Under the pieces are notes generated by a model, which worked only from the letters and a program-made list of their open reading frames with translations, was not told the origin of the DNA and made no database searches. Below, piece after piece: positions 1 to 64,000 of a stretch of DNA of 64,000 bases. Position 1 is the first letter of the stretch, and every line of letters begins with the position of its first letter. Origin of the DNA: a virus; the IMG/VR virus record IMGVR_UViG_3300032235_000467, one strand, 5' to 3'. The position numbers and the translations under genes were made by a program.

Positions 1-1
1 T

Positions 2-124
2 GTAACTGACGAGCCATTAGAAGATAAATCCCCTTTAATTAATTATAAAGAAGAGTACACTAAGAAATTCAGTGATGGATTTTGGAACAGTGTATTTCAG
101 CCTCTTAAAGAAGATGACATATGA
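2..124 (+). CDS. 3' end of an upstream hypothetical protein (partial)
   Basis: Frame 2 is open from the window start (VTDEPLEDKSPL...LKEDDI) and ends at TGA 122-124, overlapping the next ATG (ATGA coupling). Confidence 0.6.
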   Translation, partial: VTDEPLEDKSPLINYKEEYTKKFSDGFWNSVFQPLKEDDI

Positions 125-714
125 AACTAAGAGAATTATTTTTAGAAGCATTTGACGATTGCGGATGTTCTGGAGAGCAACTATCCGAAGGTATGCGATA
201 CCATGTAGACAATAATAGACCCCTTACAGAGAATATCTACAGACCATTCTCTAAAAAGTATTTTGAGCTTTTCAAAGAAGCTCGTGAACTTTATAAGCAA
301 GGTCTATTAGTAATAACTGAAGAAGAGGAAAAAATTCTGGCTAATACCGATCTAGGAGAATATGGCTATTTTAATGGAGTAAAAGTTCCATTAGACTTCC
401 CAATGAGTTTAGAACAAATACAAGAGGTAAAGCATCAAGGTAAAGAAGTGCAACTTAATAAGCCAAAGCGTGGTGGAAGTAAAAAGTTCTACGTATATGT
501 ACGTAAACCAGGCGGAGGCATTAAGAAAGTATCTTTTGGAGATACTAGCGGTCTTAAAGCTAAGATAAATGACCCTAAGGCTCGTAAATCTTTTGCAGCT
601 AGACACAAATGTGCACAAGCTAAAGATAAGACCATGGCACAATACTGGGCCTGTAGACTGCCTAGATATGCAAGTATGCTAGGAATTAAATCAAGTTTTT
701 CAGGATATTGGTAG
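121..714 (+). CDS. Conserved phage hypothetical protein, probable internal head protein
   Basis: 197 aa; N-terminal MKLRELFLE tag; basic C-terminal domain (KKFYVYV...KKVSFGD...ARKSFAARHKC...YWACR) of a type seen in large-phage head regions. Confidence 0.6.
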   Translation: MKLRELFLEAFDDCGCSGEQLSEGMRYHVDNNRPLTENIYRPFSKKYFELFKEARELYKQGLLVITEEEEKILANTDLGEYGYFNGVKVPLDFPMSLEQIQEVKHQGKEVQLNKPKRGGSKKFYVYVRKPGGGIKKVSFGDTSGLKAKINDPKARKSFAARHKCAQAKDKTMAQYWACRLPRYASMLGIKSSFSGYW

Positions 715-721
715 ACCTTAA

Positions 722-730
722 ATATTTATA
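722..730 (+). promoter_or_regulatory. Putative late promoter motif ATATTTATA (first of about 14 intergenic copies)
   Basis: The same motif recurs upstream of genes at 4027, 6327, 9572, 11468, 16920, 19774, 20486, 24120, 42877, 49409, 57884, 60415 and 61794. Confidence 0.7.
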
Positions 731-750
731 TACATAAATTCTATATAGAA

Positions 751-3177
751 ATGACAAATAATAAAGAAATACAAGATCTTATTAAAAGAATACTTAAAGA
801 AGAGTTAAGTAATATAAAAGAGGCTGACGATGAATGGGAAAAAACAAATAAGCCGGAAACTGTTAAGACTTGGGAGAAGTTGAAATATGTAATGGGTAAG
901 TTAGGTTCTTACAAGGTTAATGGTAAGTTTTTTGGCAAAAAGAAAGAATTAGCCGCAGCAGAAGCAAGAGTAGAAGATATTATTAATAAAGAAAGTAATA
1001 AGTTCATAAAAGACTTAGACACTCTTATCAAACAAACAAATAAAGAGTTTCCAAATAACTTAAGGTCTGCTGATTTTTTAAGCATTGTTTTAAGCATAGC
1101 TGCTTGCTATGATTCTATTGTTGACTCTACAAAAAAAGAAAATCTACCTATTGACGCTGCCAATGCTATAATTAACGATTTAAGAGAGTATGTTAAATAT
1201 TTCTTAGATGCAAAATTATCTGCATCATATTCTACAGTAGATGAAGAAAAAGAGAATGAAATTTCAGAAGAGGAGTTAAAACAATTAGACGAAGCTTTTG
1301 GACTAGATGAAGATGCAGAATCTGATGTAAGAGATAAGTTAAAAGCAGATAGAGCCGCTAGGAGTGGAGAAACTGATAAGGGAGACTTCCAGAGTACAAA
1401 GATTGATACTCTTAAGTCTAACAAATTACCAATGACTTTATTGGGAGTAGGTAGTGCATTAGGCGGATTTAGCTGGTTAGTAAATACAGAGTGGTTCAAA
1501 CACTTGTTTGATGTAGTAACCCCAGGAACTTGGACTAAAGAATTAGCAATAGAGTCAAAAGAGTTGACTGATATTAAACCTGGTGAAGGCGTTTACAAGT
1601 TATTGGGAAGGGTGACAAACCATAAACTAGACGGTAATTCAAGTCCTACTGAGTTTATGAACGCCTTAAAACAAATAGGAGGAGGAAACGCTGATAAGGG
1701 TGTAGATCTATTATGTCAAGATGGTGGAGTTATGATGAAGCCTGATGAAGCTGCAAAAGGTCTTCACGATTTTGTTGATAATCCAAACAAATTTAAAAAT
1801 ATGAACGACTTGTTCCACGGGAATGCTTCCGGAACAGGTAAATTAACTCCAACAGATACTACTTTATATGGCACCATATCAGGAAGGCAATTGACTTCAG
1901 TGCTAATGAAGGTTATACCAAAAGTATTTGTTAAAGGATCTATAAAGACTGGTGCAGGATATGCTATAGCAAAAGGATTGGGAGCTGTTTTAGGACCAAT
2001 TGGTGTTGGATTACTTGGAGCTGGCGCTTTAGTAAAGATCATGAGGGTTAAAGGTCAAAAGACATCTAGGGCAGCTACTTTAAATGCACTATATCAATCC
2101 TTAAGAAACATCCCTGGAGGCACTGTAGTAGAGCCAGAAGGAGAAGTAGATAGTAAAATACAAGTAGAACCGTCCCCAATAAACCCAGGTCCTATAGATA
2201 CCGGAACAGATAAAGGAGCAAAAGGAAAAGAAAAGACTAAAGGTAAAGGAGCTGGCGTGACTGCTAAAGAGCCTAAAGGAGAGAATGATGATTTGTATAA
2301 TACTTTAAAGAATGTATTTAAGTACATTGTAAATAGTAGAGATAAATTAGGTACAAGATCAGCAGATAATGTTGGAACTGGAGCAGCTACTATGAGATCT
2401 AAAAATAAAAAAGAAAAACCATCCGAAGAACCTACTACTAAACCAGGAGTAACAGTTCCAGAAGGGCCAACAATTAAAAAAGGAAGTGAGTTTAAAATTA
2501 CCGGACGTAATGGAAGAACAGCTAGTATTAAAGTAGTTAGTGTAAAAAAAGACGGAACAGTAGAAGTAGAGAGGACAGACGGAGGTAAAATTAAAAACCC
2601 TATGATAGCTAAAGATACATTAGTAAAAATGTATAATTTAGCACAAAAAAAAGCAGGTAATATAGCAGAAGGTAAATATATAGCGGATAATATAGTTTTA
2701 AATTATTTAGAAAAAAACCTATCATATGATAAGTTAAAATCTTTTGAAGATCTTATTAAAAAAGTAGAACAGCTTAGGAATAAGATTAGAAATGTAAAAC
2801 AATCAAAAGATAAAGATTTTAATAGGTTGGTTGATAAGTTTAAAGCTAATCCAATCATGTCTACTGATTTTGAAAATCTATTTAATGTATCATCAGCCAA
2901 TGAAAAAGACATGGCATCTTTAAAATCCTTGATTGATGACGTGTTTATAACAGTGTACTCAGGTAAATTTGGAAGAGGAAACTTGATAGATAAGATGGCA
3001 AGTACTGCCGGAGGAAGCATAAACGCTATAAAAGAAAAATATTATGGCGCAGATGACCCAAACAAAGCTTTTGAAAAAGATGCACAATCAAGAGATAGAT
3101 TTAAAGGCAATTTAATAAACTTCTTACAGGATTCTATAAGATTGTTCCAACACATGTACAGTAGAAAAAGACAATAG
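751..3177 (+). CDS. Large hypothetical virion protein with Gly-rich hydrophobic segments
   Basis: 808 aa; ILKEE/IKE motifs; hydrophobic stretches LLGVGSALGGFSWLV and GLGAVLGPIGVGLLGAGALV; preceded by ATATTTATA. Confidence 0.55.
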   Translation: MTNNKEIQDLIKRILKEELSNIKEADDEWEKTNKPETVKTWEKLKYVMGKLGSYKVNGKFFGKKKELAAAEARVEDIINKESNKFIKDLDTLIKQTNKEFPNNLRSADFLSIVLSIAACYDSIVDSTKKENLPIDAANAIINDLREYVKYFLDAKLSASYSTVDEEKENEISEEELKQLDEAFGLDEDAESDVRDKLKADRAARSGETDKGDFQSTKIDTLKSNKLPMTLLGVGSALGGFSWLVNTEWFKHLFDVVTPGTWTKELAIESKELTDIKPGEGVYKLLGRVTNHKLDGNSSPTEFMNALKQIGGGNADKGVDLLCQDGGVMMKPDEAAKGLHDFVDNPNKFKNMNDLFHGNASGTGKLTPTDTTLYGTISGRQLTSVLMKVIPKVFVKGSIKTGAGYAIAKGLGAVLGPIGVGLLGAGALVKIMRVKGQKTSRAATLNALYQSLRNIPGGTVVEPEGEVDSKIQVEPSPINPGPIDTGTDKGAKGKEKTKGKGAGVTAKEPKGENDDLYNTLKNVFKYIVNSRDKLGTRSADNVGTGAATMRSKNKKEKPSEEPTTKPGVTVPEGPTIKKGSEFKITGRNGRTASIKVVSVKKDGTVEVERTDGGKIKNPMIAKDTLVKMYNLAQKKAGNIAEGKYIADNIVLNYLEKNLSYDKLKSFEDLIKKVEQLRNKIRNVKQSKDKDFNRLVDKFKANPIMSTDFENLFNVSSANEKDMASLKSLIDDVFITVYSGKFGRGNLIDKMASTAGGSINAIKEKYYGADDPNKAFEKDAQSRDRFKGNLINFLQDSIRLFQHMYSRKRQ

Positions 3178-3180
3178 TAT

Positions 3181-3444
3181 ATGGAAGAAAGACCTTATAC
3201 AGAGTTATATAACGAAGGTTGGTACGAAAGGGTTTTTAAAGCTGATGTTGACTCTGGGGAATTAAGGTGGCATAGGGATAGAGAGGATCGTGTAATTGAA
3301 CCCATAGAACCAACCGATTGGTTTTTTCAGAAAGACGGAGGACTTCCTATGAAAATAGAAGGTCAGATCCATGTACCAATGGGAGAATGGCATAGGGCTA
3401 TAAAAGGTACAGGAGATTTAAAAATAAGAATTAAAAAACTATAG
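3181..3444 (+). CDS. Small cupin-like protein
   Basis: 87 aa; WHRDRED and IHVPMGEWHRAIKG resemble the two cupin His motifs. Confidence 0.55.
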   Translation: MEERPYTELYNEGWYERVFKADVDSGELRWHRDREDRVIEPIEPTDWFFQKDGGLPMKIEGQIHVPMGEWHRAIKGTGDLKIRIKKL

Positions 3445-3446
3445 TT

Positions 3447-4025
3447 ATGTCAGATACAAAATTAAAGAAAGAGTTTAGAGAGAGGGATGTTCAAAGGCTG
3501 AGAAATATTATAACCAAAAAGTACGGTAACGCTACTGGTATTCAAGTTGGTTATGAAAAACAAACAGAGGAGAGGCTAGAAGGGGATGTGTGGGAAGATA
3601 ATGGAAAGACTTGGACTATAAAGGACGGTATTAAACAAACCGTTACTAAACTAGACGAGATAAAAAAGACAACTAGGATGCCTTTACTGTGTCCCAACTG
3701 TTCTCAACCTATGAAAACATCTTTAGATAAGAAGATGTACCCAATCCACAAGACATGCTTTAGTTGTGTAGTTAGTATGGAGACAAAGTTGAAGATGGAG
3801 GGTAAATACGAGGAATACTCTAGAAATATGGTTACAAAGAATATTGTAACCCATATAGAAGAGGCATCACAGTTCATAGAAGAGTTTGCTAGAAACACAG
3901 TAAAAGAGACCTATGTAACAGAACAAGGAGATGTAGAAGAGTGGGAAGGTGGGGTAGATAAACAAAAATTAGTAGAAAAATGGAAAGAAGGCCTACAAGA
4001 AATGAAAGAAAGGCTGGAAAACTAA
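3447..4025 (+). CDS. Hypothetical protein with a Cys4 zinc-binding motif
   Basis: 192 aa; CPNC...CFSC. Confidence 0.6.
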   Translation: MSDTKLKKEFRERDVQRLRNIITKKYGNATGIQVGYEKQTEERLEGDVWEDNGKTWTIKDGIKQTVTKLDEIKKTTRMPLLCPNCSQPMKTSLDKKMYPIHKTCFSCVVSMETKLKMEGKYEEYSRNMVTKNIVTHIEEASQFIEEFARNTVKETYVTEQGDVEEWEGGVDKQKLVEKWKEGLQEMKERLEN

Positions 4026-4054
4026 GTATTTATATCTATAAATAAATAAATAAA

Positions 4055-4888
4055 ATGAAACTCTCTGAAATTTTTAAGGAAGCCTTATTAGAGGCAAAAA
4101 AGAAAAAGCCATCTGAAGGATTGTCTAAAAAAGAAAAATCTGACGTAGTTAAAAAGGCAAAAGCAGGTAAAGATATTGGTAAGAAAGGTAAAGGGTTTGA
4201 GAAACTGGCTAAAAAAGCTGGTGGAGGTGAAAAGGGAGAAAAAATAGCCGCTGCTGCTATGTGGAAGAATATTAAGAGAGTTAAAGAAGGATCTGATGGC
4301 ATGGATCACGAAGTATCCATGGCCCAAAATAGCCTAAAGTCTATTATGCAGTCTTGCGCAGATCTCATGAACAAGTTAGGAGATGATGAAAGAGACATTC
4401 CAGGATGGATTCAAGATCATATAACTAATGCAGAAAACTTTATAGATCAAGCAGCTCAAGGATTTCATGAATTAGGAGGACACGAGGAAGAAGAAGAGGA
4501 TGACGAAGAAGGATCTGAAATGATACAACCTATAGATGAGTATGACGCGTTTGATAAAATGGCTTCTAACGTTCATAAAAAACTAAATGTCAATTTACCA
4601 AATCAGCCATCTAAAACAGTACCTCGTATACCATTAGAGTTAGCTAAAAAATACACTCCTATAACCCCAACTGATATGCCCCTTGATAAGTATTTGGCTT
4701 CTAAAGGATTGGTTATAGTAGATAAAAAAGATGTTGAAGGTATAAATGAGAAAAAACTCACAAAAGCTGAGAGGGATAAGAAAGAAGATATAATAAATGC
4801 AATGGCCATGAAAGGTGGCGGTAAGGATAAAATGGGCCCAAAACAATATGCCATAGCAACTGCACAAGCTAAAAAATCTGCAGAATAA
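4055..4888 (+). CDS. Charged hypothetical protein, probable internal head protein
   Basis: 277 aa; MKLSEIFKE tag; alternating basic and acidic blocks delimited by xxE motifs; upstream TATTTATA. Confidence 0.55.
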   Translation: MKLSEIFKEALLEAKKKKPSEGLSKKEKSDVVKKAKAGKDIGKKGKGFEKLAKKAGGGEKGEKIAAAAMWKNIKRVKEGSDGMDHEVSMAQNSLKSIMQSCADLMNKLGDDERDIPGWIQDHITNAENFIDQAAQGFHELGGHEEEEEDDEEGSEMIQPIDEYDAFDKMASNVHKKLNVNLPNQPSKTVPRIPLELAKKYTPITPTDMPLDKYLASKGLVIVDKKDVEGINEKKLTKAERDKKEDIINAMAMKGGGKDKMGPKQYAIATAQAKKSAE

Positions 4889-5451
4889 TGAAGTTCCTAG
4901 ACATGCTAAAAGAAATAGCAGAGGAACAACAATCCTCCAAAGTCGTTTGCAAATGCGGATGGGGTTGGGAGATATCTAAAGGCGGAAAGGATCCGTATGT
5001 GTGTCATAAGTGTGGAGAGAATGTTATGTACCAAATGATAACCGAAAAGTTATGCCCTAAAGGAAGGGCATATGCTGAGCGTAGAAAAGCTGCTGGTGAA
5101 AAACATTCAGCATATTTGATGGGAAGAGCTGTTCAAGTATGTAAAGGGGGAATAGGAAAGAAGAAGAAAAAAGTAAAAGAAGACATAGAAGAAAGCCTTC
5201 ACAGCTGGTTTAACGAAGAAGATTGGGTTAGAATAGACACAGAAGGAAATATAGCTGGTCCTTGTGGCTCTATGAAAAAGGGTAAACCTACTACAAGATG
5301 TTTACCTAGAGCTAAGGCAGAAAGGTTATCAAAAGAAGAAAGGGCAGCTACATCAAAAAAGAAAGTAGCAGCATCCAAAAAAGGAAAGCAGTTTGTTTCA
5401 AATACAGATAAAGCAAAAGTATCTTTTAAATCAAGAACAAAGGATAAGTAA
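4888..5451 (+). CDS. Basic Cys-containing hypothetical protein
   Basis: 187 aa; MKFLDMLKE tag; CKCG...CHKC zinc ribbon; Lys-rich; TAATG coupling at both ends. Confidence 0.55.
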   Translation: MKFLDMLKEIAEEQQSSKVVCKCGWGWEISKGGKDPYVCHKCGENVMYQMITEKLCPKGRAYAERRKAAGEKHSAYLMGRAVQVCKGGIGKKKKKVKEDIEESLHSWFNEEDWVRIDTEGNIAGPCGSMKKGKPTTRCLPRAKAERLSKEERAATSKKKVAASKKGKQFVSNTDKAKVSFKSRTKDK

Positions 5452-6062
5452 TGAATACAGAATTAATAGTAGCTATAATAACTGCTGTAACAACTTCTGT
5501 AGTGGGGCCTGTAGTGGTCCACTACGTTCAATCAATGGTAGATAGAAGAAAGAAAGATACTCTTTTAGATGCAATAGAGGCAAACCAGATGATAAACGAT
5601 AAACTGAGCCAAATAAAAAAAGAAATACACAGTGATCGTATATGGTTAATTCAATTTCATAATGGAGCCCATTTTTACCCTACTGGAAAATCAATCCAAA
5701 AGTTTAGCATGGTTTATGAAATTGTAAGCTCAGGAATTATACCATGTCAAACCCAGTTTCAAAATATACCAGTAAGTCTATTTAGCAAATCAATACATAC
5801 CCTATATAAAGGATCGACAATAGCAATACCAGATACAACAGTATCGGAAAAACAATTTGAAGGATTCACCTCAGTAATCCATGGAGCTAATGTTAAGAGT
5901 ACATATATGTATCCTTTATACAATATAAAGAACGAATTTATAGGAATTGTTGGGATAGATTATGTAAGTAAAAAAAGAGAATTAAAAGAAAAAGAAATTA
6001 CTGATATAGATTTAGAATTATCCACAATAGGAGGAGTATTAAACAACTATTTAAAAGTATGA
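5451..6062 (+). CDS. Single-TM protein with a GAF-like domain, candidate T-type holin
   Basis: N-terminal hydrophobic helix (LIVAIITAVTTSVVGPVVV); C-terminal pattern YMYPLYNIKNEFIGIVGIDY typical of GAF terminal strands. Confidence 0.45.
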   Translation: MNTELIVAIITAVTTSVVGPVVVHYVQSMVDRRKKDTLLDAIEANQMINDKLSQIKKEIHSDRIWLIQFHNGAHFYPTGKSIQKFSMVYEIVSSGIIPCQTQFQNIPVSLFSKSIHTLYKGSTIAIPDTTVSEKQFEGFTSVIHGANVKSTYMYPLYNIKNEFIGIVGIDYVSKKRELKEKEITDIDLELSTIGGVLNNYLKV

Positions 6063-6322
6063 TAAAGCTATTAAGTTTACTAGAAGAATACGGTGGCGGA
6101 GAGTACGTACTACCAGAAGACCATAAAGCAGGTATGAAAGTCCCAAAAGGAGGAGCATGCTGCGCTAATTGTAACTATTGGAATGAGGGTAAAGACGATA
6201 ATCCAGGACATTGCGGCAGTGATTTATATAAAAAATGGAAAGGTACGGATAGTATACCATACGATCCCTTAGAGTATTGTACTGACTGGTGGGAACCAAA
6301 AAAAGTAGAAAAGGCCAAGTAG
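6059..6322 (+). CDS. Small Cys-rich hypothetical protein
   Basis: 87 aa; MIKLLSLLEE tag; CCANC...C...C. Confidence 0.55.
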   Translation: MIKLLSLLEEYGGGEYVLPEDHKAGMKVPKGGACCANCNYWNEGKDDNPGHCGSDLYKKWKGTDSIPYDPLEYCTDWWEPKKVEKAK

Positions 6323-6338
6323 GTCGATATTTATATAT

Positions 6339-6887
6339 ATGAAACCCAATTACTATCAAATATTTCAATATAAACTGTTAGAAGCTGCAGAGATTACCCC
6401 TGTGCAAACAGAGTCTAATTTAGAGAAGGTTCTATCCAAATCTCCTAAGGTAACATCTGTGCTGTTAAAACTACTTGCAAGTCAGAGTAAAAAGAATGAC
6501 AAATCAATAGAACAGATAAGGAATACCGTATCAGATATTAGGTGTATTTCGTATAAACCTACTACTTTTAGAGTAGTAATACCTAATGGAAATTATTTTG
6601 ATATAAAGTACGATCCAACTCCCCTTGAGTTAAACTACCCAGAAGATTTTAAGCCAGAAGATTCTTTTCAAGTATTAGTTAGCGGTAAAAAGTATAATAT
6701 ATCAAATAATTCAGAGTACGAACAAGCTATGGATTATATCAATACTCTATTGAAAACCAAGCCTATAACTAAAGAACCGGAACCAGGAGAAGAGCCTGCA
6801 GCTGCCGGAGGAGAAACACCTCCAGAAGGAGAAGCACCAGCCGGGGAAACACCACCAGAAGAAGAAACCCCAGAACCTGAAGCATAA
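6339..6887 (+). CDS. Hypothetical protein with an acidic Pro/Glu tail
   Basis: 182 aa; C-terminal GETPPE repeats; upstream ATATTTATA. Confidence 0.55.
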   Translation: MKPNYYQIFQYKLLEAAEITPVQTESNLEKVLSKSPKVTSVLLKLLASQSKKNDKSIEQIRNTVSDIRCISYKPTTFRVVIPNGNYFDIKYDPTPLELNYPEDFKPEDSFQVLVSGKKYNISNNSEYEQAMDYINTLLKTKPITKEPEPGEEPAAAGGETPPEGEAPAGETPPEEETPEPEA

Positions 6888-7318
6888 TGGATTTAAAATA
6901 TCAAAATATTAATCAAGACGTACAAGTATCTGGACACAATATTGTTCCATATCTGCTTAACTTGGCTGAGTATATGCAAAATTCAGGCATTAAAATAATG
7001 CCGTACCCTAAAGTAATTATAGCATCAACTACTGAAAATGCTAATAGTCCTTTTGGGAAGACTGCATACTATGACCCTATGCAAAAATCAGTAACTCTAT
7101 TTGTAGCCGGAAGGCATATAAAAGACGTACTCAGAAGCTATGCGCACGAACTAATACACCATAACCAGAACTTGTCTGGTATGTTTGACAATAATAATAT
7201 AAGTGCCTTATCAGATCCTAGATATGCAGAAAATAATAAACATCTTTTAAATATGGAAAAAGATGCGTATCTTCGAGGAAATATAGCATTTAGATTTTGG
7301 GAAGATTCAATGAAATAG
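6887..7318 (+). CDS. HExxH zincin-like metalloprotein
   Basis: RSYAHELIHHNQ motif with a downstream Glu (MEKDAY). Confidence 0.6.
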   Translation: MDLKYQNINQDVQVSGHNIVPYLLNLAEYMQNSGIKIMPYPKVIIASTTENANSPFGKTAYYDPMQKSVTLFVAGRHIKDVLRSYAHELIHHNQNLSGMFDNNNISALSDPRYAENNKHLLNMEKDAYLRGNIAFRFWEDSMK

Positions 7319-7319
7319 C

Positions 7320-7655
7320 ATGAAAAAGTACATTATAGTAGCTTTAGTTCTGATAATAACTGCATTATTACTATATCCTGGATCATACAACGAATCTGAA
7401 TACGAGCAAGCTATAGATAGCTTAAACGTAGAAATACACCTTAAAGAAGATTCTATTAAAATATCTCAAGTAAAAATAGATACTCTTGAGCATAGGGTAG
7501 AGATAGCTGAGATTAAGCTGGAAGAAAATCAAGGTAAAGTCAGAAAAATATATGAAACATATGAAGTACAAATACAGTCTGTTGATAGCTATGATATTAA
7601 TCAGCTTGAGCAGTTTTTCTCAGACAGATATAAAGATACATCAAGTCCCGAATAA
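7320..7655 (+). CDS. N-terminal TM coiled-coil protein (i-spanin-like)
   Basis: MKKYIIVALVLIITALLLY followed by a predicted coiled coil; overlaps the next gene by about 100 nt. Confidence 0.45.
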   Translation: MKKYIIVALVLIITALLLYPGSYNESEYEQAIDSLNVEIHLKEDSIKISQVKIDTLEHRVEIAEIKLEENQGKVRKIYETYEVQIQSVDSYDINQLEQFFSDRYKDTSSPE

Positions 7656-7980
7656 TGATACTGTAAAGTTGCATAAAGATGTAGCTAAAAAAGTAGCAAA
7701 AGATTTGGTTTATTTAGATGCTTTAAAATCTGAGAAGGTAATACTAGTAGAAAATATAGATAGTTTAAAGTCAATAAAAAACTATAAAGATTCTATTATA
7801 GTATACAAAGACAAACAAATAAACGATTATATAGGTATTATAAAGATACAGGAGGATAAAGAAAAAGTTTATACTAATAATATCTCTAGTTTAAAGATTG
7901 AATTAAAAAAGCAAAAACTTGCCAATAAAATTATTTATGGATTTTTAGCATTATCGGTAGGTCTTCTTATTGTGAAATAG
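7552..7980 (+). CDS. Exported coiled-coil membrane protein (possible spanin partner)
   Basis: Signal-peptide-like KYKYSLLIAMILISLSSFSQ, coiled coil and a C-terminal hydrophobic segment IIYGFLALSVGLLIVK. The start may be the Met at 7561. Confidence 0.45.
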   Translation: MKHMKYKYSLLIAMILISLSSFSQTDIKIHQVPNNDTVKLHKDVAKKVAKDLVYLDALKSEKVILVENIDSLKSIKNYKDSIIVYKDKQINDYIGIIKIQEDKEKVYTNNISSLKIELKKQKLANKIIYGFLALSVGLLIVK

Positions 7981-7981
7981 T

Positions 7982-9565
7982 ATGACCGATCAACAAAAGT
8001 CTATAAAAGAAATAATTAGGGAGGAGTACCTAAAGTGTGCATCAGACCCTGTGTACTTTCTAAAGAAGTTTGTATATATACAGACCAGTGAAGGTCGAAT
8101 GTTATTTAATCCATATGTATTCCAAGAAAAGTTATTATTCCTACTTAACAAGCACGACAGAACTCTTATCCTTAAGTCAAGACAGCTTGGTATTACTACT
8201 CTTACTGCTGCGTATGCTCTGTGGTTAATGATCTTTAAAAAAGATCAATCTATCTTAGCACTGGCTCCTACACAAGAAAAAGCTAGAAATATAGTAGATA
8301 AAGTAAGATTTGCTTATGATAATTTACCTAGTTGGATAAAAGTTCCTTCCGTAGAAGATAATAAGTTAACTCTTATATTAAATAATGGATCAAAGATAAA
8401 AGCAGCATCTGGAGCATCTGAGAGTGCTAGGGGATATACTGCTAATGTATTAGTGTTAGATGAGGCTGCTTTTATTGAAAATGCTGAAGACTTATGGGGA
8501 TCTGCACAACAAACCCTTGCTACTGGAGGTAGGGCTATTGTTTTATCAACTCCTAATGGAGTAGGTCAGTGGTTCCATCAACAGTGGGTAGGGGCAGAAT
8601 CTGAAGACAATAACTTTATACCTGTAAGATTACCTTGGAGCGTGCATCCAGGTAGAAATCAAAAATGGAGAGAAGATCAAGACAAGGAACTTGGTAAAAG
8701 AATGGCAGCACAGGAGTGTGATTGCAATTTCATATCTTCTGGAGATACATATTTTGAATCTGAGGACCTTGAATATTACACAGAAAGAACCAGAGAGCCT
8801 ATAGAACAAAGAGGGCCCCATAAAGATTATTGGATATGGGAATACCCAGATCCTAGCAGAAACTATATGGTTATTATAGACACTGCTAAAGGAGATGGAT
8901 CAGACTCGTCAGTGATCCAAGTTATAGATGTGTTTACTGGGTCTCAAGTAGCTGAGTATAGAGGAGATATGGACACTAAGAGCTTATCTAAATTTGCTGT
9001 AGCCATAGCTACTGAATATAACAGTGCTTTATTGATTGTAGAGAATACAGGACTAGGTCATGCTACTATGTCGGATGTACTAGAACTAAATTACAACAAC
9101 ATATACTACTCTCCCAAAGGAGATACACTAAATGTGTCACAGTATATCACCCAGATGTACGACTACGATACTAGTAAAATGACACCAGGATTTACTACAT
9201 CAACTAAGACTAGACCTGAAGTATTATTGTCATTTAAACAATATATACGAGATCACAGTATTTCTGTAAATTCTAGAAGATTAGTATCAGAAATGTCTAC
9301 CTTTGTGTGGAAGAATAGTAAGCCACAAGCTCAAACTGGGTACCATGATGATTGCGTAATGTCATATGCAATAGGAATGTTTCTAAGGGATAGTGCTATT
9401 CATTACAAAAATAGAGGAATAGACATGCAAAGGGCTTTGCTAAAAAATATATCTAAAGGATCTGGCTTTGCTCAAAACAGTTTACCAAATCAAGCACAGT
9501 TTGCTAATCCTTATAATATGAACGTAAACGGACAACAGGAAGACATTACCTGGTTAATACGTTAA
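7982..9565 (+). CDS. terL: Terminase large subunit (T4 gp17-like)
   Basis: Walker A LKSRQLGITT, Walker B LVLDEAAF, coupling motif STPNG, RNase H-like nuclease IDTAKGDGSD and HDDCVMS; lies next to the portal gene. Confidence 0.95.
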   Translation: MTDQQKSIKEIIREEYLKCASDPVYFLKKFVYIQTSEGRMLFNPYVFQEKLLFLLNKHDRTLILKSRQLGITTLTAAYALWLMIFKKDQSILALAPTQEKARNIVDKVRFAYDNLPSWIKVPSVEDNKLTLILNNGSKIKAASGASESARGYTANVLVLDEAAFIENAEDLWGSAQQTLATGGRAIVLSTPNGVGQWFHQQWVGAESEDNNFIPVRLPWSVHPGRNQKWREDQDKELGKRMAAQECDCNFISSGDTYFESEDLEYYTERTREPIEQRGPHKDYWIWEYPDPSRNYMVIIDTAKGDGSDSSVIQVIDVFTGSQVAEYRGDMDTKSLSKFAVAIATEYNSALLIVENTGLGHATMSDVLELNYNNIYYSPKGDTLNVSQYITQMYDYDTSKMTPGFTTSTKTRPEVLLSFKQYIRDHSISVNSRRLVSEMSTFVWKNSKPQAQTGYHDDCVMSYAIGMFLRDSAIHYKNRGIDMQRALLKNISKGSGFAQNSLPNQAQFANPYNMNVNGQQEDITWLIR

Positions 9566-9608
9566 TATTTGATATTTATATATAATAAAATGATAAATTC
9601 TTAATAAT

Positions 9609-11465
9609 ATGCCTGTTGATAAGTCACTTTTTCCTCGTTTAAAACGTTTATTTTCCACTGACGTTGTCGTAAGAAATGTTGGAGGTAAGCAACTGCGTGT
9701 AATGGACGTGGAGAGGATCCAATCTTTTGGCCAACTACAGACTAATTCACTGGTAGATAGGTTCACAAGGCTCCATAAAGCAGGCCAAAGGATGCAGTTT
9801 AACCCCACGTTAAACTACCAAACTCTTAGGTTGCAATTATATGCTGATTATGAGGCTATGGACACAGACGGATTGGTAGCCTCTGTATTAGATATTATAT
9901 GTGAAGAAGCTACTTTGAAGGGAGATACTAATGAAGTCCTTAAGATTAGAAGTTCCAATGAGAATATACAGAAAATTCTATACAACCTGTTTTATCAGGT
10001 ATTGAATATAGAATTTAATCTACCTATGTGGATTAGATCAATGTGTAAATACGGGGACTTCTTTTTAAAACTGGATATTGCTGAAAAGTTTGGAGTATAT
10101 GGAGTACGACCATTGTCAGTTTATGACATGATCCGTGAAGAAGGGCAGGATCCTAATAACCCTTCTTACATTAAATTCATATATGATCCAGTAGCTGTAG
10201 CTGGTGGCACCACTGCTACTAAAAATAAAGAGTCTTTTGAGAACTTTGAGATAGCCCACTTTAGGCTATTAACTGATACAAACTATCTTCCTTTTGGTAG
10301 GTCTTATATAGAGCCTGCAAGAAAGTATTTTAAGCAATATACCCTTATGATGGATGCTATGCTTTTGCATAGAATTATGAGGGCTCCTGAGAAGCGTGTA
10401 TTCTACATCAACGTAGGTAACATACCTCCTAACGAGGTAAATGCGTTTGTGCAACAAACTATTAATGGAATGAAAAAAACTCCATTTGTAGATAATCAGA
10501 CAGGAGACTACAACCTGAAGTTCAACGTACAGAACATGATGGAGGATTTCTATATCCCTGTAAGACCTGGAGATAATACCACAAAGATAGACACTACAAA
10601 AGGTTTGGAGTATGCCGGTATAGAAGACGTTGAGTTCCTTAGAGATCTCATGCTGGGATCTATGAAGGTACCAAAATCCTTCCTGAACTACTCAGACGAA
10701 CTTAATGGTAAATCAACTATCAGTGCGCTGGATGTAAGGTTTAGCCGTACAGTAGAAAGAATACAAAGAATTATTATTAGCGAATTAGAAAAGATAGCAA
10801 TTGTACATCTATATGTTCAAGGGTTTGAAGATGCAGATCTTTTGAATTTTGCCTTAGAATTAAACAATCCTTCTATAATATATGAACAAGAGAAGATAGC
10901 CTTGTTGAAAGAGAAGGTAGATCTTGCTGGTAATATTATGGATAAAAAGCTATTCTCATCCGATTGGATTGGAGATAAGATATTCCAAATGTCAGAAGAT
11001 CAGATTAACGAACAAAGGGATCTTATTGCTGAAGACGTTAAGAGAACATTTAGGTATAACCAGATTGAGAACGAAGGAAATGATCCATCAATATCTGGAG
11101 AATCATATGGTACTCCTCATGATCTTGCATCCGTATATTCAGACGGAGGTAAGGAAGATCCTAATTTGGACGTACCAGATCCATACAATGAGTTTGAAAA
11201 GACTCCTGTCGGAAGACCAAAAGAGAAAGCGTCTATTTACAAGACAGATAAGTCAGCTTTTGGTAGGGATCCTATGGGTTCTAAGGGAATGAAACCGAGC
11301 ACTCCTCTGGATAAAACTAGAGTAGATAAGGTTAAACCATTTGCGATGGAATCGGCTCTAAAAGGTCTGGAAGGTAAGAGGAAAAAGAAAATTGTTCTGT
11401 ATGAACAAAAAGATCAAGAATCTGGACTTTTAGATGAAAGTAACCTTATTAATCACGATATTTAG
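9609..11465 (+). CDS. Portal protein (T4 gp20-like)
   Basis: YEAMDTD...LDIICEEAT, FGRSYIEPAR, RIMRAPEKRVFYINVGNIPP and EDFYIPVR motifs characteristic of gp20-family portals. Confidence 0.93.
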   Translation: MPVDKSLFPRLKRLFSTDVVVRNVGGKQLRVMDVERIQSFGQLQTNSLVDRFTRLHKAGQRMQFNPTLNYQTLRLQLYADYEAMDTDGLVASVLDIICEEATLKGDTNEVLKIRSSNENIQKILYNLFYQVLNIEFNLPMWIRSMCKYGDFFLKLDIAEKFGVYGVRPLSVYDMIREEGQDPNNPSYIKFIYDPVAVAGGTTATKNKESFENFEIAHFRLLTDTNYLPFGRSYIEPARKYFKQYTLMMDAMLLHRIMRAPEKRVFYINVGNIPPNEVNAFVQQTINGMKKTPFVDNQTGDYNLKFNVQNMMEDFYIPVRPGDNTTKIDTTKGLEYAGIEDVEFLRDLMLGSMKVPKSFLNYSDELNGKSTISALDVRFSRTVERIQRIIISELEKIAIVHLYVQGFEDADLLNFALELNNPSIIYEQEKIALLKEKVDLAGNIMDKKLFSSDWIGDKIFQMSEDQINEQRDLIAEDVKRTFRYNQIENEGNDPSISGESYGTPHDLASVYSDGGKEDPNLDVPDPYNEFEKTPVGRPKEKASIYKTDKSAFGRDPMGSKGMKPSTPLDKTRVDKVKPFAMESALKGLEGKRKKKIVLYEQKDQESGLLDESNLINHDI

Positions 11466-11491
11466 TCATATTTATAGAAGATCAATATACA

Positions 11492-12334
11492 ATGAAGCTT
11501 AAACATAATAAACTTCGGAATACCGGCCTTTTATTTGAATTGCTTGTTAGGCAAATCACTAGTGATACGCTTAATAACAGGGAATCCAAAGCTGTGGATA
11601 TTCTGAAAAACAACTTTAACAATAATGCTATTGCTAAAGAATATAAGATATACAAGGCCTTATTGACAAATAAGAACCTATCTGAAGCCAAGGCTAATAT
11701 TGTCATTGAATCCGCTATAGAAGCGCATAAGAAGCTGAATAAGAGCCTCCTAAGTAGCCAGAAGTATAAGTTAATATCTCAGATTAAAGAGAACTACGAC
11801 ATAGAAGAGTTTTTTAAATCTAAGATTGATAACTATAAGACATTAGCATCTGTGTATATGCTGTTTGAGATGTACCAATCTGACAGTATTGACCCTCAAA
11901 ATGAGGTTAAATTTAAGTTTTCCATTATGGAAGACATTTGTGCTGGCATAAGAGAGGCTAAAAAAGACCCTGTATTGGAAGAATATGAGTCTTTTGATAA
12001 AGGAACTAAGGCTTTGGTATACAAATTGATGGTACAGAAGTTTAACGAGAAGTACAGCGAATTTAATACGAACCAAAAAAGACTGTTAAAAGAGTATATA
12101 AACAGCATAACAACTCCTGAGACTTTTAAGGAGTACGTAAACGAAGAGTTAGAAAAACTCAAAACAAAACTGACTACTTTATCTAAAAAAGTAAATGATG
12201 AAGTAAGAAAGATAAAAATACAAGAAGTTATAAATATAATTAAGCCGGTATCTCAGCATAAACAAGTTTGTGATTTGGATTTAGAAAACCTCCTCCACTA
12301 CTACGAACTGGAAAAAGAATTAGAAAATGTCTAA
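11492..12334 (+). CDS. Conserved head-assembly region protein
   Basis: 280 aa, helical; KHNKLRNTGLLFELLVRQITSD N-terminus; immediately follows the portal gene. Confidence 0.6.
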   Translation: MKLKHNKLRNTGLLFELLVRQITSDTLNNRESKAVDILKNNFNNNAIAKEYKIYKALLTNKNLSEAKANIVIESAIEAHKKLNKSLLSSQKYKLISQIKENYDIEEFFKSKIDNYKTLASVYMLFEMYQSDSIDPQNEVKFKFSIMEDICAGIREAKKDPVLEEYESFDKGTKALVYKLMVQKFNEKYSEFNTNQKRLLKEYINSITTPETFKEYVNEELEKLKTKLTTLSKKVNDEVRKIKIQEVINIIKPVSQHKQVCDLDLENLLHYYELEKELENV

Positions 12335-12560
12335 GAAGACTGTAAAAGAGATGTCCTCTACAGGAGGAGGAGCTCCTGCAGCTGATCAAGGACATGCTAA
12401 TCCAGGAGAAGGTGAAGGAATGGCTATGAAGTACGGATTTGGAGGTGCTGGTGGAACAAAAGCTAAAAGAAAAAAAGGAATAATAAAGAAAAAGTTTGCT
12501 GAGTCTAAAGACATTGACTTGGCTTTAGAGTATAAAAGACTATTTAAAAAGGAACTATAA
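12327..12560 (+). CDS. Small hypothetical protein
   Basis: 77 aa, Gly/Lys-rich; coupled to both neighbours. Confidence 0.5.
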   Translation: MSKKTVKEMSSTGGGAPAADQGHANPGEGEGMAMKYGFGGAGGTKAKRKKGIIKKKFAESKDIDLALEYKRLFKKEL

Positions 12561-13114
12561 TGACAACACAGCAATTATACCACAAAGTATTGAATGAGCA
12601 AATGACTGAATCAGAATTTCTTTGGCACGTTAGGAGAAACCCTGTGTACAATGAGATGTTGACTAATACTATGTCATACAAAGATACTGTATCCAAATTG
12701 AAAGGAAGAGGACATATATCTGACCCAAATCCTAAATCAGAAATAAAGACTGGGTATAACTTCTTTAGCACATTCAAAGCACTGCAAGAGTCTCTTACTG
12801 AAGGTAAGAAGCAAAAACTTAAAGGCGGAAAAGGCGACAAGCTTACCGCTGATCAAGTTAATTATTACGAGTTTACCAAAGGATGGAAGCATGAGCTTGA
12901 ACATACTGATGACATTGATAAAGCAAAAGAAATTGCTATAGATCATCTTGCTGAAGATCCAAACTATTATACCCGCCTTGAAATGATTGAGTTTAAAGCG
13001 AAGAAAAAAAATCGTACTGATCTTCCTATTGAACTTAAAAAAAGTAATTTCAAAGATCCGGGAAATCAAATGAAAAACGTCCCAAAGAAAAAATCTCCTA
13101 AAAAAGACAAATAA
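12560..13114 (+). CDS. Hypothetical protein with an HELEH...DHLAEDPNYY motif
   Basis: GWKHELEHTDDIDKAKEIAIDHLAEDPNYYTRL, a His/Glu motif recurrent in phage head regions (DUF5661-like by recollection). Confidence 0.55.
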   Translation: MTTQQLYHKVLNEQMTESEFLWHVRRNPVYNEMLTNTMSYKDTVSKLKGRGHISDPNPKSEIKTGYNFFSTFKALQESLTEGKKQKLKGGKGDKLTADQVNYYEFTKGWKHELEHTDDIDKAKEIAIDHLAEDPNYYTRLEMIEFKAKKKNRTDLPIELKKSNFKDPGNQMKNVPKKKSPKKDK

Positions 13115-13116
13115 AA

Positions 13117-16100
13117 ATGAGTCTTTACACAGAAATATATAATTTTTTTAATGAAGCACGTCCTAGTGGAACACGGACTGTTAATAAGGATGTTGAGGAT
13201 ATTGTAAAAGGAAGGTATGTTATGAAGGGAGAAGATCCCAAAGATGTAAGTAACATAGATAGTCCTAGAAGAGCCCAAAGAACTGCTCCTGCCAAACAAA
13301 ACGTAGCACAACTACCTACAGATAAACAAGGCAGGTCGTCTTTTGAAAAAGGTAAAGTACACGAAATTATCTTTAAAAATAAATTTAGAGGGCAAGCAAG
13401 AAAGTTTTTTACATTATATAGAAAAATATCAGAGGAAGACTATAAGAAAATAAGTAGAGAATTTGATATAAGTCCAAAAATATTCCCTTCTGACAAGGAA
13501 GAACATTTTGAAGACATATACTACCTTACCCCAGAAATGGGAATAAGTATTGAAAAAGAAGGTTTTTTTCCTTTAAGTAAAAAACAGCTAAAAGACGTAC
13601 AAGATAACTATCCAGAGTATGCAACAGACTTAAAACCTGTGTCTATGGAGGATGTGTTAAAAGGAGTAAATCTTAGATATTATTCCATTGATGAAATAAA
13701 AAAACAATGGGATATTAAAAAATCATATAGAGAAAAAAGAAAAGAAAAAGGTGATGAAAAATCACAAAAAGATGTAGAAAAAGATGAAAAAGTAAAAGAC
13801 GAAATAGGATCATTTTTAGCTAATAATGATGGTATTATAGCAAATATGATAAGCTCATTTAATAAAATGAGAGCTATAGGGGCAAAAAAAGATGCCATAG
13901 AGGAATACAAAGGGTTTTTAGATAAATTAGCTGATAGATTTGTAGAAAGGATTAGAAAAGAAAAAGTACCTGTACAAAATGGTGTATTTCAAAGATTAGG
14001 TGAAAAGCTAAAAGATAAACCACAAGTTTATGATATTATAAGAGATAAGTACGATGGAAAAACTTCTGCTGTAGCTCCTGGAACTAAAAAAGATAAGGTT
14101 GAACCAACAACTCAAAAAGACAAGAAAGATCCTTCTGCAAAAGAAAAACCTGAAAAAGGAGGAGCTTTAAGTGCCGAAGCTAAAGCAAAAAAATATATGC
14201 TAGATGGTACACATCAGTTTACCATAAACAATTTTATAAAAGCGTATGCCGCATCAGAAGAAAGGGATGAAAAAGGGGTGTATGTGAATGATAGAGAAGA
14301 GAGGCAATACCAAAGAAATAAAATGTTTGAGTTTATCCCAAAAATTATAAAACAAATATCTGATTATAGTGAGGCAGATGATGTGAGAGAGGAAATAATT
14401 AATAGCATAAAAGACAGGGTAGTGGCTATAGTAGGAAAAGGACCAGAGAGTGAGGAGTTAAATAATATATTAAGTAAAGCATACGATAATATGAAAAAGA
14501 AACAGGTAAAAGAAGCAAATATAACAGAAGCATCAAAAAAATATCTTGTAAAAACAAAACCAGGAAGTAGAGCTGATTCTGTTTATAAAAAAGACAAGAA
14601 AGATCAAAACAAAGATGCCGAAGGTAAGCCTATTCCTGGAGAATATATAGTTAATTTAGATGATGATCAAATACCAAAATTAAATGCCAAAGGCATGAAA
14701 GATATGGGTGTCATATCAACAAATCCATATGTACCAGAACCAAAAACAGCAACTGAAAAAACTCCGGACGAAATGTCTTATAAAGTTTCTACAAAGGTAG
14801 GAACCGGAAGAGAACAAGACGGGAACATGACAGGAAAAAATATAGTTAAATATTTAAAAACAAATCCAGAATATAGTAATATATCTTTTAAAGACTTAAA
14901 AGAAAAAGAGCCTTACAAAATAAAAGGAAAAGAAGGACAAGATATTGTTATTACTATAAAAAGTTTAACTCCTTTTGCACAATTTGGAAAAAGAACTGTT
15001 TTTGGTACAAAAGATACAAAAGAAGACGAACCAGAAACTAGAAAAGTAAGCGTTAGGATTCCATACCAAACTCCACAGACAATAACATATGCTGTAAATA
15101 AAGGAGTTAAAATGGCTAAACAAAATACTTCTGGACTTTCCTTAAAGTATTATGTAGTAAATACTGAAAAGAAAGAGATAGTAAAAGGGTTTGATAACTG
15201 GGGGGAGGCAAAAAAAGCAGCCCAAAGTATGGGACCTAAGTTTAAAGCTATGCAAAGAGGAGAAATTACTTCAGCAGGTATAAACGAAGCACTCTCTAAA
15301 GAAGACATAGCTAAATTAAAAAGTACTAGAGTGTCTTTTACTATCCAAAGTGATTTAGATCCAAATAAACAATTTAATATATCAGACAACGTAAGAGAAG
15401 TAAAAGAAGAAGAAGGAAAAGTAGTATTAGTTCTTTCTGAAGCCGGTGTTGTAACTTTTGATAAAGAAGGAACTGGTGTATTTAAATACAGTAAAGACAA
15501 TAAAGAGTATCAAGCTCTTAATGTACCATCTGATTTAAATTCTATAGTTAAAAAAGCTTTAGCTCCAAAAGAAGACAAAAAAGAACCTGAGTCTCAATTA
15601 GAAGCCTACATACGTAAACGTATCCGTCAAGCTATTAAAGAAGCAGAAGTAAGTCAGTATTGGGGATACCAAGGTAAAGATGTAAAAAAAAAGCGTCTTG
15701 AAGAGTATCTAAAGAGGTATGAGTGGGGATTCCAAGATAGTGAAAACCCTTATACACACTCTAACGGAAGCGCTATACATGCTATAGTTTCTAAACTTGT
15801 ACATGAATTAGCAGCAATGGGCGTAGACGCAATAGCAATATTCAATTCCTACGCACCTAAAGGATACCAAGTATCAGATCTAAATCAATTAGATTATGCT
15901 TCTGACTCTCCATTAGGGTCTCAGCTTACTCAGCCATATAACCCAGACTCTTTAACTGCTAGAGGCGGTAGGATAGCTGAGGCTAACGAAAAAGAAATAG
16001 ACTCTATGTTTGCTGACAATGTCCCAATGGACCAGCAGCTTAAAAATGCTGAAGAGTTAGCTACTGATTACATGAGAGATAGAACATTGTCTCAAGGAAT

Positions 16101-16257
16101 ACAAAAAAATCCTAATTTAGGTCACGTAGAAAAAACAATAGTAAAGTTTATACAAAAAGCCTCAGAAGAAGGAACTAGAAAAGATATAGATCCTAAAAGT
16201 AAAATACTACAAGCACTACGGGTAATATCCGATAGACAAATGAACAAATATAGATAA
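13117..16257 (+). CDS. Large Lys/Glu-rich protein, probable internal head or core protein
   Basis: 1046 aa, highly charged, segmented by FNE/ITE/INE/IKE/IAE motifs; lies between portal and prohead protease. Confidence 0.55.
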   Translation: MSLYTEIYNFFNEARPSGTRTVNKDVEDIVKGRYVMKGEDPKDVSNIDSPRRAQRTAPAKQNVAQLPTDKQGRSSFEKGKVHEIIFKNKFRGQARKFFTLYRKISEEDYKKISREFDISPKIFPSDKEEHFEDIYYLTPEMGISIEKEGFFPLSKKQLKDVQDNYPEYATDLKPVSMEDVLKGVNLRYYSIDEIKKQWDIKKSYREKRKEKGDEKSQKDVEKDEKVKDEIGSFLANNDGIIANMISSFNKMRAIGAKKDAIEEYKGFLDKLADRFVERIRKEKVPVQNGVFQRLGEKLKDKPQVYDIIRDKYDGKTSAVAPGTKKDKVEPTTQKDKKDPSAKEKPEKGGALSAEAKAKKYMLDGTHQFTINNFIKAYAASEERDEKGVYVNDREERQYQRNKMFEFIPKIIKQISDYSEADDVREEIINSIKDRVVAIVGKGPESEELNNILSKAYDNMKKKQVKEANITEASKKYLVKTKPGSRADSVYKKDKKDQNKDAEGKPIPGEYIVNLDDDQIPKLNAKGMKDMGVISTNPYVPEPKTATEKTPDEMSYKVSTKVGTGREQDGNMTGKNIVKYLKTNPEYSNISFKDLKEKEPYKIKGKEGQDIVITIKSLTPFAQFGKRTVFGTKDTKEDEPETRKVSVRIPYQTPQTITYAVNKGVKMAKQNTSGLSLKYYVVNTEKKEIVKGFDNWGEAKKAAQSMGPKFKAMQRGEITSAGINEALSKEDIAKLKSTRVSFTIQSDLDPNKQFNISDNVREVKEEEGKVVLVLSEAGVVTFDKEGTGVFKYSKDNKEYQALNVPSDLNSIVKKALAPKEDKKEPESQLEAYIRKRIRQAIKEAEVSQYWGYQGKDVKKKRLEEYLKRYEWGFQDSENPYTHSNGSAIHAIVSKLVHELAAMGVDAIAIFNSYAPKGYQVSDLNQLDYASDSPLGSQLTQPYNPDSLTARGGRIAEANEKEIDSMFADNVPMDQQLKNAEELATDYMRDRTLSQGIQKNPNLGHVEKTIVKFIQKASEEGTRKDIDPKSKILQALRVISDRQMNKYR

Positions 16258-16268
16258 TTATAAATAAC

Positions 16269-16877
16269 ATGCAAGTACTTACAGAATACCATCAGATACA
16301 ACTACCAAACCAGCTCCTAGAAGCATATCAGCCAGGTAAACCTATGATAATCCCAGGAGTGGTTATACAGCGTTCTAATGCTAAGAACAGGAACGGTAGA
16401 GTATACCCTGCAGACGTATTGAAAAGGGAGATAGATAAGTACAATGATACTATGGTTAAGACCAATCGTGCTTTAGGAGAACTAGATCACAGTGATTCTA
16501 ACGTAGTTAATCTAAAGAATGTATCACACAATATAAAGAAGATATACTGGAAAGGAGATGATGTATGTGGAGATATTGAAATACTTGATGGGGATGAGTT
16601 CCCAGCAGGCCGTATAGCCGCAGGATTGCTTCGTAGAGGCATTCCAGTAGGAATTAGCTCAAGAGGTATGGGTAGTGTACACGAGGGAAATGATGGTACT
16701 GTTACTGTTAATGACGATTTTAACCTTCTTACGTTTGATTTAGTATCCTTTGAGTCAACTCAAGGAGCTAATTTAAGTCTAAAAGAAGGGTATGAAGCAG
16801 CTAAAGCTTCTTATAATAATATTGATCGTATAGTTAAAGATTTAATTTGCAACAATACTGGCGTCTGCCATTGCTAA
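16269..16877 (+). CDS. Prohead core protease (T4 gp21-like)
   Basis: NRNGRVYP, ALGELDH (catalytic His), VSHNI, GISSRGMGS (catalytic Ser) and TFDLV. Confidence 0.93.
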   Translation: MQVLTEYHQIQLPNQLLEAYQPGKPMIIPGVVIQRSNAKNRNGRVYPADVLKREIDKYNDTMVKTNRALGELDHSDSNVVNLKNVSHNIKKIYWKGDDVCGDIEILDGDEFPAGRIAAGLLRRGIPVGISSRGMGSVHEGNDGTVTVNDDFNLLTFDLVSFESTQGANLSLKEGYEAAKASYNNIDRIVKDLICNNTGVCHC

Positions 16878-17030
16878 TTAAAAAATATTTACAAAAAGAT
16901 TGGTTTTTATAATTTCTATATATTTATTATAGAAATATTCGCCTAATACTCTTTTTTTTATAAAGAGTTGAAATATAACAATTCTATTGCACCTCTAATA
17001 GGCGTAAATCCAAAAAAAAATTTTAAGGAA

Positions 17031-18053
17031 ATGAACACAAACTTGCTTAAAGAAGCAATCGCAGAAGCGGATGCTATCAAAAAAATGGCTATTGAAAACG
17101 CAAAGTCTAGTCTGAACGAAGCTTTTGACTCTAAAATCAAATCTATGATGGCAGCACGTCTTGAAGAAGAAGCTGAAGATTTTGATCTTGAAGAAGAGTA
17201 CGAAGAAGGATATGAAGACGATCAAGACGAAGCTAAACATGCTGAACCAGATGGTGACGAACCAGATGGCGATGAAGAGCCAATGAAAGAAAAGTATGAT
17301 GATGAAGAAGAAGAAGGAGCTGATGAAGCTTTTAATCTTGAGGCTATTCTAGCAGAACTCGAAGCCGGAGATGATAAAGATAAAGTGATGGAAAAGAAAG
17401 GTGAAGACGATGATGATGCTGAAGAAGAAGAAGATGACGAGCCTGCTAAAGAAGAAGAGCCTATGGATGAAGAAATCGATATTGCTGCACTTCTTGCTGA
17501 AATGGAAGATGGTGAAGATGATATGGATCCTGAAATAAAAGAAGAAAAAGATCCTGAAGAAGATGACAAAGACGAAGTTGCAACTCTTGAAGAAGAGATG
17601 ATGAGTCTTCTGGAAAAAATGAAGGAAAAGAAAATGGCTAAAATGAAGAAAAAAGAAGAAGACGAAAAGCCTGAATCTAAAGAACTTCAAGAAATCAAGC
17701 GTCAAGCTGCTGAGTTAGCTCAAAAGGTTAACGAAACCAATTTGATCAACGCCAAACTTCTTTATCTGAATAAAATTCTTCGCAAGTACAACTTGTCAGA
17801 ACAACAAAAGATTAAGGTTATCGGTGCTTTTGACAAAGCTCAAACTGTTAATGAATCAAAGATCGTTCACGAATCATTGGATCAAGCATTCAGTGTTAAA
17901 AACGATAACGTTAAATCCGGTCTTAAAGAATCTATCGGTTTCGCTTCTAGCGCAGCTGGTACTTCAACAAAGCGTGTTATAAATGAAGGCGTAGTTAGCG
18001 ATGTTGACAAACAAGTGTCAAGGTGGCAAAAACTTGCTGGTATAATCAAGTAA
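17031..18053 (+). CDS. Prohead scaffold/core protein
   Basis: Extremely acidic coiled-coil protein between protease and MCP. ATG 17031 (MNTNLLKEAIAEA) is preferred over the TTG at 16968. Confidence 0.8.
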   Translation: MNTNLLKEAIAEADAIKKMAIENAKSSLNEAFDSKIKSMMAARLEEEAEDFDLEEEYEEGYEDDQDEAKHAEPDGDEPDGDEEPMKEKYDDEEEEGADEAFNLEAILAELEAGDDKDKVMEKKGEDDDDAEEEEDDEPAKEEEPMDEEIDIAALLAEMEDGEDDMDPEIKEEKDPEEDDKDEVATLEEEMMSLLEKMKEKKMAKMKKKEEDEKPESKELQEIKRQAAELAQKVNETNLINAKLLYLNKILRKYNLSEQQKIKVIGAFDKAQTVNESKIVHESLDQAFSVKNDNVKSGLKESIGFASSAAGTSTKRVINEGVVSDVDKQVSRWQKLAGIIK

Positions 18054-18081
18054 TTTAAAAAACAAAAATAAAAATTAGAAA

Positions 18082-19713
18082 ATGAACGTACAATCTCTCT
18101 TAGAAAGTTCTAACCCCTACGCTTCCCAAATGACGGAAGCCCAAAGGTTGGTTAAGAAGTGGGGTGAAACTGGCCTTTTGGAAGGTAATGACCTTGCAAA
18201 GCAAGCATACGGTAAAGAGCGTATGGCTATCATCCTTGAAAACCAAGCTAAACAGCTTATGGTTGAGCAATCTCAAACTGGTACTGGTGGTACTTTTACC
18301 GTAGGTGCTGGTGAACAATGGGCTGGTGTAGCTCTTCCGCTCGTGCGTAAGATCTTCGCTGACATTTCTGCTAAAGAATTTGTTAGTGTACAGCCTATGA
18401 CCCTCCCTGCTGGTCTTGTATTCTTCCTTGAATTCAAGTATGGCAAAAACATCCCAGGTACTCCACAGCAAAATCGTTTTAGCGTTGGTGACAGCATGTA
18501 TGGAACAACCAATGTGAAAGATGTTGATCCTTCTGGTGGTTTGTATGGTGCTGGTCGCTTTGGTTATTCAATTAACGAAGCTTCTGCATCTATTACTTAC
18601 ACTATTACTAGTGCATCTGCTGCTGACGTGAATTTTAATTCACTATATAGTGCATCTGCTGCTGCTGGTCAATTGCGTAAGTTGTCTTTTGTTAATGCAT
18701 CTGTTACTGCATCTGGCATGGATACTAATGGTGTTCGTGGATTTATTGTAACTGGTAGCGGTGTTAACGAGTCTAACTTGTTTGCTGAGTTTACTTCTTA
18801 CAATGCTTCTTCAAATATCCTTTCTTTTGTAGTTAGTGGTTCTGCTGGACAGCTTGCTCTTGGAAGTGGTTCTGCTTTCCTTTTCTATCAAAAGCAACCT
18901 GCTGATAACAGCCGTGGTGACTTTGAAGATGCAGCATCTACTCCATTGACTGGTTCTAACTCAATCCCTGAGATCAACGTAGAAATGCGTTCTGAGGCAG
19001 TTGTTGCTAAAACTAGGAAATTAAAAGCTAAGTGGACTCCAGAATTTAGTCAAGATTTGAATGCATACCAATCTTTGGATGCTGAAGCTGAATTGACTTC
19101 AACTCTGTCTGAGTACATTTCTCTTGAAATCGACCTTGAGATCATCGACATGTTGATCCAAAATGCAAACACTACTGAATACTGGTCTGCTGCGAACAAT
19201 ACGTTCTACAATAAGGCAACTGGTGTTTGGAGCGCTCCTACAACTGGATTCTACAATACACAAGGTGGCTGGTTTGCTACATTGGGTACTAAGATCCAAA
19301 GCGTAGCTCGTACTATTCACAAGAAAACTCTCCGTGGTCAAGCTAACGTAATCATGTGCGGACCTTCTATCGCTACAATCATCGAATCTATCCCTGGCTA
19401 TGCCGCTGATACCGATGGTAGCAAAGAAGAATTTGCAATGGGTTCACACAAAGCTGGTCAGTTGAACAGTCGTTACAAAGTGTATGTTAACCCATACATG
19501 AATGAGAACACTCTTCTTTTGGCTTATAAAGGTAGCCAGTTCCTTGAAACAGGTGCTGTGTTTGCTCCTTATATTCCATTGATCATGACTCCTTTGTTGT
19601 ACGATCCAGAAACTTTCACTCCAAGGAAAGGTCTGATGACTAGGTATGCTAAGAAAATGTTGCGTGCTGAATTCTTCGGAAAGATAGCCGTAGCTGATTT
19701 GAACACTATCTAA
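18082..19713 (+). CDS. Major capsid protein (T4 gp23-like)
   Basis: KWGETGLLEG, LPLVRKIF, VSVQPMTLPAGLVFFL, TRKLKAKWTPEFSQDLNAYQSLDAEAEL, APYIPL and FTPRKGLMTRYA motifs; strongly biased codon use. Confidence 0.96.
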   Translation: MNVQSLLESSNPYASQMTEAQRLVKKWGETGLLEGNDLAKQAYGKERMAIILENQAKQLMVEQSQTGTGGTFTVGAGEQWAGVALPLVRKIFADISAKEFVSVQPMTLPAGLVFFLEFKYGKNIPGTPQQNRFSVGDSMYGTTNVKDVDPSGGLYGAGRFGYSINEASASITYTITSASAADVNFNSLYSASAAAGQLRKLSFVNASVTASGMDTNGVRGFIVTGSGVNESNLFAEFTSYNASSNILSFVVSGSAGQLALGSGSAFLFYQKQPADNSRGDFEDAASTPLTGSNSIPEINVEMRSEAVVAKTRKLKAKWTPEFSQDLNAYQSLDAEAELTSTLSEYISLEIDLEIIDMLIQNANTTEYWSAANNTFYNKATGVWSAPTTGFYNTQGGWFATLGTKIQSVARTIHKKTLRGQANVIMCGPSIATIIESIPGYAADTDGSKEEFAMGSHKAGQLNSRYKVYVNPYMNENTLLLAYKGSQFLETGAVFAPYIPLIMTPLLYDPETFTPRKGLMTRYAKKMLRAEFFGKIAVADLNTI

Positions 19714-19733
19714 TCAGATGAGGAAATAAAATG

Positions 19734-19761
19734 AAAGAGCCGGGTTTATCCCGGCTTTTTT
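19734..19761 (+). terminator. Rho-independent terminator after the MCP gene
   Basis: AGCCGGG-TTTAT-CCCGGCT stem-loop followed by a T run. Confidence 0.9.
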
Positions 19762-19793
19762 ATTATTACAATCTATTTATATAAAACTAGTTT

Positions 19794-20483
19794 ATGTCAT
19801 CAAATCATCACAAAGATCCCGTGTTTCAACAAAAAAAAATTCCTAAAAACCCAATCAAGTTTCAATTATCATTAAATGATGAACAGAAGGTTGCAAAAGA
19901 AAAGATAATAAACAGTGATATAGCTGTTATTAGAGGTAAAGCAGGTAGCGGTAAGTCGCTATTAGCAGCTCAAATAGCACTAGATATGTTGTTTAAAAAG
20001 GAAGTAGAGAAGATAATAATAGCCAGGCCTGCTATCACAGCTGGTGAACAGATTGGATTCTTACCTGGTACGAAAGATGAAAAGATGGCACCCTTTACTG
20101 CACCGGTATATGATAACATGTACAGGCTTACAGGTAAAGAAAAGATAGAAAAACTAGTAATGGAGGGAGAGATTGAGATTATCCCAGTAGGATTTCTTAG
20201 AGGATTCAACTTTAGTAACTGTATAGTTATTATTGATGAGGCACAAAACTGTTCTGAGAATCAATTAGAGTTGATTATGGGACGTTTGTGCATAGGATCT
20301 AAGATTATCATATGCGGAGATAGCGCACAGATAGATCTTAAGAGTAAGAAAGACTCAGGGTTTGACTTTATATGCAAACATATGAAAGACATCCCAGGAT
20401 TTAATATAATAACCCTACAAACCAACCATAGGCACCCTATAGTAGAGCCTATGCTGGCCGTATTTGAACAATACAGGAGTTAG
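19794..20483 (+). CDS. phoH: PhoH-family ATPase
   Basis: Walker A GKAGSGKS, IARP, IGFLPG, IIDEAQN, GDSAQIDL and HRHPIV. Confidence 0.93.
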   Translation: MSSNHHKDPVFQQKKIPKNPIKFQLSLNDEQKVAKEKIINSDIAVIRGKAGSGKSLLAAQIALDMLFKKEVEKIIIARPAITAGEQIGFLPGTKDEKMAPFTAPVYDNMYRLTGKEKIEKLVMEGEIEIIPVGFLRGFNFSNCIVIIDEAQNCSENQLELIMGRLCIGSKIIICGDSAQIDLKSKKDSGFDFICKHMKDIPGFNIITLQTNHRHPIVEPMLAVFEQYRS

Positions 20484-20511
20484 CGATATTTATATTTATA
20501 AAGAATCATAA

Positions 20512-21735
20512 ATGGCAGGCCAAGTAGAAATACAGTATTACGACGCATCTATACCATTATTGCCAGTATCTGGTAATACACCTTTTGGGTACTATGATAG
20601 TGACCCACAATTTCAAGCAGATGGTCCAAAATTTGTAAAATTTGCATCTAGGAGATTAGGGTATCCTATCATGGAGATAGAGTTGCAGGATATTAACTTC
20701 TATTCTGCATTAGAGGATGCTGTATCTGCTTATGGTAAAGAGCTTTATGAATATAAGATTAGAGAAAACTACCTATCAATGGAGGGAAATCCTACCGGTA
20801 GTAATCTTAATAATGCTTTAATTCAACCGAACTTTACAAACGTAATGAGAATAGCTGCCGACTATGGCAGTGAAGTCGGTAGCGGAGGTAATGTACCTTA
20901 CTACACAGGTTCCATAAAATTGAGTGCAGGAGAACAGAAATATGACCTTAATGCATGGGCTAGCTCATCAGGAGTAGTACTTCCAGGGGATCAAATAGAC
21001 ATAAAAAGAATATTTTATGAAGCCCCACCAGCTATTGTAAGGTATTTTGACCCTTATGCAGGAACTGGAACTGGTCTTCAATCATTAATGGAAACTTTTG
21101 GGTTTGGTCAATTTTCACCTGGTATTAATTTTATGTTGATGCCTGTTTATTTTGATGTTCTTAAAATCCAAGCGATTGAATTTAATGATCAAATTAGAAA
21201 ATCAGCGTACACATTTGAAATACAAAACAATCAATTAAAAATATTTCCAATACCTACTTTTGATAAGAATCTCTATTTTACCTATGTGAAAAAATCTGAG
21301 ATGGGATCTTTGATTAGAGGAGGAGTTGCTGTCTCTGGATCCTCTAGTACAACAGTTACTACTATAGGTACAGGTCCTGGAAGCACAAATGTTATTACAA
21401 ATGTTAGCAACGTTCCATTTCGTAATATTGTATATAGTCAAATTAACGATATATTCAAAAAATGGATATTTGATTACGCTCTGGCAATAACTAAAGAAAC
21501 ATTAGGAAATATCAGAGGAGTATATAGTCAGATACCTGTTCCTGGAGCTGAAGTTACTATAAATGGACAGACTCTCATAGATCAAGCAAACAGTGAAAAA
21601 ACTGCTTTGGTTGAACAACTAAGAGGTACTTTAGATGATACATCACGTCAAAAGCAAATGGAGAAAAAATCCCAAGAAGCTGCTATGATGCGTGATACAT
21701 TTATTAATTTCCCAATGCCAATATACATAGCATAA
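20512..21735 (+). CDS. Neck / head-tail adaptor protein (gp13-like)
   Basis: RRLGYPIMEIELQD...ALEDA N-terminus; WIFDYALAITKETLGNIRG...PGAEVTING C-terminus; position after the MCP. Confidence 0.75.
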   Translation: MAGQVEIQYYDASIPLLPVSGNTPFGYYDSDPQFQADGPKFVKFASRRLGYPIMEIELQDINFYSALEDAVSAYGKELYEYKIRENYLSMEGNPTGSNLNNALIQPNFTNVMRIAADYGSEVGSGGNVPYYTGSIKLSAGEQKYDLNAWASSSGVVLPGDQIDIKRIFYEAPPAIVRYFDPYAGTGTGLQSLMETFGFGQFSPGINFMLMPVYFDVLKIQAIEFNDQIRKSAYTFEIQNNQLKIFPIPTFDKNLYFTYVKKSEMGSLIRGGVAVSGSSSTTVTTIGTGPGSTNVITNVSNVPFRNIVYSQINDIFKKWIFDYALAITKETLGNIRGVYSQIPVPGAEVTINGQTLIDQANSEKTALVEQLRGTLDDTSRQKQMEKKSQEAAMMRDTFINFPMPIYIA

Positions 21736-22124
21736 TGGTAAAATTAATCGACATATTAATTGAGGCTAGGTTTGATAAAAAAGAATCTATAAAGAAAACC
21801 TATCACACTTATTCTTGTGTATTTCTAGTAAAGTTTAAAAAGAAATTTAATAGAGTACAAGCAGTAGAAAGAGTAAGGGGTATTAAAACTGTAACTATTG
21901 TAGATCTAAGAGGTGACGAAAGATTAGATAAAATTAATAGGACTCTCACAGACTATGAATATAGTACAATAGAAGTTAAATTTATCACCAATAAAGATCC
22001 TAAAAACCATTTAGAATATATTAAAAAAGCTATGGTTGGTTCTGATAAAAAACAAGGTATTGATAATATTGTTGGAATAGTTGCGGCTAAACCTAAGTTA
22101 GATACTTTAATACAACTAGATTAA
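21735..22124 (+). CDS. Hypothetical protein
   Basis: 129 aa; MVKLIDILIE tag; TAATG-coupled on both sides. Confidence 0.55.
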   Translation: MVKLIDILIEARFDKKESIKKTYHTYSCVFLVKFKKKFNRVQAVERVRGIKTVTIVDLRGDERLDKINRTLTDYEYSTIEVKFITNKDPKNHLEYIKKAMVGSDKKQGIDNIVGIVAAKPKLDTLIQLD

Positions 22125-22612
22125 TGGCACTATACGGCGGCATACGAGCAAGATCCTTTTTCAGACATCACAGCAGACAAATCGTAAATAGGATTGTTGC
22201 TGAGGAGGTACTTTATTATAAGCTGTCTTTGTCCGAAACAAGGTATAATATATACGGGGAATCTAAAAATAAAATGTATGAACAACCTATTTTAATAGCT
22301 TGTTTTTACGCAGTAGATGATCAAGTATCAGAAGACCAAACTTTTGGTAAATCTATAGCACAAACAGCAGAATTTAGATTTTTAAGAGAGGATTTAATAG
22401 ACATAAATCTAATTATGGAGCCAGGGGATATAGTATGTCTCAAAGAATCTTACTACGAAGTAGATCTTGTAGTAGAAAATCAATTTATTATGGGCAAGAA
22501 CCCAGAATATTCTCTTGAATCTGATTTGGAAAAGTACGGTGAGTCTTGGTCTATAAAATGTAAATCTCATCTTACCGGTGTAAATAAATTAAATCTTATA
22601 AAAACTACATAA
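22124..22612 (+). CDS. Head closure / neck protein (gp14-like)
   Basis: NIYGES...MEPGDIV...YYEVD beta-barrel pattern; synteny. Confidence 0.6.
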   Translation: MALYGGIRARSFFRHHSRQIVNRIVAEEVLYYKLSLSETRYNIYGESKNKMYEQPILIACFYAVDDQVSEDQTFGKSIAQTAEFRFLREDLIDINLIMEPGDIVCLKESYYEVDLVVENQFIMGKNPEYSLESDLEKYGESWSIKCKSHLTGVNKLNLIKTT

Positions 22613-22614
22613 AA

Positions 22615-23874
22615 GTGCCTCTACAAAAACGCGTCATAAAGAATAGACCAAAAACTGAGGCTGAGATACTCAATTCTCAGATAGATCCTTATATAGAAAC
22701 TAGCAGTAAGCCATCTATACAGGATTATAAGAGAGGTGAGGATAATTCTTTACGTGGTGAAGAGATAAAAAACATATCTGTAGGTCTTGAAGATATTGAT
22801 AGTGCTATATTATACTACTTTGATGAAGTAATAAAGCCATATGTAATAAACGAAGGATCTAAGCAAAATATTCCTGTGATATTTGCCGATGCTGAGAGAT
22901 GGAAAACAGCTCAAAAAGATGGCGTTTACAGGGATAAAGACGGTAAGATTATGTTACCTATAATAACTGTAAAAAGAGACAATCTAGAGCGCAATAGATC
23001 TCTTACAACAAAGCTTGATGGCAACAAAGTAAACATATATCAGAATTACGAGAAGAGGTATACTAGAAAAAATCAATATGATAATTTCTCAGTGCTAACA
23101 AACAGAGCCCCAGTAAGAGAATTTTATAATGTAGTGGTTCCAGACTACTATACACTGACGTATAGCTGTAACATATATGTATCTTTCTATGAAGATTTGA
23201 ATAAAATAATAGAAGCTATAGGATTTAGATCAGATGCTTATTGGGGATATCCTGGTAAATTTTTATTCAAAGCAAGAATTGATAACTTCCCTATCACAAA
23301 TGAGATAACAGAGGGGGCAGATAGGCGCTTTTTAAGTACCTTTACTCTTGTAATGAATGGGTACCTCACTCCAAACAATATAGACAAGTTTTTAGCCTCT
23401 GATGCGTTTAAATATAGATCTAAAACGCAGATATTATTTACCATGGAAGCATCAGGACAGAACGTAGAAGACGTAAGATACTCTACAGGAACTTCCAAAC
23501 CTTCAGTTGCTAAAACATCGTACATACCAGAGGGAGTAAATGTGACAAATACAAATCAAATAAATGTATTAGATATAGCTACAATAGCATATTTAAATGC
23601 ATCTACAACAATTAAAGGAAGTGATTCTTTAGTTACTTCAAATACTGTAACATTCTTAAATACTACAATATTACAACCGCCTGCATCATCTCAACTACCT
23701 CCTACATCCGTTAATGACTTTAAATTTTTTGTCAATGGAGTATTTGTAGATGCTACAAACATAATATCGTTCGTTCAATCAGGAGCAAATACAGTACTTA
23801 CAGTAAATACGGCAACTTTAGGATATACATTTGATAGTGCAGATGAAATAATAGCAGTAGGTAAATTTGAATAA
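22615..23874 (+). CDS. Tail terminator / sheath stabiliser-like protein (gp15-like) with a C-terminal extension
   Basis: GTG start; IPVIFADAERW...LPIITVKR...PDYYTLTYSCNIY pattern; synteny after the neck genes. Confidence 0.6.
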   Translation: MPLQKRVIKNRPKTEAEILNSQIDPYIETSSKPSIQDYKRGEDNSLRGEEIKNISVGLEDIDSAILYYFDEVIKPYVINEGSKQNIPVIFADAERWKTAQKDGVYRDKDGKIMLPIITVKRDNLERNRSLTTKLDGNKVNIYQNYEKRYTRKNQYDNFSVLTNRAPVREFYNVVVPDYYTLTYSCNIYVSFYEDLNKIIEAIGFRSDAYWGYPGKFLFKARIDNFPITNEITEGADRRFLSTFTLVMNGYLTPNNIDKFLASDAFKYRSKTQILFTMEASGQNVEDVRYSTGTSKPSVAKTSYIPEGVNVTNTNQINVLDIATIAYLNASTTIKGSDSLVTSNTVTFLNTTILQPPASSQLPPTSVNDFKFFVNGVFVDATNIISFVQSGANTVLTVNTATLGYTFDSADEIIAVGKFE

Positions 23875-23876
23875 CT

Positions 23877-24110
23877 ATGTCATTAATTAGATCAAAGCAG
23901 CTTAGTAAAAATATGACTGGAGACTTTACGTTTTCCGGTAAAACAACCTTTGTACAAACTTCTTCTACACAACCTGCAGTAGTTATAAGCGGTTCTCAAG
24001 AAGTGGTTCCAACATCTATATACTCTGGATCTATATACATAGCAGGACTAGGAACCTTTGCTGATACAGGAAGCAATGAAGTTATTGATCTTGGAGATAA
24101 TTCTTTTTAG
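23877..24110 (+). CDS. Small virion-associated protein
   Basis: 77 aa with SGS motifs similar to the downstream fibre proteins. Confidence 0.5.
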   Translation: MSLIRSKQLSKNMTGDFTFSGKTTFVQTSSTQPAVVISGSQEVVPTSIYSGSIYIAGLGTFADTGSNEVIDLGDNSF

Positions 24111-24119
24111 GTATAATTG

Positions 24120-24128
24120 ATATTTATA
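24120..24128 (+). promoter_or_regulatory. Putative late promoter motif upstream of the giant fibre gene
   Basis: GATATTTATA in the intergenic gap, 36 nt before the ATG. Confidence 0.65.
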
Positions 24129-24164
24129 TCTAACAGAGATTACAACAAAAAATTAAAAGCATAA

Positions 24165-27100
24165 ATGGCTACTTGGCTCCAGATAAATCCTCAGGATGGA
24201 AATGCTACATATAATAATGTTACGGTATACAATACGATCGTAGCTAACTCTATTAGTGGTTCTTTTACTGGGTCTTTTAATGAAAATGATCCTATATTTA
24301 CTGAAAAGTCTGCATCATTAGCCACCACAGGCTCTAATATTTTTATCGGTAATCAAACTATCACTGGATCTTTAATATCATCTGGAGCTGTATATTTCCC
24401 AGCAATAACTAATGCCTCTCAATCCGGAATAGTAGTAGTTGACCCAGCAACAGGACAGTTATATTATACTACAGGATCAATTACAGGAGGTGCTTCAGGA
24501 TCAATGGGACCTTCAGGATCTTCTGGTACTAGTGGTACTGCAGGTAGCAGTGGCACATCAGGAACATCTGGTATTACCGGTGATAGGTATTTAACCAGTT
24601 CTACAAGTTCTATAACATTAGGATTAAGTGGTAGTATTACTGTAGGTACAAATTTAGCTTATTCAACGGCCCAGACTGCAATAATAGCATACGATCTCAC
24701 CAATTACCAGGAAGTACCTGTAATATCATATAATCCTTCTACCGGAGTGTTAGTATATGGCACACCAATTACTGTCGTAGGAAGTGGAACATACTCAACT
24801 TGGCAAGTAAACCTATCGGGAGCTAGTGGAGGAGATGGATCCTCTGGAACTTCTGGATCATCAGGTAACAGCGGTACTTCAGGATCCTCAGGAAGTAGTG
24901 GATCTACAGGAACTTCTGGATCTACAGGTACTAGCGGTTCATCTGGCTCTACTGGATCTTCAGGATCTAGCGGTACTTCAGGTACCTCTGGAACTAGTGG
25001 ATCAACTGGTACTTCAGGTTCTACTGGAACTAGCGGAAGTTCAGGTTCTACTGGAACGTCAGGCACTTCTGGGTCAAGCGGTACATCAGGAACAACTGGA
25101 TCATCGGGCAGCGCAGGATCCTCTGGTACTAGCGGTACTGCTGGATCAAGTGGAAGTTCAGGTTCTTCCGGATCTACAGGATCTTCAGGATCTACAGGAA
25201 CAAGTGGCTCTTCAGGTACATCAGGTACTAGTGGCACCTCAGGAACTTCAGGATCTAGTGGATCCTCTGGAAGTGCTGGAACTAGTGGTACAAGCGGATC
25301 TTCTGGATCTACAGGTAGTAGTGGATCTACGGGCACATCTGGATCAACTGGTACATCTGGTAGTACAGGAACTAGCGGAACAGCAGGGTCTTCTGGATCA
25401 ACCGGTTCATCCGGTAGTAGTGGGTCATCCGGTAGTAGCGGTTCTTCGGGTTCTACTGGATCTTCTGGATCAAGTGGTACTGGGTTCAATACTATCAACA
25501 GTCCAGCTATAGGGAGAATTTTATTAGCAGACAACTCAACTAATGCAGCTACTGCATCTGTGAGTATGAGTTTTAATAATGGAATTCTTTTATTAACTGG
25601 AAGTATTATCGCTACAGGTAATATCCAAGCTAATACTCTTATAGTACAGACCATAACTTCTTCAGTAGTATACTCTAGCGGATCTAATATATTTGGTAAT
25701 GCATTAACAAATACCCACCAGTTTACTGGTTCAGTATTAGTAACGGGTTCTTTATCCATAAGAGATTTAGCCTTAAGTAGTAGCGCTACTAGATATGTAG
25801 TATCAGATCTTGATGGTAGATTATTTTATACTACTGCAAGCGCAGCAGGATCCTCAGGAACTGCTGGTACTAGCGGTACTTCTGGCTCCTCAGGTTCTTC
25901 AGGGTCTAGCGGCAGTGCTGGGTCTAGCGGATCCTCAGGAACTGCTGGTACTAGCGGTACTTCTGGTTCAACAGGTTCTTCAGGATCTACAGGTTCATCA
26001 GGTAGTAGCGGTTCTTCCGGTTCAACTGGCTCCTCTGGTTCTAGTGGAACTTCCGGAACAAGTGGCACAGCAGGATCAACTGGCTCATCAGGTAGTTCTG
26101 GTTCTACAGGTACTTCTGGATCAGCTGGTTCATCTGGTAGTAGCGGCTCTTCCGGTAGTAGTGGGTCCTCAGGTAGTACTGGTTCATCTGGTAGTACAGG
26201 AACTAGTGGATCGTCTGGTTCTACAGGATCAAGTGGATCTTCTGGTACAGCTGGTACATCCGGTTCTACAGGTTCATCAGGTTCTAGTGGAACTTCCGGC
26301 ACAGCTGGCACTAGCGGTACAACTGGTACTTCAGGTTCAACAGGAACTAGTGGTTCTACAGGAACTTCAGGATCATCAGGTAGTTCCGGCTCTTCAGGAT
26401 CTTCTGGAAGCACAGGATCATCAGGCACTAGCGGTACAACTGGATCATCTGGTTCATCTGGTTCGACAGGAACTAGTGGCTCGTCAGGTTCTTCAGGTAG
26501 TGCTGGCTCTTCAGGTTCTACAGGAACAAGCGGAACATCTGGTACTGGATTCAATACTATCAATAGCCCAGCTATAGGAAGGATATTATTAGCTGATAAT
26601 AGTACTAATGCTGCAACAGCATCAGTTAGTATGAGCTTTAATAATGGTACTTTATTGATTACAGGAAGTATTACTGCTACAGGTAATATCCAAGCTAATA
26701 CACTAATAGTACAGACTGTATCATCCTCAGTAGTATATTCTAGCGGCTCTAATATATTTGGTAATAACTTATCAAACACCCATCAATTTACCGGAAGTGT
26801 TCAAGTTACAGGTTCAGTATCTATAAAAAACTTAAGCCTTAATTCTGGCTTATCTCAATTTGTAGTGGTAGACCCTGTTACCGGTCAATTGTATTATAAT
26901 AATTCAGGAGCAGCTGGTTCATCAGGCTCTAGCGGATCTTCCGGTACTTCAGGTTCTACAGGAACATCTGGCAGCTCAGGTTCAACTGGTACTTCTGGTT
27001 CTACTGGTACATCCGGTACGTCAGGTTCAACAGGATCTTCTGGATCAACCGGATCCTCCGGCTCATCTGGATCAACTGGCTCTTCTGGTAGCACTGGTAC

Positions 27101-30100
27101 TAGTGGATCATCAGGTACAACCGGATCCTCAGGAACTTCAGGATCTAGCGGTTCTGCAGGATCCTCTGGTTCTACTGGTACATCTGGATCTAGTGGTTCA
27201 ACTGGCTCAAGTGGTAGTACTGGTACAAGTGGTAGCGCAGGATCAAGTGGAAGCAGCGGATCGTCTGGTACATCTGGGTCCTCTGGTTCAACTGGCTCAA
27301 GTGGGTCTTCAGGATCAACAGGAACTAGCGGCTCCTCCGGCTCTTCAGGAAGCTCAGGTACGTCAGGTAGTACAGGTACTAGTGGATCATCAGGTAGCAG
27401 TGGTTCATCTGGATCTAGCGGTAGTACCGGTACAAGTGGTACTGCAGGTACATCAGGTAGTGCAGGTTCAACTGGTACAAGCGGATCTACAGGTACTTCT
27501 GGTTCATCTGGATCAACTGGTACCTCTGGAAGTACAGGGTCCTCTGGTTCAGCTGGTACATCAGGTAGTAGCGGTACAACTGGAACATCCGGATCCTCTG
27601 GTTCAACAGGTACATCAGGTAGTACAGGTACTAGTGGGTCATCAGGTAGTACAGGATCTAGCGGATCTACTGGTTCATCAGGATCAAGCGGATCTTCAGG
27701 TACCACTGGATCTTCTGGAACATCAGGATCTGCAGGTAGATCTGGTGATAGATATTTAACAAGTTCCACAGGATCGGTAACTTTAGGATTAAGTGGATCT
27801 ATTACTGTAGAACCAGGATTGGCGTATTCTACTGCACAGACAGCAATAATATCTTACAATATAAGCAATTATCAGGAAGTACCTGTAGTATCATATAATC
27901 CTTCTACAGGGGTATTAACATACGGTACACCTATTACTGTTGTGGGTTCTGGTACTTATTCAAGCTGGCAAGTAAACTTAGCTGGAGCTAGTGGAGGAGA
28001 TGGATCTTCCGGAACATCTGGTTCATCTGGTTCATCAGGACAGAACGGAAGCTCAGGCACTTCTGGACAGAATGGTTCATCTGGCTCATCAGGATCTACA
28101 GGGACTAGTGGTACATCAGGCACATCTGGTTCTACAGGGACTAGTGGTTCCTCCGGTTCTTCCGGATCAAGCGGCTCTTCTGGAAGTGCAGGCTCTTCAG
28201 GTACTACTGGATCATCCGGCACATCTGGGTCAACTGGTACCTCAGGATCAACAGGAACTAGCGGATCATCTGGCTCTACTGGAACATCAGGTAGTACAGG
28301 TACTAGTGGCACCTCAGGAACTTCAGGTTCTTCAGGCAGTAGCGGATCAAGAGGTAGCTCCGGATCCTCAGGATCAACAGGCACTTCTGGTACATCAGGA
28401 ACAACAGGTACTAGCGGTTCTACTGGTAGCTCAGGTAGTTCAGGATCCACAGGTTCAAGCGGTTCCACAGGAACTTCTGGCAGCTCAGGAAGCACAGGTA
28501 CTAGTGGATCTACTGGAACATCTGGTTCCTCAGGCTCAGCAGGATCCTCTGGTTCGTCTGGTACATCAGGTAGTACAGGAACATCCGGCACTTCTGGTAC
28601 ATCCGGCTCATCAGGATCTACTGGTACATCTGGCTCTACCGGGACATCAGGTAGTACAGGTACATCCGGCTCATCAGGATCTACTGGATCCTCTGGATCT
28701 ACTGGTTCATCTGGGTCAACTGGTACTTCTGGCTCTACTGGTACAAGTGGCAGCAGTGGTTCATCTGGTTCATCAGGGTCTAGTGGCTCATCTGGCTCTA
28801 CTGGTACAAGCGGATCAACAGGAACTTCCGGATCAACAGGAACATCAGGTTCTAGTGGAAGTACGGGTACATCAGGTTCTAGCGGTACTGGATTCAATAC
28901 TATACATACTCCTGCTATAGGAAGAATACTGTTAGCAGATAATAGTACTAACGCAGCTACTGCTTCTGTAAGTATGAGCTTCAATAATGGCGTATTATTG
29001 ATTACAGGTAGCATTACTGCCACTGGAAACATTCAAGCTAATACACTGATAGTACAAACAGTAAGTTCATCAGTAGTATACTCTAGCGGATCTAATATAT
29101 TTGGCAATAGCTTGTCCAATACTCATCAATTTACTGGATCTATACTAGTTACAGGATCTTTATCTATAAAAGATTTAGCCTTAAGTAGTAGCGCTACTAG
29201 ATATGTAGTATCAGACCTTGCTGGTAAATTATTTTATACCACTGCTAGTGCAGCAGGAACTTCAGGTACAACAGGAACTTCAGGAAGTTCTGGATCTTCT
29301 GGAAGCAGTGGCTCAACAGGAACCTCAGGCACCTCTGGTTCTACTGGTACTTCTGGATCTTCTGGTTCAGCAGGTTCATCTGGAAGCAGTGGTTCAACTG
29401 GAACTTCTGGTTCAACAGGCACTAGTGGTTCAACTGGAACTTCTGGAAGCACCGGAACTAGTGGTTCAACAGGATCTTCTGGATCCTCTGGATCAGCAGG
29501 TTCTAGCGGAAGCACGGGTACTAGTGGAACATCAGGTACCTCTGGTTCTTCAGGTAGTGCCGGCTCAAGTGGTTCTACTGGTACATCAGGAAGTACTGGT
29601 ACATCAGGATCTGCAGGATCTTCTGGCTCTTCTGGTTCTACTGGTACATCAGGAAGTACAGGAACTAGCGGTAGTTCTGGTTCAACTGGTACCTCAGGTA
29701 CTTCTGGATCTACCGGTACATCTGGAAGTACGGGAACTTCCGGATCAACAGGAACTTCAGGTACTAGCGGAAGTACTGGTACCTCTGGATCAAGTGGAAC
29801 AGGGTTTAACACTATACATACTCCTGCTATAGGAAGGATATTGTTAGCTGATAACAGCACAAATGCAGCTACTGCATCTGTGAGTATGAGTTTTAATAAT
29901 GGTATTTTGCTTATAACAGGTAGCATTACTGCTACTGGCAATATTCAGGCTAACACCTTAATAGTACAAACAGTAAGTTCTTCAGTCGTATACAGTAGTG
30001 GTAGTAATAGATTTGGAGATGCTTCAAATGATACACATGAATTTACAGGTAGTGTAAAAATAACTGGCTCAATAGCTGTTAGAGACTTAGCTGTAAATGC

Positions 30101-33100
30101 AGGATTAACTAGATTTGTAGTAGTTGATCCAACAACAGGTCAATTATATTATAGAACAAGTGGTGCAGACGGGTCATCAGGCTCTTCAGGAAGCTCAGGT
30201 TCAAGTGGCTCATCAGGCTCTACTGGTACATCTGGTTCTACAGGAACATCAGGTAGTACTGGTACATCTGGAAGTACTGGAACATCAGGTACATCTGGAA
30301 CTAGTGGATCAGCAGGATCCTCTGGATCAGCAGGTTCTAGCGGAAGTACAGGAACTTCAGGTAGTACAGGTACTAGTGGTTCCGCAGGAACTTCAGGTTC
30401 GTCTGGATCAACTGGTACTTCTGGCACTTCTGGTAGTACTGGTTCATCAGGATCTACTGGAACAAGTGGAACTTCAGGATCATCAGGATCAAGAGGATCT
30501 TCTGGTTCCTCCGGTTCTTCCGGATCAAGTGGCTCTTCCGGATCTACAGGATCTTCAGGAAGCACTGGAACTAGCGGTAGTTCTGGATCAACAGGAACTT
30601 CTGGTTCCTCCGGCTCTACTGGTACATCAGGAACCTCCGGTAGCACTGGTTCATCAGGCTCTAGCGGAAGCACTGGTACAAGTGGATCAACCGGTACTTC
30701 AGGTTCATCTGGAAGCACAGGCACTTCAGGAAGTACAGGAACTTCTGGTACATCCGGCTCATCAGGTAGTGCTGGCTCAAGTGGTTCTTCCGGTTCTACT
30801 GGTACCTCTGGATCTACTGGTTCATCAGGTAGTACAGGTACTTCAGGGTCAAGTGGCTCAACAGGTACTAGTGGTTCTACTGGTACATCAGGTAGCACAG
30901 GATCATCTGGTTCAACAGGTACTAGTGGTTCTACAGGAACGTCTGGAAGTACTGGTACTTCTGGATCTACTGGTACTTCTGGTTCAAGTGGTACTGGATT
31001 TAATACTATACATACTCCTGCTATAGGAAGGATATTGTTAGCTGATAACTCAACTAACGCTGCAACAGCGTCAGTTAGTATGAGCTTTAATAATGGAATT
31101 CTATTAGTAACTGGAAGTATTACAGCTACTGGAAACATTCAAGCAAATACTTTAATTGTACAAACAGTAAGCTCATCAGTAATATACAGCAGCGGTAGCA
31201 ATAGATTTGGAGATGCTATAAACGATAGCCATGAATTTACAGGCAGCGTTAAAATATCAGGGTCAATAGCAGTTAAAGATATAACATTAAGTGCCGGATT
31301 AACTAGGTTTTTAGTAGTAGATTCAACAACAGGACAATTTTATTATAGGACAAGTGGTGCAGATGGTTCAGCAGGAAGCAGCGGTTCATCAGGATCTTCT
31401 GGGTCAACTGGCACTTCTGGGTCTAGCGGCTCTACTGGTTCCTCAGGTTCTACAGGTACTAGCGGATCAACAGGTACTTCAGGTAGTACAGGTACTTCAG
31501 GCTCTACTGGTACCTCTGGCTCAAGTGGATCTTCTGGCAGTGCAGGATCTAGCGGCAGTACTGGTACTTCAGGTACAAGTGGATCAACAGGATCTTCTGG
31601 ATCTACTGGAACATCAGGTTCTTCAGGCAGCACAGGTACTTCTGGTTCAACTGGTACTTCAGGTAGTACCGGTACATCAGGAAGCAGTGGGTCAACAGGC
31701 TCCTCCGGTTCTACAGGTACTTCTGGATCTACAGGTACATCAGGTAGCACAGGAACATCTGGCTCAACAGGAACATCAGGTTCCACAGGTACTTCAGGCA
31801 GCACTGGTACCTCTGGCTCCACAGGAACTTCTGGTAGTACAGGAACTTCTGGTAGTACAGGAACTTCCGGCTCAACTGGTACCTCTGGGTCTAGTGGACA
31901 AACTGGAGCAGCAGGATCATCTGGAACTAGCGGAACAGGGTTTAACACCGTTGTAAACTGGACTAATAATAGAGTACTTACATCATATACATCCGCTAAT
32001 GATGCATATGCAGAAAATAACTTAACTTTTGATGGTTCTTTATTGTATGTAAATGGACAGCAGGGCATAGGAACAGCATCACCAGGGTCTTACAAACTCA
32101 GTGTAGTTCAAGCAGCATCAGCAAATGCTGTAAACATTACAAGGGTATCAGGGTATGCAAACATATACGGTACTAATGATCTAGTATTAGAAACAGACAG
32201 TACTTTCTATATGGGTGCTTATACAGCAAGGCCTATATACTTTAACTCTGCTAATGGTGCTTCTGGTACTGTTTATATCGCTTCTGACGGAAAGGTTGGT
32301 ATAGGCACTACATCACCAACAGAAAAGTTACATGTTGTAGGGGGTCAGACATCAGCCATGTTTGTGGGGTCTGCAACTGGGTATACCCAAGGAGCTATAA
32401 TACTAAGTAGTGGAACTGCCGATTCTCCAGGTGCTAGGGGACAAGGTGTGTTCTTATTTAACGAGGGTACTGATACAACATGGTATGTGGGATCTCCATA
32501 TACTCAAGGAGATGCCTTTATAATAGCTAGAAAAGCATCAACAACATCGTATGATCCTGCAGTGGCTCAATATGCAAATGCTTTAATAACTATTGATAAT
32601 GCTGGTAAGGTTGGTATAGGGACTGATTCCCCAGGGTATAAACTAGACGTATCAGGAAATGCCAGAGTAACCGGAGAGTTAGTAGTAGCTAAAAGCGGAA
32701 CAGATTCATTAATTACATTCCCAGCTCAAACAAATGACCCTGGATTTATAAAACACTATGAATCATCCAACACGGCAGTAATGTATTTCTCTGTGTCTGA
32801 TGACGATAATATCACTGGCGATTATTTTGCATTTGGTGCCGGAGGGACATATAGAACTATTATATATACCAATGGAAGAATAGATGCTGCTATATTATAT
32901 GATTATAATAACACAGGATATTATTTAGACCCAGCTAGTACATCTAATTTGAATGTTGTTAGAACCCAACAAGTATTAACTCCAAATCATTCATTATCTT
33001 CTGTTTATGGTAGTTTTAATACTACTACTACAAATGGTTATTTAATAACTACCAATATTAGTTACAATGTTTTCAATATGCCTACGGTCATTATTGAAGG

Positions 33101-35261
33101 CTATGCGTATGGTGGTGGTCAATCAATTAATTTACAAATTATTTGGTATGCTTATGATGGTACTTTTACAAACTACTCTTATGTAAATAACGGAGATTGG
33201 GATCCTGGTACTATTAGAATTGGTGAAAACGGTAGTGGTAAAGTATGTATACATTTATCTTCTAACATTTATTATGGTAGGTTTAATGTAAGATGTATAT
33301 ATGATCAAGGGTTTGCACCACTAGAAGGGTGGAGCATAACAGATGCTACATACACTGGTTTAAGTAGATTAGTAACTATTGGCAAAAATGCAATAAATAC
33401 AAGTATTACTGGATTAGCAGCCTCAGAAACTTTACAAACAGTAACAAACAGAGGAAATACTACTACAAATAATATAATTTTTAGTAATTATGGAGTAGGT
33501 GTAGTTGGTACATACAGTGATACAAGGTACCAAGCTGTATTTGCAATGGGAGATTCCTATAAACTTCCTAGTGATGGCACAGGAGTTGGTACTTTATATG
33601 GTATAGCTTGGTCTCATCCTAATAATGGTGGTGCTGCTGCAAACTTGGCATCCCATGGTATGCTAATATTAGAAAATGGTGTATTTAAAGGTGCATGGGG
33701 TGGCGGTAGCTTACGAACACCATCAGATGTAAGAGGAACTGTATTCTATGATTGGAGTGATACAAGCTATTATGTAGATCCTAACAGCTATTCTAGTTTA
33801 TACACTGCTAGATTTTGGGGAGGATCAGTTTATATTAGAGGTAGTGCTCCAACATTATATCTTACAGACACTGATCATATGTCTGCAATGATTCATTGTA
33901 ATAGTGATTTACTATACATTCTTCGTGGTGGAGTAGATAGTACAGATTGGGTACAAATAAGTGGCTCGTGGCCACAGTATTGGAACCTGTCCAATAACTA
34001 TACCTTAATGGGAGGAATAGCTGAAGCTGTAACCGATTTCAGAGCCCCTATATTCTATGATTCTAATGATACAGCATACTATTTAAATCCAGCTGGTACG
34101 TCTAATTTAAATAGTGTATATACAAACTTTGTAAGTACTCAAAACGGATATTGGCATTATGCAGATACTGATAGAAATCCTGGAAGTTCTACTTATTATC
34201 CAAATACGTGGTCAACAGGAGTAAGATTTAGTTTCGCTTCAGCTGGTAATACTGGTACTGGTGGTAACTATTCTGGAGTATTACACTTCCATCCTTGGAC
34301 CGGCACAACAGCTTCTACTGGAGATGCTTCCTATCAATTAGTGTTTGGCAGTACAGCGGTTAATGGAAGTGGGTACCCACAATTAGTAATAAGAAACGGT
34401 ATAGACACTACATGGAATTCTTGGTATTACATACCAATGTACGGACTAAATCAATATGCCGGTGCACTATATGCTACCATATATTATGACTCAACTGACA
34501 CTGCGTATTACCTAGATCCAGCCAGTACATCTAGATTAGCTACGACAATAACAACTACTACATACTTTGGCTCTACCACTTCTCATGGATATGCGGAAGA
34601 ATACGGTACCAACTCATCATCACTTCGTAGAATAGCTTTCATGTCGTTTGACTGGAATGCTGCCTACAATAGTTATAACTATCATGGAATAGCTTCTACA
34701 GATCTAAATGGTACATTTACTGATAGTATGTCCATAAACTCTTTTAATGACATTAATTTAAGAATAGATGCAAATAATAACAATGGTGCTTCTTATGTAA
34801 GATTCCATAATAACTCTGACGTTTCTAACCAATTTGCTTATATAGGATATGACGGATCTGTATATTTATCATATTTTACAGGTACTGGGTACTTTACTGG
34901 TGACGTTATAGCCTACTATTCTGATGCTAGATTGAAAGAAAATGTAAAACCTATAGACTCAGTACTAGAAAAAATATCTAAGATAGGGGGATACTATTAT
35001 ACTCCAAATGCATTAGCTTTGCAATTAAATGCAGCTTCTGATAATAATCAAAAGCTCGGTGTATTAGCTCAAGAGATACAAGGAGTATTCCCAGAAGCAG
35101 TAGAAAAAGCACCGTTTGATAGGGATGAAAATGGTAATTCTAAATCAGGAGAAGACTATTTAACAGTAAAATATGAAAGATTAGTGCCTGTACTTATAGA
35201 AGCTATAAAAGAACAACAAAAACAAATAGAAGAACTTAAATATTTAATAAAAAACAAATAA
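24165..35261 (+). CDS. Giant tail/virion fibre with Gly-Ser/Thr triplet tracts and a C-terminal peptidase S74 intramolecular chaperone
   Basis: 3698 aa; seven (G-S/T-S/T)n tracts, repeated spacer modules, VGIGT repeats and YYLDP repeats; C-terminal YSDARLKENV...GVLAQEI...YERLVPVLIEAIKEQ. Confidence 0.85.
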   Translation: MATWLQINPQDGNATYNNVTVYNTIVANSISGSFTGSFNENDPIFTEKSASLATTGSNIFIGNQTITGSLISSGAVYFPAITNASQSGIVVVDPATGQLYYTTGSITGGASGSMGPSGSSGTSGTAGSSGTSGTSGITGDRYLTSSTSSITLGLSGSITVGTNLAYSTAQTAIIAYDLTNYQEVPVISYNPSTGVLVYGTPITVVGSGTYSTWQVNLSGASGGDGSSGTSGSSGNSGTSGSSGSSGSTGTSGSTGTSGSSGSTGSSGSSGTSGTSGTSGSTGTSGSTGTSGSSGSTGTSGTSGSSGTSGTTGSSGSAGSSGTSGTAGSSGSSGSSGSTGSSGSTGTSGSSGTSGTSGTSGTSGSSGSSGSAGTSGTSGSSGSTGSSGSTGTSGSTGTSGSTGTSGTAGSSGSTGSSGSSGSSGSSGSSGSTGSSGSSGTGFNTINSPAIGRILLADNSTNAATASVSMSFNNGILLLTGSIIATGNIQANTLIVQTITSSVVYSSGSNIFGNALTNTHQFTGSVLVTGSLSIRDLALSSSATRYVVSDLDGRLFYTTASAAGSSGTAGTSGTSGSSGSSGSSGSAGSSGSSGTAGTSGTSGSTGSSGSTGSSGSSGSSGSTGSSGSSGTSGTSGTAGSTGSSGSSGSTGTSGSAGSSGSSGSSGSSGSSGSTGSSGSTGTSGSSGSTGSSGSSGTAGTSGSTGSSGSSGTSGTAGTSGTTGTSGSTGTSGSTGTSGSSGSSGSSGSSGSTGSSGTSGTTGSSGSSGSTGTSGSSGSSGSAGSSGSTGTSGTSGTGFNTINSPAIGRILLADNSTNAATASVSMSFNNGTLLITGSITATGNIQANTLIVQTVSSSVVYSSGSNIFGNNLSNTHQFTGSVQVTGSVSIKNLSLNSGLSQFVVVDPVTGQLYYNNSGAAGSSGSSGSSGTSGSTGTSGSSGSTGTSGSTGTSGTSGSTGSSGSTGSSGSSGSTGSSGSTGTSGSSGTTGSSGTSGSSGSAGSSGSTGTSGSSGSTGSSGSTGTSGSAGSSGSSGSSGTSGSSGSTGSSGSSGSTGTSGSSGSSGSSGTSGSTGTSGSSGSSGSSGSSGSTGTSGTAGTSGSAGSTGTSGSTGTSGSSGSTGTSGSTGSSGSAGTSGSSGTTGTSGSSGSTGTSGSTGTSGSSGSTGSSGSTGSSGSSGSSGTTGSSGTSGSAGRSGDRYLTSSTGSVTLGLSGSITVEPGLAYSTAQTAIISYNISNYQEVPVVSYNPSTGVLTYGTPITVVGSGTYSSWQVNLAGASGGDGSSGTSGSSGSSGQNGSSGTSGQNGSSGSSGSTGTSGTSGTSGSTGTSGSSGSSGSSGSSGSAGSSGTTGSSGTSGSTGTSGSTGTSGSSGSTGTSGSTGTSGTSGTSGSSGSSGSRGSSGSSGSTGTSGTSGTTGTSGSTGSSGSSGSTGSSGSTGTSGSSGSTGTSGSTGTSGSSGSAGSSGSSGTSGSTGTSGTSGTSGSSGSTGTSGSTGTSGSTGTSGSSGSTGSSGSTGSSGSTGTSGSTGTSGSSGSSGSSGSSGSSGSTGTSGSTGTSGSTGTSGSSGSTGTSGSSGTGFNTIHTPAIGRILLADNSTNAATASVSMSFNNGVLLITGSITATGNIQANTLIVQTVSSSVVYSSGSNIFGNSLSNTHQFTGSILVTGSLSIKDLALSSSATRYVVSDLAGKLFYTTASAAGTSGTTGTSGSSGSSGSSGSTGTSGTSGSTGTSGSSGSAGSSGSSGSTGTSGSTGTSGSTGTSGSTGTSGSTGSSGSSGSAGSSGSTGTSGTSGTSGSSGSAGSSGSTGTSGSTGTSGSAGSSGSSGSTGTSGSTGTSGSSGSTGTSGTSGSTGTSGSTGTSGSTGTSGTSGSTGTSGSSGTGFNTIHTPAIGRILLADNSTNAATASVSMSFNNGILLITGSITATGNIQANTLIVQTVSSSVVYSSGSNRFGDASNDTHEFTGSVKITGSIAVRDLAVNAGLTRFVVVDPTTGQLYYRTSGADGSSGSSGSSGSSGSSGSTGTSGSTGTSGSTGTSGSTGTSGTSGTSGSAGSSGSAGSSGSTGTSGSTGTSGSAGTSGSSGSTGTSGTSGSTGSSGSTGTSGTSGSSGSRGSSGSSGSSGSSGSSGSTGSSGSTGTSGSSGSTGTSGSSGSTGTSGTSGSTGSSGSSGSTGTSGSTGTSGSSGSTGTSGSTGTSGTSGSSGSAGSSGSSGSTGTSGSTGSSGSTGTSGSSGSTGTSGSTGTSGSTGSSGSTGTSGSTGTSGSTGTSGSTGTSGSSGTGFNTIHTPAIGRILLADNSTNAATASVSMSFNNGILLVTGSITATGNIQANTLIVQTVSSSVIYSSGSNRFGDAINDSHEFTGSVKISGSIAVKDITLSAGLTRFLVVDSTTGQFYYRTSGADGSAGSSGSSGSSGSTGTSGSSGSTGSSGSTGTSGSTGTSGSTGTSGSTGTSGSSGSSGSAGSSGSTGTSGTSGSTGSSGSTGTSGSSGSTGTSGSTGTSGSTGTSGSSGSTGSSGSTGTSGSTGTSGSTGTSGSTGTSGSTGTSGSTGTSGSTGTSGSTGTSGSTGTSGSTGTSGSSGQTGAAGSSGTSGTGFNTVVNWTNNRVLTSYTSANDAYAENNLTFDGSLLYVNGQQGIGTASPGSYKLSVVQAASANAVNITRVSGYANIYGTNDLVLETDSTFYMGAYTARPIYFNSANGASGTVYIASDGKVGIGTTSPTEKLHVVGGQTSAMFVGSATGYTQGAIILSSGTADSPGARGQGVFLFNEGTDTTWYVGSPYTQGDAFIIARKASTTSYDPAVAQYANALITIDNAGKVGIGTDSPGYKLDVSGNARVTGELVVAKSGTDSLITFPAQTNDPGFIKHYESSNTAVMYFSVSDDDNITGDYFAFGAGGTYRTIIYTNGRIDAAILYDYNNTGYYLDPASTSNLNVVRTQQVLTPNHSLSSVYGSFNTTTTNGYLITTNISYNVFNMPTVIIEGYAYGGGQSINLQIIWYAYDGTFTNYSYVNNGDWDPGTIRIGENGSGKVCIHLSSNIYYGRFNVRCIYDQGFAPLEGWSITDATYTGLSRLVTIGKNAINTSITGLAASETLQTVTNRGNTTTNNIIFSNYGVGVVGTYSDTRYQAVFAMGDSYKLPSDGTGVGTLYGIAWSHPNNGGAAANLASHGMLILENGVFKGAWGGGSLRTPSDVRGTVFYDWSDTSYYVDPNSYSSLYTARFWGGSVYIRGSAPTLYLTDTDHMSAMIHCNSDLLYILRGGVDSTDWVQISGSWPQYWNLSNNYTLMGGIAEAVTDFRAPIFYDSNDTAYYLNPAGTSNLNSVYTNFVSTQNGYWHYADTDRNPGSSTYYPNTWSTGVRFSFASAGNTGTGGNYSGVLHFHPWTGTTASTGDASYQLVFGSTAVNGSGYPQLVIRNGIDTTWNSWYYIPMYGLNQYAGALYATIYYDSTDTAYYLDPASTSRLATTITTTTYFGSTTSHGYAEEYGTNSSSLRRIAFMSFDWNAAYNSYNYHGIASTDLNGTFTDSMSINSFNDINLRIDANNNNGASYVRFHNNSDVSNQFAYIGYDGSVYLSYFTGTGYFTGDVIAYYSDARLKENVKPIDSVLEKISKIGGYYYTPNALALQLNAASDNNQKLGVLAQEIQGVFPEAVEKAPFDRDENGNSKSGEDYLTVKYERLVPVLIEAIKEQQKQIEELKYLIKNK
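24835..31935 (+). repeat. Seven Gly-X-Y (X,Y = Ser/Thr) coding tracts interleaved with repeated spacer modules
   Basis: Direct translation; 9-nt periodic, synonymously diverged DNA. Confidence 0.95.
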
Positions 35262-35262
35262 T

Positions 35263-35604
35263 ATGGCTATTACTTATACATTTAAAGTTACAGAAATAGA
35301 AGTAGCTCCTACTTCAAGTGGTGAGTACAATGTAGTAACAAGAGTACGTTATGACTATAAAGGAGTAGATGAGGACGGAGTAGAAGCTAATTTTACTGGA
35401 GCTACTCCTATGCCTTCCCCATCAGGAAGCTTTATACCTTATGAAGATTTAACTGAAAATACGGTCATAGGATGGTTAAATTCCGTATCCGATAAACCTC
35501 ATATGCAAGAAAGAATTACAGAAATGATTGGTTCCTTAAAAAATCCACAGTATGTACCAAAACCAGCTCCTTGGGCAACTGGGTCTGTATCTGGATCTAT
35601 ATAA
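35263..35604 (+). CDS. Fibre-associated small protein (chaperone-like)
   Basis: 113 aa; FIPYEDLTENTVIGW...PAPW pattern commonly seen next to S74-bearing fibres. Confidence 0.55.
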   Translation: MAITYTFKVTEIEVAPTSSGEYNVVTRVRYDYKGVDEDGVEANFTGATPMPSPSGSFIPYEDLTENTVIGWLNSVSDKPHMQERITEMIGSLKNPQYVPKPAPWATGSVSGSI

Positions 35605-35613
35605 AAAATAACT

Positions 35614-36192
35614 ATGGCATTACCTAGTAGTGGACAAATATCAATTAGCAACATCTATACTGAGGTAACTCAGTCTGGACAAGTAAATAATTATAGTTTG
35701 GCTAGACTATCTAAAGGTGATTGGAACAGTAAAATCGATCTACTAAATGGATACCCAGGAATAGATCAAAATTCTACCAGTAAACCAGATAGGGTAGCTC
35801 AGCATGAGATGTCAAATTTCCACAGCTACAACCATACTCAAAATGGATCTTGTTCTGGAACCAGTTTTGGAGATGTTTTAAGTGGCTTTGATGACCCTAG
35901 AAGATCCTATCATAGGATAAATGCCACAGGTACAGCAGGAGATATAGTAGTAATAACTGTAGGATGCTCTAAAAGAGAGGGGTCAGAACCTTTTGGACCT
36001 TTTAGTTATGGGTATTATTACATATTTGATGTATATCCTTTTGATTATTTTGGAACTTTGTTAGTAGGAAGTGCAATATATTCTGGAATTACAGGATCTA
36101 GCTCTAGAACAGATTATTGGTACTATACATTAAGTGGCACATCTCAAGTAATATATATAGTAACATACGCAGACGCAGCTGCTTATGGTTAA
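35614..36192 (+). CDS. Putative fibre-tip / adhesin protein
   Basis: MALPSSGQISISNI N-terminus typical of small proteins downstream of fibres; aromatic-rich C-terminal domain. Confidence 0.5.
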   Translation: MALPSSGQISISNIYTEVTQSGQVNNYSLARLSKGDWNSKIDLLNGYPGIDQNSTSKPDRVAQHEMSNFHSYNHTQNGSCSGTSFGDVLSGFDDPRRSYHRINATGTAGDIVVITVGCSKREGSEPFGPFSYGYYYIFDVYPFDYFGTLLVGSAIYSGITGSSSRTDYWYYTLSGTSQVIYIVTYADAAAYG

Positions 36193-36206
36193 TAAATAAT
36201 AATAAA

Positions 36207-37037
36207 ATGTCTATATTTACATTTACGGTTGCATGCGGAGTTACTCCAACACCTACACCAACACCAAGACCAACTCCAGTACCTTGGTGTTGTTATGAGT
36301 ATACTACTTTTAATGAAGGGTTTAGTAGCACAACTGTTTATTTTGAAAATTGTGATGGGACTGGAGGTAGTAAAGTTGTTTCTACAGGTTATGATTCATT
36401 ACCATGTATTAAACAAAATTCTGCTTATGATTATAGCGGACTGGTATATTACACGGAAGAATCTCAATGTTACACAGTTCCAACTGATTGTGATACGACT
36501 ACACCTACACCAACACCTACACCTACACCAACAAACACTCCAGTACCAACACCAACTCCACCCCCTAACTATACTGTTTCAATATATGCTAAAAGATCAG
36601 GCACCCCTACTTGTATAATACCTCCAGGAGGTGGAACAGAGCCTCAGTTTAGAATTTATTATACTTTTGGATACCCTATGGCTTTACAATTAGTAGGAGG
36701 GAGTATAGCAAGTAACACTTGCGGATTTGTAGGAAACATAACAGTACCTTCAGGTACTACTTTGCATATAGGATGTAGATCTTGGAGTTATTTAAGCCCT
36801 ATAAGGTTTGGAGTAGCTAGCGGAACTTCCACATGCCCAGATTCAGGTCTTACATCTTATTGTGGAACTTTTTATGATGATGGAGGTTATAGCCAAGTTA
36901 TTACAGGTAATACTAGTTTAGCTTTTACATCAGATCTAATATCTCAATTTAAGCTTGCCCCAGATGGAAAAAGTTCAATATTTGATTGTTATAAATTTAA
37001 CTATTGTGGAGGCACAGGAGGAGGTTCAAATACTTAA
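36207..37037 (+). CDS. Cys-rich protein with Pro-Thr linkers (virion-associated)
   Basis: ATG 36207 (MSIFTFTVACG) follows an A-rich spacer; TPTPTPTP tracts separate Cys-rich domains. Confidence 0.65.
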   Translation: MSIFTFTVACGVTPTPTPTPRPTPVPWCCYEYTTFNEGFSSTTVYFENCDGTGGSKVVSTGYDSLPCIKQNSAYDYSGLVYYTEESQCYTVPTDCDTTTPTPTPTPTPTNTPVPTPTPPPNYTVSIYAKRSGTPTCIIPPGGGTEPQFRIYYTFGYPMALQLVGGSIASNTCGFVGNITVPSGTTLHIGCRSWSYLSPIRFGVASGTSTCPDSGLTSYCGTFYDDGGYSQVITGNTSLAFTSDLISQFKLAPDGKSSIFDCYKFNYCGGTGGGSNT

Positions 37038-37049
37038 AAAATAAAAAAT

Positions 37050-37226
37050 ATGAAATACAGAGTAATTATGCAGTTTATTCCTGGCCTAGACCAGATTTGG
37101 GTATCAAGATTATCCCCAGAAGATCCAGAATACGTATACGACACAGAACAAGAAGCCGTTGATAAAGCAGCTGAGTTAGAAGCAGCGGATCCAACAGGAA
37201 GAAAATATAAAACAGAAGCCGTATAG
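37050..37226 (+). CDS. Small hypothetical protein missed by the ORF track (58 aa)
   Basis: MKYRVIMQFIPGLDQIWVSRLSPEDPEYVYDTEQEAVDKAAELEAADPTGRKYKTEAV*; A-rich upstream sequence; fills the gap on the coding strand. Confidence 0.7.
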   Translation: MKYRVIMQFIPGLDQIWVSRLSPEDPEYVYDTEQEAVDKAAELEAADPTGRKYKTEAV

Positions 37227-37235
37227 TAAAAATAA

Positions 37236-37255
37236 TTACGTATATTTGTACGTAA
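37236..37255 (+). promoter_or_regulatory. TAnnTTTG (Bacteroidota-type -7 box) within a 7-bp inverted repeat upstream of the glycosylation cassette
   Basis: TTACGTA-TATTTG-TACGTAA; TATATTTG at 37241-37248. Confidence 0.45.
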
Positions 37256-37266
37256 AATAAATTGTC

Positions 37267-39960
37267 ATGAAACAAAGGTTATTATTTATAGCCCCGCACC
37301 TCTCTACTGGAGGCATGCCGCAATACCTCTATAAGCAAATTGTAGCTCTTTTAGAGGACTTTGACGTTTATTGTATAGAATGGGACAACGTAACAGGGGG
37401 AGTCCTTGTAGTACAGCGTAATAGAATCCTAGAGGCATTGGGAGATAGACTCATTACATTAGGAGAAGACAAGACAGAACTCCTAAACTATGTCAATAAT
37501 AAAATAAAGCCAGACATAGTGCATCTACAGGAGATACCTGAAATGTTTATGGGGTATGGAATAGCTGAAAAGTTATACGCAACTGATCGGAAATACCGAA
37601 TAGTTGAGACCTCTCACGACTCTAGCTACGATGTAACTAAAAAAAGTCACTTCCCTGACAAGTTCATGATGGTAAGTCAGTATCAGGTAGAGGCTTATAA
37701 GAGCTTAAATATACCATGTGAGCTCGTAGAATATCCTATAGAGGATAAAACCAGAACAAAAACTAGAGAAGAACTGATGTCTGAATTAGGATTAGATCCT
37801 AATAAAAAGCATGTCATAACAGTAGGTCTATTCACTCCTAGAAAGAATCAAGCAGAGGTAGTAGAGTACGCAAGAATGCTACAGGATCAACCTATACAAT
37901 TTCATTTTATAGGTAATCAAGCAGACAATTTTAAGTACTATTGGGAGCCTATAATGAAGGATTTCCCATCTAATTGCACATGGTGGGGAGAGAGAAGTGA
38001 CGTAGATACCTTCTATCAAATGGCTGATCTATTTCTGTTTACGTCTAGAGGATTTGCTACAGATAAGGAGACAATGCCGCTAGTAATTAGGGAGGCTATT
38101 AGTTGGAAAGTACCGTCTTTAATATACAACCTTGATGTATATTTACACTACTTTAACAAATATGGCAATATTGGATACCTAAACACCAGTGATAAAATTG
38201 ACAATATATTAAAAATATTAAATAAGTTAGAATTAGATAAGTTAGAAGTAAAAGAAAATAATATGTTTTATACTTTAGAAGGAGAAAAAGATCTAGCTTC
38301 ATACGAATATCCAAACAGTATGTACGAATCTATGATTAAATATGGAGATGCCGCTGGAATTTATTGGGCTACATATTTGTATCATGAGTTGTGTAGATTT
38401 GATGTATGTGTTGAGGAGGGAGATGTATTTGTAGACTTGGGAACAAATATAGGAATATCATCAAAATACGCATTGTTACATGGTGCAAAAGAAGTACATT
38501 GTTTTGAACCAGACCCTGTACTTATAGAACTTATTAAGAAAAATGTCCCATCCAGCGAAATATATCAATATGCTATCGATAGTAAAAGCGAGGAGTTTGA
38601 ATTATATCATTGGCCTTATAATCCAGTAAACGAGGGGCCTAAATATAAATGTAAAAGTGTCACATTAAGAGAGGTATTAAGCCTAGTTAATAAACCAATA
38701 GACTATTTAAAAATAGATATTGAAGGGTTTGAACATAATATCTTTGACGACTTAACATATGAAGAATGTTCCAAATTTAAAAAACTGTTTGTTGAACATC
38801 ATATGCCGGAAAAAACCAATGATTTTTGTGAAGTTTTAAAGAGCAAAGGGTATAACCTTAGTGTTGAGTATGGAAATGGGCAAAATTATATATATGCTAA
38901 ACATGAGAATCCATATTATACAGACAAAAAACAAAATAAAGATCAAATACTGAAAAAAATAACTATGGATAATAAACAGCCTTCTTATAACTTTTGGAGT
39001 AAATGGGATAAGGACGAACAGCAAATGCATTTTGGGGCATATGAAAATGTTAATGAACCCTTAATAGTATCTTTAAGAGAGTATATGTCTGATGGGGTTT
39101 TATGGTCCTCTGATTATGCTTATATGCCAAAAGACGTGGCTTTTTGGATGATTCCTATTAATAAAGGATTATTTGATTACGAAAAAGATATTAATTATGC
39201 AGGAATAAAGATTTGTATATATAAAAAGAAAGACGGAAAAAAAGTATACGAGCAACCGTATTTCAGCAAATTTGTAGATGTACCCAGAGTTACCTTAAGT
39301 AACAGTATTCCATATTATTTAAACTATACTGAATTCTTTATACATGATAAATACGCTAGGTATTTTCGTAAAAAATATCACAATGTAGTTGATGTAGGAG
39401 CTAACGTAGGAGTATTCACAGAGTATTTGATACAAAATGAACATACAGAAAAAGTAATAGCAGTTGAGTGTGATTCAAAAGCTTTATACGATCTAACTAG
39501 AAATTTTAAAAGAGAGTATAGGGTAGAAATAGAGCCAAAAGCTTTGTATCACGAAAATACAAAAATAACATTCTACCATTCAGAAGAAAACCCTGTAATT
39601 AGTAGTACTATAGCTCCTGATAAGTTAGTTAATCATATGGCTGGAGTTAAAGGACAAGATGTTGTAGAAGTAGAAACAATCACTATTAGAGACCTTGTAA
39701 ACAAGTTAGGGTATATTGATTTGTTAAAAATAGACATAGAAGGAGGAGAGTACGAAGTAATAGAAAACCTGGATCCTAATTTGTTTAATCATATCAATAA
39801 TTTTCTAATAGAATGTCATTTCTTTGAATCTGATTATAAAGTAAAGTACGATAATCTTATAGATAAATTAAGAAATGGAGGATATATAGTAGAGGAGTTT
39901 TTGAAAGATCAATCTAGTAATTCAGGAACTAGCGAAGTAATATTTGCATCAAAAATTTAA
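37267..39960 (+). CDS. GT4-family glycosyltransferase fused to two FkbM-like methyltransferase domains
   Basis: PHLSTGGMPQY, VGLFTPRKNQ, ADLFLFTS...ETMPLVIREA (GT-B ExxxxxxxE); SAM motifs VDLGTNIG and VDVGANVG, each followed by LKIDIEG. Confidence 0.88.
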   Translation: MKQRLLFIAPHLSTGGMPQYLYKQIVALLEDFDVYCIEWDNVTGGVLVVQRNRILEALGDRLITLGEDKTELLNYVNNKIKPDIVHLQEIPEMFMGYGIAEKLYATDRKYRIVETSHDSSYDVTKKSHFPDKFMMVSQYQVEAYKSLNIPCELVEYPIEDKTRTKTREELMSELGLDPNKKHVITVGLFTPRKNQAEVVEYARMLQDQPIQFHFIGNQADNFKYYWEPIMKDFPSNCTWWGERSDVDTFYQMADLFLFTSRGFATDKETMPLVIREAISWKVPSLIYNLDVYLHYFNKYGNIGYLNTSDKIDNILKILNKLELDKLEVKENNMFYTLEGEKDLASYEYPNSMYESMIKYGDAAGIYWATYLYHELCRFDVCVEEGDVFVDLGTNIGISSKYALLHGAKEVHCFEPDPVLIELIKKNVPSSEIYQYAIDSKSEEFELYHWPYNPVNEGPKYKCKSVTLREVLSLVNKPIDYLKIDIEGFEHNIFDDLTYEECSKFKKLFVEHHMPEKTNDFCEVLKSKGYNLSVEYGNGQNYIYAKHENPYYTDKKQNKDQILKKITMDNKQPSYNFWSKWDKDEQQMHFGAYENVNEPLIVSLREYMSDGVLWSSDYAYMPKDVAFWMIPINKGLFDYEKDINYAGIKICIYKKKDGKKVYEQPYFSKFVDVPRVTLSNSIPYYLNYTEFFIHDKYARYFRKKYHNVVDVGANVGVFTEYLIQNEHTEKVIAVECDSKALYDLTRNFKREYRVEIEPKALYHENTKITFYHSEENPVISSTIAPDKLVNHMAGVKGQDVVEVETITIRDLVNKLGYIDLLKIDIEGGEYEVIENLDPNLFNHINNFLIECHFFESDYKVKYDNLIDKLRNGGYIVEEFLKDQSSNSGTSEVIFASKI

Positions 39961-39962
39961 TT

Positions 39963-40790
39963 ATGGTTTTATTTTTATATAGTGACATAAATTGTGAACA
40001 TCAAGCTGTATCATGTATCAAATCATTGTCCAGTAAGATAACAGATGACGTTAAAATAGTTTATTATACTGTAGGATTTGAAAGTTCGTTTGAATTTAAA
40101 AATCTATATAAAATAAAAATAGATTATAAACCCCAATATCCAACTTTTCACTATTACAAAGCGGAGCTGTCCTTATTAACAATGAGGATGTTTCCTAACG
40201 AGTATTATATGTTTTCAGATACGGACATATTATATTCTAGAAGATTTTCTTTTGATAAGATTAAGAGTAATCTATCATACCCTCTAGCTAGTTTTGGGCC
40301 ACATGAATATCCGTATTTATGGGAAAAAAGGGGAGATGTTACTACTATATTTGATGAATCAAAACTAATGGAGTATTTTAATGTTAAAGAAAGATCTCAA
40401 AGATATGTGTGGTCATGTATATATTCTTTCAGTGAACAGACAACAGAGTTTTTTGAAGAGTATACGTCTATGTGCAATAATAGGTATTTGTTAGATAGAA
40501 GACGAGATTATTATCCTATGCACGATGAAACTTCTTTTAACGTTTGTCTTTGGAAAAGAGGAGCAAATAAAAACTTAGGATTTGCATTTTTAAATACTCA
40601 TATATTTGAGTCAGTAAAAAAAACTGAGGAAAATTATATAAAAGATCAAAGGTTAGGTGTTAATGTAGACGATCATGGAAACGATTGGGAGTATATTCAT
40701 GATTCTAAAAATATTATAGGATATCATGGATTTAAAGAAAAAGACTCTATGGAAAAAACATTAAACTACTTACTAAATGAAAATAGTTAA
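39963..40790 (+). CDS. Putative GT-A-fold glycosyltransferase
   Basis: YMFSDTDILY (DxD), HDETSFNVCLW and a C-terminal YHG.K pattern; lies between two GT genes. Confidence 0.6.
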   Translation: MVLFLYSDINCEHQAVSCIKSLSSKITDDVKIVYYTVGFESSFEFKNLYKIKIDYKPQYPTFHYYKAELSLLTMRMFPNEYYMFSDTDILYSRRFSFDKIKSNLSYPLASFGPHEYPYLWEKRGDVTTIFDESKLMEYFNVKERSQRYVWSCIYSFSEQTTEFFEEYTSMCNNRYLLDRRRDYYPMHDETSFNVCLWKRGANKNLGFAFLNTHIFESVKKTEENYIKDQRLGVNVDDHGNDWEYIHDSKNIIGYHGFKEKDSMEKTLNYLLNENS

Positions 40791-42858
40791 TGTAACCCCA
40801 GGTCTGATCCCAATTCCTCCTAACGGTTGGGGAGCTGTAGAGAAGATTATATGGGAAACCCACAAAGCACTGTTAAAACTAGGGCATGATGCTACAATAG
40901 AGTACTTAGATGATGTAAAAGACTATGATGTAGTCCATATTCATGTAGCTAACCTTGCAAATATCGCACATGAAAGAGGCATTCCTTACTATTTTACTAT
41001 GCATGACCACCATGCGTATCTATATGGAAAAGACTCAGAAGTTTTCAAAGAAAACATGCTTGCGATCAAAAATGCCAAAAAAGCATTCGTCCCAGCAAAA
41101 TTCTTGGTCGGTTATTTTGGAAACATACCGGAATATTTCTCACATGGAGTTAACACAGACTACTTCAAACCTAGTAAATCTAGTCCTCATAAGCTACTTT
41201 GTGTCGCTAATAATGGGTTTATACACAATCAGTCTGAAGATAGAAAGGGTTTTGGTTTAGCTATAGAGGCCGCAAAGAATTTAAACCTTCCTATAACAAT
41301 AGCAGGGCCTAGCAATAACAAAAAATATTTTGAGAAGTACCCACCAGACTACGATAAGCTAACTATACTGTATGATTTGACTGAAGATGAATTGAAAAAT
41401 CTTTATAAAGATCATACTTGTTTTATTCATATGTCTATTCTAGAAGCTGGACACCCTAATTTAACCTTATTAGAGGCTATGGCTTCAGGATTACCAATTA
41501 TTGGTACATATGAAGAGGATAATTCATTAGAAGGTATGATTAAAGTAGAAAGAAATGTGGAACAGATGATAAAAGCTATAGTAGAAGTACTATGGGATCC
41601 TTTTACATACGGTATATATTCTGAAAAAGCAAGACAACAAGCCCTAGATTTATCTTGGGACAACAGAACAAAAGAACTATTAAAACATTACAAAATGACT
41701 CTTAGAGATCAAATGGTAAACAGTTATAGAAATACTAATATTTTAAATATAAAATCTAAATCACATGCTCCTACCTTCAATATGAATTTTATAGAAGGTG
41801 CTTTTTTTGAAATATTAGGAGGTCCCGATAGGGAATATACTGTTCAGTTTATAAACAAAAAAACTGGAGAAATAGCACATAAATCTGATATAAAAAAGGA
41901 TCATTGGGTAAAAGCATCCATTTCATATTTTGTAGATTGGGACATATTTGTAGATGATGGTCTGAGTTCTTATGATTTCAAGCCTGATTATACAGGTAAA
42001 AGAGTGTATGTGGCTTTAGATTCAAAAGCCCTTGGGGATACCCTAGCTTGGTTTCCATATGTAGAAGAATTTAGAAAGAAGCACAATTGCAAGATGGTAT
42101 GTTCTACCTTTTGGAATCACTTCTTTGAATCAGAGTACCCAGAAATTGAGTTTGTAAAACCTGGGGAAGTGGTACATAATCTATATGCTATGTACACTTT
42201 AGGGTGGTTCTACAATGCAGATGGGTCTTTTAATATTTTAAAGACACCGGGAGATTTTAGGGATCAGTCTCTTCAAAAGACAGCTTCAGATATACTAGGG
42301 TTGGAATTTGAGGAGATTAGACCAAAGATTAAAAAGCCTGTTGCTGGTCTAAAAGAAAAGAAAGTAACGATTGCAATGCATTCTACAGCACAATGCAAGT
42401 ATTGGAACAATAAAACTGGATGGCAAGAATTGGTTGACAATCTGTTATTAAATGGATATGAAGTAGTAATGGTATCAAAAGAAGAGGATGGATATATGGG
42501 AAATAAATACCCCAAAGGAGTTACACTATTGATGGATACCAGTCTAGAGTCAGTAATGTTTGAAATGCTAACCTCTCAAATGTTTATTGGTATAAGCAGC
42601 GGACTAAGCTGGCTAGCCTGGTCTTTAGGAGTAAATACCTGCTTAATATCCGGAATAACCAAGCCTGAGTCTGATTTTACCCCAACCGTGAGGATTTCAC
42701 CTAAAGAATCGGTATGTAGGTTCTGTTTCAATAAAGAGAAGCTAGATGCAGGGGATTGGAACTGGTGTCCTAAGCATAAAGGAACAGATAGACAGTTTGA
42801 GTGTACAAAGACTATAACTGCACAGGATGTAATAGCAGAAATATATAAAATGCTGTAA
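40777..42858 (+). CDS. GT4 glycosyltransferase fused to a TibC/Aah-like autotransporter O-heptosyltransferase domain
   Basis: N-half: PIPPNGWGAVEKII, EAGHPNLTLLEAMASGLPII. C-half: ALGDTLAWFPY, STAQCKYWNN..GW, FIGISSGLSWLAW, ISG and CRFC...WCPKHKGTDRQFEC. Confidence 0.85.
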   Translation: MKIVNVTPGLIPIPPNGWGAVEKIIWETHKALLKLGHDATIEYLDDVKDYDVVHIHVANLANIAHERGIPYYFTMHDHHAYLYGKDSEVFKENMLAIKNAKKAFVPAKFLVGYFGNIPEYFSHGVNTDYFKPSKSSPHKLLCVANNGFIHNQSEDRKGFGLAIEAAKNLNLPITIAGPSNNKKYFEKYPPDYDKLTILYDLTEDELKNLYKDHTCFIHMSILEAGHPNLTLLEAMASGLPIIGTYEEDNSLEGMIKVERNVEQMIKAIVEVLWDPFTYGIYSEKARQQALDLSWDNRTKELLKHYKMTLRDQMVNSYRNTNILNIKSKSHAPTFNMNFIEGAFFEILGGPDREYTVQFINKKTGEIAHKSDIKKDHWVKASISYFVDWDIFVDDGLSSYDFKPDYTGKRVYVALDSKALGDTLAWFPYVEEFRKKHNCKMVCSTFWNHFFESEYPEIEFVKPGEVVHNLYAMYTLGWFYNADGSFNILKTPGDFRDQSLQKTASDILGLEFEEIRPKIKKPVAGLKEKKVTIAMHSTAQCKYWNNKTGWQELVDNLLLNGYEVVMVSKEEDGYMGNKYPKGVTLLMDTSLESVMFEMLTSQMFIGISSGLSWLAWSLGVNTCLISGITKPESDFTPTVRISPKESVCRFCFNKEKLDAGDWNWCPKHKGTDRQFECTKTITAQDVIAEIYKML

Positions 42859-42882
42859 GATATAGAGTTTTCAGTCATATTT

Positions 42883-42944
42883 ATATACGCCTATATAGGC
42901 CAGCGAAAGCTGCGTGTAAATACACTTAGAGACTCATACATATG
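42883..42944 (+). promoter_or_regulatory. Structured 5' leader of the 1879-aa fibre gene
   Basis: Consecutive hairpins GCC-TATATA-GGC, CAGC-GAAA-GCTG, GTG-TAAATA-CAC and CA-TACATA-TG; the last includes the start codon. Confidence 0.55.
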
Positions 42945-45900
42945 GCCCAAATACTCAAACTCCGCAGGAGCGCTATATCTGGCGCTAAACCAACTATATC
43001 CCAGATAGAATTTGGTGAAGTAGCAATGAACACAGCTGATGGAAAGCTGTTCATGAAAGTTAGCGGTAGCGGAGGAGACAGCGTAATAGAGATTGGTGCC
43101 AATTCAGGAAATGTATCAGGGTCATTATATTACGTACCGGTATTTACAGGAGTCAATTCAGTAGGCACAAGCTCAATATACCAATCAGGGTCCTTTACCT
43201 CTATAAGGAAAACCACAGTTCCTGTAAATCCAACAAATCCAGATATACTATTTGTAAACGGAGAAGGAGTCAACACTTACAATCTTATATCTGCACACAG
43301 TAATTTAAATAGCTATGTGCAGGTAAACGTACAAAACTACAGTTCAGGGGCTTTTGCCTCTTCAGATATAGTAGCTACCGCAAACGATGGTACTGAAACT
43401 ACCAAGTACATTAACATGGGTATTAATAGTAGTCAGTACACTTCTCCAGATTTTATTGGATCTGCAGGGGATGCGTATTTGTACTCTACTGGTAATGACT
43501 TATATATAGGAAATGCTATTCCCAATAAAAGAGTAATAATATTTAATGGAGGCTTTGATGCTTTTGTACATTCTAAGGTTTTCATACACGAACAAGGTAC
43601 TATAGGCATTAATACCGATACTATTGATTATGACTACCCATCTTCTTTAAGAGTATTTGCAGCAAATACTAGTTCTTTTAACTTAATATACGCACAAGCA
43701 AATGTAAATAACTACTCCCAAATTAATATAAAAAATATAAGCAGTGGGGAGGAAGCATCTTCTGATATAGTAGCTACTGCAGATGATGGAGATGAGGAAC
43801 AGGGGTATATAAATATGGGAATAAACTCTTCCCAGTTTCAAAAGCCCAATACTATAGGAAATCCTAGAGATGGGTATCTATATTCAACAGGTAATGATCT
43901 TTGTATAGGAAATGCTGTTCCAAATAAACAAGTTATTATTTTTAACGGAGGGTTTGATGTAGTCGAAAATGCAAGACTGTGGGTACATAGTCAGGGAACA
44001 GTAAGTATAAACACAGATCAGTATAATGTTAATAATCCGCCATCTTTAGTTGTATATGCTCCAAATACAACAACTAATACATTAATTGAAGGAGTTGGTC
44101 AATCTAATCAATTTTTACAATTAGCAATAGCTAATCAAAGTAGTGGTTCATTTGCCTCATCTGATATAGTTGCCTATAATGATATAGATCCCACAAATCA
44201 AGGAGTTGGATTCATTGATATGGGTATTAGCTCAACTACTTTTAATGATCCCACAAACTATCCAGGATGGGAACCTGGAGAATCATATGTTTATACGGAT
44301 GCTGCTGGAATGACGATAGGAACCACAGCAGATAGTAGTGAAATACACATATTTGCTGGGGGTATTAATCCTGTTGAAAATACTAAATTATTAATAAGAT
44401 CAAATAATCAACACGAATTAACTGGTTCTTTAAATATAAGTGGATCGCTAGTTGTTAATAATGGAATTACAGGCTCCTTATTTGGTACAGCTAGTTGGGC
44501 ATTAAATGCTATAACTGCTTCATATATAACTGCTTCTAATGTTTATGGTCCATATGGCCAAAACAGTGTAATAAGCGCATCACATGCTGTTACAGCATCA
44601 TCAGCGGATGATTTCCTTGTTAGAGGGACCTTAACCGCACAGACTATAATAGTACAAACTATAACATCATCTGTAGAGTTTGTAACGGGATCTACTCATT
44701 TTGGAACTATTATCCAAAATACACATGAATTTACTGGATCCTTATCAATATCTGGATCCTTAGTAATTAACGGCACTTCTTATACAGCAGCCACTTCTGG
44801 AACTAGCGGAACTTCTGGAACAAGCGGATCCTCAGGCACTTCTGGAACCTCTGGATCCTCTGGGTCTACAGGTACTTCCGGATCTTCAGGTAGTACTGGA
44901 ACAAGCGGTAGTGCTGGTACTAGTGGTTCATCTGGCTCATCCGGTTCCTCAGGAACTTCAGGTACTAGCGGTACATCAGGAAGTAGTGGGTCCACCGGTA
45001 CATCAGGAAGTTCAGGATCATCTGGAAGTACTGGCAGCAGTGGAACTAGTGGCACATCCGGCAGCTCAGGCTCTACTGGTACAAGTGGCACATCTGGTTC
45101 ATCTGGAAGTTCTGGATCAACAGGATCCTCCGGTACATCAGGAACATCAGGCAGCTCAGGATCCTCCGGATTTTCTGGCAGTAGTGGATCTAGTGGTTCT
45201 TCGGGATCTACTGGAACTAGTGGTACTTCAGGTACATCAGGAACCTCTGGATCTAGCGGTAGTACTGGTACAAGTGGAACTTCTGGTAGCAGTGGAACAA
45301 GTGGTACATCTGGCTCATCAGGATCCTCTGGTTCTTCAGGGTTATCTGGAACTAGTGGCTCTTCAGGAACATCTGGCTCTTCTGGATCTACAGGAACTTC
45401 AGGTACTTCTGGAAGTAGTGGATCATCTGGTTCTACAGGAAGTTCAGGTACATCAGGAAGCTCAGGTACAAGCGGATCTACAGGTACAAGCGGAACATCT
45501 GGCTCAACAGGTACAAGCGGATCTTCCGGATCATCAGGCTCTTCTGGCACTAGCGGAACTTCCGGTTCTAGCGGCTCATCCGGGTCTTCAGGAAGTACTG
45601 GTTCATCTGGTTCTAGCGGCTCTTCAGGGTCTAGCGGTTCAACGGGCACAAGTGGAACAAGTGGCACATCAGGATCTTCCGGATCATCAGGCTCTTCTGG
45701 CACAGCTGGGTCATCTGGTACAGGATTTACAACTATAAACAGCCCTGCTGTAGGAAGAGTTTTGTTATCAGACGGTAGTGTAAACGCCGCTACTGCATCT
45801 TCTGCTATAGTATATAATGGAGGAGGACTTAGCATATCAGGAAGCACAACTATTACAGGGTCTTTAACAGTATCAAATACAATAACTGCACAGACTTTAA

Positions 45901-48581
45901 TAGTACAGACAATTACTTCCTCAGTAGAATTCGTAACTGGTTCTACACACTTTGGTACAATTATTCAGAATACTCACGAGTTTACAGGTTCTTTAAGTAT
46001 TTCTGGATCTTTAACTATAAATGGAACATCCTACACTGCTGCTACTTCTGGAACATCAGGTACCAGCGGTACAGCAGGATCATCTGGTTCATCAGGTAGT
46101 ACAGGCACATCAGGAACCTCTGGTTCTAGTGGATCTTCTGGTAGTTCTGGTTCCACTGGAACAAGTGGCACATCAGGATCTAGCGGCAGCTCAGGGTCTT
46201 CTGGTAGCACAGGAACTTCCGGAACAACAGGTACTAGCGGAAGCTCAGGATCCTCTGGAAGTACTGGAACTAGTGGTAGCTCCGGTACAAGCGGAACTTC
46301 TGGGTCTAGCGGCAGCTCAGGATCAACAGGTTCGTCAGGATCTTCAGGGACTGCTGGATCTAGTGGATCCTCTGGTACCTCTGGATCAACTGGGTCTTCT
46401 GGCTCATCTGGATCAACTGGAACTAGTGGGTCTAGCGGTAGCTCTGGTTCATCAGGTTCTACAGGAACCTCTGGTTCAACAGGAACTAGTGGATCCTCTG
46501 GTAGCTCTGGATCAACTGGTACATCCGGGACTAGTGGTTCATCAGGTTCATCTGGAAGTTCCGGTTCAACAGGCACTTCAGGTACATCAGGTAGTAGTGG
46601 TAGCGCAGGATCATCTGGTTCAACAGGCACTAGCGGTACATCTGGTTCCTCTGGTACTAGTGGAAGTGCAGGTTCATCAGGATCTACTGGAACAAGTGGA
46701 ACCTCAGGTACGTCCGGGTCTTCTGGTAGCACAGGATCCAGCGGATCATCAGGAAGCTCAGGCTCCTCTGGATCTACAGGATCTTCAGGTAGTACAGGAA
46801 CCTCAGGTACATCTGGCACATCTGGCACTAGCGGATCCTCTGGTACAGGATTTACAACTATAAACAGTCCTGCACAAGGAAGAGTGTTAGTATCAGACGG
46901 ATCTGTAAATGCAGCTACAGCATCAGCAGTATTATTAGTAAATAATGGAGCGGTAGCAATATCCGGAAGTACTATTATAACAGGATCTCTTACTGTAACA
47001 AATACTATAAGCGCTCTTACTTTAGTAGTTCAAACCATATCGTCTTCAGTAGAATTTGTAACAGGTTCTACTAAGTTCGGATCTATACCATCTAACACAC
47101 ATCAATTTACAGGATCAGTAAGTATTACTGGCTCCTTGATAATAAACGGTACATCCTACACTGCAGCTACTTCCGGAACTTCTGGAACATCTGGCTCAAC
47201 CGGAACTAGTGGATCTTCAGGCACATCCGGTTCTACTGGTACCTCTGGCTCAACAGGAAGTAGTGGCTCAAGTGGTTCTAGTGGTTCAAGTGGATCTTCT
47301 GGTAGTACAGGTACTAGCGGTTCTACTGGTAGCTCAGGCTCTTCTGGTAGCACTGGTAGTAGTGGTAGTACTGGAACAAGTGGATCATCAGGGTCTAGTG
47401 GTTCTTCAGGATCATCTGGCTCTACTGGAACAAGCGGTTCTACGGGAACTAGTGGATCAAGCGGTAGTACTGGCTCTTCTGGCAGCAGTGGGTCTACTGG
47501 CACATCTGGTTCTAGCGGAACAAGTGGAAGTAGCGGTTCATCAGGAAGTACCGGATCTTCTGGCTCAACAGGAAGTAGCGGTTCTAGTGGTTCAAGCGGA
47601 TCTACAGGAACATCTGGCTCAACAGGAACTTCAGGGTCTAGCGGTTCTTCTGGATCAACCGGTACCTCAGGATCAACTGGTACAAGTGGATCTTCAGGTA
47701 GTACAGGAACTAGCGGTACCTCAGGCACATCTGGTTCATCTGGATCATCTGGATCATCAGGTACTAGCGGATCTAGTGGCAGTTCTGGTAGCACAGGAAC
47801 ATCTGGCTCAACAGGAACTAGTGGATCTTCTGGTAGTTCTGGCTCTACTGGATCATCAGGAACTAGTGGATCAAGCGGTACAGGGTTTAATACCATAAGC
47901 AATGCTGGTATTGGTAGAGTTGTAGTATCTGACGGAACTGTCAATGCGGCCACAGCATCAGCTATCTTAACTGTTAATAACGGAGCGGTAAGTATGTCTG
48001 GCAGTGCATTCATAACTGGATCACTGACAGTATCAAATACAATAACTGCACAGACTTTAATAGTACAAACCGTAAGTTCAAGTGTAGTTTTTTCCAGTGG
48101 ATCAAACGTATTTGGAAACAGCTTATCTAATACACATCAGTTTACTGGTAGTGTAACCATAACTGGTAGCTTATCTGTAAATAACAGTAGCGTAGTGCTG
48201 TCTAATCAGACAGGATCAATGTCTGTTTTAACAGCATCACATGCTTTGACAGGAAGCAATCCATTTATAATAGGCAATAGTCAGTTTAACACTACAGGAT
48301 CAGCCACAGCAAATGGAACTACAGCTGTATCTCAGATACCTACAGGATCATACACATCTGCATTCTATAGATATACGCTAGCCTCAGCCTCTAATGCTAG
48401 GGCAGGAGAAGTGATATCTGTATGGAGTGGCTCTGTGGTAAGATTTAGTGAATTCACAACTACGGATATAGGAAACACATCAACAGCTGTATTCTCAGTA
48501 ACTATAAGTTCTGGTAACGTTGTATTGAATCTATCTTCTTCTGGGGGTTGGAATGTAAAATCTATTGCAAATTTATTATAA
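42942..48581 (+). CDS. Large fibre protein with Gly-Ser/Thr triplet tracts
   Basis: 1879 aa; N-terminal LKLRRS...GEVAMNTADGKLF fibre-attachment-like motif; three SSDIVA...MGI repeats; three G-S/T-S/T tracts with shared spacer modules. Confidence 0.8.
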   Translation: MAQILKLRRSAISGAKPTISQIEFGEVAMNTADGKLFMKVSGSGGDSVIEIGANSGNVSGSLYYVPVFTGVNSVGTSSIYQSGSFTSIRKTTVPVNPTNPDILFVNGEGVNTYNLISAHSNLNSYVQVNVQNYSSGAFASSDIVATANDGTETTKYINMGINSSQYTSPDFIGSAGDAYLYSTGNDLYIGNAIPNKRVIIFNGGFDAFVHSKVFIHEQGTIGINTDTIDYDYPSSLRVFAANTSSFNLIYAQANVNNYSQINIKNISSGEEASSDIVATADDGDEEQGYINMGINSSQFQKPNTIGNPRDGYLYSTGNDLCIGNAVPNKQVIIFNGGFDVVENARLWVHSQGTVSINTDQYNVNNPPSLVVYAPNTTTNTLIEGVGQSNQFLQLAIANQSSGSFASSDIVAYNDIDPTNQGVGFIDMGISSTTFNDPTNYPGWEPGESYVYTDAAGMTIGTTADSSEIHIFAGGINPVENTKLLIRSNNQHELTGSLNISGSLVVNNGITGSLFGTASWALNAITASYITASNVYGPYGQNSVISASHAVTASSADDFLVRGTLTAQTIIVQTITSSVEFVTGSTHFGTIIQNTHEFTGSLSISGSLVINGTSYTAATSGTSGTSGTSGSSGTSGTSGSSGSTGTSGSSGSTGTSGSAGTSGSSGSSGSSGTSGTSGTSGSSGSTGTSGSSGSSGSTGSSGTSGTSGSSGSTGTSGTSGSSGSSGSTGSSGTSGTSGSSGSSGFSGSSGSSGSSGSTGTSGTSGTSGTSGSSGSTGTSGTSGSSGTSGTSGSSGSSGSSGLSGTSGSSGTSGSSGSTGTSGTSGSSGSSGSTGSSGTSGSSGTSGSTGTSGTSGSTGTSGSSGSSGSSGTSGTSGSSGSSGSSGSTGSSGSSGSSGSSGSTGTSGTSGTSGSSGSSGSSGTAGSSGTGFTTINSPAVGRVLLSDGSVNAATASSAIVYNGGGLSISGSTTITGSLTVSNTITAQTLIVQTITSSVEFVTGSTHFGTIIQNTHEFTGSLSISGSLTINGTSYTAATSGTSGTSGTAGSSGSSGSTGTSGTSGSSGSSGSSGSTGTSGTSGSSGSSGSSGSTGTSGTTGTSGSSGSSGSTGTSGSSGTSGTSGSSGSSGSTGSSGSSGTAGSSGSSGTSGSTGSSGSSGSTGTSGSSGSSGSSGSTGTSGSTGTSGSSGSSGSTGTSGTSGSSGSSGSSGSTGTSGTSGSSGSAGSSGSTGTSGTSGSSGTSGSAGSSGSTGTSGTSGTSGSSGSTGSSGSSGSSGSSGSTGSSGSTGTSGTSGTSGTSGSSGTGFTTINSPAQGRVLVSDGSVNAATASAVLLVNNGAVAISGSTIITGSLTVTNTISALTLVVQTISSSVEFVTGSTKFGSIPSNTHQFTGSVSITGSLIINGTSYTAATSGTSGTSGSTGTSGSSGTSGSTGTSGSTGSSGSSGSSGSSGSSGSTGTSGSTGSSGSSGSTGSSGSTGTSGSSGSSGSSGSSGSTGTSGSTGTSGSSGSTGSSGSSGSTGTSGSSGTSGSSGSSGSTGSSGSTGSSGSSGSSGSTGTSGSTGTSGSSGSSGSTGTSGSTGTSGSSGSTGTSGTSGTSGSSGSSGSSGTSGSSGSSGSTGTSGSTGTSGSSGSSGSTGSSGTSGSSGTGFNTISNAGIGRVVVSDGTVNAATASAILTVNNGAVSMSGSAFITGSLTVSNTITAQTLIVQTVSSSVVFSSGSNVFGNSLSNTHQFTGSVTITGSLSVNNSSVVLSNQTGSMSVLTASHALTGSNPFIIGNSQFNTTGSATANGTTAVSQIPTGSYTSAFYRYTLASASNARAGEVISVWSGSVVRFSEFTTTDIGNTSTAVFSVTISSGNVVLNLSSSGGWNVKSIANLL

Positions 48582-49387
48582 TGCCAATAACTTTTTTAAA
48601 TAGAAATAACTCAGGAAATCTATCACTTATCAATAGAAGTAACAGCGGTAGACTAAGTATGACAGTAGGAACTTCTATTGTAACAGCAGGATTAGTATTA
48701 AATTTAGATGCTGGTAATCCATCTTCTTATCCTGGTAGTGGAACTACTTGGACAGATTTAACCGTAAATGGGTTCAATGCTTCTATGACCGGTAGCGTTA
48801 GTTATAATAATACACCTCCTCAATATTTTGACTATGCTAATCTTCCAAATTATTTTGTTGGTAATAATAATCTTACTTCTGTAATAAGCACTGCTATAAC
48901 AATTACATCTTGGATAAATGTACGTAATATAGCATCAAGAAGTGTTGTGTTTGATAAATACCAAACACCAACTCTCCCTGCTGGGTATGTTCTTGAAGTA
49001 GGAACAGTCTCCTCCCTTTGGACTAATACAGTAAGATTTTTTGCAGTAGGTTCTACTGGAGATGGTTGGGACCCTAGAGGAGTAAGTAATGCTATACAAG
49101 AGAATGTCCCATGTATGGTATCAGTAACATTAGATCGTACTGCACAACAATCTTCATTGTATGTAAATGGTTCAAGTATATCATATACACAAGGTGGAGG
49201 CCCTATTACTAATTTAGCTTCTAATTGGGCTACAGGAACTAATGTATATACTTTGGGGTCATATCGACCTGACTCTGCTATAGACTCAAACATGTATCAG
49301 TATAATCTATTAATATATAATAGAGCTTTATCCGCATCTGAAATCCTACAAAACTATAATGCACAAAAATCAAAATTTGGGTTATAA
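48581..49387 (+). CDS. LamG / concanavalin A-like lectin-domain virion protein
   Basis: GLVLNLDAGNPSSYPGSGTTWTDL...LYVNG...IYNRALSASEILQNYNA; TAATG-coupled start at 48581. Confidence 0.8.
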   Translation: MPITFLNRNNSGNLSLINRSNSGRLSMTVGTSIVTAGLVLNLDAGNPSSYPGSGTTWTDLTVNGFNASMTGSVSYNNTPPQYFDYANLPNYFVGNNNLTSVISTAITITSWINVRNIASRSVVFDKYQTPTLPAGYVLEVGTVSSLWTNTVRFFAVGSTGDGWDPRGVSNAIQENVPCMVSVTLDRTAQQSSLYVNGSSISYTQGGGPITNLASNWATGTNVYTLGSYRPDSAIDSNMYQYNLLIYNRALSASEILQNYNAQKSKFGL

Positions 49388-49450
49388 AAAGTATTACTCT
49401 AGATCCTTATATTTATAAATGTCTGTTGGAAAGTGAAAACAGTATAAAAT

Positions 49451-52207
49451 ATGCCAAACGAGTTCAAAGTTAAGAATGGCCTGATTGTAGACCAAGGAGG
49501 AGCCAATATAACAGGTTCTTCTGCTATATCAGGATCTTTAGACATTGCTGGCAGCGTAACTGCGACTAACTTTACCGGATCTTTATTTGGTACAGCAAGT
49601 TGGGCTGCAAATTTTAAGGAAACAGACCCAGTATTTTCATCCAAGTCAGCTAGTTTAGCCACTACAGGATCTAATTCATTTTTTGGAGATCAATATATAA
49701 CAGGATCTTTAAACCTGTCATCTAGTGGAATCCACTATATAAGTGGACTGGTAACAGCTTCAAGTACTATTCATGTAAACGTAACACAGCCTGTCCTAGC
49801 TTTAGATACAAGAGGTAGAATACTGTACTCTAACTTCTTCTCAACTACTGCAAGTTTACCGGATCCTAACTTGTACCATGGTATGTTTACCCATGTACAT
49901 AATGAAGGATCAGCATATTATTCACACGGGTCTAATGGTTGGGTAAGATTATGGGACAGATTTAACAGTCCTAATTTAATTAGCGGATCACAAGTACCAG
50001 CTAATATAGTAGGACAAGCAATTGCTCCTCTAAGCGTAAGCGCATCTTCTTTTGTAAGTGCTAGTGAATTTTTTGGTAGCGGTAGCGGAATAGTAGGAGT
50101 CATATCATCTTCATATTCAGTAACAGCATCCAATGGACTGTTATTTAATAGCACATCCTCAGAAAGATTTGCAACCACAGGATCTAACACATTTATAGGA
50201 AATCAAATAGTAACTGGTAGTTTATACACTAGCGGGTCTAATAGATTAGTAGGGCCTACAGAATTAACAGGTTCTTTAGGAATATCTGGTAGCCAGATTA
50301 TAAAAGGGTATGTGCAATTCATGCCTGTTACTACAAACATAGACACATCAATAACTGCATCTTATATCTATGTATCAGGTTCTACTAATGATTTGTATTT
50401 CTCTCAAAACGGTGATGGGTATAATAACGTAACTCGTTTACGTTGGTTAGAAGGCAACTTATATACAGGATTATTACATGGAGGTTTAATTACAGCTGCT
50501 ACAGGATCTACTATATATCAAGTTAGTAGCGGTAGTGGTATAATTGTTAATATAAATGCAAGCTTAACTGCCAATCCATACCCTACTATTAAATATGTAA
50601 ACTGGGGTAATTTAACAGCTAGTATTGCACCACTTACTGCATCATATCAACAAGCATTTGTATCTATTGATTCGAATGGTAGTATTTACCAACAAGGCAT
50701 ACCATACGCTTCCGAACAATTTGATACATCAATTAACATAGGAGTTGTATTATTTCAAAACGGATCTACAATTAATGGTGTTAAAACACAACCATCCACA
50801 GCATATGGTTTTGAACAACAACAAAATATATTTAATAGGGCATTTGGACCTTTAAAATTATCAGGGTATACTTTAGCACCTAGTGGTTCTTCAACACGCA
50901 GTTTAATAGTAGCAGGTGGTACAGCTTACTCACCTGGTTCTAACTATTCTGTAGATCCAAATAATCCATCCTACACTACTGATAGTGGAACTAATGTATC
51001 TAAAATATTCAGATATAGACAATCAGGTTCTACTTGGGTATATGATACAAATGCAGGTGCAGGTTATACAACAATTGATCCAACACAATATTCAAACAAT
51101 GGTGTATTAACAGCAGTACCAGGAGGAGGATCAAATAGAGAATTTTCTATTCAAAGAGTATTTTATTTCCCTAATAGTGTAGCTAAAGCTATAGTCGTTT
51201 ATTATGGTAATGCTACATACGCAAGTCTAACAGATGCAACATCAAATATTTCTTTTGAACCGTTTGTTGAAGCACCAAATACTGCAGCAAACGCAATTTA
51301 TTTAGGGGCAATTATTGTAAGAAATAACGCTGATTTTACAGTTACTGACTCATATGCTATTCAGACAGCAGGTCTATTTAGGTCAGTAGGAGGATCAGGA
51401 GGCGGAGGATCGGTAGTAACTCAAACTTTATCAGGACTTTCTGATGTAAATATATCAGGACCAACAAATGGACAACCATTAGTTTATGATTCGACTGCTG
51501 CTAAATGGGAAAATAAATCAACACTAACAGCAACATTAATAGGTAATGCTAGCACAGCTACAACTGCATCTTACGCATTAATAGCTAAAAGTATAGAAGG
51601 CATTATAACTAGCGCTTCTTATGCATTAACGGCTTCTTATGTACTTAATGCTATAAGTGCATCATATTCTGCTACTGCATCATATGTACTAAACTCTATA
51701 AGTTCTTCATACGCTGCTACTGCATCTTTTGTAGCCACTGCATCAAACGCAATATCTTCTTCATATGCAGTAACAGCAAGTTATGTAGCAACCCTAAATA
51801 AAAAAGTAAGAACTACTATTCCAATAACAGCAGTACAAGGACAGACTACCCTTATAACAAACATACCTGCATTAGTGGATGAAGTAGGAACTGAATTAAG
51901 AATTAGGGAAAATCTATTAAATGCCGTATCTTGCAGTATGTCTGCTAGGGTTGAACAAGCTACTGGTGGTGCTATTGGTCATTTAAAGATTCAATATTCA
52001 ACAGATGAATCTACTTGGAATGATCTTAATGCAAATAAAGTAGATCTAGGAACAGTCGGGACTCAATTAACAACAGAAGAAGCAATTCCATCTGGAGCAA
52101 AGACAACCGGTACTTATATAAGATTAGTAACAATAAGTGGAGATGGTACGGCAGCTAGTAATGCCAGATTTGGAAATGTAACTTTAAATATAATTTACGA
52201 TATATAA
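49451..52207 (+). CDS. Ser/Thr-rich fibre / virion structural protein
   Basis: 918 aa; ETDPVF and LATTGSNxFxG motifs shared with the N-terminus of the 3698-aa fibre; TASY/SSSYA repeats; LSGLSDVNI...NGQPLVYD...KWEN motif. Confidence 0.7.
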   Translation: MPNEFKVKNGLIVDQGGANITGSSAISGSLDIAGSVTATNFTGSLFGTASWAANFKETDPVFSSKSASLATTGSNSFFGDQYITGSLNLSSSGIHYISGLVTASSTIHVNVTQPVLALDTRGRILYSNFFSTTASLPDPNLYHGMFTHVHNEGSAYYSHGSNGWVRLWDRFNSPNLISGSQVPANIVGQAIAPLSVSASSFVSASEFFGSGSGIVGVISSSYSVTASNGLLFNSTSSERFATTGSNTFIGNQIVTGSLYTSGSNRLVGPTELTGSLGISGSQIIKGYVQFMPVTTNIDTSITASYIYVSGSTNDLYFSQNGDGYNNVTRLRWLEGNLYTGLLHGGLITAATGSTIYQVSSGSGIIVNINASLTANPYPTIKYVNWGNLTASIAPLTASYQQAFVSIDSNGSIYQQGIPYASEQFDTSINIGVVLFQNGSTINGVKTQPSTAYGFEQQQNIFNRAFGPLKLSGYTLAPSGSSTRSLIVAGGTAYSPGSNYSVDPNNPSYTTDSGTNVSKIFRYRQSGSTWVYDTNAGAGYTTIDPTQYSNNGVLTAVPGGGSNREFSIQRVFYFPNSVAKAIVVYYGNATYASLTDATSNISFEPFVEAPNTAANAIYLGAIIVRNNADFTVTDSYAIQTAGLFRSVGGSGGGGSVVTQTLSGLSDVNISGPTNGQPLVYDSTAAKWENKSTLTATLIGNASTATTASYALIAKSIEGIITSASYALTASYVLNAISASYSATASYVLNSISSSYAATASFVATASNAISSSYAVTASYVATLNKKVRTTIPITAVQGQTTLITNIPALVDEVGTELRIRENLLNAVSCSMSARVEQATGGAIGHLKIQYSTDESTWNDLNANKVDLGTVGTQLTTEEAIPSGAKTTGTYIRLVTISGDGTAASNARFGNVTLNIIYDI

Positions 52208-55200
52208 TGCCAAAGTATACTATATTTTCAAATATTATAAGTGGTAGCAGTGCAGCTATAACATCTATTACTGGATCGTTATTAGGTAATGCATCTACTG
52301 CAACTACTGCATCTCATGCACTGACAGCTTCTTCTGCGGATAATTTTACTGTAAGAGGAACACTGACAGCACAAACTATAGTAGCTCAGACCATTACATC
52401 GTCTACCGATTTTGTTACTGGATCTACTAGATTTGGTAGCGTCGCTTCAAATACACATCAATTTACCGGCTCAGTAAGTATAACAGGATCTCTTACTATA
52501 AACGGAACATCTTATACTGCTGCTACATCCGGAACAAGCGGTACTTCAGGAACCGCAGGATCGTCCGGTAGCTCAGGATCTACAGGTACATCTGGTACTG
52601 CAGGTTCTAGCGGGTCTTCCGGCAGCACAGGTAGTAGCGGAACATCAGGCACTGCCGGTACAACGGGTACTAGCGGTACCTCTGGTTCATCTGGATCTAG
52701 CGGATCTTCAGGATCTACAGGAACATCTGGCTCAACTGGTACCTCAGGTACATCAGGAAGTTCTGGATCCTCCGGATCAACTGGCTCATCAGGAACTTCA
52801 GGTACTTCTGGAAGCAGTGGATCTTCTGGTTCTACTGGTACTTCTGGATCAACTGGTTCTTCCGGCTCGGCGGGAAGTAGCGGTACTTCTGGATCAACTG
52901 GAACATCTGGTTCTACTGGAACTAGCGGAAGTTCAGGATCCTCTGGATCTACAGGCACCAGTGGTACTTCAGGTTCTACAGGAACTAGCGGATCATCAGG
53001 TTCTTCGGGTACCAGCGGTACTTCTGGATCTACTGGTACATCAGGAAGCACAGGAACATCTGGCTCAACAGGAACATCAGGATCTAGTGGGTCATCTGGT
53101 TCTTCAGGGTCGTCTGGATCATCTGGTACAGGTTTCACCACAATAAATAACCCTGCTATAGGAAGGGTATTGCTTGCTGATAACTCAACAAATGCAGCAA
53201 CAGCTTCCGCAGTATTAACTATAAACAATGGAAACGTAGTTGTTTCTGGTAGCACTGTTATAACAGGCTCCTTAACTGTAACTAATACTATTAATGCGCT
53301 AACATTAGTAGTACAAACTATATCTTCCTCAGTAGAATTTGTTACAGGGTCTACTAAATTTGGTAGTATAATATCAAATACACATCAATTTACAGGTTCT
53401 GTAAGTATATCAGGATCTTTATCTTTAAATGGAACATCTTTTGCTGCAGCCACTTCAGGAACTTCAGGAACTAGTGGTATAAATGGTACTAGTGGCTCTT
53501 CTGGAAGCTCTGGTTCTAGTGGAACATCTGGCTCAACTGGTACATCAGGTACTTCTGGTAGCAGCGGTTCTACAGGAACGTCAGGATCTAGTGGCACTTC
53601 AGGAGTTAATGGTACATCTGGTTCAAGTGGAACTAGTGGGTCTACCGGCTCTTCAGGTTCATCTGGTAGTACAGGTACTAGCGGATCAACAGGAACTTCT
53701 GGTTCTACAGGTACATCTGGCTCAACTGGAACTAGCGGTAGCTCCGGATCTTCAGGTTCTACTGGAACTTCTGGAACCTCAGGATCTACTGGAACTAGTG
53801 GGTCTTCTGGTAGCACAGGAACAAGTGGCTCTAGTGGTACTTCTGGAGCAAACGGTTCTTCAGGAACTTCAGGAACTAGCGGTACATCTGGCTCTAGTGG
53901 TACGAGTGGTGTAAATGGTAGTTCTGGTACATCTGGTAGCACAGGCACTTCAGGATCTTCTGGATCATCAGGATCATCTGGATCTACCGGTACATCAGGA
54001 AGCTCTGGCTCAACTGGATCATCTGGTAGTAGTGGATCTACGGGATCCAGTGGTACTGCAGGTACTTCTGGTACTAGCGGACAAACAGGATCTTCTGGTT
54101 CAAGTGGTTCTTCCGGCACTAGCGGGACCTCAGGTACATCAGGAACTTCTGGAACTTCTGGTAGTTCAGGGTCTACAGGTACATCAGGCTCTAGTGGTTC
54201 AACAGGATCATCTGGAAGTAGCGGTAGTACAGGTACATCGGGCAGCAGTGGTACTTCAGGTACTAGTGGAACATCCGGTTCATCTGGTACAGGATTCAAT
54301 ACAATAAATAATCCTGCTATAGGAAGAGTCCTCATAGCAGATGCTTCAACTAATTCAGCTACAGCTTCAGCAATATTAACCGTTAACAACGGAGCTGTTA
54401 GCATGTCAGGCAGTACATTTATTACTGGATCATTAACAGTAACTAATACTATTAATGCTTTAACATTAGTTGTACAGACTATATCATCTTCAATAGAATT
54501 TGTAACTGGATCTACTAGATTTGGTAGTACAATTTCTAACAATCATGAGTTTACCGGTAGTGTTAGAATTAGCGGATCTTTATTTATAAACGGTACATCA
54601 TACACTGCCGCTACTTCTGGAACTAGTGGTACTACAGGAACATCAGGAAGTTCTGGATCCTCAGGTAGTTCTGGTTCAACTGGAACTAGTGGCACAGCAG
54701 GAACGGCTGGTACTACAGGAACATCAGGAACAGCAGGATCTTCTGGAAGTGCAGGCTCATCTGGCTCTACAGGTACCAGCGGATCTACAGGTACTTCAGG
54801 ATCTTCTGGTTCTTCAGGAACTACTGGAACATCAGGTAGTACAGGTACTAGTGGTTCTAGTGGTACTTCTGGAGCAAACGGTTCTTCAGGAACTTCTGGA
54901 ACTTCAGGAAGCTCTGGCTCAACTGGTTCTTCTGGTTCTTCTGGTTCTTCTGGTTCTTCTGGTTCTACAGGTACTTCTGGTACTTCAGGTACCGCAGGAA
55001 GCTCTGGATCTTCTGGCTCATCAGGAAATACAGGCTCTTCTGGAAGTAGTGGTTCTACAGGTACTTCGGGGTCTAGTGGTTCAACAGGAACTAGCGGCAC
55101 AGCAGGAACCTCAGGATCTAGTGGATCCTCTGGATCAACTGGAACATCTGGTTCAACTGGTACTTCAGGCACCTCTGGATCAACTGGTTCTTCTGGTACA

Positions 55201-56907
55201 TCTGGTTCTACTGGTACATCAGGTACTAGTGGTTCATCTGGAACAGGATTTAATACTATCAATAGCCCTGCTATCGGTAGAGTCCTTATAGCAGATGCCT
55301 CAACTAACGCTGCAACTGCTTCAGTTATACTAACTGTCAATAATGGCGCAGTTAGTGTATCTGGAAGTACAATTATCACTGGATCTTTAACAGTGACTAA
55401 TACGATAAATGCTTTAACATTAGTAGTACAAACTATAAGCTCTTCTGTAGAGTTTGTAACAGGGTCAACTAGGTTTGGCAGCACTATATCCAATAACCAT
55501 GAATTTACAGGCAGCTTAAGAATTAGCGGATCTTTATTCATAAACGGAACATCCTATACTGCTGCCACATCAGGAACTAGTGGAACATCAGGCAGCTCCG
55601 GAACTTCAGGATCTACTGGTTCATCTGGTAGTTCAGGAACTAGCGGAACTTCTGGTTCTACCGGTACTAGCGGTTCAACAGGAACTTCTGGAACATCAGG
55701 AACTACAGGATCTTCTGGTTCTACAGGTTCATCTGGATCTTCTGGATCTACAGGGTCAAGTGGATCCTCAGGTAGTACAGGAACTTCTGGAACTAGTGGC
55801 ACTTCAGGAACTACAGGTTCGTCTGGATCTTCCGGTAGCACAGGTTCTAGTGGATCTACAGGCACAAGTGGATCTACTGGAACATCAGGTAGTACAGGTA
55901 GTTCAGGCTCTACTGGCTCATCAGGGTCTACCGGAACATCAGGAACTTCTGGTAGTACTGGATCCTCTGGATCAACTGGTACTTCCGGTAGCACAGGTAC
56001 TAGCGGTTCAACAGGAACTTCAGGCTCGTCTGGAACAGGATTCAATACAATAAACAGTCCTGCTATAGGAAGAGTTTTAATAGCAGATGCCACAAATAAT
56101 GCAGCTACTGCATCGGCAATACTTACTGTAAATAATGGAGCCGTTAGTGTCTCAGGTAGTACAATTATAACAGGATCTTTAAGTATATCTGGTAGTAGTG
56201 GGACTACTTTATTTTCTTCAAACGTAGACACGTTAATATTAACAGGATCTGCTATAGTAACAGGATCTGTTATTGTAACTGGATCAGTATCTATAAACAA
56301 TCTAACTCTTAACTCAGGATTAACTAGATTTGTAGTAGTTGATCCAACAACAGGACAGTTATTTTATAATACATCAGGAGGTGGAGCAGGGTCCGCTGGT
56401 TCATCAGGATCCTCAGGTTCTAGCGGATCAAGCGGTTCTTCTGGATCTTCTGGTTCTACAGGGTCAAGTGGATCCTCAGGTACAACAGGATCTTCTGGAT
56501 CTTCAGGAACATCAGGATTATCTAGTTTATCTCTAACAGTAGCTGATGGAGGTGTTATACAAGGCACAGGCATTACCTATTTAGAATTTGCTACTAATAT
56601 ATCGGCAACTGTAACCAATACAACAGCGTCTATTAGTGCAACTGGTGGAGGCGGTGGTGGAGGACTAGCTACAAAAGCTGGATCAATAGCCAATAGTTCT
56701 TTCACTGGTAACCCTAAGAAGTCCACAGTAACCTTTGCAGCAGCATTTACAGATGCAAACTATGCAGTGGCGGTAACTGGAGAAGATGCTAGATCATGGA
56801 CTATAGAAAGTAAAGCAGCAGGAAGCTTTATAATAAACGCAAATAGTAATGCCGGATTAGCAGGAAGTACTAATTGGGTGGCAGTTAAACATGGAGAAAC
56901 AGCCTAA
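52207..56907 (+). CDS. Large fibre protein with Gly-Ser/Thr triplet tracts
   Basis: 1566 aa; four long and one short G-S/T-S/T tracts; four GTGF.TIN.PAIGRVL modules; C-terminal VTFAAAFTDANYAVAVT beta domain. Confidence 0.8.
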   Translation: MPKYTIFSNIISGSSAAITSITGSLLGNASTATTASHALTASSADNFTVRGTLTAQTIVAQTITSSTDFVTGSTRFGSVASNTHQFTGSVSITGSLTINGTSYTAATSGTSGTSGTAGSSGSSGSTGTSGTAGSSGSSGSTGSSGTSGTAGTTGTSGTSGSSGSSGSSGSTGTSGSTGTSGTSGSSGSSGSTGSSGTSGTSGSSGSSGSTGTSGSTGSSGSAGSSGTSGSTGTSGSTGTSGSSGSSGSTGTSGTSGSTGTSGSSGSSGTSGTSGSTGTSGSTGTSGSTGTSGSSGSSGSSGSSGSSGTGFTTINNPAIGRVLLADNSTNAATASAVLTINNGNVVVSGSTVITGSLTVTNTINALTLVVQTISSSVEFVTGSTKFGSIISNTHQFTGSVSISGSLSLNGTSFAAATSGTSGTSGINGTSGSSGSSGSSGTSGSTGTSGTSGSSGSTGTSGSSGTSGVNGTSGSSGTSGSTGSSGSSGSTGTSGSTGTSGSTGTSGSTGTSGSSGSSGSTGTSGTSGSTGTSGSSGSTGTSGSSGTSGANGSSGTSGTSGTSGSSGTSGVNGSSGTSGSTGTSGSSGSSGSSGSTGTSGSSGSTGSSGSSGSTGSSGTAGTSGTSGQTGSSGSSGSSGTSGTSGTSGTSGTSGSSGSTGTSGSSGSTGSSGSSGSTGTSGSSGTSGTSGTSGSSGTGFNTINNPAIGRVLIADASTNSATASAILTVNNGAVSMSGSTFITGSLTVTNTINALTLVVQTISSSIEFVTGSTRFGSTISNNHEFTGSVRISGSLFINGTSYTAATSGTSGTTGTSGSSGSSGSSGSTGTSGTAGTAGTTGTSGTAGSSGSAGSSGSTGTSGSTGTSGSSGSSGTTGTSGSTGTSGSSGTSGANGSSGTSGTSGSSGSTGSSGSSGSSGSSGSTGTSGTSGTAGSSGSSGSSGNTGSSGSSGSTGTSGSSGSTGTSGTAGTSGSSGSSGSTGTSGSTGTSGTSGSTGSSGTSGSTGTSGTSGSSGTGFNTINSPAIGRVLIADASTNAATASVILTVNNGAVSVSGSTIITGSLTVTNTINALTLVVQTISSSVEFVTGSTRFGSTISNNHEFTGSLRISGSLFINGTSYTAATSGTSGTSGSSGTSGSTGSSGSSGTSGTSGSTGTSGSTGTSGTSGTTGSSGSTGSSGSSGSTGSSGSSGSTGTSGTSGTSGTTGSSGSSGSTGSSGSTGTSGSTGTSGSTGSSGSTGSSGSTGTSGTSGSTGSSGSTGTSGSTGTSGSTGTSGSSGTGFNTINSPAIGRVLIADATNNAATASAILTVNNGAVSVSGSTIITGSLSISGSSGTTLFSSNVDTLILTGSAIVTGSVIVTGSVSINNLTLNSGLTRFVVVDPTTGQLFYNTSGGGAGSAGSSGSSGSSGSSGSSGSSGSTGSSGSSGTTGSSGSSGTSGLSSLSLTVADGGVIQGTGITYLEFATNISATVTNTTASISATGGGGGGGLATKAGSIANSSFTGNPKKSTVTFAAAFTDANYAVAVTGEDARSWTIESKAAGSFIINANSNAGLAGSTNWVAVKHGETA

Positions 56908-56909
56908 CT

Positions 56910-57878
56910 ATGGCACTAATATTAAATAACAGTTTTTTTAGAGTGAGTAATGGATCTTTTTCTTTTTTTAAACCTGAAAGTGCTCCTCTATCTCTAGGAC
57001 AAATATATAGAGTAGTAAGTATAGGTGGAAGTGGTGGTTCTTTTTCATATACAAAAATAGATGGATCTACGGCCTCAACTCCAACTCTATCAACAGGACA
57101 AATAGCATATATTCTAGCAGTTTCTGGATCAATATCCGACAACTATAATAATCCCAACACACCCGGTTTTTTGGCCGTTACTAACTTATTAATAACCTCT
57201 AGTAATCTATCGGAACCATTAACTTTTACAGAAGAATTAATTACGACTACGGGAGCTGGAACTTGGACAAAACCTGCTGGTGTAACAGAAGTTATTGTAG
57301 AATGTTGGGGAGGTGGTGGTGCCGGTGGTGGTGCAACTTCAAACCCAGCAGGAGGTGCAGGAGGTGCAGCGGGTCAATACTCTAGAAAATACATACAATA
57401 TTCTTCTCCATCCGTGGGAGTATCATATTCAGTTGCGGCTACCAGAGCCGGTACTCAAAATGCTGGAGCTGTAGGAAATGATACTACTTGGAATACAAAT
57501 GTAGTTGTAGCAAAGGGAGGAGCAGGAGGAGGAGGAAATGGTACTACTGGAGCTGATGTTGCAGGAGGGGTAGGATCAACAACTGGAGGTATTGGAGATG
57601 TAGTATATGCTGGTCTTGATGGAAACCAAAGCCAAGTTTCTTTTCAAAACGCAGGAGGCGGAGGAAGCGGCAGGGGGTCCACAGGAACAGGAATTGCAGG
57701 TGGTGCTGCAGGCCAAGAGTATAGTGGAACTGGTGGTACAAGTGGTGCGTTTTTATTATCTAATGGCGGTGCTGGAACAAACTATGGTGCAGGAGGTGGA
57801 GGTGGATATACTAACGTAGCTACAAACGCAAATGGCGGTGCTGGTGCGCAAGGTCTAATCAGATTAATATATAGATAA
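56910..57878 (+). CDS. Glycine-rich virion/tail-associated protein
   Basis: GTWTKPAGVTEVIVECWGGGGAGG...YGAGGGG...GAGAQGLIRLIY glycine-rich domain pattern. Confidence 0.7.
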   Translation: MALILNNSFFRVSNGSFSFFKPESAPLSLGQIYRVVSIGGSGGSFSYTKIDGSTASTPTLSTGQIAYILAVSGSISDNYNNPNTPGFLAVTNLLITSSNLSEPLTFTEELITTTGAGTWTKPAGVTEVIVECWGGGGAGGGATSNPAGGAGGAAGQYSRKYIQYSSPSVGVSYSVAATRAGTQNAGAVGNDTTWNTNVVVAKGGAGGGGNGTTGADVAGGVGSTTGGIGDVVYAGLDGNQSQVSFQNAGGGGSGRGSTGTGIAGGAAGQEYSGTGGTSGAFLLSNGGAGTNYGAGGGGGYTNVATNANGGAGAQGLIRLIYR

Positions 57879-57896
57879 ATAAGATATTTATAATAT

Positions 57897-58319
57897 ATGC
57901 CAATATTTTACACAGATACAGGAAGTCTAGGAAGATTAGAAGTTACAGGAAGCACAGTAATGTCTGGATCTTCTAACGTTCTTAATGTTAAAGGAAGTGG
58001 ATCTGCTATAATGGTAGTATCTGGAAGTGTAGGCGGTCTAGTGGAAATATCTGATATACAACCTTCAGGAGATTTATTTATAGTAGCCTCAGGAAGTAGA
58101 ATCATATTTGACATAGATAATACACCCAGTGTAACTATATCGGGATCTTTAAGAGTAAGCGGATCTTTTTCTGCTTCTTTACAAAGTGGGTACACTTGGG
58201 TAGGAAATTCTTCTGGAATTGGAGTCCCTGTACCAACATCTTCTATAGGAGGAGGCGGTGGTGCTACTGACCCTAGGGTAAGTACAGCTGCTAGCCTGTA
58301 CTTATTTTATAATTACTAA
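57897..58319 (+). CDS. Ser/Gly-rich virion-associated protein
   Basis: 140 aa; SGS beta-strand repeats resembling the fibre spacers; upstream ATATTTATA. Confidence 0.55.
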   Translation: MPIFYTDTGSLGRLEVTGSTVMSGSSNVLNVKGSGSAIMVVSGSVGGLVEISDIQPSGDLFIVASGSRIIFDIDNTPSVTISGSLRVSGSFSASLQSGYTWVGNSSGIGVPVPTSSIGGGGGATDPRVSTAASLYLFYNY

Positions 58320-58336
58320 AACAAAAAACAAAAAAT

Positions 58337-58744
58337 ATGCCAGCAAATACAACACCCATTTTTCCACTGTCTCCTATTTACAGACACGCTGTAGTAACTG
58401 CTTTAACTACAGATAGATCAGGAGCAACAACTACAAACTTACAAACGTTAATTACTGGAGCTGCAAATGGAACCAAAATTACTCAATTAGGAGTAAAATT
58501 TCAAGGAACGTCAGCAGCAGGGTCAATATTAATATTTGTTACTGATACATCAGGAGCTAACTTAGAGTTGTTTGATGAAATACAAGTAACGGCGGTTACA
58601 GCGAACGATACAACACCTTCTTTTAGATCTGTTAACTTGTATAATGATTTTCAAATAGCATCAGGTCAATTAGTTAGAGTAGGGATGACTACTATATCAG
58701 GAACTGTTGCTGCTACTGTATTTTGTATGGCAGGAGATTATTAA
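58337..58744 (+). CDS. Hypothetical virion protein
   Basis: 135 aa, beta-rich; MPANTTPIF start; lies within the fibre module. Confidence 0.55.
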   Translation: MPANTTPIFPLSPIYRHAVVTALTTDRSGATTTNLQTLITGAANGTKITQLGVKFQGTSAAGSILIFVTDTSGANLELFDEIQVTAVTANDTTPSFRSVNLYNDFQIASGQLVRVGMTTISGTVAATVFCMAGDY

Positions 58745-58756
58745 AAATATTATTTT

Positions 58757-59200
58757 ATGTGGGCGGCAAATAGTTTTAAAGGAGATATAACGCACAATCA
58801 ATGGTATGATTATTCAGATACATCTAGAATAGTTGGATGGAGTTCTTTTACCAAAAGAGTATTGTTTGTAAATTATAGGGAAAATGTAGTACATGTTGTA
58901 GTTAATATACTAGGTACTAGTAATAGCACTGCAACTACTTTTACACTACCTATTAACGTATGTTATGAAAGTTTTAGAGTATTTAATGGAGCTCTTTTTT
59001 GTACTGGAACTGCTGTTAATAACGGAGTTGTAAGTTATGCTCGTTTACAACCTCTAACTCCGTTTCCCGGATCTACTACTTTAGGAACTTATACAATAAC
59101 TGTCAACTGTGCTTATGGGGTTACTGGAGGTGTGCAAGCAACATGGACAGCATCTGGTACTAAATTAATATCTTCTTGTTTTGTATTACCTTTAATGTAA
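58757..59200 (+). CDS. Fibre-tip-like beta protein, paralogue 1 of 3
   Basis: WYDYS...VGWSSF...GTSNSTATTFTLP...NNG...WTASGTK. Confidence 0.6.
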   Translation: MWAANSFKGDITHNQWYDYSDTSRIVGWSSFTKRVLFVNYRENVVHVVVNILGTSNSTATTFTLPINVCYESFRVFNGALFCTGTAVNNGVVSYARLQPLTPFPGSTTLGTYTITVNCAYGVTGGVQATWTASGTKLISSCFVLPLM

Positions 59201-59206
59201 AATAAT

Positions 59207-59620
59207 ATGTTAAGTAATTATAGTAAAAGGACATTCCCTAATAATGGATGGGAAGATGCATTTCCTAGTAATGTAATAGGATGGACATACCCTCCTAATA
59301 CAACTAGATATATAAAATATAAGTTTATTGAAAAGAATCTAGCTATGGTAGTATTCAGAGTGGATGGAACTAGTAATTCAACAACCACATCTTTTACATT
59401 ACCCTTTTCTTTTTTAAGTCCTTCTATAACTGGAGAAACAATAGTAGTTCCTATAACTGTAGCAAATAATAACACATCTATATGGGGACAATTAACAATA
59501 ACCAAAGACCCAAGAACCGGAGGCATGCTATGTACAGGTACGCAGGGAACCAATGCAGGATGGACTGCTTCTGGAACTAAGCAATTTAGAGGAATGTTTT
59601 TTGTACCCGTTCAAGCTTAA
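59207..59620 (+). CDS. Fibre-tip-like beta protein, paralogue 2 of 3
   Basis: WED...IGWT...DGTSNSTTTSFTLP...NNN...WTASGTKQFRGMFF. Confidence 0.6.
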   Translation: MLSNYSKRTFPNNGWEDAFPSNVIGWTYPPNTTRYIKYKFIEKNLAMVVFRVDGTSNSTTTSFTLPFSFLSPSITGETIVVPITVANNNTSIWGQLTITKDPRTGGMLCTGTQGTNAGWTASGTKQFRGMFFVPVQA

Positions 59621-59623
59621 AAT

Positions 59624-60085
59624 ATGTTTACACAATTTAATTTTCAAGATTTTCCAGATACAGGATGGGTAGATTTTTCAAATGATGCTACAATAGTAGG
59701 ATGGTCATCTTTTGATACTAGAGGGAGAGTTTTAATTTACAAAATAGTAGATAACATATTGTATGTTATATACAGATTAGATGGAACTAGTAATTCTACC
59801 AGTGCTTACTTCACTATCCCAGTAAACTTAAAAAGAGAGTTTGAAAATAAACAAACTCCAGGAGTAACTGATGCAAATCCTTTTTATATGGCTTATTCTT
59901 GCAGTAGCACGAATAACGGTACTTTGAATGCAGGAACTTTATATGTATATAAAAGAACTAGTTTACAAACAGCAAAAGGTGGATTGTATTGTTTAGGAAC
60001 ATTCGGAACTACTAATGGACATAGTGCAACTTGGACAGCATCCGGAACTAAAAGATTAAGAGGACAATTTTTCTTACCAATTTAA
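59624..60085 (+). CDS. Fibre-tip-like beta protein, paralogue 3 of 3
   Basis: WVDFS...VGWSSF...DGTSNSTSAYFTIP...NNG...WTASGTKRLRGQFF. Confidence 0.6.
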   Translation: MFTQFNFQDFPDTGWVDFSNDATIVGWSSFDTRGRVLIYKIVDNILYVIYRLDGTSNSTSAYFTIPVNLKREFENKQTPGVTDANPFYMAYSCSSTNNGTLNAGTLYVYKRTSLQTAKGGLYCLGTFGTTNGHSATWTASGTKRLRGQFFLPI

Positions 60086-60097
60086 AATTTTACAATT

Positions 60098-60367
60098 ATG
60101 AGAGATTATGCAACTTGGAATGTAGCAACTTGGAGAATACATGCAATTGTGGAGTGGAGAGGTTTGAATCAAAACATAATAGACGCACTAGGAACTATAG
60201 AAGACGATAAAAAAAGAACCATATCTACAAACGCTTGGCAATCTGCTGCTGAAGTAAACAGAGCTAGCGGACTTGTAATATACATACAATCTCAATTAGG
60301 GTTAACAGACGTTGAAGTAGATGACATATTTACTGAAGCTGAACAAATAACATTGTCTGATTTATAG
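60098..60367 (+). CDS. Tail-fibre-assembly-like small protein
   Basis: W..AAEVNR...LGLTDVEVDDIFTEA pattern typical of small proteins following fibre genes. Confidence 0.55.
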   Translation: MRDYATWNVATWRIHAIVEWRGLNQNIIDALGTIEDDKKRTISTNAWQSAAEVNRASGLVIYIQSQLGLTDVEVDDIFTEAEQITLSDL

Positions 60368-60443
60368 TTTTGTAAAAAAATATATATTATTAATATAAAA
60401 TATTATATTTGTATATATTTATTATAGAACAAAAAAACTATTT

Positions 60444-60782
60444 ATGAACTTAGTAATTATCGTATTAGTCGCTGCTGTTATAGTAGCCATGGTTATTATC
60501 TCCAACAGCTCTAAAAAAACAGCAGACGAAACTCCAGAACCTTTGGTCAATCCAAACTTTGGTTTAGATTTGGAAGACCCAGCAGCACCCGTACAAGCTC
60601 CAGAAGAATTGGTAGAAACCAAGTCTGAAGTATTTAACGAATCGTTGCATAAACTGGAAGAGCCTGTAGTTAGTATTAAAAAAGCAGTAAAAGCCCCGGC
60701 TGTAAAAAAAGAAGCTAAGCCTGTAGCAAAAACATCTGCAAAACCAGCACCTAAAAAGACAGTTGTTAAAAAAATTAAATAA
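60444..60782 (+). CDS. Membrane-anchored protein with a Lys/Ala/Pro-rich tail
   Basis: N-terminal TM (LVIIVLVAAVIVAMVII), acidic middle, histone-H1-like KKAVKAPAVKK tail. Confidence 0.65.
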   Translation: MNLVIIVLVAAVIVAMVIISNSSKKTADETPEPLVNPNFGLDLEDPAAPVQAPEELVETKSEVFNESLHKLEEPVVSIKKAVKAPAVKKEAKPVAKTSAKPAPKKTVVKKIK

Positions 60783-60783
60783 T

Positions 60784-61251
60784 ATGCAAAAAGTTACGTT
60801 AAAGATCTATGAGATCTTAGCTCTAGACGTGGAGTTGAACGGATACACAGATCCTCAAAGTGGAAAATTATTAGCTGAGGGCATCCTAAGTAAAGATTTG
60901 AAACTTACTGTGAAGTACTGGTTGAGTGATCTTTCTGATAAAGTAAGTAAAGAAAAGGATAAGATCTCAAAATTAAGGGAGGATATGATTAAGAAGTTTG
61001 GTACTCAAGACGAGAAAGGAGGAGTGTTTATTCCAATGTACGTAAACCAAGTTCTTGACGAGAGCGGCAATATGGTATCAGGAGATGTAAATCCAGCATA
61101 CAATAACTTTCAAAAGGAATATCAACTTCTATTAGAAGAAACAGTAGAACTTGAATATAAAGAGTTGAAGCTGTCTGATATAGAAGGTATTGCCCTTAAA
61201 GACACTCCTAGAGTATTTTTTAAACTAATAGCAAAGCCAGAAAGTGAATAA
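60784..61251 (+). CDS. Hypothetical protein
   Basis: ATG 60784 (MQKVTLKIYE) immediately after the previous stop; helical. Confidence 0.6.
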   Translation: MQKVTLKIYEILALDVELNGYTDPQSGKLLAEGILSKDLKLTVKYWLSDLSDKVSKEKDKISKLREDMIKKFGTQDEKGGVFIPMYVNQVLDESGNMVSGDVNPAYNNFQKEYQLLLEETVELEYKELKLSDIEGIALKDTPRVFFKLIAKPESE

Positions 61252-61477
61252 ACTACTAGAAATAGCATCAGCTTGGATAACTGCTGCAAACCCTAGTGAA
61301 GAAGACAAAGAAAAAGCTGAGAAAAGAATAGCCACTTGTAATGGGTGCGAAGAAAACAAACTCAGCGAAATATTGGAATATCACTACTGCGGCAAGTGTG
61401 GATGTCCACTTAAAAAGAAAATTTTTTCTCCTTTACCTGGAAGCGAGGCGTGTCCTTTAGGTAAATGGGAGATATAA
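61244..61477 (+). CDS. Small Cys-rich zinc-binding protein
   Basis: CNGC...CGKCGCPL...CPLGKW. Confidence 0.6.
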   Translation: MNKLLEIASAWITAANPSEEDKEKAEKRIATCNGCEENKLSEILEYHYCGKCGCPLKKKIFSPLPGSEACPLGKWEI

Positions 61478-61487
61478 AACCAAAGTT

Positions 61488-61760
61488 ATGGCAGAAACAA
61501 AAATGCTTAATGCACAGGAGATCAATAGTCTTAAAGATCTCAATAAAAAGTTTGGAAATACTCTAAACTCTTTAGGAGATATAGAAATTAAACTAAACCT
61601 TCTAAAACAAAAAGAAACAGAATTACTTAAAGACAAGGAAGGTCATCTATCAGATTATAATACTTTAAGAATTAAGGAGACAGAAATAACCACCCAGCTG
61701 CTAGAAAAGTACGGAGAAGGTAAAATAGATATAGAATCCGGAAAAATAGAACTATTATAG
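61488..61760 (+). CDS. Small coiled-coil protein
   Basis: 90 aa coiled coil ending LEKYGEGKIDIESG; precedes the sheath gene. Confidence 0.6.
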   Translation: MAETKMLNAQEINSLKDLNKKFGNTLNSLGDIEIKLNLLKQKETELLKDKEGHLSDYNTLRIKETEITTQLLEKYGEGKIDIESGKIELL

Positions 61761-61793
61761 AATAACTTTTGTCATTTTTGCTGGAAAATATTG

Positions 61794-61803
61794 ATATTTA
61801 TTA
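61794..61803 (+). promoter_or_regulatory. Putative late promoter motif upstream of the tail sheath gene
   Basis: GATATTTATTA in the intergenic gap. Confidence 0.65.
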
Positions 61804-61840
61804 ACGTATCATCAATAATATTTTTCAAATTTTATAGAAA

Positions 61841-64000
61841 ATGACAGAACAAATTCTTTCTGCTGGAGTTTACTCCTACGAAAATGACCAGAGTTATTAT
61901 ACTCAAGGCACGGATGAGACGGGTTTAGCCCTTGTAGGACCTACTGAAAAGGGTTCTGCGTTCGTTCCTACAGACGTATCTAGCTACAGTCAATACACAG
62001 CTCTATTTGGAGAAGATCCTAATGTGTCTTATCTCCCACAAACTGCTTTCAACTACTTGCAAGCAGGAAATACCGTTAAAGTAACTCGTGTACTTGGTAA
62101 CGGTGGATTTTCATACAACTCTTCTAGGCCACTGGTAGCCATCACAAGTGGATCTTATATCCTTTCGGTATTGTATCCTACAAAAAATGATACACCTACT
62201 GTAGGTATTTCTGGTTCTATCACTGGAACTTTTAGTGCTTTCGGTGCTAAATTTCATGGATTTGGTGCTACAGGGGTAATAGGAACTGCATCTTTCAGTG
62301 CATCTTTAAATCCAACCTCTGCTACGTACATATCAAAAGTAATAGGATCAGACGAAAACTATGCAACTGGTTCAATATTCCCATATTTACTTTTTAGTAA
62401 CTTTATCACTGGAAGTGGCGCATTAGCTTCTACAGCAGACATAGGCGCTAAATTAGAATATCTTGCAGGTAATTGTGTATTCACTAGCTCTAATTCTAGC
62501 GGATATGATCATGCAATAACTCCTTGGGTTAATTCTGATAGCGGTGTTCCTTTGTTTAGGTTCCACCACAGGTCTGATGGTTTCAAAACTAACAGAGATG
62601 TTAAAGTATGTATATCTAACATCTCAGCCGGTGTTACCTCAACTGATTACTCTACATTTAGTGTTATAGTTCGTGCTTGGAATGATACAGACAGAGCTCC
62701 TTCTATCATAGAACAATACAATAATGTTTCATTAAACCCAGATGCTGCTAACTATATTGCAAAAGCAATAGGTGACAAGTATCAGGAATTTAATGAGACT
62801 TCTTTAAATGTATTAGAATACGGTGATTTTGCTAACGTGTCTAACTACATTCGTGTAGAAGTAGCAGGTGGAGTAGCTGGAAAAGCAACACATCCTCAGT
62901 TGTATCCAAATGGACACGCTGCATTGGTTGAGACTATAGCAGGATTTACTAGTAGAAACTTACCAGCAGCTCAAATGGTTCAAAGTACAGCTGCTAGCGC
63001 TACATATTCTGGGTTTAATTATGCAAATTCTGATAACTACAATTACTTAAATCCAATACCAACTGGTGCTGGTAACGGTCTCAATGTAGCATTTACTAAG
63101 CCAGTAGGAGATAACAAGTTTGTTCTTCCTTTCCAAGGCGGTACAGACGGTATAAACTACACAGTAATTAAAAAGTCAGGTGCTAATATTACAGCAGATA
63201 ACTTGTTCGGATATGATTTGACTAATAGCACAGCTCCTGGATCTGTTGCTTACATCAAAGCTTTGAATATCTTAGCTAATAAAGAACTATACAACTTTGA
63301 TCTCATAGTATTGCCAGGGGTTATTCAAGAATTACATGCAGGAGTAACAGCTGTAGCCCAAAGCACAGCAGAAGAGCGTACAGACTGTGTATATCTCCGT
63401 GACCTGACTACCCTCAACGCCTCTGTAGTAACAGCTATAAGCACAGCAGCTGGTCTTGATTCCAGCTATAGCGCTGCTTACTATCCTTGGATTAAAGTTC
63501 GCAGTGTAGGTAGCTCTAAAGATATCTACGTTCCACCAACAGTATTGGTTCCACAAGCATATGCCTACAATGATAAGGTAGCTGCTGAATGGTTCGCTCC
63601 TGCAGGTTTGAATCGTGGTGGTCTTGGTGGTGCAATCGACACTCGTATCCGTCTTACTAAGGCTGATAGAGACGCTCTATACAATGGTAGGGTTAACCCA
63701 ATCGCTAAATTCCAGAACACTGGAGTAGTAATCTGGGGTCAGAAGACTCTTCAAGTTAGAGATACAGCCCTTAACCGTATCAATGTACGTAGGTTGTTAA
63801 TCAATCTCCGTGAATACATCAGTGGTGTAGCTCTCAACTACGTGTTCGAGAACAACACTGCAGCTACTAGGAACAGATTGATCTCTGCTATCACCCCATA
63901 CATGGAGAATGTACAGTCTCGTCAAGGTCTGTATGCCTTCAGAATTGATATCAGCGACTCATTGAACACTAACGATGTAATCGATCGTAACCAGCTTGTA
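61841..64000 (+). CDS. Contractile tail sheath protein (gp18-like), truncated by the window end and absent from the ORF track
   Basis: Manual translation: MTEQILSAGVYSYEND...LVGPTEKG...; C-terminal YYPWIKV...VPPT...EWFAPAGLNRG...RVNPI...VIWGQKTLQ...ALNRINVRRLL...VFENN. Confidence 0.95.
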   Translation, partial: MTEQILSAGVYSYENDQSYYTQGTDETGLALVGPTEKGSAFVPTDVSSYSQYTALFGEDPNVSYLPQTAFNYLQAGNTVKVTRVLGNGGFSYNSSRPLVAITSGSYILSVLYPTKNDTPTVGISGSITGTFSAFGAKFHGFGATGVIGTASFSASLNPTSATYISKVIGSDENYATGSIFPYLLFSNFITGSGALASTADIGAKLEYLAGNCVFTSSNSSGYDHAITPWVNSDSGVPLFRFHHRSDGFKTNRDVKVCISNISAGVTSTDYSTFSVIVRAWNDTDRAPSIIEQYNNVSLNPDAANYIAKAIGDKYQEFNETSLNVLEYGDFANVSNYIRVEVAGGVAGKATHPQLYPNGHAALVETIAGFTSRNLPAAQMVQSTAASATYSGFNYANSDNYNYLNPIPTGAGNGLNVAFTKPVGDNKFVLPFQGGTDGINYTVIKKSGANITADNLFGYDLTNSTAPGSVAYIKALNILANKELYNFDLIVLPGVIQELHAGVTAVAQSTAEERTDCVYLRDLTTLNASVVTAISTAAGLDSSYSAAYYPWIKVRSVGSSKDIYVPPTVLVPQAYAYNDKVAAEWFAPAGLNRGGLGGAIDTRIRLTKADRDALYNGRVNPIAKFQNTGVVIWGQKTLQVRDTALNRINVRRLLINLREYISGVALNYVFENNTAATRNRLISAITPYMENVQSRQGLYAFRIDISDSLNTNDVIDRNQLV

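Follow-up and report, generated by a model that had tools for sequence, protein, structure and literature searches.

The 64,000-nucleotide stretch analysed here (the window) covers the structural module of a large uncultured phage, a myovirus, and among its three giant fibre genes sits a cassette of glycosyltransferase and methyltransferase genes. At a probability of about two in three, we read this arrangement as a late-expressed virion-fibre O-glycosylation module in which a TibC/Aah-type (BAHT) enzyme primes, further glycosyltransferases extend, FkbM domains methylate and the resulting glycan supports a collagen-like helix. The three giant fibres are probably the sugar acceptors of the cassette, because the BAHT enzyme type accompanies collagen-like Gly-(S/T)-(S/T) repeats such as theirs in numerous phages and in certain bacteria. 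A literature search found no paper describing this system.

The fibre module and its repeats

Genes for terminase, portal, prohead protease, major capsid protein, adaptor and a gp15-like protein lie upstream of the fibre and cassette region and a tail sheath gene lies downstream; all features described below are on the plus strand. In fibre protein F1 (3698 aa, 24165-35261; Pfam Collagen E 4e-218, 24 stretches) seven Gly-(S/T)-(S/T) blocks, each 181-295 aa long and together holding 567 triplets, alternate with repeated, beta-rich spacer modules of ~120 aa, and the last ~1000 aa are non-repeat. At the C-terminus of F1 (residues 3586-3646, 34920-35102) is a Peptidase_S74 intramolecular chaperone domain (PF13884, E 1.8e-11, 44.6 bits vs a cut-off of 22), which is typical of trimeric phage fibres. 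F2 (1879 aa, 42942-48581; Collagen E 5e-109) has a ~600-aa N-terminal domain and then three such blocks with 268 triplets, with the same spacer module as F1, and F3 (1566 aa, 52207-56907; Collagen E 9e-120) has five blocks with 293 triplets.

Together the three fibres hold 1128 strict Gly-X-Y triplets, in which Ser/Thr make up 97.9% of X and 94.2% of Y positions, and so the tracts are two-thirds Ser/Thr overall, as the earlier note on this DNA had it. The periodicity is strictly 3, and of the 15 blocks, which range from 45 to 307 aa, 14 are no shorter than 154 aa. The 2256 X/Y positions include 1 Pro and 9 charged residues; the tracts are otherwise proline-free and charge-free, and are collagen-like rather than mucin-like as first envisaged. 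The spacer modules between tracts are themselves Ser/Thr-rich as well as repeated.

Between F1 and the cassette are a DUF7936 small protein (113 aa, 35263-35604; PF25590 E 1e-18), with orthologues in L002, L003 and L021 and a position after the fibre gene that is kept in relatives, a 192-aa protein (35614-36192) kept in the relative L003, and a Cys-rich protein (36117-37037, likely start Met31 near 36207), the Pro-Thr linker protein noted before, whose two (Thr-Pro)n linkers occupy residues 43-56 and 127-150. F2 is followed by a LamG/concanavalin-like lectin-fold protein (279 aa, 48548-49387) and a 918-aa structural protein (49451-52207) whose C-terminus weakly resembles discoidin (F5/8 type C; E 5.6e-5, short of the Pfam cut-off), and F3 by a Gly_rich_2, tail-fibre-like protein (322 aa, 56910-57878).

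The cassette (37267-42858) is made of three overlapping or abutting genes on the same strand as the fibre genes. No terminator-like site was found before it, and copies of ATATTTATA, a motif that stands ahead of 11 structural genes, lie on either side of it. Phage glycosyltransferases often glycosylate DNA, and on that general ground the same might be proposed here; we give this next to no credence, since the cassette is placed in the late structural module, an argument already made from its position, one domain belongs to a protein-specific family and no similarity to DNA glucosyltransferases appeared in any library searched.

The cassette enzymes

By profile searches Enzyme 1 (897 aa, 37267-39960) comprises a GT4 domain (residues ~1-345; PF00534 E 7e-17), a first FkbM domain (~361-541), a segment of ~150 aa and a second FkbM domain (695-874), with TIGR01444 at 146.8 bits vs a cut-off of 37.7. 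Its orthologues in relatives are 59-76% identical over the GT4 part, and in one of them there is a domain of the rhamnosyl O-methyltransferase family (RMNT_CmcI), in keeping with methylation of a glycan. Enzyme 2 (275 aa, 39963-40790) has no family match in Pfam, NCBIfam or PHROG; its AlphaFold2 model (pLDDT 94) resembles GT6 enzymes of the GT-A fold (E 5e-9) and a D-x-D motif, D86-T-D88, is invariant, and on its predicted structure it is a GT-A fold glycosyltransferase. Enzyme 3 joins an N-terminal GT4 domain (residues 1 to ~310, 40777-41706; PF13692 E 1.8e-8, PF00534 E 3.3e-8) to a C-terminal BAHT domain (residues 350-691, 41824-42849). The total of four glycosyltransferase domains, the fourth through the fold match of Enzyme 2, and two FkbM domains bears out the original count, and fusions in relatives join FkbM, GT-A, GT4 and BAHT domains in single polypeptides.

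The BAHT domain scores 270.3 bits against TIGR04414 (hepto_Aah_TibC; cut-off 200) and matches the TibC structure PDB 4RAP at E 2e-49, with homology spanning TibC residues 37-385. In TibC the key residues are a catalytic Asp, a phosphate-binding Thr and Lys, a Trp and four iron-binding Cys (PMC4358343). Asp-110, Lys-230, Trp-305 and Cys-339/342/358/370 of TibC are kept in Enzyme 3 and invariant in 42 phage homologues, and Thr-226 is kept in Enzyme 3 and is Thr or Ser in the 42; the Enzyme 3 residues are D421, T537, K541, W612 and C647/C650/C664/C676, and S607 replaces Pro-300. The score and the kept catalytic and iron-finger residues show the TibC/Aah-type signature recognised earlier to reflect, at sequence level, real family membership. 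The sugar is another matter: V593 replaces the adenine-reading Arg-286 needed for TibC activity, and neither gmhA nor a complete heptose pathway was seen in 5 related BAHT-positive phage records searched. Heptose as the donated sugar, an earlier suggestion, thus finds no support for Enzyme 3, and with Val in place of this adenine-contacting Arg the enzyme may use a donor other than ADP-heptose.

A cassette of this kind might instead remodel the LPS or the capsule of the host and so serve superinfection exclusion or release, the fibre region being an accessory-gene hot spot. Glycosyltransferases in the fibre clusters of pelagimyophage host-recognition regions have been read as host-surface remodellers (PMC7029224), LPS synthesis commonly employs GT4, GT-A and GT9-like folds, and Enzyme 3 has weak matches to RfaQ and RfaC. 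However, its LPS heptosyltransferase matches are of ~20 bits vs cut-offs of 185-467 whereas the protein-specific TIGR04414 passes, the BAHT-specific iron finger is intact, and the two-way association with Ser/Thr Gly-X-Y genes in phages and bacteria would be left unexplained, and so we consider host-glycan remodelling quite improbable.

Enzymes and repeats across genomes

Co-occurrence across related genomes, proposed earlier as a check, was followed in both directions. Inspection of BAHT-positive phage records for Gly-X-Y genes found such genes with 77-98% Ser/Thr in X/Y in G001, G003, G004, G014, G015, G018 and G019, and within the same range in the cultured, BAHT-positive Microcystis phage Mel-JY01, whereas capsid relatives that lack the enzyme carry no collagen-like gene at all or a collagen of the ordinary Pro/Lys/Gln type. 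In the reverse direction, viral records picked solely by a 7-triplet GGN-WSN-WSN DNA pattern had, among the matches listed, a TIGR04414 match in 22 of 63 cases and in 6 of the 9 records at least 90% complete, against a background of BAHT genes in 4 of 50,697 phage records. The pattern-picked and BAHT-positive records are mostly fragments, and relatedness among them is only partly controlled.

Enzyme and repeat lie within 5 kb of each other in G030 (299 kb), G033 (249 kb), G035 (548 kb), G031, LR756501 (735 kb) and Mel-JY01, and the capsid of G030 is only 32% identical. In G001, the closest complete relative, at least ~20 kb separates the fibres from the cassette. The enzyme occurs with no collagen-like match in G002 (85% complete), and the repeat pattern occurs, among the matches listed, with no enzyme in G029 (84% complete) and in three small, complete phages. 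The association is not universal, but it runs from enzyme to repeat and from repeat to enzyme, across distant phage lineages and in bacteria. The exceptions, G002, G029 and the small complete phages, would suit unglycosylated fibres in a coincidental neighbourhood, their tracts being flexible disordered spacers or self-sufficient helices, but this is made very doubtful by the very large enrichment over background and by adjacency that recurs with capsids only 32% identical and in bacterial chromosomes, where the enzyme-repeat loci have housekeeping gene neighbours.

In a tree of 136 BAHT domains the classical bacterial clade (support 100) has Ser/Thr Gly-X-Y repeats at 0 of 26 labelled loci and an AIDA-type autotransporter, the known substrate class of the enzyme family, beside the enzyme gene in 4 of 5 loci checked. 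The 29 repeat-positive loci, including 16 from bacteria, all fall in the clade of Enzyme 3, which spans phages and bacteria, and a separate viral clade (L044-L062) has no Ser/Thr Gly-X-Y neighbour. The partner proteins in bacteria are secreted or are lipoproteins, and have only the G-S/T-S/T tract in common with the phage fibres, the spacer modules being absent. This bears on which part of the virion would be modified. The enzymes might glycosylate virion proteins elsewhere, on the beta spacer modules, on the Thr-Pro linker protein or on further structural proteins: known TibC acceptors are serines in beta-helix repeats (PMC4358343), the repeated, Ser/Thr-rich spacers are closer to the strand-loop-strand sites of TibA, and in L043 the cassette adjoins a gene for a Ser/Thr-rich protein of 2011 aa that lacks long Gly-X-Y tracts. 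We hold this unlikely, given bacterial partners with the tract as their sole common feature, and a Pfam search of the fibres gave no AIDA repeat. The first proposal, that writers and substrates of dense fibre glycosylation are both encoded by the phage, is supported by the two-way co-occurrence, the tracts being the probable acceptors.

Comparison with known systems

The closest known system is TibC-TibA and Aah-AIDA-I of E. coli (BAHT; TIGR04414; PDB 4RAP/4RB4; PMC4358343), with a homologous enzyme domain, the same key residues and, as proposed here, cytoplasmic modification of many Ser/Thr in a long repetitive protein encoded nearby. The phage partner differs in being a Gly-(S/T)-(S/T) collagen-like fibre and not a beta-helical autotransporter, and Enzyme 3 is phage-encoded, GT4-fused, accompanied by further glycosyltransferases and methyltransferases, has Val for Arg-286 and falls in a different clade from the autotransporter-linked enzymes. 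The serine-rich-repeat adhesins of GtfA/GtfB and accessory Sec, a parallel drawn earlier, stand as an analogy in GT4-fold cytoplasmic priming of dense Ser/Thr repeats before assembly, but not as a family relation: TIGR02918 scores 15.6 bits (cut-off 574.6), the repeat architecture differs and no accessory Sec genes were seen.

Virus-encoded multidomain glycosyltransferase and methyltransferase enzymes also decorate the viruses' own structural proteins in chlorovirus PBCV-1, mimivirus and mycobacteriophages; for the last, Freeman et al. in 2023 (as cited in PMC12801897) reportedly described capsid and tail-tube glycosylation. PBCV-1 A064R is a GT-GT-methyltransferase, the glycans of PBCV-1 being N-linked, and mimivirus L230 acts on collagen-like L71 (PMC9614988), with Glc on hydroxylysine as the linkage. 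These systems differ from the cassette in enzyme families, linkage chemistry and substrates, and none has a BAHT-type enzyme or Ser/Thr-only triplets.

As putative glycosylated collagen-like filaments at a surface, the phage fibres resemble BclA of the Bacillus anthracis exosporium and Riftia cuticle collagen, which, as cited in PMC11923368, have glycosylated Thr in Gly-X-Thr triplets. Their repeats are Gly-Pro-Thr or proline-retaining whereas phage X and Y are both Ser/Thr, and their enzymes are unrelated to those of the cassette.

A model for the glycosylated fibre

In the proposed mechanism the BAHT domain would add the first sugar to Ser/Thr hydroxyls of the tracts of trimeric F1, F2 and F3 in the infected-cell cytoplasm, both GT4 domains together with the GT-A enzyme would lengthen the glycan and the two FkbM domains would O-methylate it. 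The putative triple helix from Ser/Thr-only triplets has a chemical precedent in Ac-(Gly-Pro-Thr)10, a random coil that becomes triple-helical once Thr is galactosylated, and a Thr-linked sugar can, according to work cited in the same source, substitute for hydroxyproline as helix stabiliser (PMC11923368). Fully triple-helical, the collagenous length would be ~0.49 micrometre in F1, 0.23 in F2 and 0.25 in F3. Since the tracts are without proline or charged pairs, the two known collagen-helix stabilisers, the glycan is probably the stabiliser here, and its density probably lets the tracts form, or stay as, a stiff, soluble and protease-resistant triple helix on the virion.

Collagen-like tracts of the giant fibres

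The three giant ORFs claimed in the earlier note are present at 24165-35261, 42942-48581 and 52207-56907 (the fibre proteins F1, F2 and F3, of 3698, 1879 and 1566 aa) and their tracts are Ser/Thr-rich as described there, but the tracts are strict Gly-X-Y repeats and so collagen-like instead of mucin-like. Their 1128 triplets fall into 15 blocks that range from 45 to 307 aa, with 14 being at least 154 aa long, and Ser or Thr occupies 97.9% of the X and 94.2% of the Y positions. The blocks alternate with a repeated Ser/Thr-rich module of around 120 aa that forms a beta-type spacer. The Pfam Collagen profile (PF01391) matches F1, F2 and F3 with E values of 4e-218, 5e-109 and 9e-120, and at its C-terminus F1 carries a Peptidase_S74 intramolecular chaperone, which is characteristic of trimeric phage fibres. 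No comparable trimerisation or registration domain was detected in F2 or F3. Mucin-like, disordered tracts were set aside as the first choice, with the strict period of 3, the Collagen profile and the S74 chaperone all counting against them. With each residue adding the textbook collagen rise of 0.286 nm, the collagenous parts of F1, F2 and F3 alone, 1128 triplets together, would span some 0.49, 0.23 and 0.25 micrometre. The many antisense and out-of-frame ORFs over the fibre genes are by-products of the period-3 repeat.

Among the 2256 X and Y positions there are a single Pro and nine charged residues, a composition in which the known collagen stabilisers (Pro/Hyp and Lys-Gly-Asp/Glu salt bridges) are lacking. 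Salt-bridge triplets are the general rule, with KGD making up 13% of viral collagen triplets, and Ac-(Gly-Pro-Thr)10 takes the form of a random coil until galactose is attached to its threonines (PMC11923368). Given this precedent and tracts devoid of the known stabilisers, glycosylation is plausibly required for formation or stability of the helix, and so would be more than a coat.

Enzymes of the cassette

Between F1 and F2 lie three enzyme genes, the last of which (enzyme 3, 40777-42858) encodes a GT4 domain fused to a TibC/Aah-type domain (41824-42849) of the bacterial autotransporter heptosyltransferase type (BAHT). Residues 350-691 score 270.3 bits against TIGR04414 (curated NCBIfam cut-off 200; E 2.5e-80), and the TibC structure (PDB 4RAP) matches over TibC residues 37-385 with an E value of 2e-49. 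Residue roles were mapped from the TibC structure paper, in which Asp-110 is the catalytic base, Thr-226 and Lys-230 bind phosphate, Trp-305 binds the sugar and Cys-339, 342, 358 and 370 form an iron finger (PMC4358343). All are kept in enzyme 3, as D421, T537, K541 and W612 and as C647, C650, C664 and C676 respectively, and across 42 distinct phage homologues the Asp, Lys, Trp and four Cys are invariant with the Thr-226 position being T or S. From the score and the retained catalytic and iron-finger residues the C-terminal domain is, by sequence, a genuine member of the BAHT family and a predicted glycosyltransferase, the donor of which may differ from ADP-heptose.

The donor sugar is where the TibC/Aah signature proposed in the earlier note carries less far. 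TibC Arg-286 contacts adenine N1, explaining the ADP specificity (PMC4358343), and this residue is Val-593 in enzyme 3. The position is R, T, V, A, I or L in the clade of the window and Arg in 30/30 autotransporter-linked enzymes. Over half of the enzymes that come from phages or are linked to repeats have V, T, A, I or L instead, a pattern suggesting that the nucleotide-sugar donor changed within the family. TibC Pro-300 is Ser in enzyme 3, as it is in Aah. A search of five related BAHT-positive phage records, of which two belong to the window's own clade, gave no SIS_2 domain (gmhA); three of the five have a cytidylyltransferase-like match, away from the cassette, and one has a PfkB kinase, namely the genome record G030, whose enzyme retains the Arg. 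With no SIS_2 and only such scattered kinase and cytidylyltransferase matches, heptose finds no support here but may still be the sugar. No AIDA or Autotransporter domain was found among 30 window proteins scanned against Pfam, and the neighbours are collagen-like fibres.

Enzyme 1 (37267-39960) consists of a GT4 domain and two FkbM methyltransferase domains, the latter as two stretches scoring 146.8 bits (TIGR01444/PF05050; cut-off 37.7). The GT4 profile PF00534, with a gathering score of 26.4, gives 61.9 bits for enzyme 1 and 33.7 for enzyme 3, and E-x7-E strings, candidates for the GT4 motif, lie at residues 268 and 322 of enzyme 1 and 262 of enzyme 3. The GT4, TibC/Aah and FkbM assignments of the earlier note all stand above cut-off. 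Its link to the GtfA/GtfB enzymes of accessory-Sec serine-rich-repeat systems is an analogy and not membership, which was rejected at 15.6 bits against an equivalog cut-off of 574.6 (TIGR02918). DNA glycosylation by the cassette was likewise rejected as a reading.

Enzyme 2 (39963-40790) has no family match in Pfam, NCBIfam or PHROGs, and its 193 homologues are all unannotated. Its AlphaFold2 model (pLDDT 94.4) adopts a predicted GT-A fold for which the top Foldseek matches are the GT6 alpha-1,3-galactosyltransferase and ABO transferases (E 5e-9, TM about 0.5), and D86-x-D88, a DxD motif, is invariant in 32 sequences. On the model, then, enzyme 2 has the fold of a GT-A retaining glycosyltransferase (GT6/GT8-like) without belonging to a sequence family. 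At the DNA level the cassette gave short, weak blastn matches only against 50,697 phage records.

In relatives these domains are joined in single chains. The record G031 has FkbM, GT-A, GT4 and BAHT in one chain of 1458 aa, the locus L029 has a GT25-like domain, GT4, BAHT and FkbM in one of 1527 aa, and the cultured Microcystis phage Mel-JY01 encodes a chain of 1226 aa whose two ends are a GT4 and a BAHT domain. The enzyme 1 orthologue of the complete 183-kb genome G001 (locus L012, 3499-6828; 1110 aa) combines GT4, FkbM, GT2 and a rhamnosyl O-methyltransferase/CmcI-family (RMNT_CmcI) domain. Fibre-cluster glycosyltransferases of aquatic myophages have been read as modifiers of host O-antigen (PMC7029224), and the accessory GT4 and GT-A domains here may similarly act on host glycans; the single-chain fusions and the RMNT_CmcI domain support priming, extension and methylation on one substrate, with the sugars being methylated.

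Co-occurrence of enzyme and repeat

The co-occurrence check proposed in the earlier note was run from enzyme to repeat and from repeat to enzyme, and found an association with exceptions in both directions, in viral records that are mostly fragments and with relatedness partly controlled. Among 67 viral loci encoding an enzyme 3 relative, 14 have Ser/Thr-type Gly-X-Y genes within 10 kb, and where the two are not adjacent, whole-record searches locate Gly-X-Y genes of this type in other parts of the genome. The cassettes of close relatives remain in the structural module, often beside the sheath gene. The Gly-X-Y genes of G001 have 77-86% Ser/Thr at X/Y; the cassette there is larger than that of the window and separated from the collagen-like fibre genes by some 20 kb or more. 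A giant Ser/Thr Gly-X-Y gene lies no more than 5 kb from the enzyme gene in G030 (299 kb; capsid 32% identical), G033 (249 kb), G035 (548 kb) and G031, and likewise within 5 kb in LR756501 (735 kb). In Mel-JY01 a collagen-like Ser/Thr gene precedes the 1226-aa GT4/BAHT protein by about 1.7 kb. This 1016-aa Gly-Ser/Thr-Ser/Thr gene occupies 2-3052 on the plus strand of PP395634.1 (locus L078), from the very start of the record, and was probably cut by the point of linearisation; the deposited annotation has two minus-strand hypothetical proteins there, at 1-651 and 739-2298.

Capsid relatives without the enzyme (G005-G013 and the Flavobacterium phage immuto) have no collagen-like gene or an ordinary Pro/Lys/Gln-rich collagen, the single exception being G012, a fragment ending inside its fibre gene. 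For the reverse test viral contigs were scanned with a seven-triplet GGN-WSN-WSN pattern, and among the matches listed, a non-random sample, TIGR04414 was matched in 22 of 63 pattern-positive records and in six of the nine that are at least 90% complete. The background by tblastn is four phage genome records with a BAHT domain in 50,697. As exceptions, G002, LR756504 and the clade L044-L062 have the enzyme but not the repeats, and G029 and three complete phages of small size have the repeats but no enzyme.

A single-protein scan of bacterial genomes gave no close relatives; an alignment-based scan gave at least 547. A maximum-likelihood tree of 136 distinct BAHT-type domains has three groups. 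The first (48 leaves, support 100) is bacteria-only, with a Ser/Thr Gly-X-Y gene within 5 kb at 0 of 26 scorable loci, and in four of five checked (L340, L329, L321 and L314) the enzyme gene has an AIDA-type autotransporter next to it, as in the classical pairing of enzyme and substrate. The second is the window's clade, with 72 phage and bacterial leaves, and all 29 repeat-positive loci fall there (49 scorable). The third is viral and well supported (L044-L062; 35-36% identical to the window's enzyme), and its loci lack a Ser/Thr Gly-X-Y gene within 5 kb. Across the tree the repeat label changes 17 times against a mean of 24 in shuffles, a value attained by one shuffle in 300.

Small secreted proteins or lipoproteins are the partners in bacteria, and their tracts are (Gly-Thr-Ser)n or (Gly-Ser-Ser)n. 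Pairs of a stand-alone TibC-like gene with a tract protein are seen at L282 (9959-12026) and L300 (8473-11842), and further pairs at L272, L277, L286, L288, L295, L297 and L302, the hosts being Methylococcales and other Gammaproteobacteria, Burkholderiaceae and Pseudobdellovibrionaceae, with housekeeping genes as neighbours. One such pair, in Methylococcales, has lgt, thyA, ppa and an alkaline phosphatase gene around it on the chromosome and so is not part of a prophage. The tract is the sole feature shared by the bacterial partners and the phage fibres, and of the arguments for the tract itself as acceptor this is the strongest at hand.

Genomic setting and expression

The window is a myovirus structural module of 34% G+C with every sizeable gene on the plus strand: large terminase (7982-9565), portal (9609-11465), prohead protease (16269-16877), gp23-like major capsid protein (18082-19713), head-tail adaptor (20512-21735), a weakly matched gp15-like protein (22615-23874) and, downstream of the fibre and cassette region, the tail sheath (from 61841). 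By capsid protein the closest cultured phages are Flavobacterium phage vB_FspM_immuto (55% identity) and Microcystis phage Mel-JY01 (50%). Two large head-module proteins, at 751-3177 (808 aa) and 13117-16257 (1046 aa), have no Pfam or PHROGs match. The Pro-Thr linker protein of the earlier note is found at 36117-37037, its residues 43-56 and 127-150 being (TP)n, and a 59-aa ORF (37051-37227) separates it from the cassette. Between F2 and F3 are a LamG/concanavalin-like protein (48548-49387), with LamG paralogues multiplied in the relatives L001, L005, L029 and L034, and a 918-aa protein with a weakly discoidin-like C-terminus (49451-52207); both are candidate carbohydrate-binding parts for receptor recognition.

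Plus-strand copies of the motif (A)TATTTATA at 723, 4027, 6328, 9573, 11469, 19774, 20487, 24121, 42878, 49410 and 57885 lie upstream of the starts of 11 structural genes, those of all fibre transcription units included, at distances of 11-64 nt. The motif is probably a late promoter element of the phage: both strands of the window hold 19 matches against around 10 expected, a number reached in 0 of 100 shuffles. The cassette has no copy of its own, its genes overlap or abut, and no terminator-like site was found on the plus strand between F1 and the cassette. Scans of 23800-43000 for sigma-70 promoters and terminators gave neither above shuffled controls. It is likely that the motif ATATTTATA, which precedes these 11 genes, brackets 24165-42858 as one late unit. 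The Bacteroidota-type −7 motif TAnnTTTG was dropped as a clue to the host, being unenriched (79 matches, 70 expected).

Proposed pathway and implications

In the proposed pathway the BAHT domain would prime Ser/Thr residues of the tracts in the cytoplasm, the GT4, GT-A and second GT4 domains would lengthen the glycan and the FkbM domains would methylate it. Virus-encoded precedents are known, in that A064R of PBCV-1 is likewise a multidomain glycosyltransferase-methyltransferase, and mimivirus L230 acts on L71, a viral collagen-like protein thus glycosylated by a virus enzyme (PMC9614988). Overall the first reading, in which the phage encodes both the writers and the substrates of fibre glycosylation, is supported by the sequence comparisons, and we see the system as putative protein glycosylation of the BAHT type that, within a virion, would serve a new class of acceptor. 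To our knowledge virion glycosylation by phage-encoded enzymes has been documented mainly in mycobacteriophages, and the literature searched gave no description linking TibC/BAHT enzymes with phages or collagen-like proteins, nor one for Mel-JY01.

A broader joint reading is tentative, and taken whole we give it a chance of roughly one in three. Under it Ser/Thr-only Gly-X-Y would be a distinct, glycan-dependent collagen that forms a triple helix only after dense O-glycosylation, and a dedicated, ring-forming BAHT clade would have moved from autotransporter beta-helices to collagen-like repeats as acceptor and partly switched its nucleotide-sugar donor. The pair would also be widespread, both in large aquatic phages, where it would build virion fibres of sub-micrometre length, and among the secreted proteins and lipoproteins of bacteria.

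With Mel-JY01 as a cultured carrier the hypothesis is directly testable. If it is true, many large freshwater, marine and cyanobacterial phages make very long sugar-coated collagen-like fibres, and the BAHT family has a second, unrecognised class of substrate, in bacteria included. There would then be a natural collagen stabilised by Ser/Thr glycans rather than by proline or salt bridges, which would bear on the rules of collagen folding and on biomaterials.

Follow-up and report, generated by a model that had tools for sequence, protein, structure and literature searches.

To our knowledge, the enzymes of the bacterial autotransporter heptosyltransferase (BAHT) family have so far been described solely as modifiers of proteobacterial autotransporters, in connection with virulence. 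The closest described pairs of enzyme and substrate are TibC–TibA and Aah–AIDA-I of E. coli (PDB 4RAP and 4RB4; Yao et al. 2014, PMC4358343). TibC combines a β-barrel (residues 1–97) with an atypical GT-B domain, a thumb and an iron finger, and assembles hand in hand into a dodecamer by means of Phe265-Val266, a pair of adjacent hydrophobic residues at the tip of its thumb, and Phe368 (PMC4358343). The lipopolysaccharide (LPS) heptosyltransferases WaaC and WaaF (GT9; PDB 2H1H and 1PSW) belong to the same CAZy-level superfamily as the phage protein described here, P0001, and resemble it in the Pfam GT9 assignment, the core of GT-B type and the GxxSGxxH/W region. They differ from it, however, in having no β-barrel, thumb or iron finger, and their acceptor is a lipid-linked sugar rather than a protein.

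Two further systems are relevant to the acceptor side. Freeman et al. 2023 reportedly described, in mycobacteriophages, the O-glycosylation of virions by phage-encoded glycosyltransferases. As we propose for P0001, it is the phage's own structural proteins that are thought to be modified there, on Ser/Thr-rich stretches and in the host cytoplasm; the mycobacteriophage enzymes nevertheless belong to other glycosyltransferase families, they target C-terminal tails of the capsid and tail-tube proteins of actinobacteriophages, and BAHT domain, iron finger and triplet-repeat fibres are all missing from these systems. The nearest glycosylated prokaryotic collagen-like tract that we know of is that of BclA, the collagen-like glycoprotein of the Bacillus anthracis exosporium, a Gly-X-Thr fibre in which Thr carries O-linked, partly methylated oligosaccharides. 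BclA differs from the phage tracts discussed below in its proline-rich GPT repeats, in being modified by glycosyltransferases unrelated to BAHT, and in not being a virus protein. Literature searches found no published account of a phage BAHT, and megablast gave no match at the DNA level among phage records.

The gene and its setting

The window analysed is the whole 64,000-nucleotide stretch of IMG/VR record IMGVR_UViG_3300032235_000467; positions refer to it, and every feature located below lies on the + strand. It carries genes for a large terminase, portal, major head protein, head–tail adaptor and tail sheath, and these virion genes confirm the phage setting given in the initial annotation. 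The P0001 gene (40777..42858, 693 aa; Pfam, NCBIfam and ~80 homologues) lies within the late virion-structure and fibre block of an uncultured T4-like phage, and shares its first 14 nt with the end of the gene upstream. It belongs to a three-gene cassette, GT4-FkbM-FkbM, GT8-like GT-A and GT4-BAHT. The first partner (37267..39960, 897 aa) has a GT4 and two FkbM methyltransferase domains according to Pfam, NCBIfam and PHROG. The second (39963..40790, 275 aa), which has no Pfam match, has a GT-A (GT8-like) fold and is grouped with viral nucleotide-diphospho-sugar transferases in the ESM Atlas.

Either side of the cassette lie three giant proteins, the likely acceptors, with ~1,100 Gly-Ser/Thr-Ser/Thr triplets in total: a 3698-aa protein (24165..35261) with 548, a 1879-aa fibre protein (42942..48581) with 269, the gene for which begins 83 nt past that of P0001, and a 1566-aa fibre protein (52207..56907) with 288. 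Like the genes of TibC and Aah, that of P0001 adjoins the gene of its likely substrate, a Ser-rich protein of highly repetitive sequence. The arrangement is otherwise unlike theirs: the gene is phage-borne, its neighbours encode phage fibre proteins that carry Gly-Ser/Thr triplets, with no autotransporter or β-helix substrate present, and the likely acceptor is a triplet tract as opposed to a 19-residue β-helix repeat.

P0001 also departs from TibC and Aah in its N-terminal GT4 fusion (aa ~1–303, 40777..41685), noted in the initial annotation and now found by Pfam, AF2 and Foldseek to be a complete domain. PF00534 and PF13692 match this half at 33.7 and 35.2 bits (Pfam cut-offs 26.4 and 27); AF2 models residues 1–302 confidently (pLDDT mostly 85–95) as a compact GT-B fold of two Rossmann domains, of the retaining type; and Foldseek retrieves MshA, BshA, a methylmannose mannosyltransferase and tll1591 at E 1e-11 to 1e-13. 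A tether (aa 307–332, 41695..41772, beginning at Met307), delimited by AF2 and homologue comparison, follows with pLDDT 54–73, the pTM of the whole protein being 0.54. Next come a β-barrel (aa 333–401, 41773..41979), which has seven strands in the AF2 model, falls within the ~375-column TibC superposition and is the counterpart of the TibC barrel, and a catalytic GT-B domain (aa 409–693, 42001..42855) with thumb and iron-finger insertions, defined by NCBIfam, the TibC alignment and AF2. Pfam GT9 (PF01075) exceeds its cut-off across residues 518–631 of the latter. As modelled, residues 307–693 are thus a BAHT half tethered by a flexible linker behind a retaining GT4. Pfam and AF2 show two soluble glycosyltransferase folds only, and the enzyme looks soluble, as expected of a cytoplasmic BAHT acting ahead of export or assembly. 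The fusion is kept in ~80 homologues of 660–720 aa. Family-wide, the BAHT domain is found in 965 clusters at 50% identity (E<=1e-30), in most cases as a fusion with GT4, GT-A, FkbM or another methyltransferase, or in tandem copies.

Membership of the TibC/Aah family

The motifs from which the C-terminal half was originally recognized as TibC/Aah-type are all present (FNMNFIEGA, WVKASISYFVDW, ALGDTLAWFPY, STAQCKYWNNKTGW, FIGISSGLSWLAW and CRFC...WCPKHKGTDRQFEC), and that recognition is upheld by both profile and fold. The NCBIfam equivalog TIGR04414 (hepto_Aah_TibC) matches residues 350–691, that is, profile positions 25–373 of 374, with E 2.5e-80 and 270.3 bits against a curated cut-off of 200, and TibC (4RAP) matches P0001 with E 1.8e-49. 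The AF2 model of the BAHT half has pLDDT 89.6, lower (~79) in the thumb region, and its top Foldseek match is TibC (4RAP/4RB4), at TM 0.80–0.82 over ~375 of 381–390 residues. The fold of the whole protomer, including β-barrel, atypical GT-B domain with its four-stranded N-lobe, β-hairpin thumb and iron finger, is therefore common to the two proteins (TM 0.8), at ~31% identity. The comparison with LPS heptosyltransferases had been put forward as the one by which the assignment might fail. WaaC and WaaF superpose at TM 0.42–0.55 only, and the WaaC, WaaF and WaaQ equivalogs of NCBIfam, at 21, 19.6 and 16.7 bits, fall far below their cut-offs of 467, 185 and 437; profile and fold comparison both place P0001 with TibC rather than with WaaC and WaaF, and the assignment withstands this comparison.

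Functional positions of TibC were taken from PMC4358343 and their conservation counted in 125 relatives. The TibC catalytic base, Asp110 of the LGD motif, corresponds to Asp421 (42037..42039; aligned to the site of the D110A substitution in 4RB4), and is Asp in 124 of the 125. Thr226 and Lys230, which bind the donor β-phosphate (PMC4358343), correspond to Thr537 and Lys541 of the STAQCKYWN motif (42385..42399); the first is Thr or Ser, and the second Lys, in every relative. Ser607 and Trp612 (42595..42612) align with TibC Pro300 (AAH Ser294), the position of heptose C6 stereoselectivity, and with Trp305, which contacts the sugar O4 (PMC4358343); Trp305 is invariant (125/125), and position 300 is Ser in 72 relatives and Gly in 50. 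The iron-finger motif (42715..42804) comprises Cys647, Cys650, Cys664 and Cys676, equivalent to TibC Cys339, Cys342, Cys358 and Cys370, together with Phe674, equivalent to Phe368. Each Cys is kept in 121–123 of 125 relatives, and the four are predicted to form a 1Fe-0S iron finger as in TibC. Alignment to TibC thus agrees with the initial annotation as to the LGD Asp and the iron-finger Cys, and the codons of Asp421 and the four Cys were checked in the DNA. The thumb hairpin is three residues shorter than that of TibC, with Tyr573-Met574 (42493..42498) in place of Phe265-Val266 at its tip; a GYMGN motif is near-invariant in the clade to which P0001 belongs.

Judged by sequence and model, then, the C-terminal 387 residues are a genuine and probably working member of the TibC/Aah family, with the predicted role of a cytoplasmic protein O-glycosyltransferase. 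An inactive scaffold was considered and rejected, the catalytic residues all being conserved, as was DNA glucosylation, the fold being that of a protein-modifying enzyme.

The acceptor: recurring gene pairs in phages and bacteria

P0001 belongs to an environmental branch of 75 rows, which is long and separate in the family tree (length 0.6–0.7, support 100). Within it, a triplet tract occurs in the same locus as the enzyme in 13 of 27 phage loci and 11–13 of 20 bacterial loci that have lost the equivalent of TibC Arg286 (the non-Arg loci; see below), and in 7 of 10 basal bacterial loci that retain it, so that about 20 of 30 bacterial loci have a tract neighbour in all. The corresponding figures are 1/50 for classic BAHT loci and 0/17 for Arg-bearing phage loci. 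The loci share a tree, and these counts are hence not independent observations. The bacterial enzyme is a stand-alone protein of ~380 aa with no further glycosyltransferase nearby, which ties the tract association to the BAHT domain itself; its partner is a small secreted protein or lipoprotein encoded 100–1300 bp away. There is precedent for reading the substrate from the neighbouring gene, since classic BAHT genes adjoin that of their known substrate AIDA-I, an arrangement recovered in our control locus, where the Aah gene adjoins AIDA-I.

The pairing is not universal. About half of the phage loci have no tract within 10 kb. A complete related phage, G001, has none next to its enzyme but encodes five giant tract proteins at other places in its genome; G002 (85% complete) carries the enzyme without a strict tract; and in Flavobacterium phage immuto, which by its capsid is the nearest isolate, enzyme and tracts are both absent. 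The cultured Microcystis phage Mel-JY01 has the enzyme at 4750–8430 and an unannotated tract protein in the ORF at 2–3049 of PP395634.1; the interrupted tracts of the latter were overlooked by the strict DNA pattern, and zero counts from that pattern are for this reason weak evidence. From the recurrence of enzyme and tract gene pairs in phages and bacteria, we infer that the Gly-Ser/Thr-Ser/Thr tract proteins are the acceptor.

On balance we think it probable that the BAHT domain primes, and that GT4 and the neighbouring enzymes extend, glycans on the Gly-Ser/Thr-Ser/Thr tracts of the phage's own fibres. Late in infection, in the host cytoplasm, the BAHT domain would place the first sugar on tract Ser/Thr hydroxyls with Asp421 as catalytic base. 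The enzyme would probably act as an oligomer stabilized by its iron finger, modifying the repeats over and over, in the manner of TibC acting on TibA; a TibC-like dodecamer may, however, be unable to accommodate the 300-aa N-terminal fusion. Extension and capping of the glycan would then fall to the fused GT4 and to the transferases and methyltransferases encoded alongside. The two-step ‘priming plus extending’ role suggested at the outset for the BAHT and GT4 halves is plausible.

The donor sugar

TibC Arg286 contacts N1 of the adenine and is the basis of ADP specificity, and its replacement by Ala abolishes or largely diminishes activity (PMC4358343). The equivalent residue in P0001 is Val593 (42553..42555). 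The position is non-Arg in 48 of 125 relatives, essentially one clade of 46 rows, well supported, in which Val, Thr, Ile, Ala or Leu replaces Arg; it takes in every GT4-fused phage form as well as Methylococcales and other bacterial genes. Other clade-specific changes lie close to the donor site, such as His535 in place of TibC Gln224, which adjoins the phosphate-binding motif.

Our default reading, to which we give about even weight, is that the donor is heptose from host ADP-heptose, and ‘heptosyl’ is only inferred for P0001. As the adenine-reading Arg is absent throughout the clade, another nucleotide sugar is a live alternative. The earlier suspicion of a different donor gains some support from the clade-wide loss of Arg286, with heptose remaining the default; the reason then offered, that ADP-heptose may be unavailable in Bacteroidota hosts, does not hold generally for Flavobacteriales, an HldC-type gene scoring over its curated cut-off in 24 of the 61 Flavobacteriales genomes sampled.

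That the same enzyme and acceptor are served by a donor other than ADP-heptose, the non-Arg clade having switched nucleotide or sugar (to a GDP-, UDP- or ADP-hexose or GDP-heptose, for example) and being BAHT in fold but not heptosyltransferases, is in our view somewhat short of an even chance. Besides Val593 and His535, it is favoured by the gene content of G001, in which no heptose-pathway genes were found, GmhA (SIS_2) and NTP_transferase included, when the genome search proposed at the outset was carried out on relatives of the phage. Non-Arg relatives also occur in Chloroflexota, Staphylococcaceae and Acetivibrio metagenome-assembled genomes with no HldE or HldC match over cut-off, although these genomes may be incomplete or hold binned phage DNA, and in a Microcystis phage. 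The LPS of cyanobacteria is usually without heptose. Against a switch, there is no variation in the Trp that contacts the sugar O4 or in the Thr and Lys that bind phosphate, P0001 shares with AAH a Ser at position 300, and an HldC or HldE gene is present in all four relative-carrying genomes tested (proteobacterial, Flavobacteriales or Bdellovibrio-like), as well as in the Flavobacteriales sample just mentioned. The hydrogen bond between Arg286 and adenine is, moreover, termed weak by the TibC authors (PMC4358343).

Several candidate sugar-nucleotide genes in related phages were rejected as heptose-pathway genes. The CTP_transf_like match in G001 is weak and lies inside an unrelated 1358-aa protein, and that of the ‘cytidylyltransferase-like’ gene of Mel-JY01 is also weak; neither has a homologue in the window. 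The SIS_2 (GmhA-like) gene of a third related phage, G003, adjoins NeuB and SDR genes and looks like part of a nonulosonic-acid pathway. Among the neighbours of the bacterial enzyme–tract pairs, Pfam identifies exporters and a protease; sugar-nucleotide genes are absent, and these neighbourhoods therefore give no clue to the donor.

Alternative products and targets

The ATG at 41695 encodes Met307, and the BAHT half might also, or mainly, be made from it as a separate 387-aa protein, which could form a TibC-like ring without GT4. The linker is flexible in the AF2 model, stand-alone phage homologues start within ~10 residues of Met307, and in one related phage each half has a gene of its own, the two genes overlapping. 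The leader of this ATG is A-rich with no Shine–Dalgarno sequence, as are those of all real gene starts in the window; because no window gene has a Shine–Dalgarno sequence and all leaders are equally A-rich, this test is uninformative, and in so A-rich a genome the ATG is indistinguishable by sequence from other in-frame ATGs. Of 80 fused homologues, on the other hand, only 27 retain Met307, while W294, Y305 and Y317 are invariant, the region being conserved as protein sequence, and the ~80 homologues have neither stop codon nor frameshift between the domains. We thus consider separate expression improbable.

Many phage glycosyltransferases modify host O-antigen. That P0001 acts on host parts (LPS core, surface proteins or adhesins), for superinfection exclusion or host takeover, would suit the PHROG label of its GT4 half (‘moron, auxiliary metabolic gene and host takeover’) and the fact that GT9 is mainly an LPS heptosyltransferase family, but is very improbable given LPS model scores of 17–21 bits against cut-offs of 185–467, the poor fold match with WaaC and WaaF, the position of the gene in the late fibre module, the repetition of the enzyme–tract pairing in bacteria, and a make-up, by Pfam and AF2, of just two soluble glycosyltransferase folds.

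Implications

Modification of the phage's own fibre tracts, the reading we prefer, rests on a BAHT fold with catalytic residues and iron-finger Cys intact in a phage late-gene cassette, and on a pair of enzyme and (Gly-Ser/Thr)n protein that recurs from Methylococcales to T4-like phages. It would carry the biology of the BAHT family beyond a few pathogens to viruses of the environment, in keeping with the roughly one thousand 50%-identity clusters, mostly multidomain proteins of types found on phage contigs, and would define a new predicted acceptor class. A broader view, which we regard as speculative and rather unlikely as a whole, is that the E. coli adhesin heptosyltransferases are a side branch of a much larger, so far undescribed family of aquatic phages and free-living bacteria, with proline-free (Gly-Ser/Thr-Ser/Thr)n acceptors, a main clade, that without the adenine-reading Arg, which does not use ADP-heptose, and a protein-priming module in phages. 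If this were true, methylated glycans would be assembled on the giant fibres of the virion by shuffled multi-enzyme assembly lines, and a virus would have a glyco-collagen or mucin-like coat.

Phage virion glycosylation beyond the actinobacteriophages would become directly testable, with Mel-JY01 as a cultured system, and P0001 might provide a compact cytoplasmic enzyme for the glycosylation of repeat polymers. Heavy glycosylation of the fibres would matter for how the phage adsorbs, how stable it is and how it evades grazing or immunity.

Identity and structure of the fusion protein

The open reading frame at 40777–42858 (+) encodes a protein of 693 aa, P0001, in which all the motifs quoted in the initial annotation were found. 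Its residues 154–286 match the GT1/GT4 families in Pfam and residues 518–631 match GT9. The NCBIfam profile TIGR04414, entitled 'autotransporter strand-loop-strand O-heptosyltransferase', covers residues 350–691 (349 of 374 profile positions) at 270.3 bits, against a cut-off of 200 (E = 2.5e-80), and TibC (PDB 4RAP/4RB4) matches P0001 at E = 1.8e-49. The surrounding DNA carries a myovirus structural block comprising large terminase, portal, major head protein, adaptor, a tail-fibre-assembly-like protein and sheath. The proposal of a TibC/Aah-type domain fused to GT4 in a phage is borne out by the TIGR04414 score, the GT1/GT4 match and these structural genes. The resemblance is far beyond chance: P0001 is a phage protein in which a real domain of the bacterial autotransporter heptosyltransferase (BAHT) family is joined to a retaining GT4.

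A model of the BAHT half, built with a 35-sequence alignment (pLDDT 89.6, pTM 0.86), has TibC chains as its top Foldseek matches (E = 2e-31, TM 0.80–0.82). About 375 columns are aligned out of 381–390 residues, so that both the beta-barrel at the N-terminus and the region of the iron finger lie within the match. A grouping with the LPS heptosyltransferases, named at the outset as what would refute the proposal, is seen neither with Foldseek, where WaaC, WaaF and a Veillonella GT9 reach a TM of only 0.42–0.55, nor with the NCBIfam LPS heptosyltransferase equivalogs, which score 17–21 bits on P0001, below their cut-offs of 185–467. The full-length model combines a pLDDT of 87.1 with a pTM of 0.54, and residues 303–332 fall to pLDDT 54–73; P0001 is thus predicted to consist of two well-folded domains joined by a flexible tether. 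In structure comparison, the N-terminal domain resembles the retaining GT4 enzymes MshA, BshA, methylmannose-polysaccharide mannosyltransferase and tll1591.

The methionine pointed out at 41695 is Met307 of P0001, encoded by an ATG. None of 37 gene starts in the window (e.g. 751, 4055, 6339, 20512, 57897 and 60444) has a Shine–Dalgarno sequence; all 37 genes have A/T-rich leaders, and the 30 nt upstream of ATG 41695 are alike. Met307 is kept in 27 of 80 fused homologues, the residues flanking it are conserved as protein sequence, and stand-alone homologues begin no more than about 10 residues from it. Separate expression of the BAHT domain from this ATG is possible, but none of these features specifically favours it. 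The motif ATATTTAT(A), which recurs 10–25 nt upstream of many structural genes, is probably a late promoter.

Functional residues

In TibC, Asp110 is the catalytic base, Thr226 and Lys230 bind the beta-phosphate, Arg286 contacts adenine N1 and Trp305 contacts heptose O4; the position concerned with C6 stereoselectivity is Pro300 (Ser294 in AAH), Phe265-Val266 at the thumb tip and Phe368 serve in dodecamer assembly, and the iron ligands are Cys339, Cys342, Cys358 and Cys370 (PMC4358343). These residues were mapped with a HMMER alignment and an alignment of 125 phage and bacterial relatives. Asp110, Thr226, Lys230, Trp305 and Phe368 are conserved in P0001 as Asp421, Thr537, Lys541, Trp612 and Phe674, and the four cysteines as Cys647, Cys650, Cys664 and Cys676, so that the LGD aspartate and the Cys4 set first recognized in the sequence both align with TibC. 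Pro300 corresponds to Ser607, as in AAH; Phe265-Val266 is Tyr573-Met574, in a thumb shorter by three residues; and Arg286 is not conserved, Val593 standing in its place.

Among the 125 sequences, the catalytic Asp, the phosphate-binding Lys and the Trp are essentially invariant, and each iron-finger Cys is kept in 121–123. Arg286 is kept in 77, the other 48 having Val, Thr, Ile, Ala, Leu or Met. The BAHT domain of P0001 is probably active. Relatives from a Nisaea MAG (L091) and a Pacearchaeota MAG (L093) have lost all four cysteines, and that at L085 has Asn for the catalytic Asp (L085/L084 being Bradyrhizobium/Oxalobacteraceae MAGs); these may be iron-free or inactive variants.

Domain architecture and phylogeny

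A word-indexed search returned 5,158 proteins at E ≤ 1e-5. In an exhaustive profile search, 2,455 clusters at 50% identity reach E ≤ 1e-3, and 965 of these reach E ≤ 1e-30. The top matches are mostly multidomain proteins of 500–2,000 aa in which the BAHT domain is usually C-terminal, with GT4, FkbM or other methyltransferases, or GT34 as partners, or is present in tandem. Of the 67 loci in IMG/VR, about 30 carry the same 693-aa fusion (43–83% identity), and a GT4–BAHT fusion also occurs in the 735-kb huge-phage records LR756501 and LR756503 (41%). At the locus L044, the GT4 and BAHT halves are encoded apart, by two genes that overlap. The gene directly upstream of P0001, at 39963–40790 (+), encodes a 275-aa GT-A protein of GT8-like fold with no Pfam match; it groups in the ESM Atlas with viral GT-A (GT8-like) nucleotide-diphospho-sugar transferases, and other viral proteins carry its fold joined to GT9/BAHT, methyltransferase or GT4 domains. 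Given the varied fusions, the split at L044 and the GT8-like partner, the BAHT domain is one of the shuffled modules from which phages put together their glycan assembly lines. Tandem BAHT paralogues, as neighbouring genes or as two domains of one protein, are seen in Selenomonadales/Acidaminococcaceae (L106, L108, L109, L111, L112, L117, L122 and L123) and in the phage loci L043, L059, L062 and L063.

Trees of 125 domains (FastTree) and of 59 domains (IQ-TREE) agree. The classic bacterial BAHTs, from Enterobacteria (including Aah beside AIDA-I), Burkholderia and relatives, Selenomonadales and Lentisphaerae, are split by a long branch of 0.6–0.7 changes per site, with support 100, from an 'environmental' branch of 75 rows. 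Within that branch P0001 falls in a clade (support 97–98) together with all the GT4-fused forms from phages, with Microcystis phage Mel-JY01 and with genes on the chromosomes of Methylococcales and other bacteria. Throughout this clade the Arg is lacking, and the Arg state changes only two or three times across the trees; further substitutions specific to the clade include Gly575 in place of the thumb Trp267 of TibC and, next to the phosphate-binding motif, His535 for TibC Gln224.

The proposed acceptor

Three giant proteins rich in Gly-Ser/Thr-Ser/Thr triplets surround the cassette to which P0001 belongs: one of 3698 aa (24165–35261; 548 triplets), one of 1879 aa (42942–48581; 269 triplets), starting 83 nt past the end of the P0001 gene, and one of 1566 aa (52207–56907; 288 triplets). 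A Laminin_G_3 (ConA-like lectin) protein is encoded at 48548–49387 (+), after the first fibre gene, and a protein of the same family immediately follows the BAHT gene of a Pseudobdellovibrionaceae genome (L087, 7199–7966).

Every tree locus was scored for a tract of six or more triplets. Counted over loci that are phylogenetically related to one another, tracts occur in 13 of 27 Arg-less and none of 17 Arg-bearing phage loci, in 11 of 20 Arg-less bacterial loci (with shorter or looser tracts at L076 and L080 besides), in all seven gammaproteobacterial rows that bear the Arg at the base of the environmental branch, and in one of 50 classic loci (Bordetella sputigena). For roughly half of the phage loci, the flanking sequence retrieved contains no tract.

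In the bacteria, the tracts, of the form (SGT)n, (SGS)n or (TGT)n, come after a signal peptide or lipobox in small proteins whose genes lie 100–1300 bp from a stand-alone BAHT gene of ~380 aa. Such pairs sit on large bacterial contigs or complete chromosomes, in Methylomicrobium lacus, Methylococcales, Arenicellales, Pseudobdellovibrionaceae and Bradyrhizobium. By Pfam, the genes around the Methylomicrobium pair encode a MacB-type exporter, a subtilase and no further glycosyltransferase, which argues that the tract association belongs to the BAHT domain itself. In a Methylomicrobium MAG (L073, 1023–10165), FtsX/MacB_PCD, ABC ATPase, HlyD, TolC-like OEP, subtilase and zf-HC2 anti-sigma-like genes flank the pair, L080 and L076 being similar; the exporter and protease genes may be devoted to secreting and processing the repeat protein. 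Tract proteins with phage tail-fibre-like ends occur on an 'uncultured Bacteroides' MAG contig of 33% G+C (L081, 7606–9129) and a 'Rickettsiaceae' MAG contig (L072, 3362–5977); both contigs probably stem from phages or prophages whose DNA ended up in MAG bins.

In the complete related genome G001 (182,846 bp, terminal repeats), the 10 kb to either side of the enzyme gene are free of tracts; five giant tract proteins lie elsewhere in it. The strict pattern finds none in a second relative, G002 (85% complete), and neither enzyme nor tracts were found in Flavobacterium phage immuto, which among isolates has the closest major capsid protein (54.8%). Mel-JY01 (PP395634.1) gave no tract by the strict DNA pattern. 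An unannotated open frame at 2–3049 (+), which runs off the record start and encodes at least 1016 aa, is full of triplets broken by GTR, GTD or GTG, and lies 1.7 kb upstream of the gene for the phage's 1226-aa GT4...BAHT enzyme; GenBank places other small genes over it, two on the opposite strand. Taking these data together, we favour, with moderate confidence, priming of O-glycosylation on the phage's own Gly-Ser/Thr fibres as the most likely role of P0001.

The donor sugar and host

Whether the sugar is a heptose is evenly poised. In favour of ADP-heptose, the residues that contact phosphate and sugar are kept in the 125-sequence alignment, and the HldC/HldE adenylyltransferase model TIGR02199 is over cut-off in all four relative-carrying bacterial genomes tested, a Flavobacteriales MAG included. 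The supposition that Bacteroidota may lack ADP-heptose holds only in part, since TIGR02199 also exceeds its cut-off in 24 of the 61 genomes that were sampled across the order of this MAG. Against ADP-heptose stand the loss of Arg286, the lack of a GmhA-type SIS domain and of NTP_transferase in G001, and the presence of Arg-less relatives in Chloroflexota, Staphylococcaceae and Acetivibrio MAGs, which have no HldC/HldE match over cut-off in bins that may be incomplete or hold phage DNA. The sole CTP_transf_like match of G001 is weak, lies inside an unrelated protein and was set aside. As hints to the host, the capsid relatives are from Flavobacterium phage and then Microcystis phage, the G+C content outside repeats is 30–37%, and Shine–Dalgarno sequences are lacking. 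Phage G003 (219 kb; L069, 513–3295) clusters NeuB, a SIS_2 isomerase, a short-chain dehydrogenase and a xylose-isomerase-like TIM barrel, a set that resembles a pathway to a nonulosonic-acid or Kdo-like sugar, encoded by the phage.

Implications

Virion O-glycosylation is known in mycobacteriophages, by enzymes unrelated to BAHT; a literature search found nothing on BAHT-type enzymes in phages. New here are the residue-by-residue test of family membership, the Arg-less clade, the clade-resolved tract counts with the classic clade as internal control, the checks of donor availability and the tract reading frame of Mel-JY01. The last belongs to a cultured system, in which fibre glycosylation is testable.
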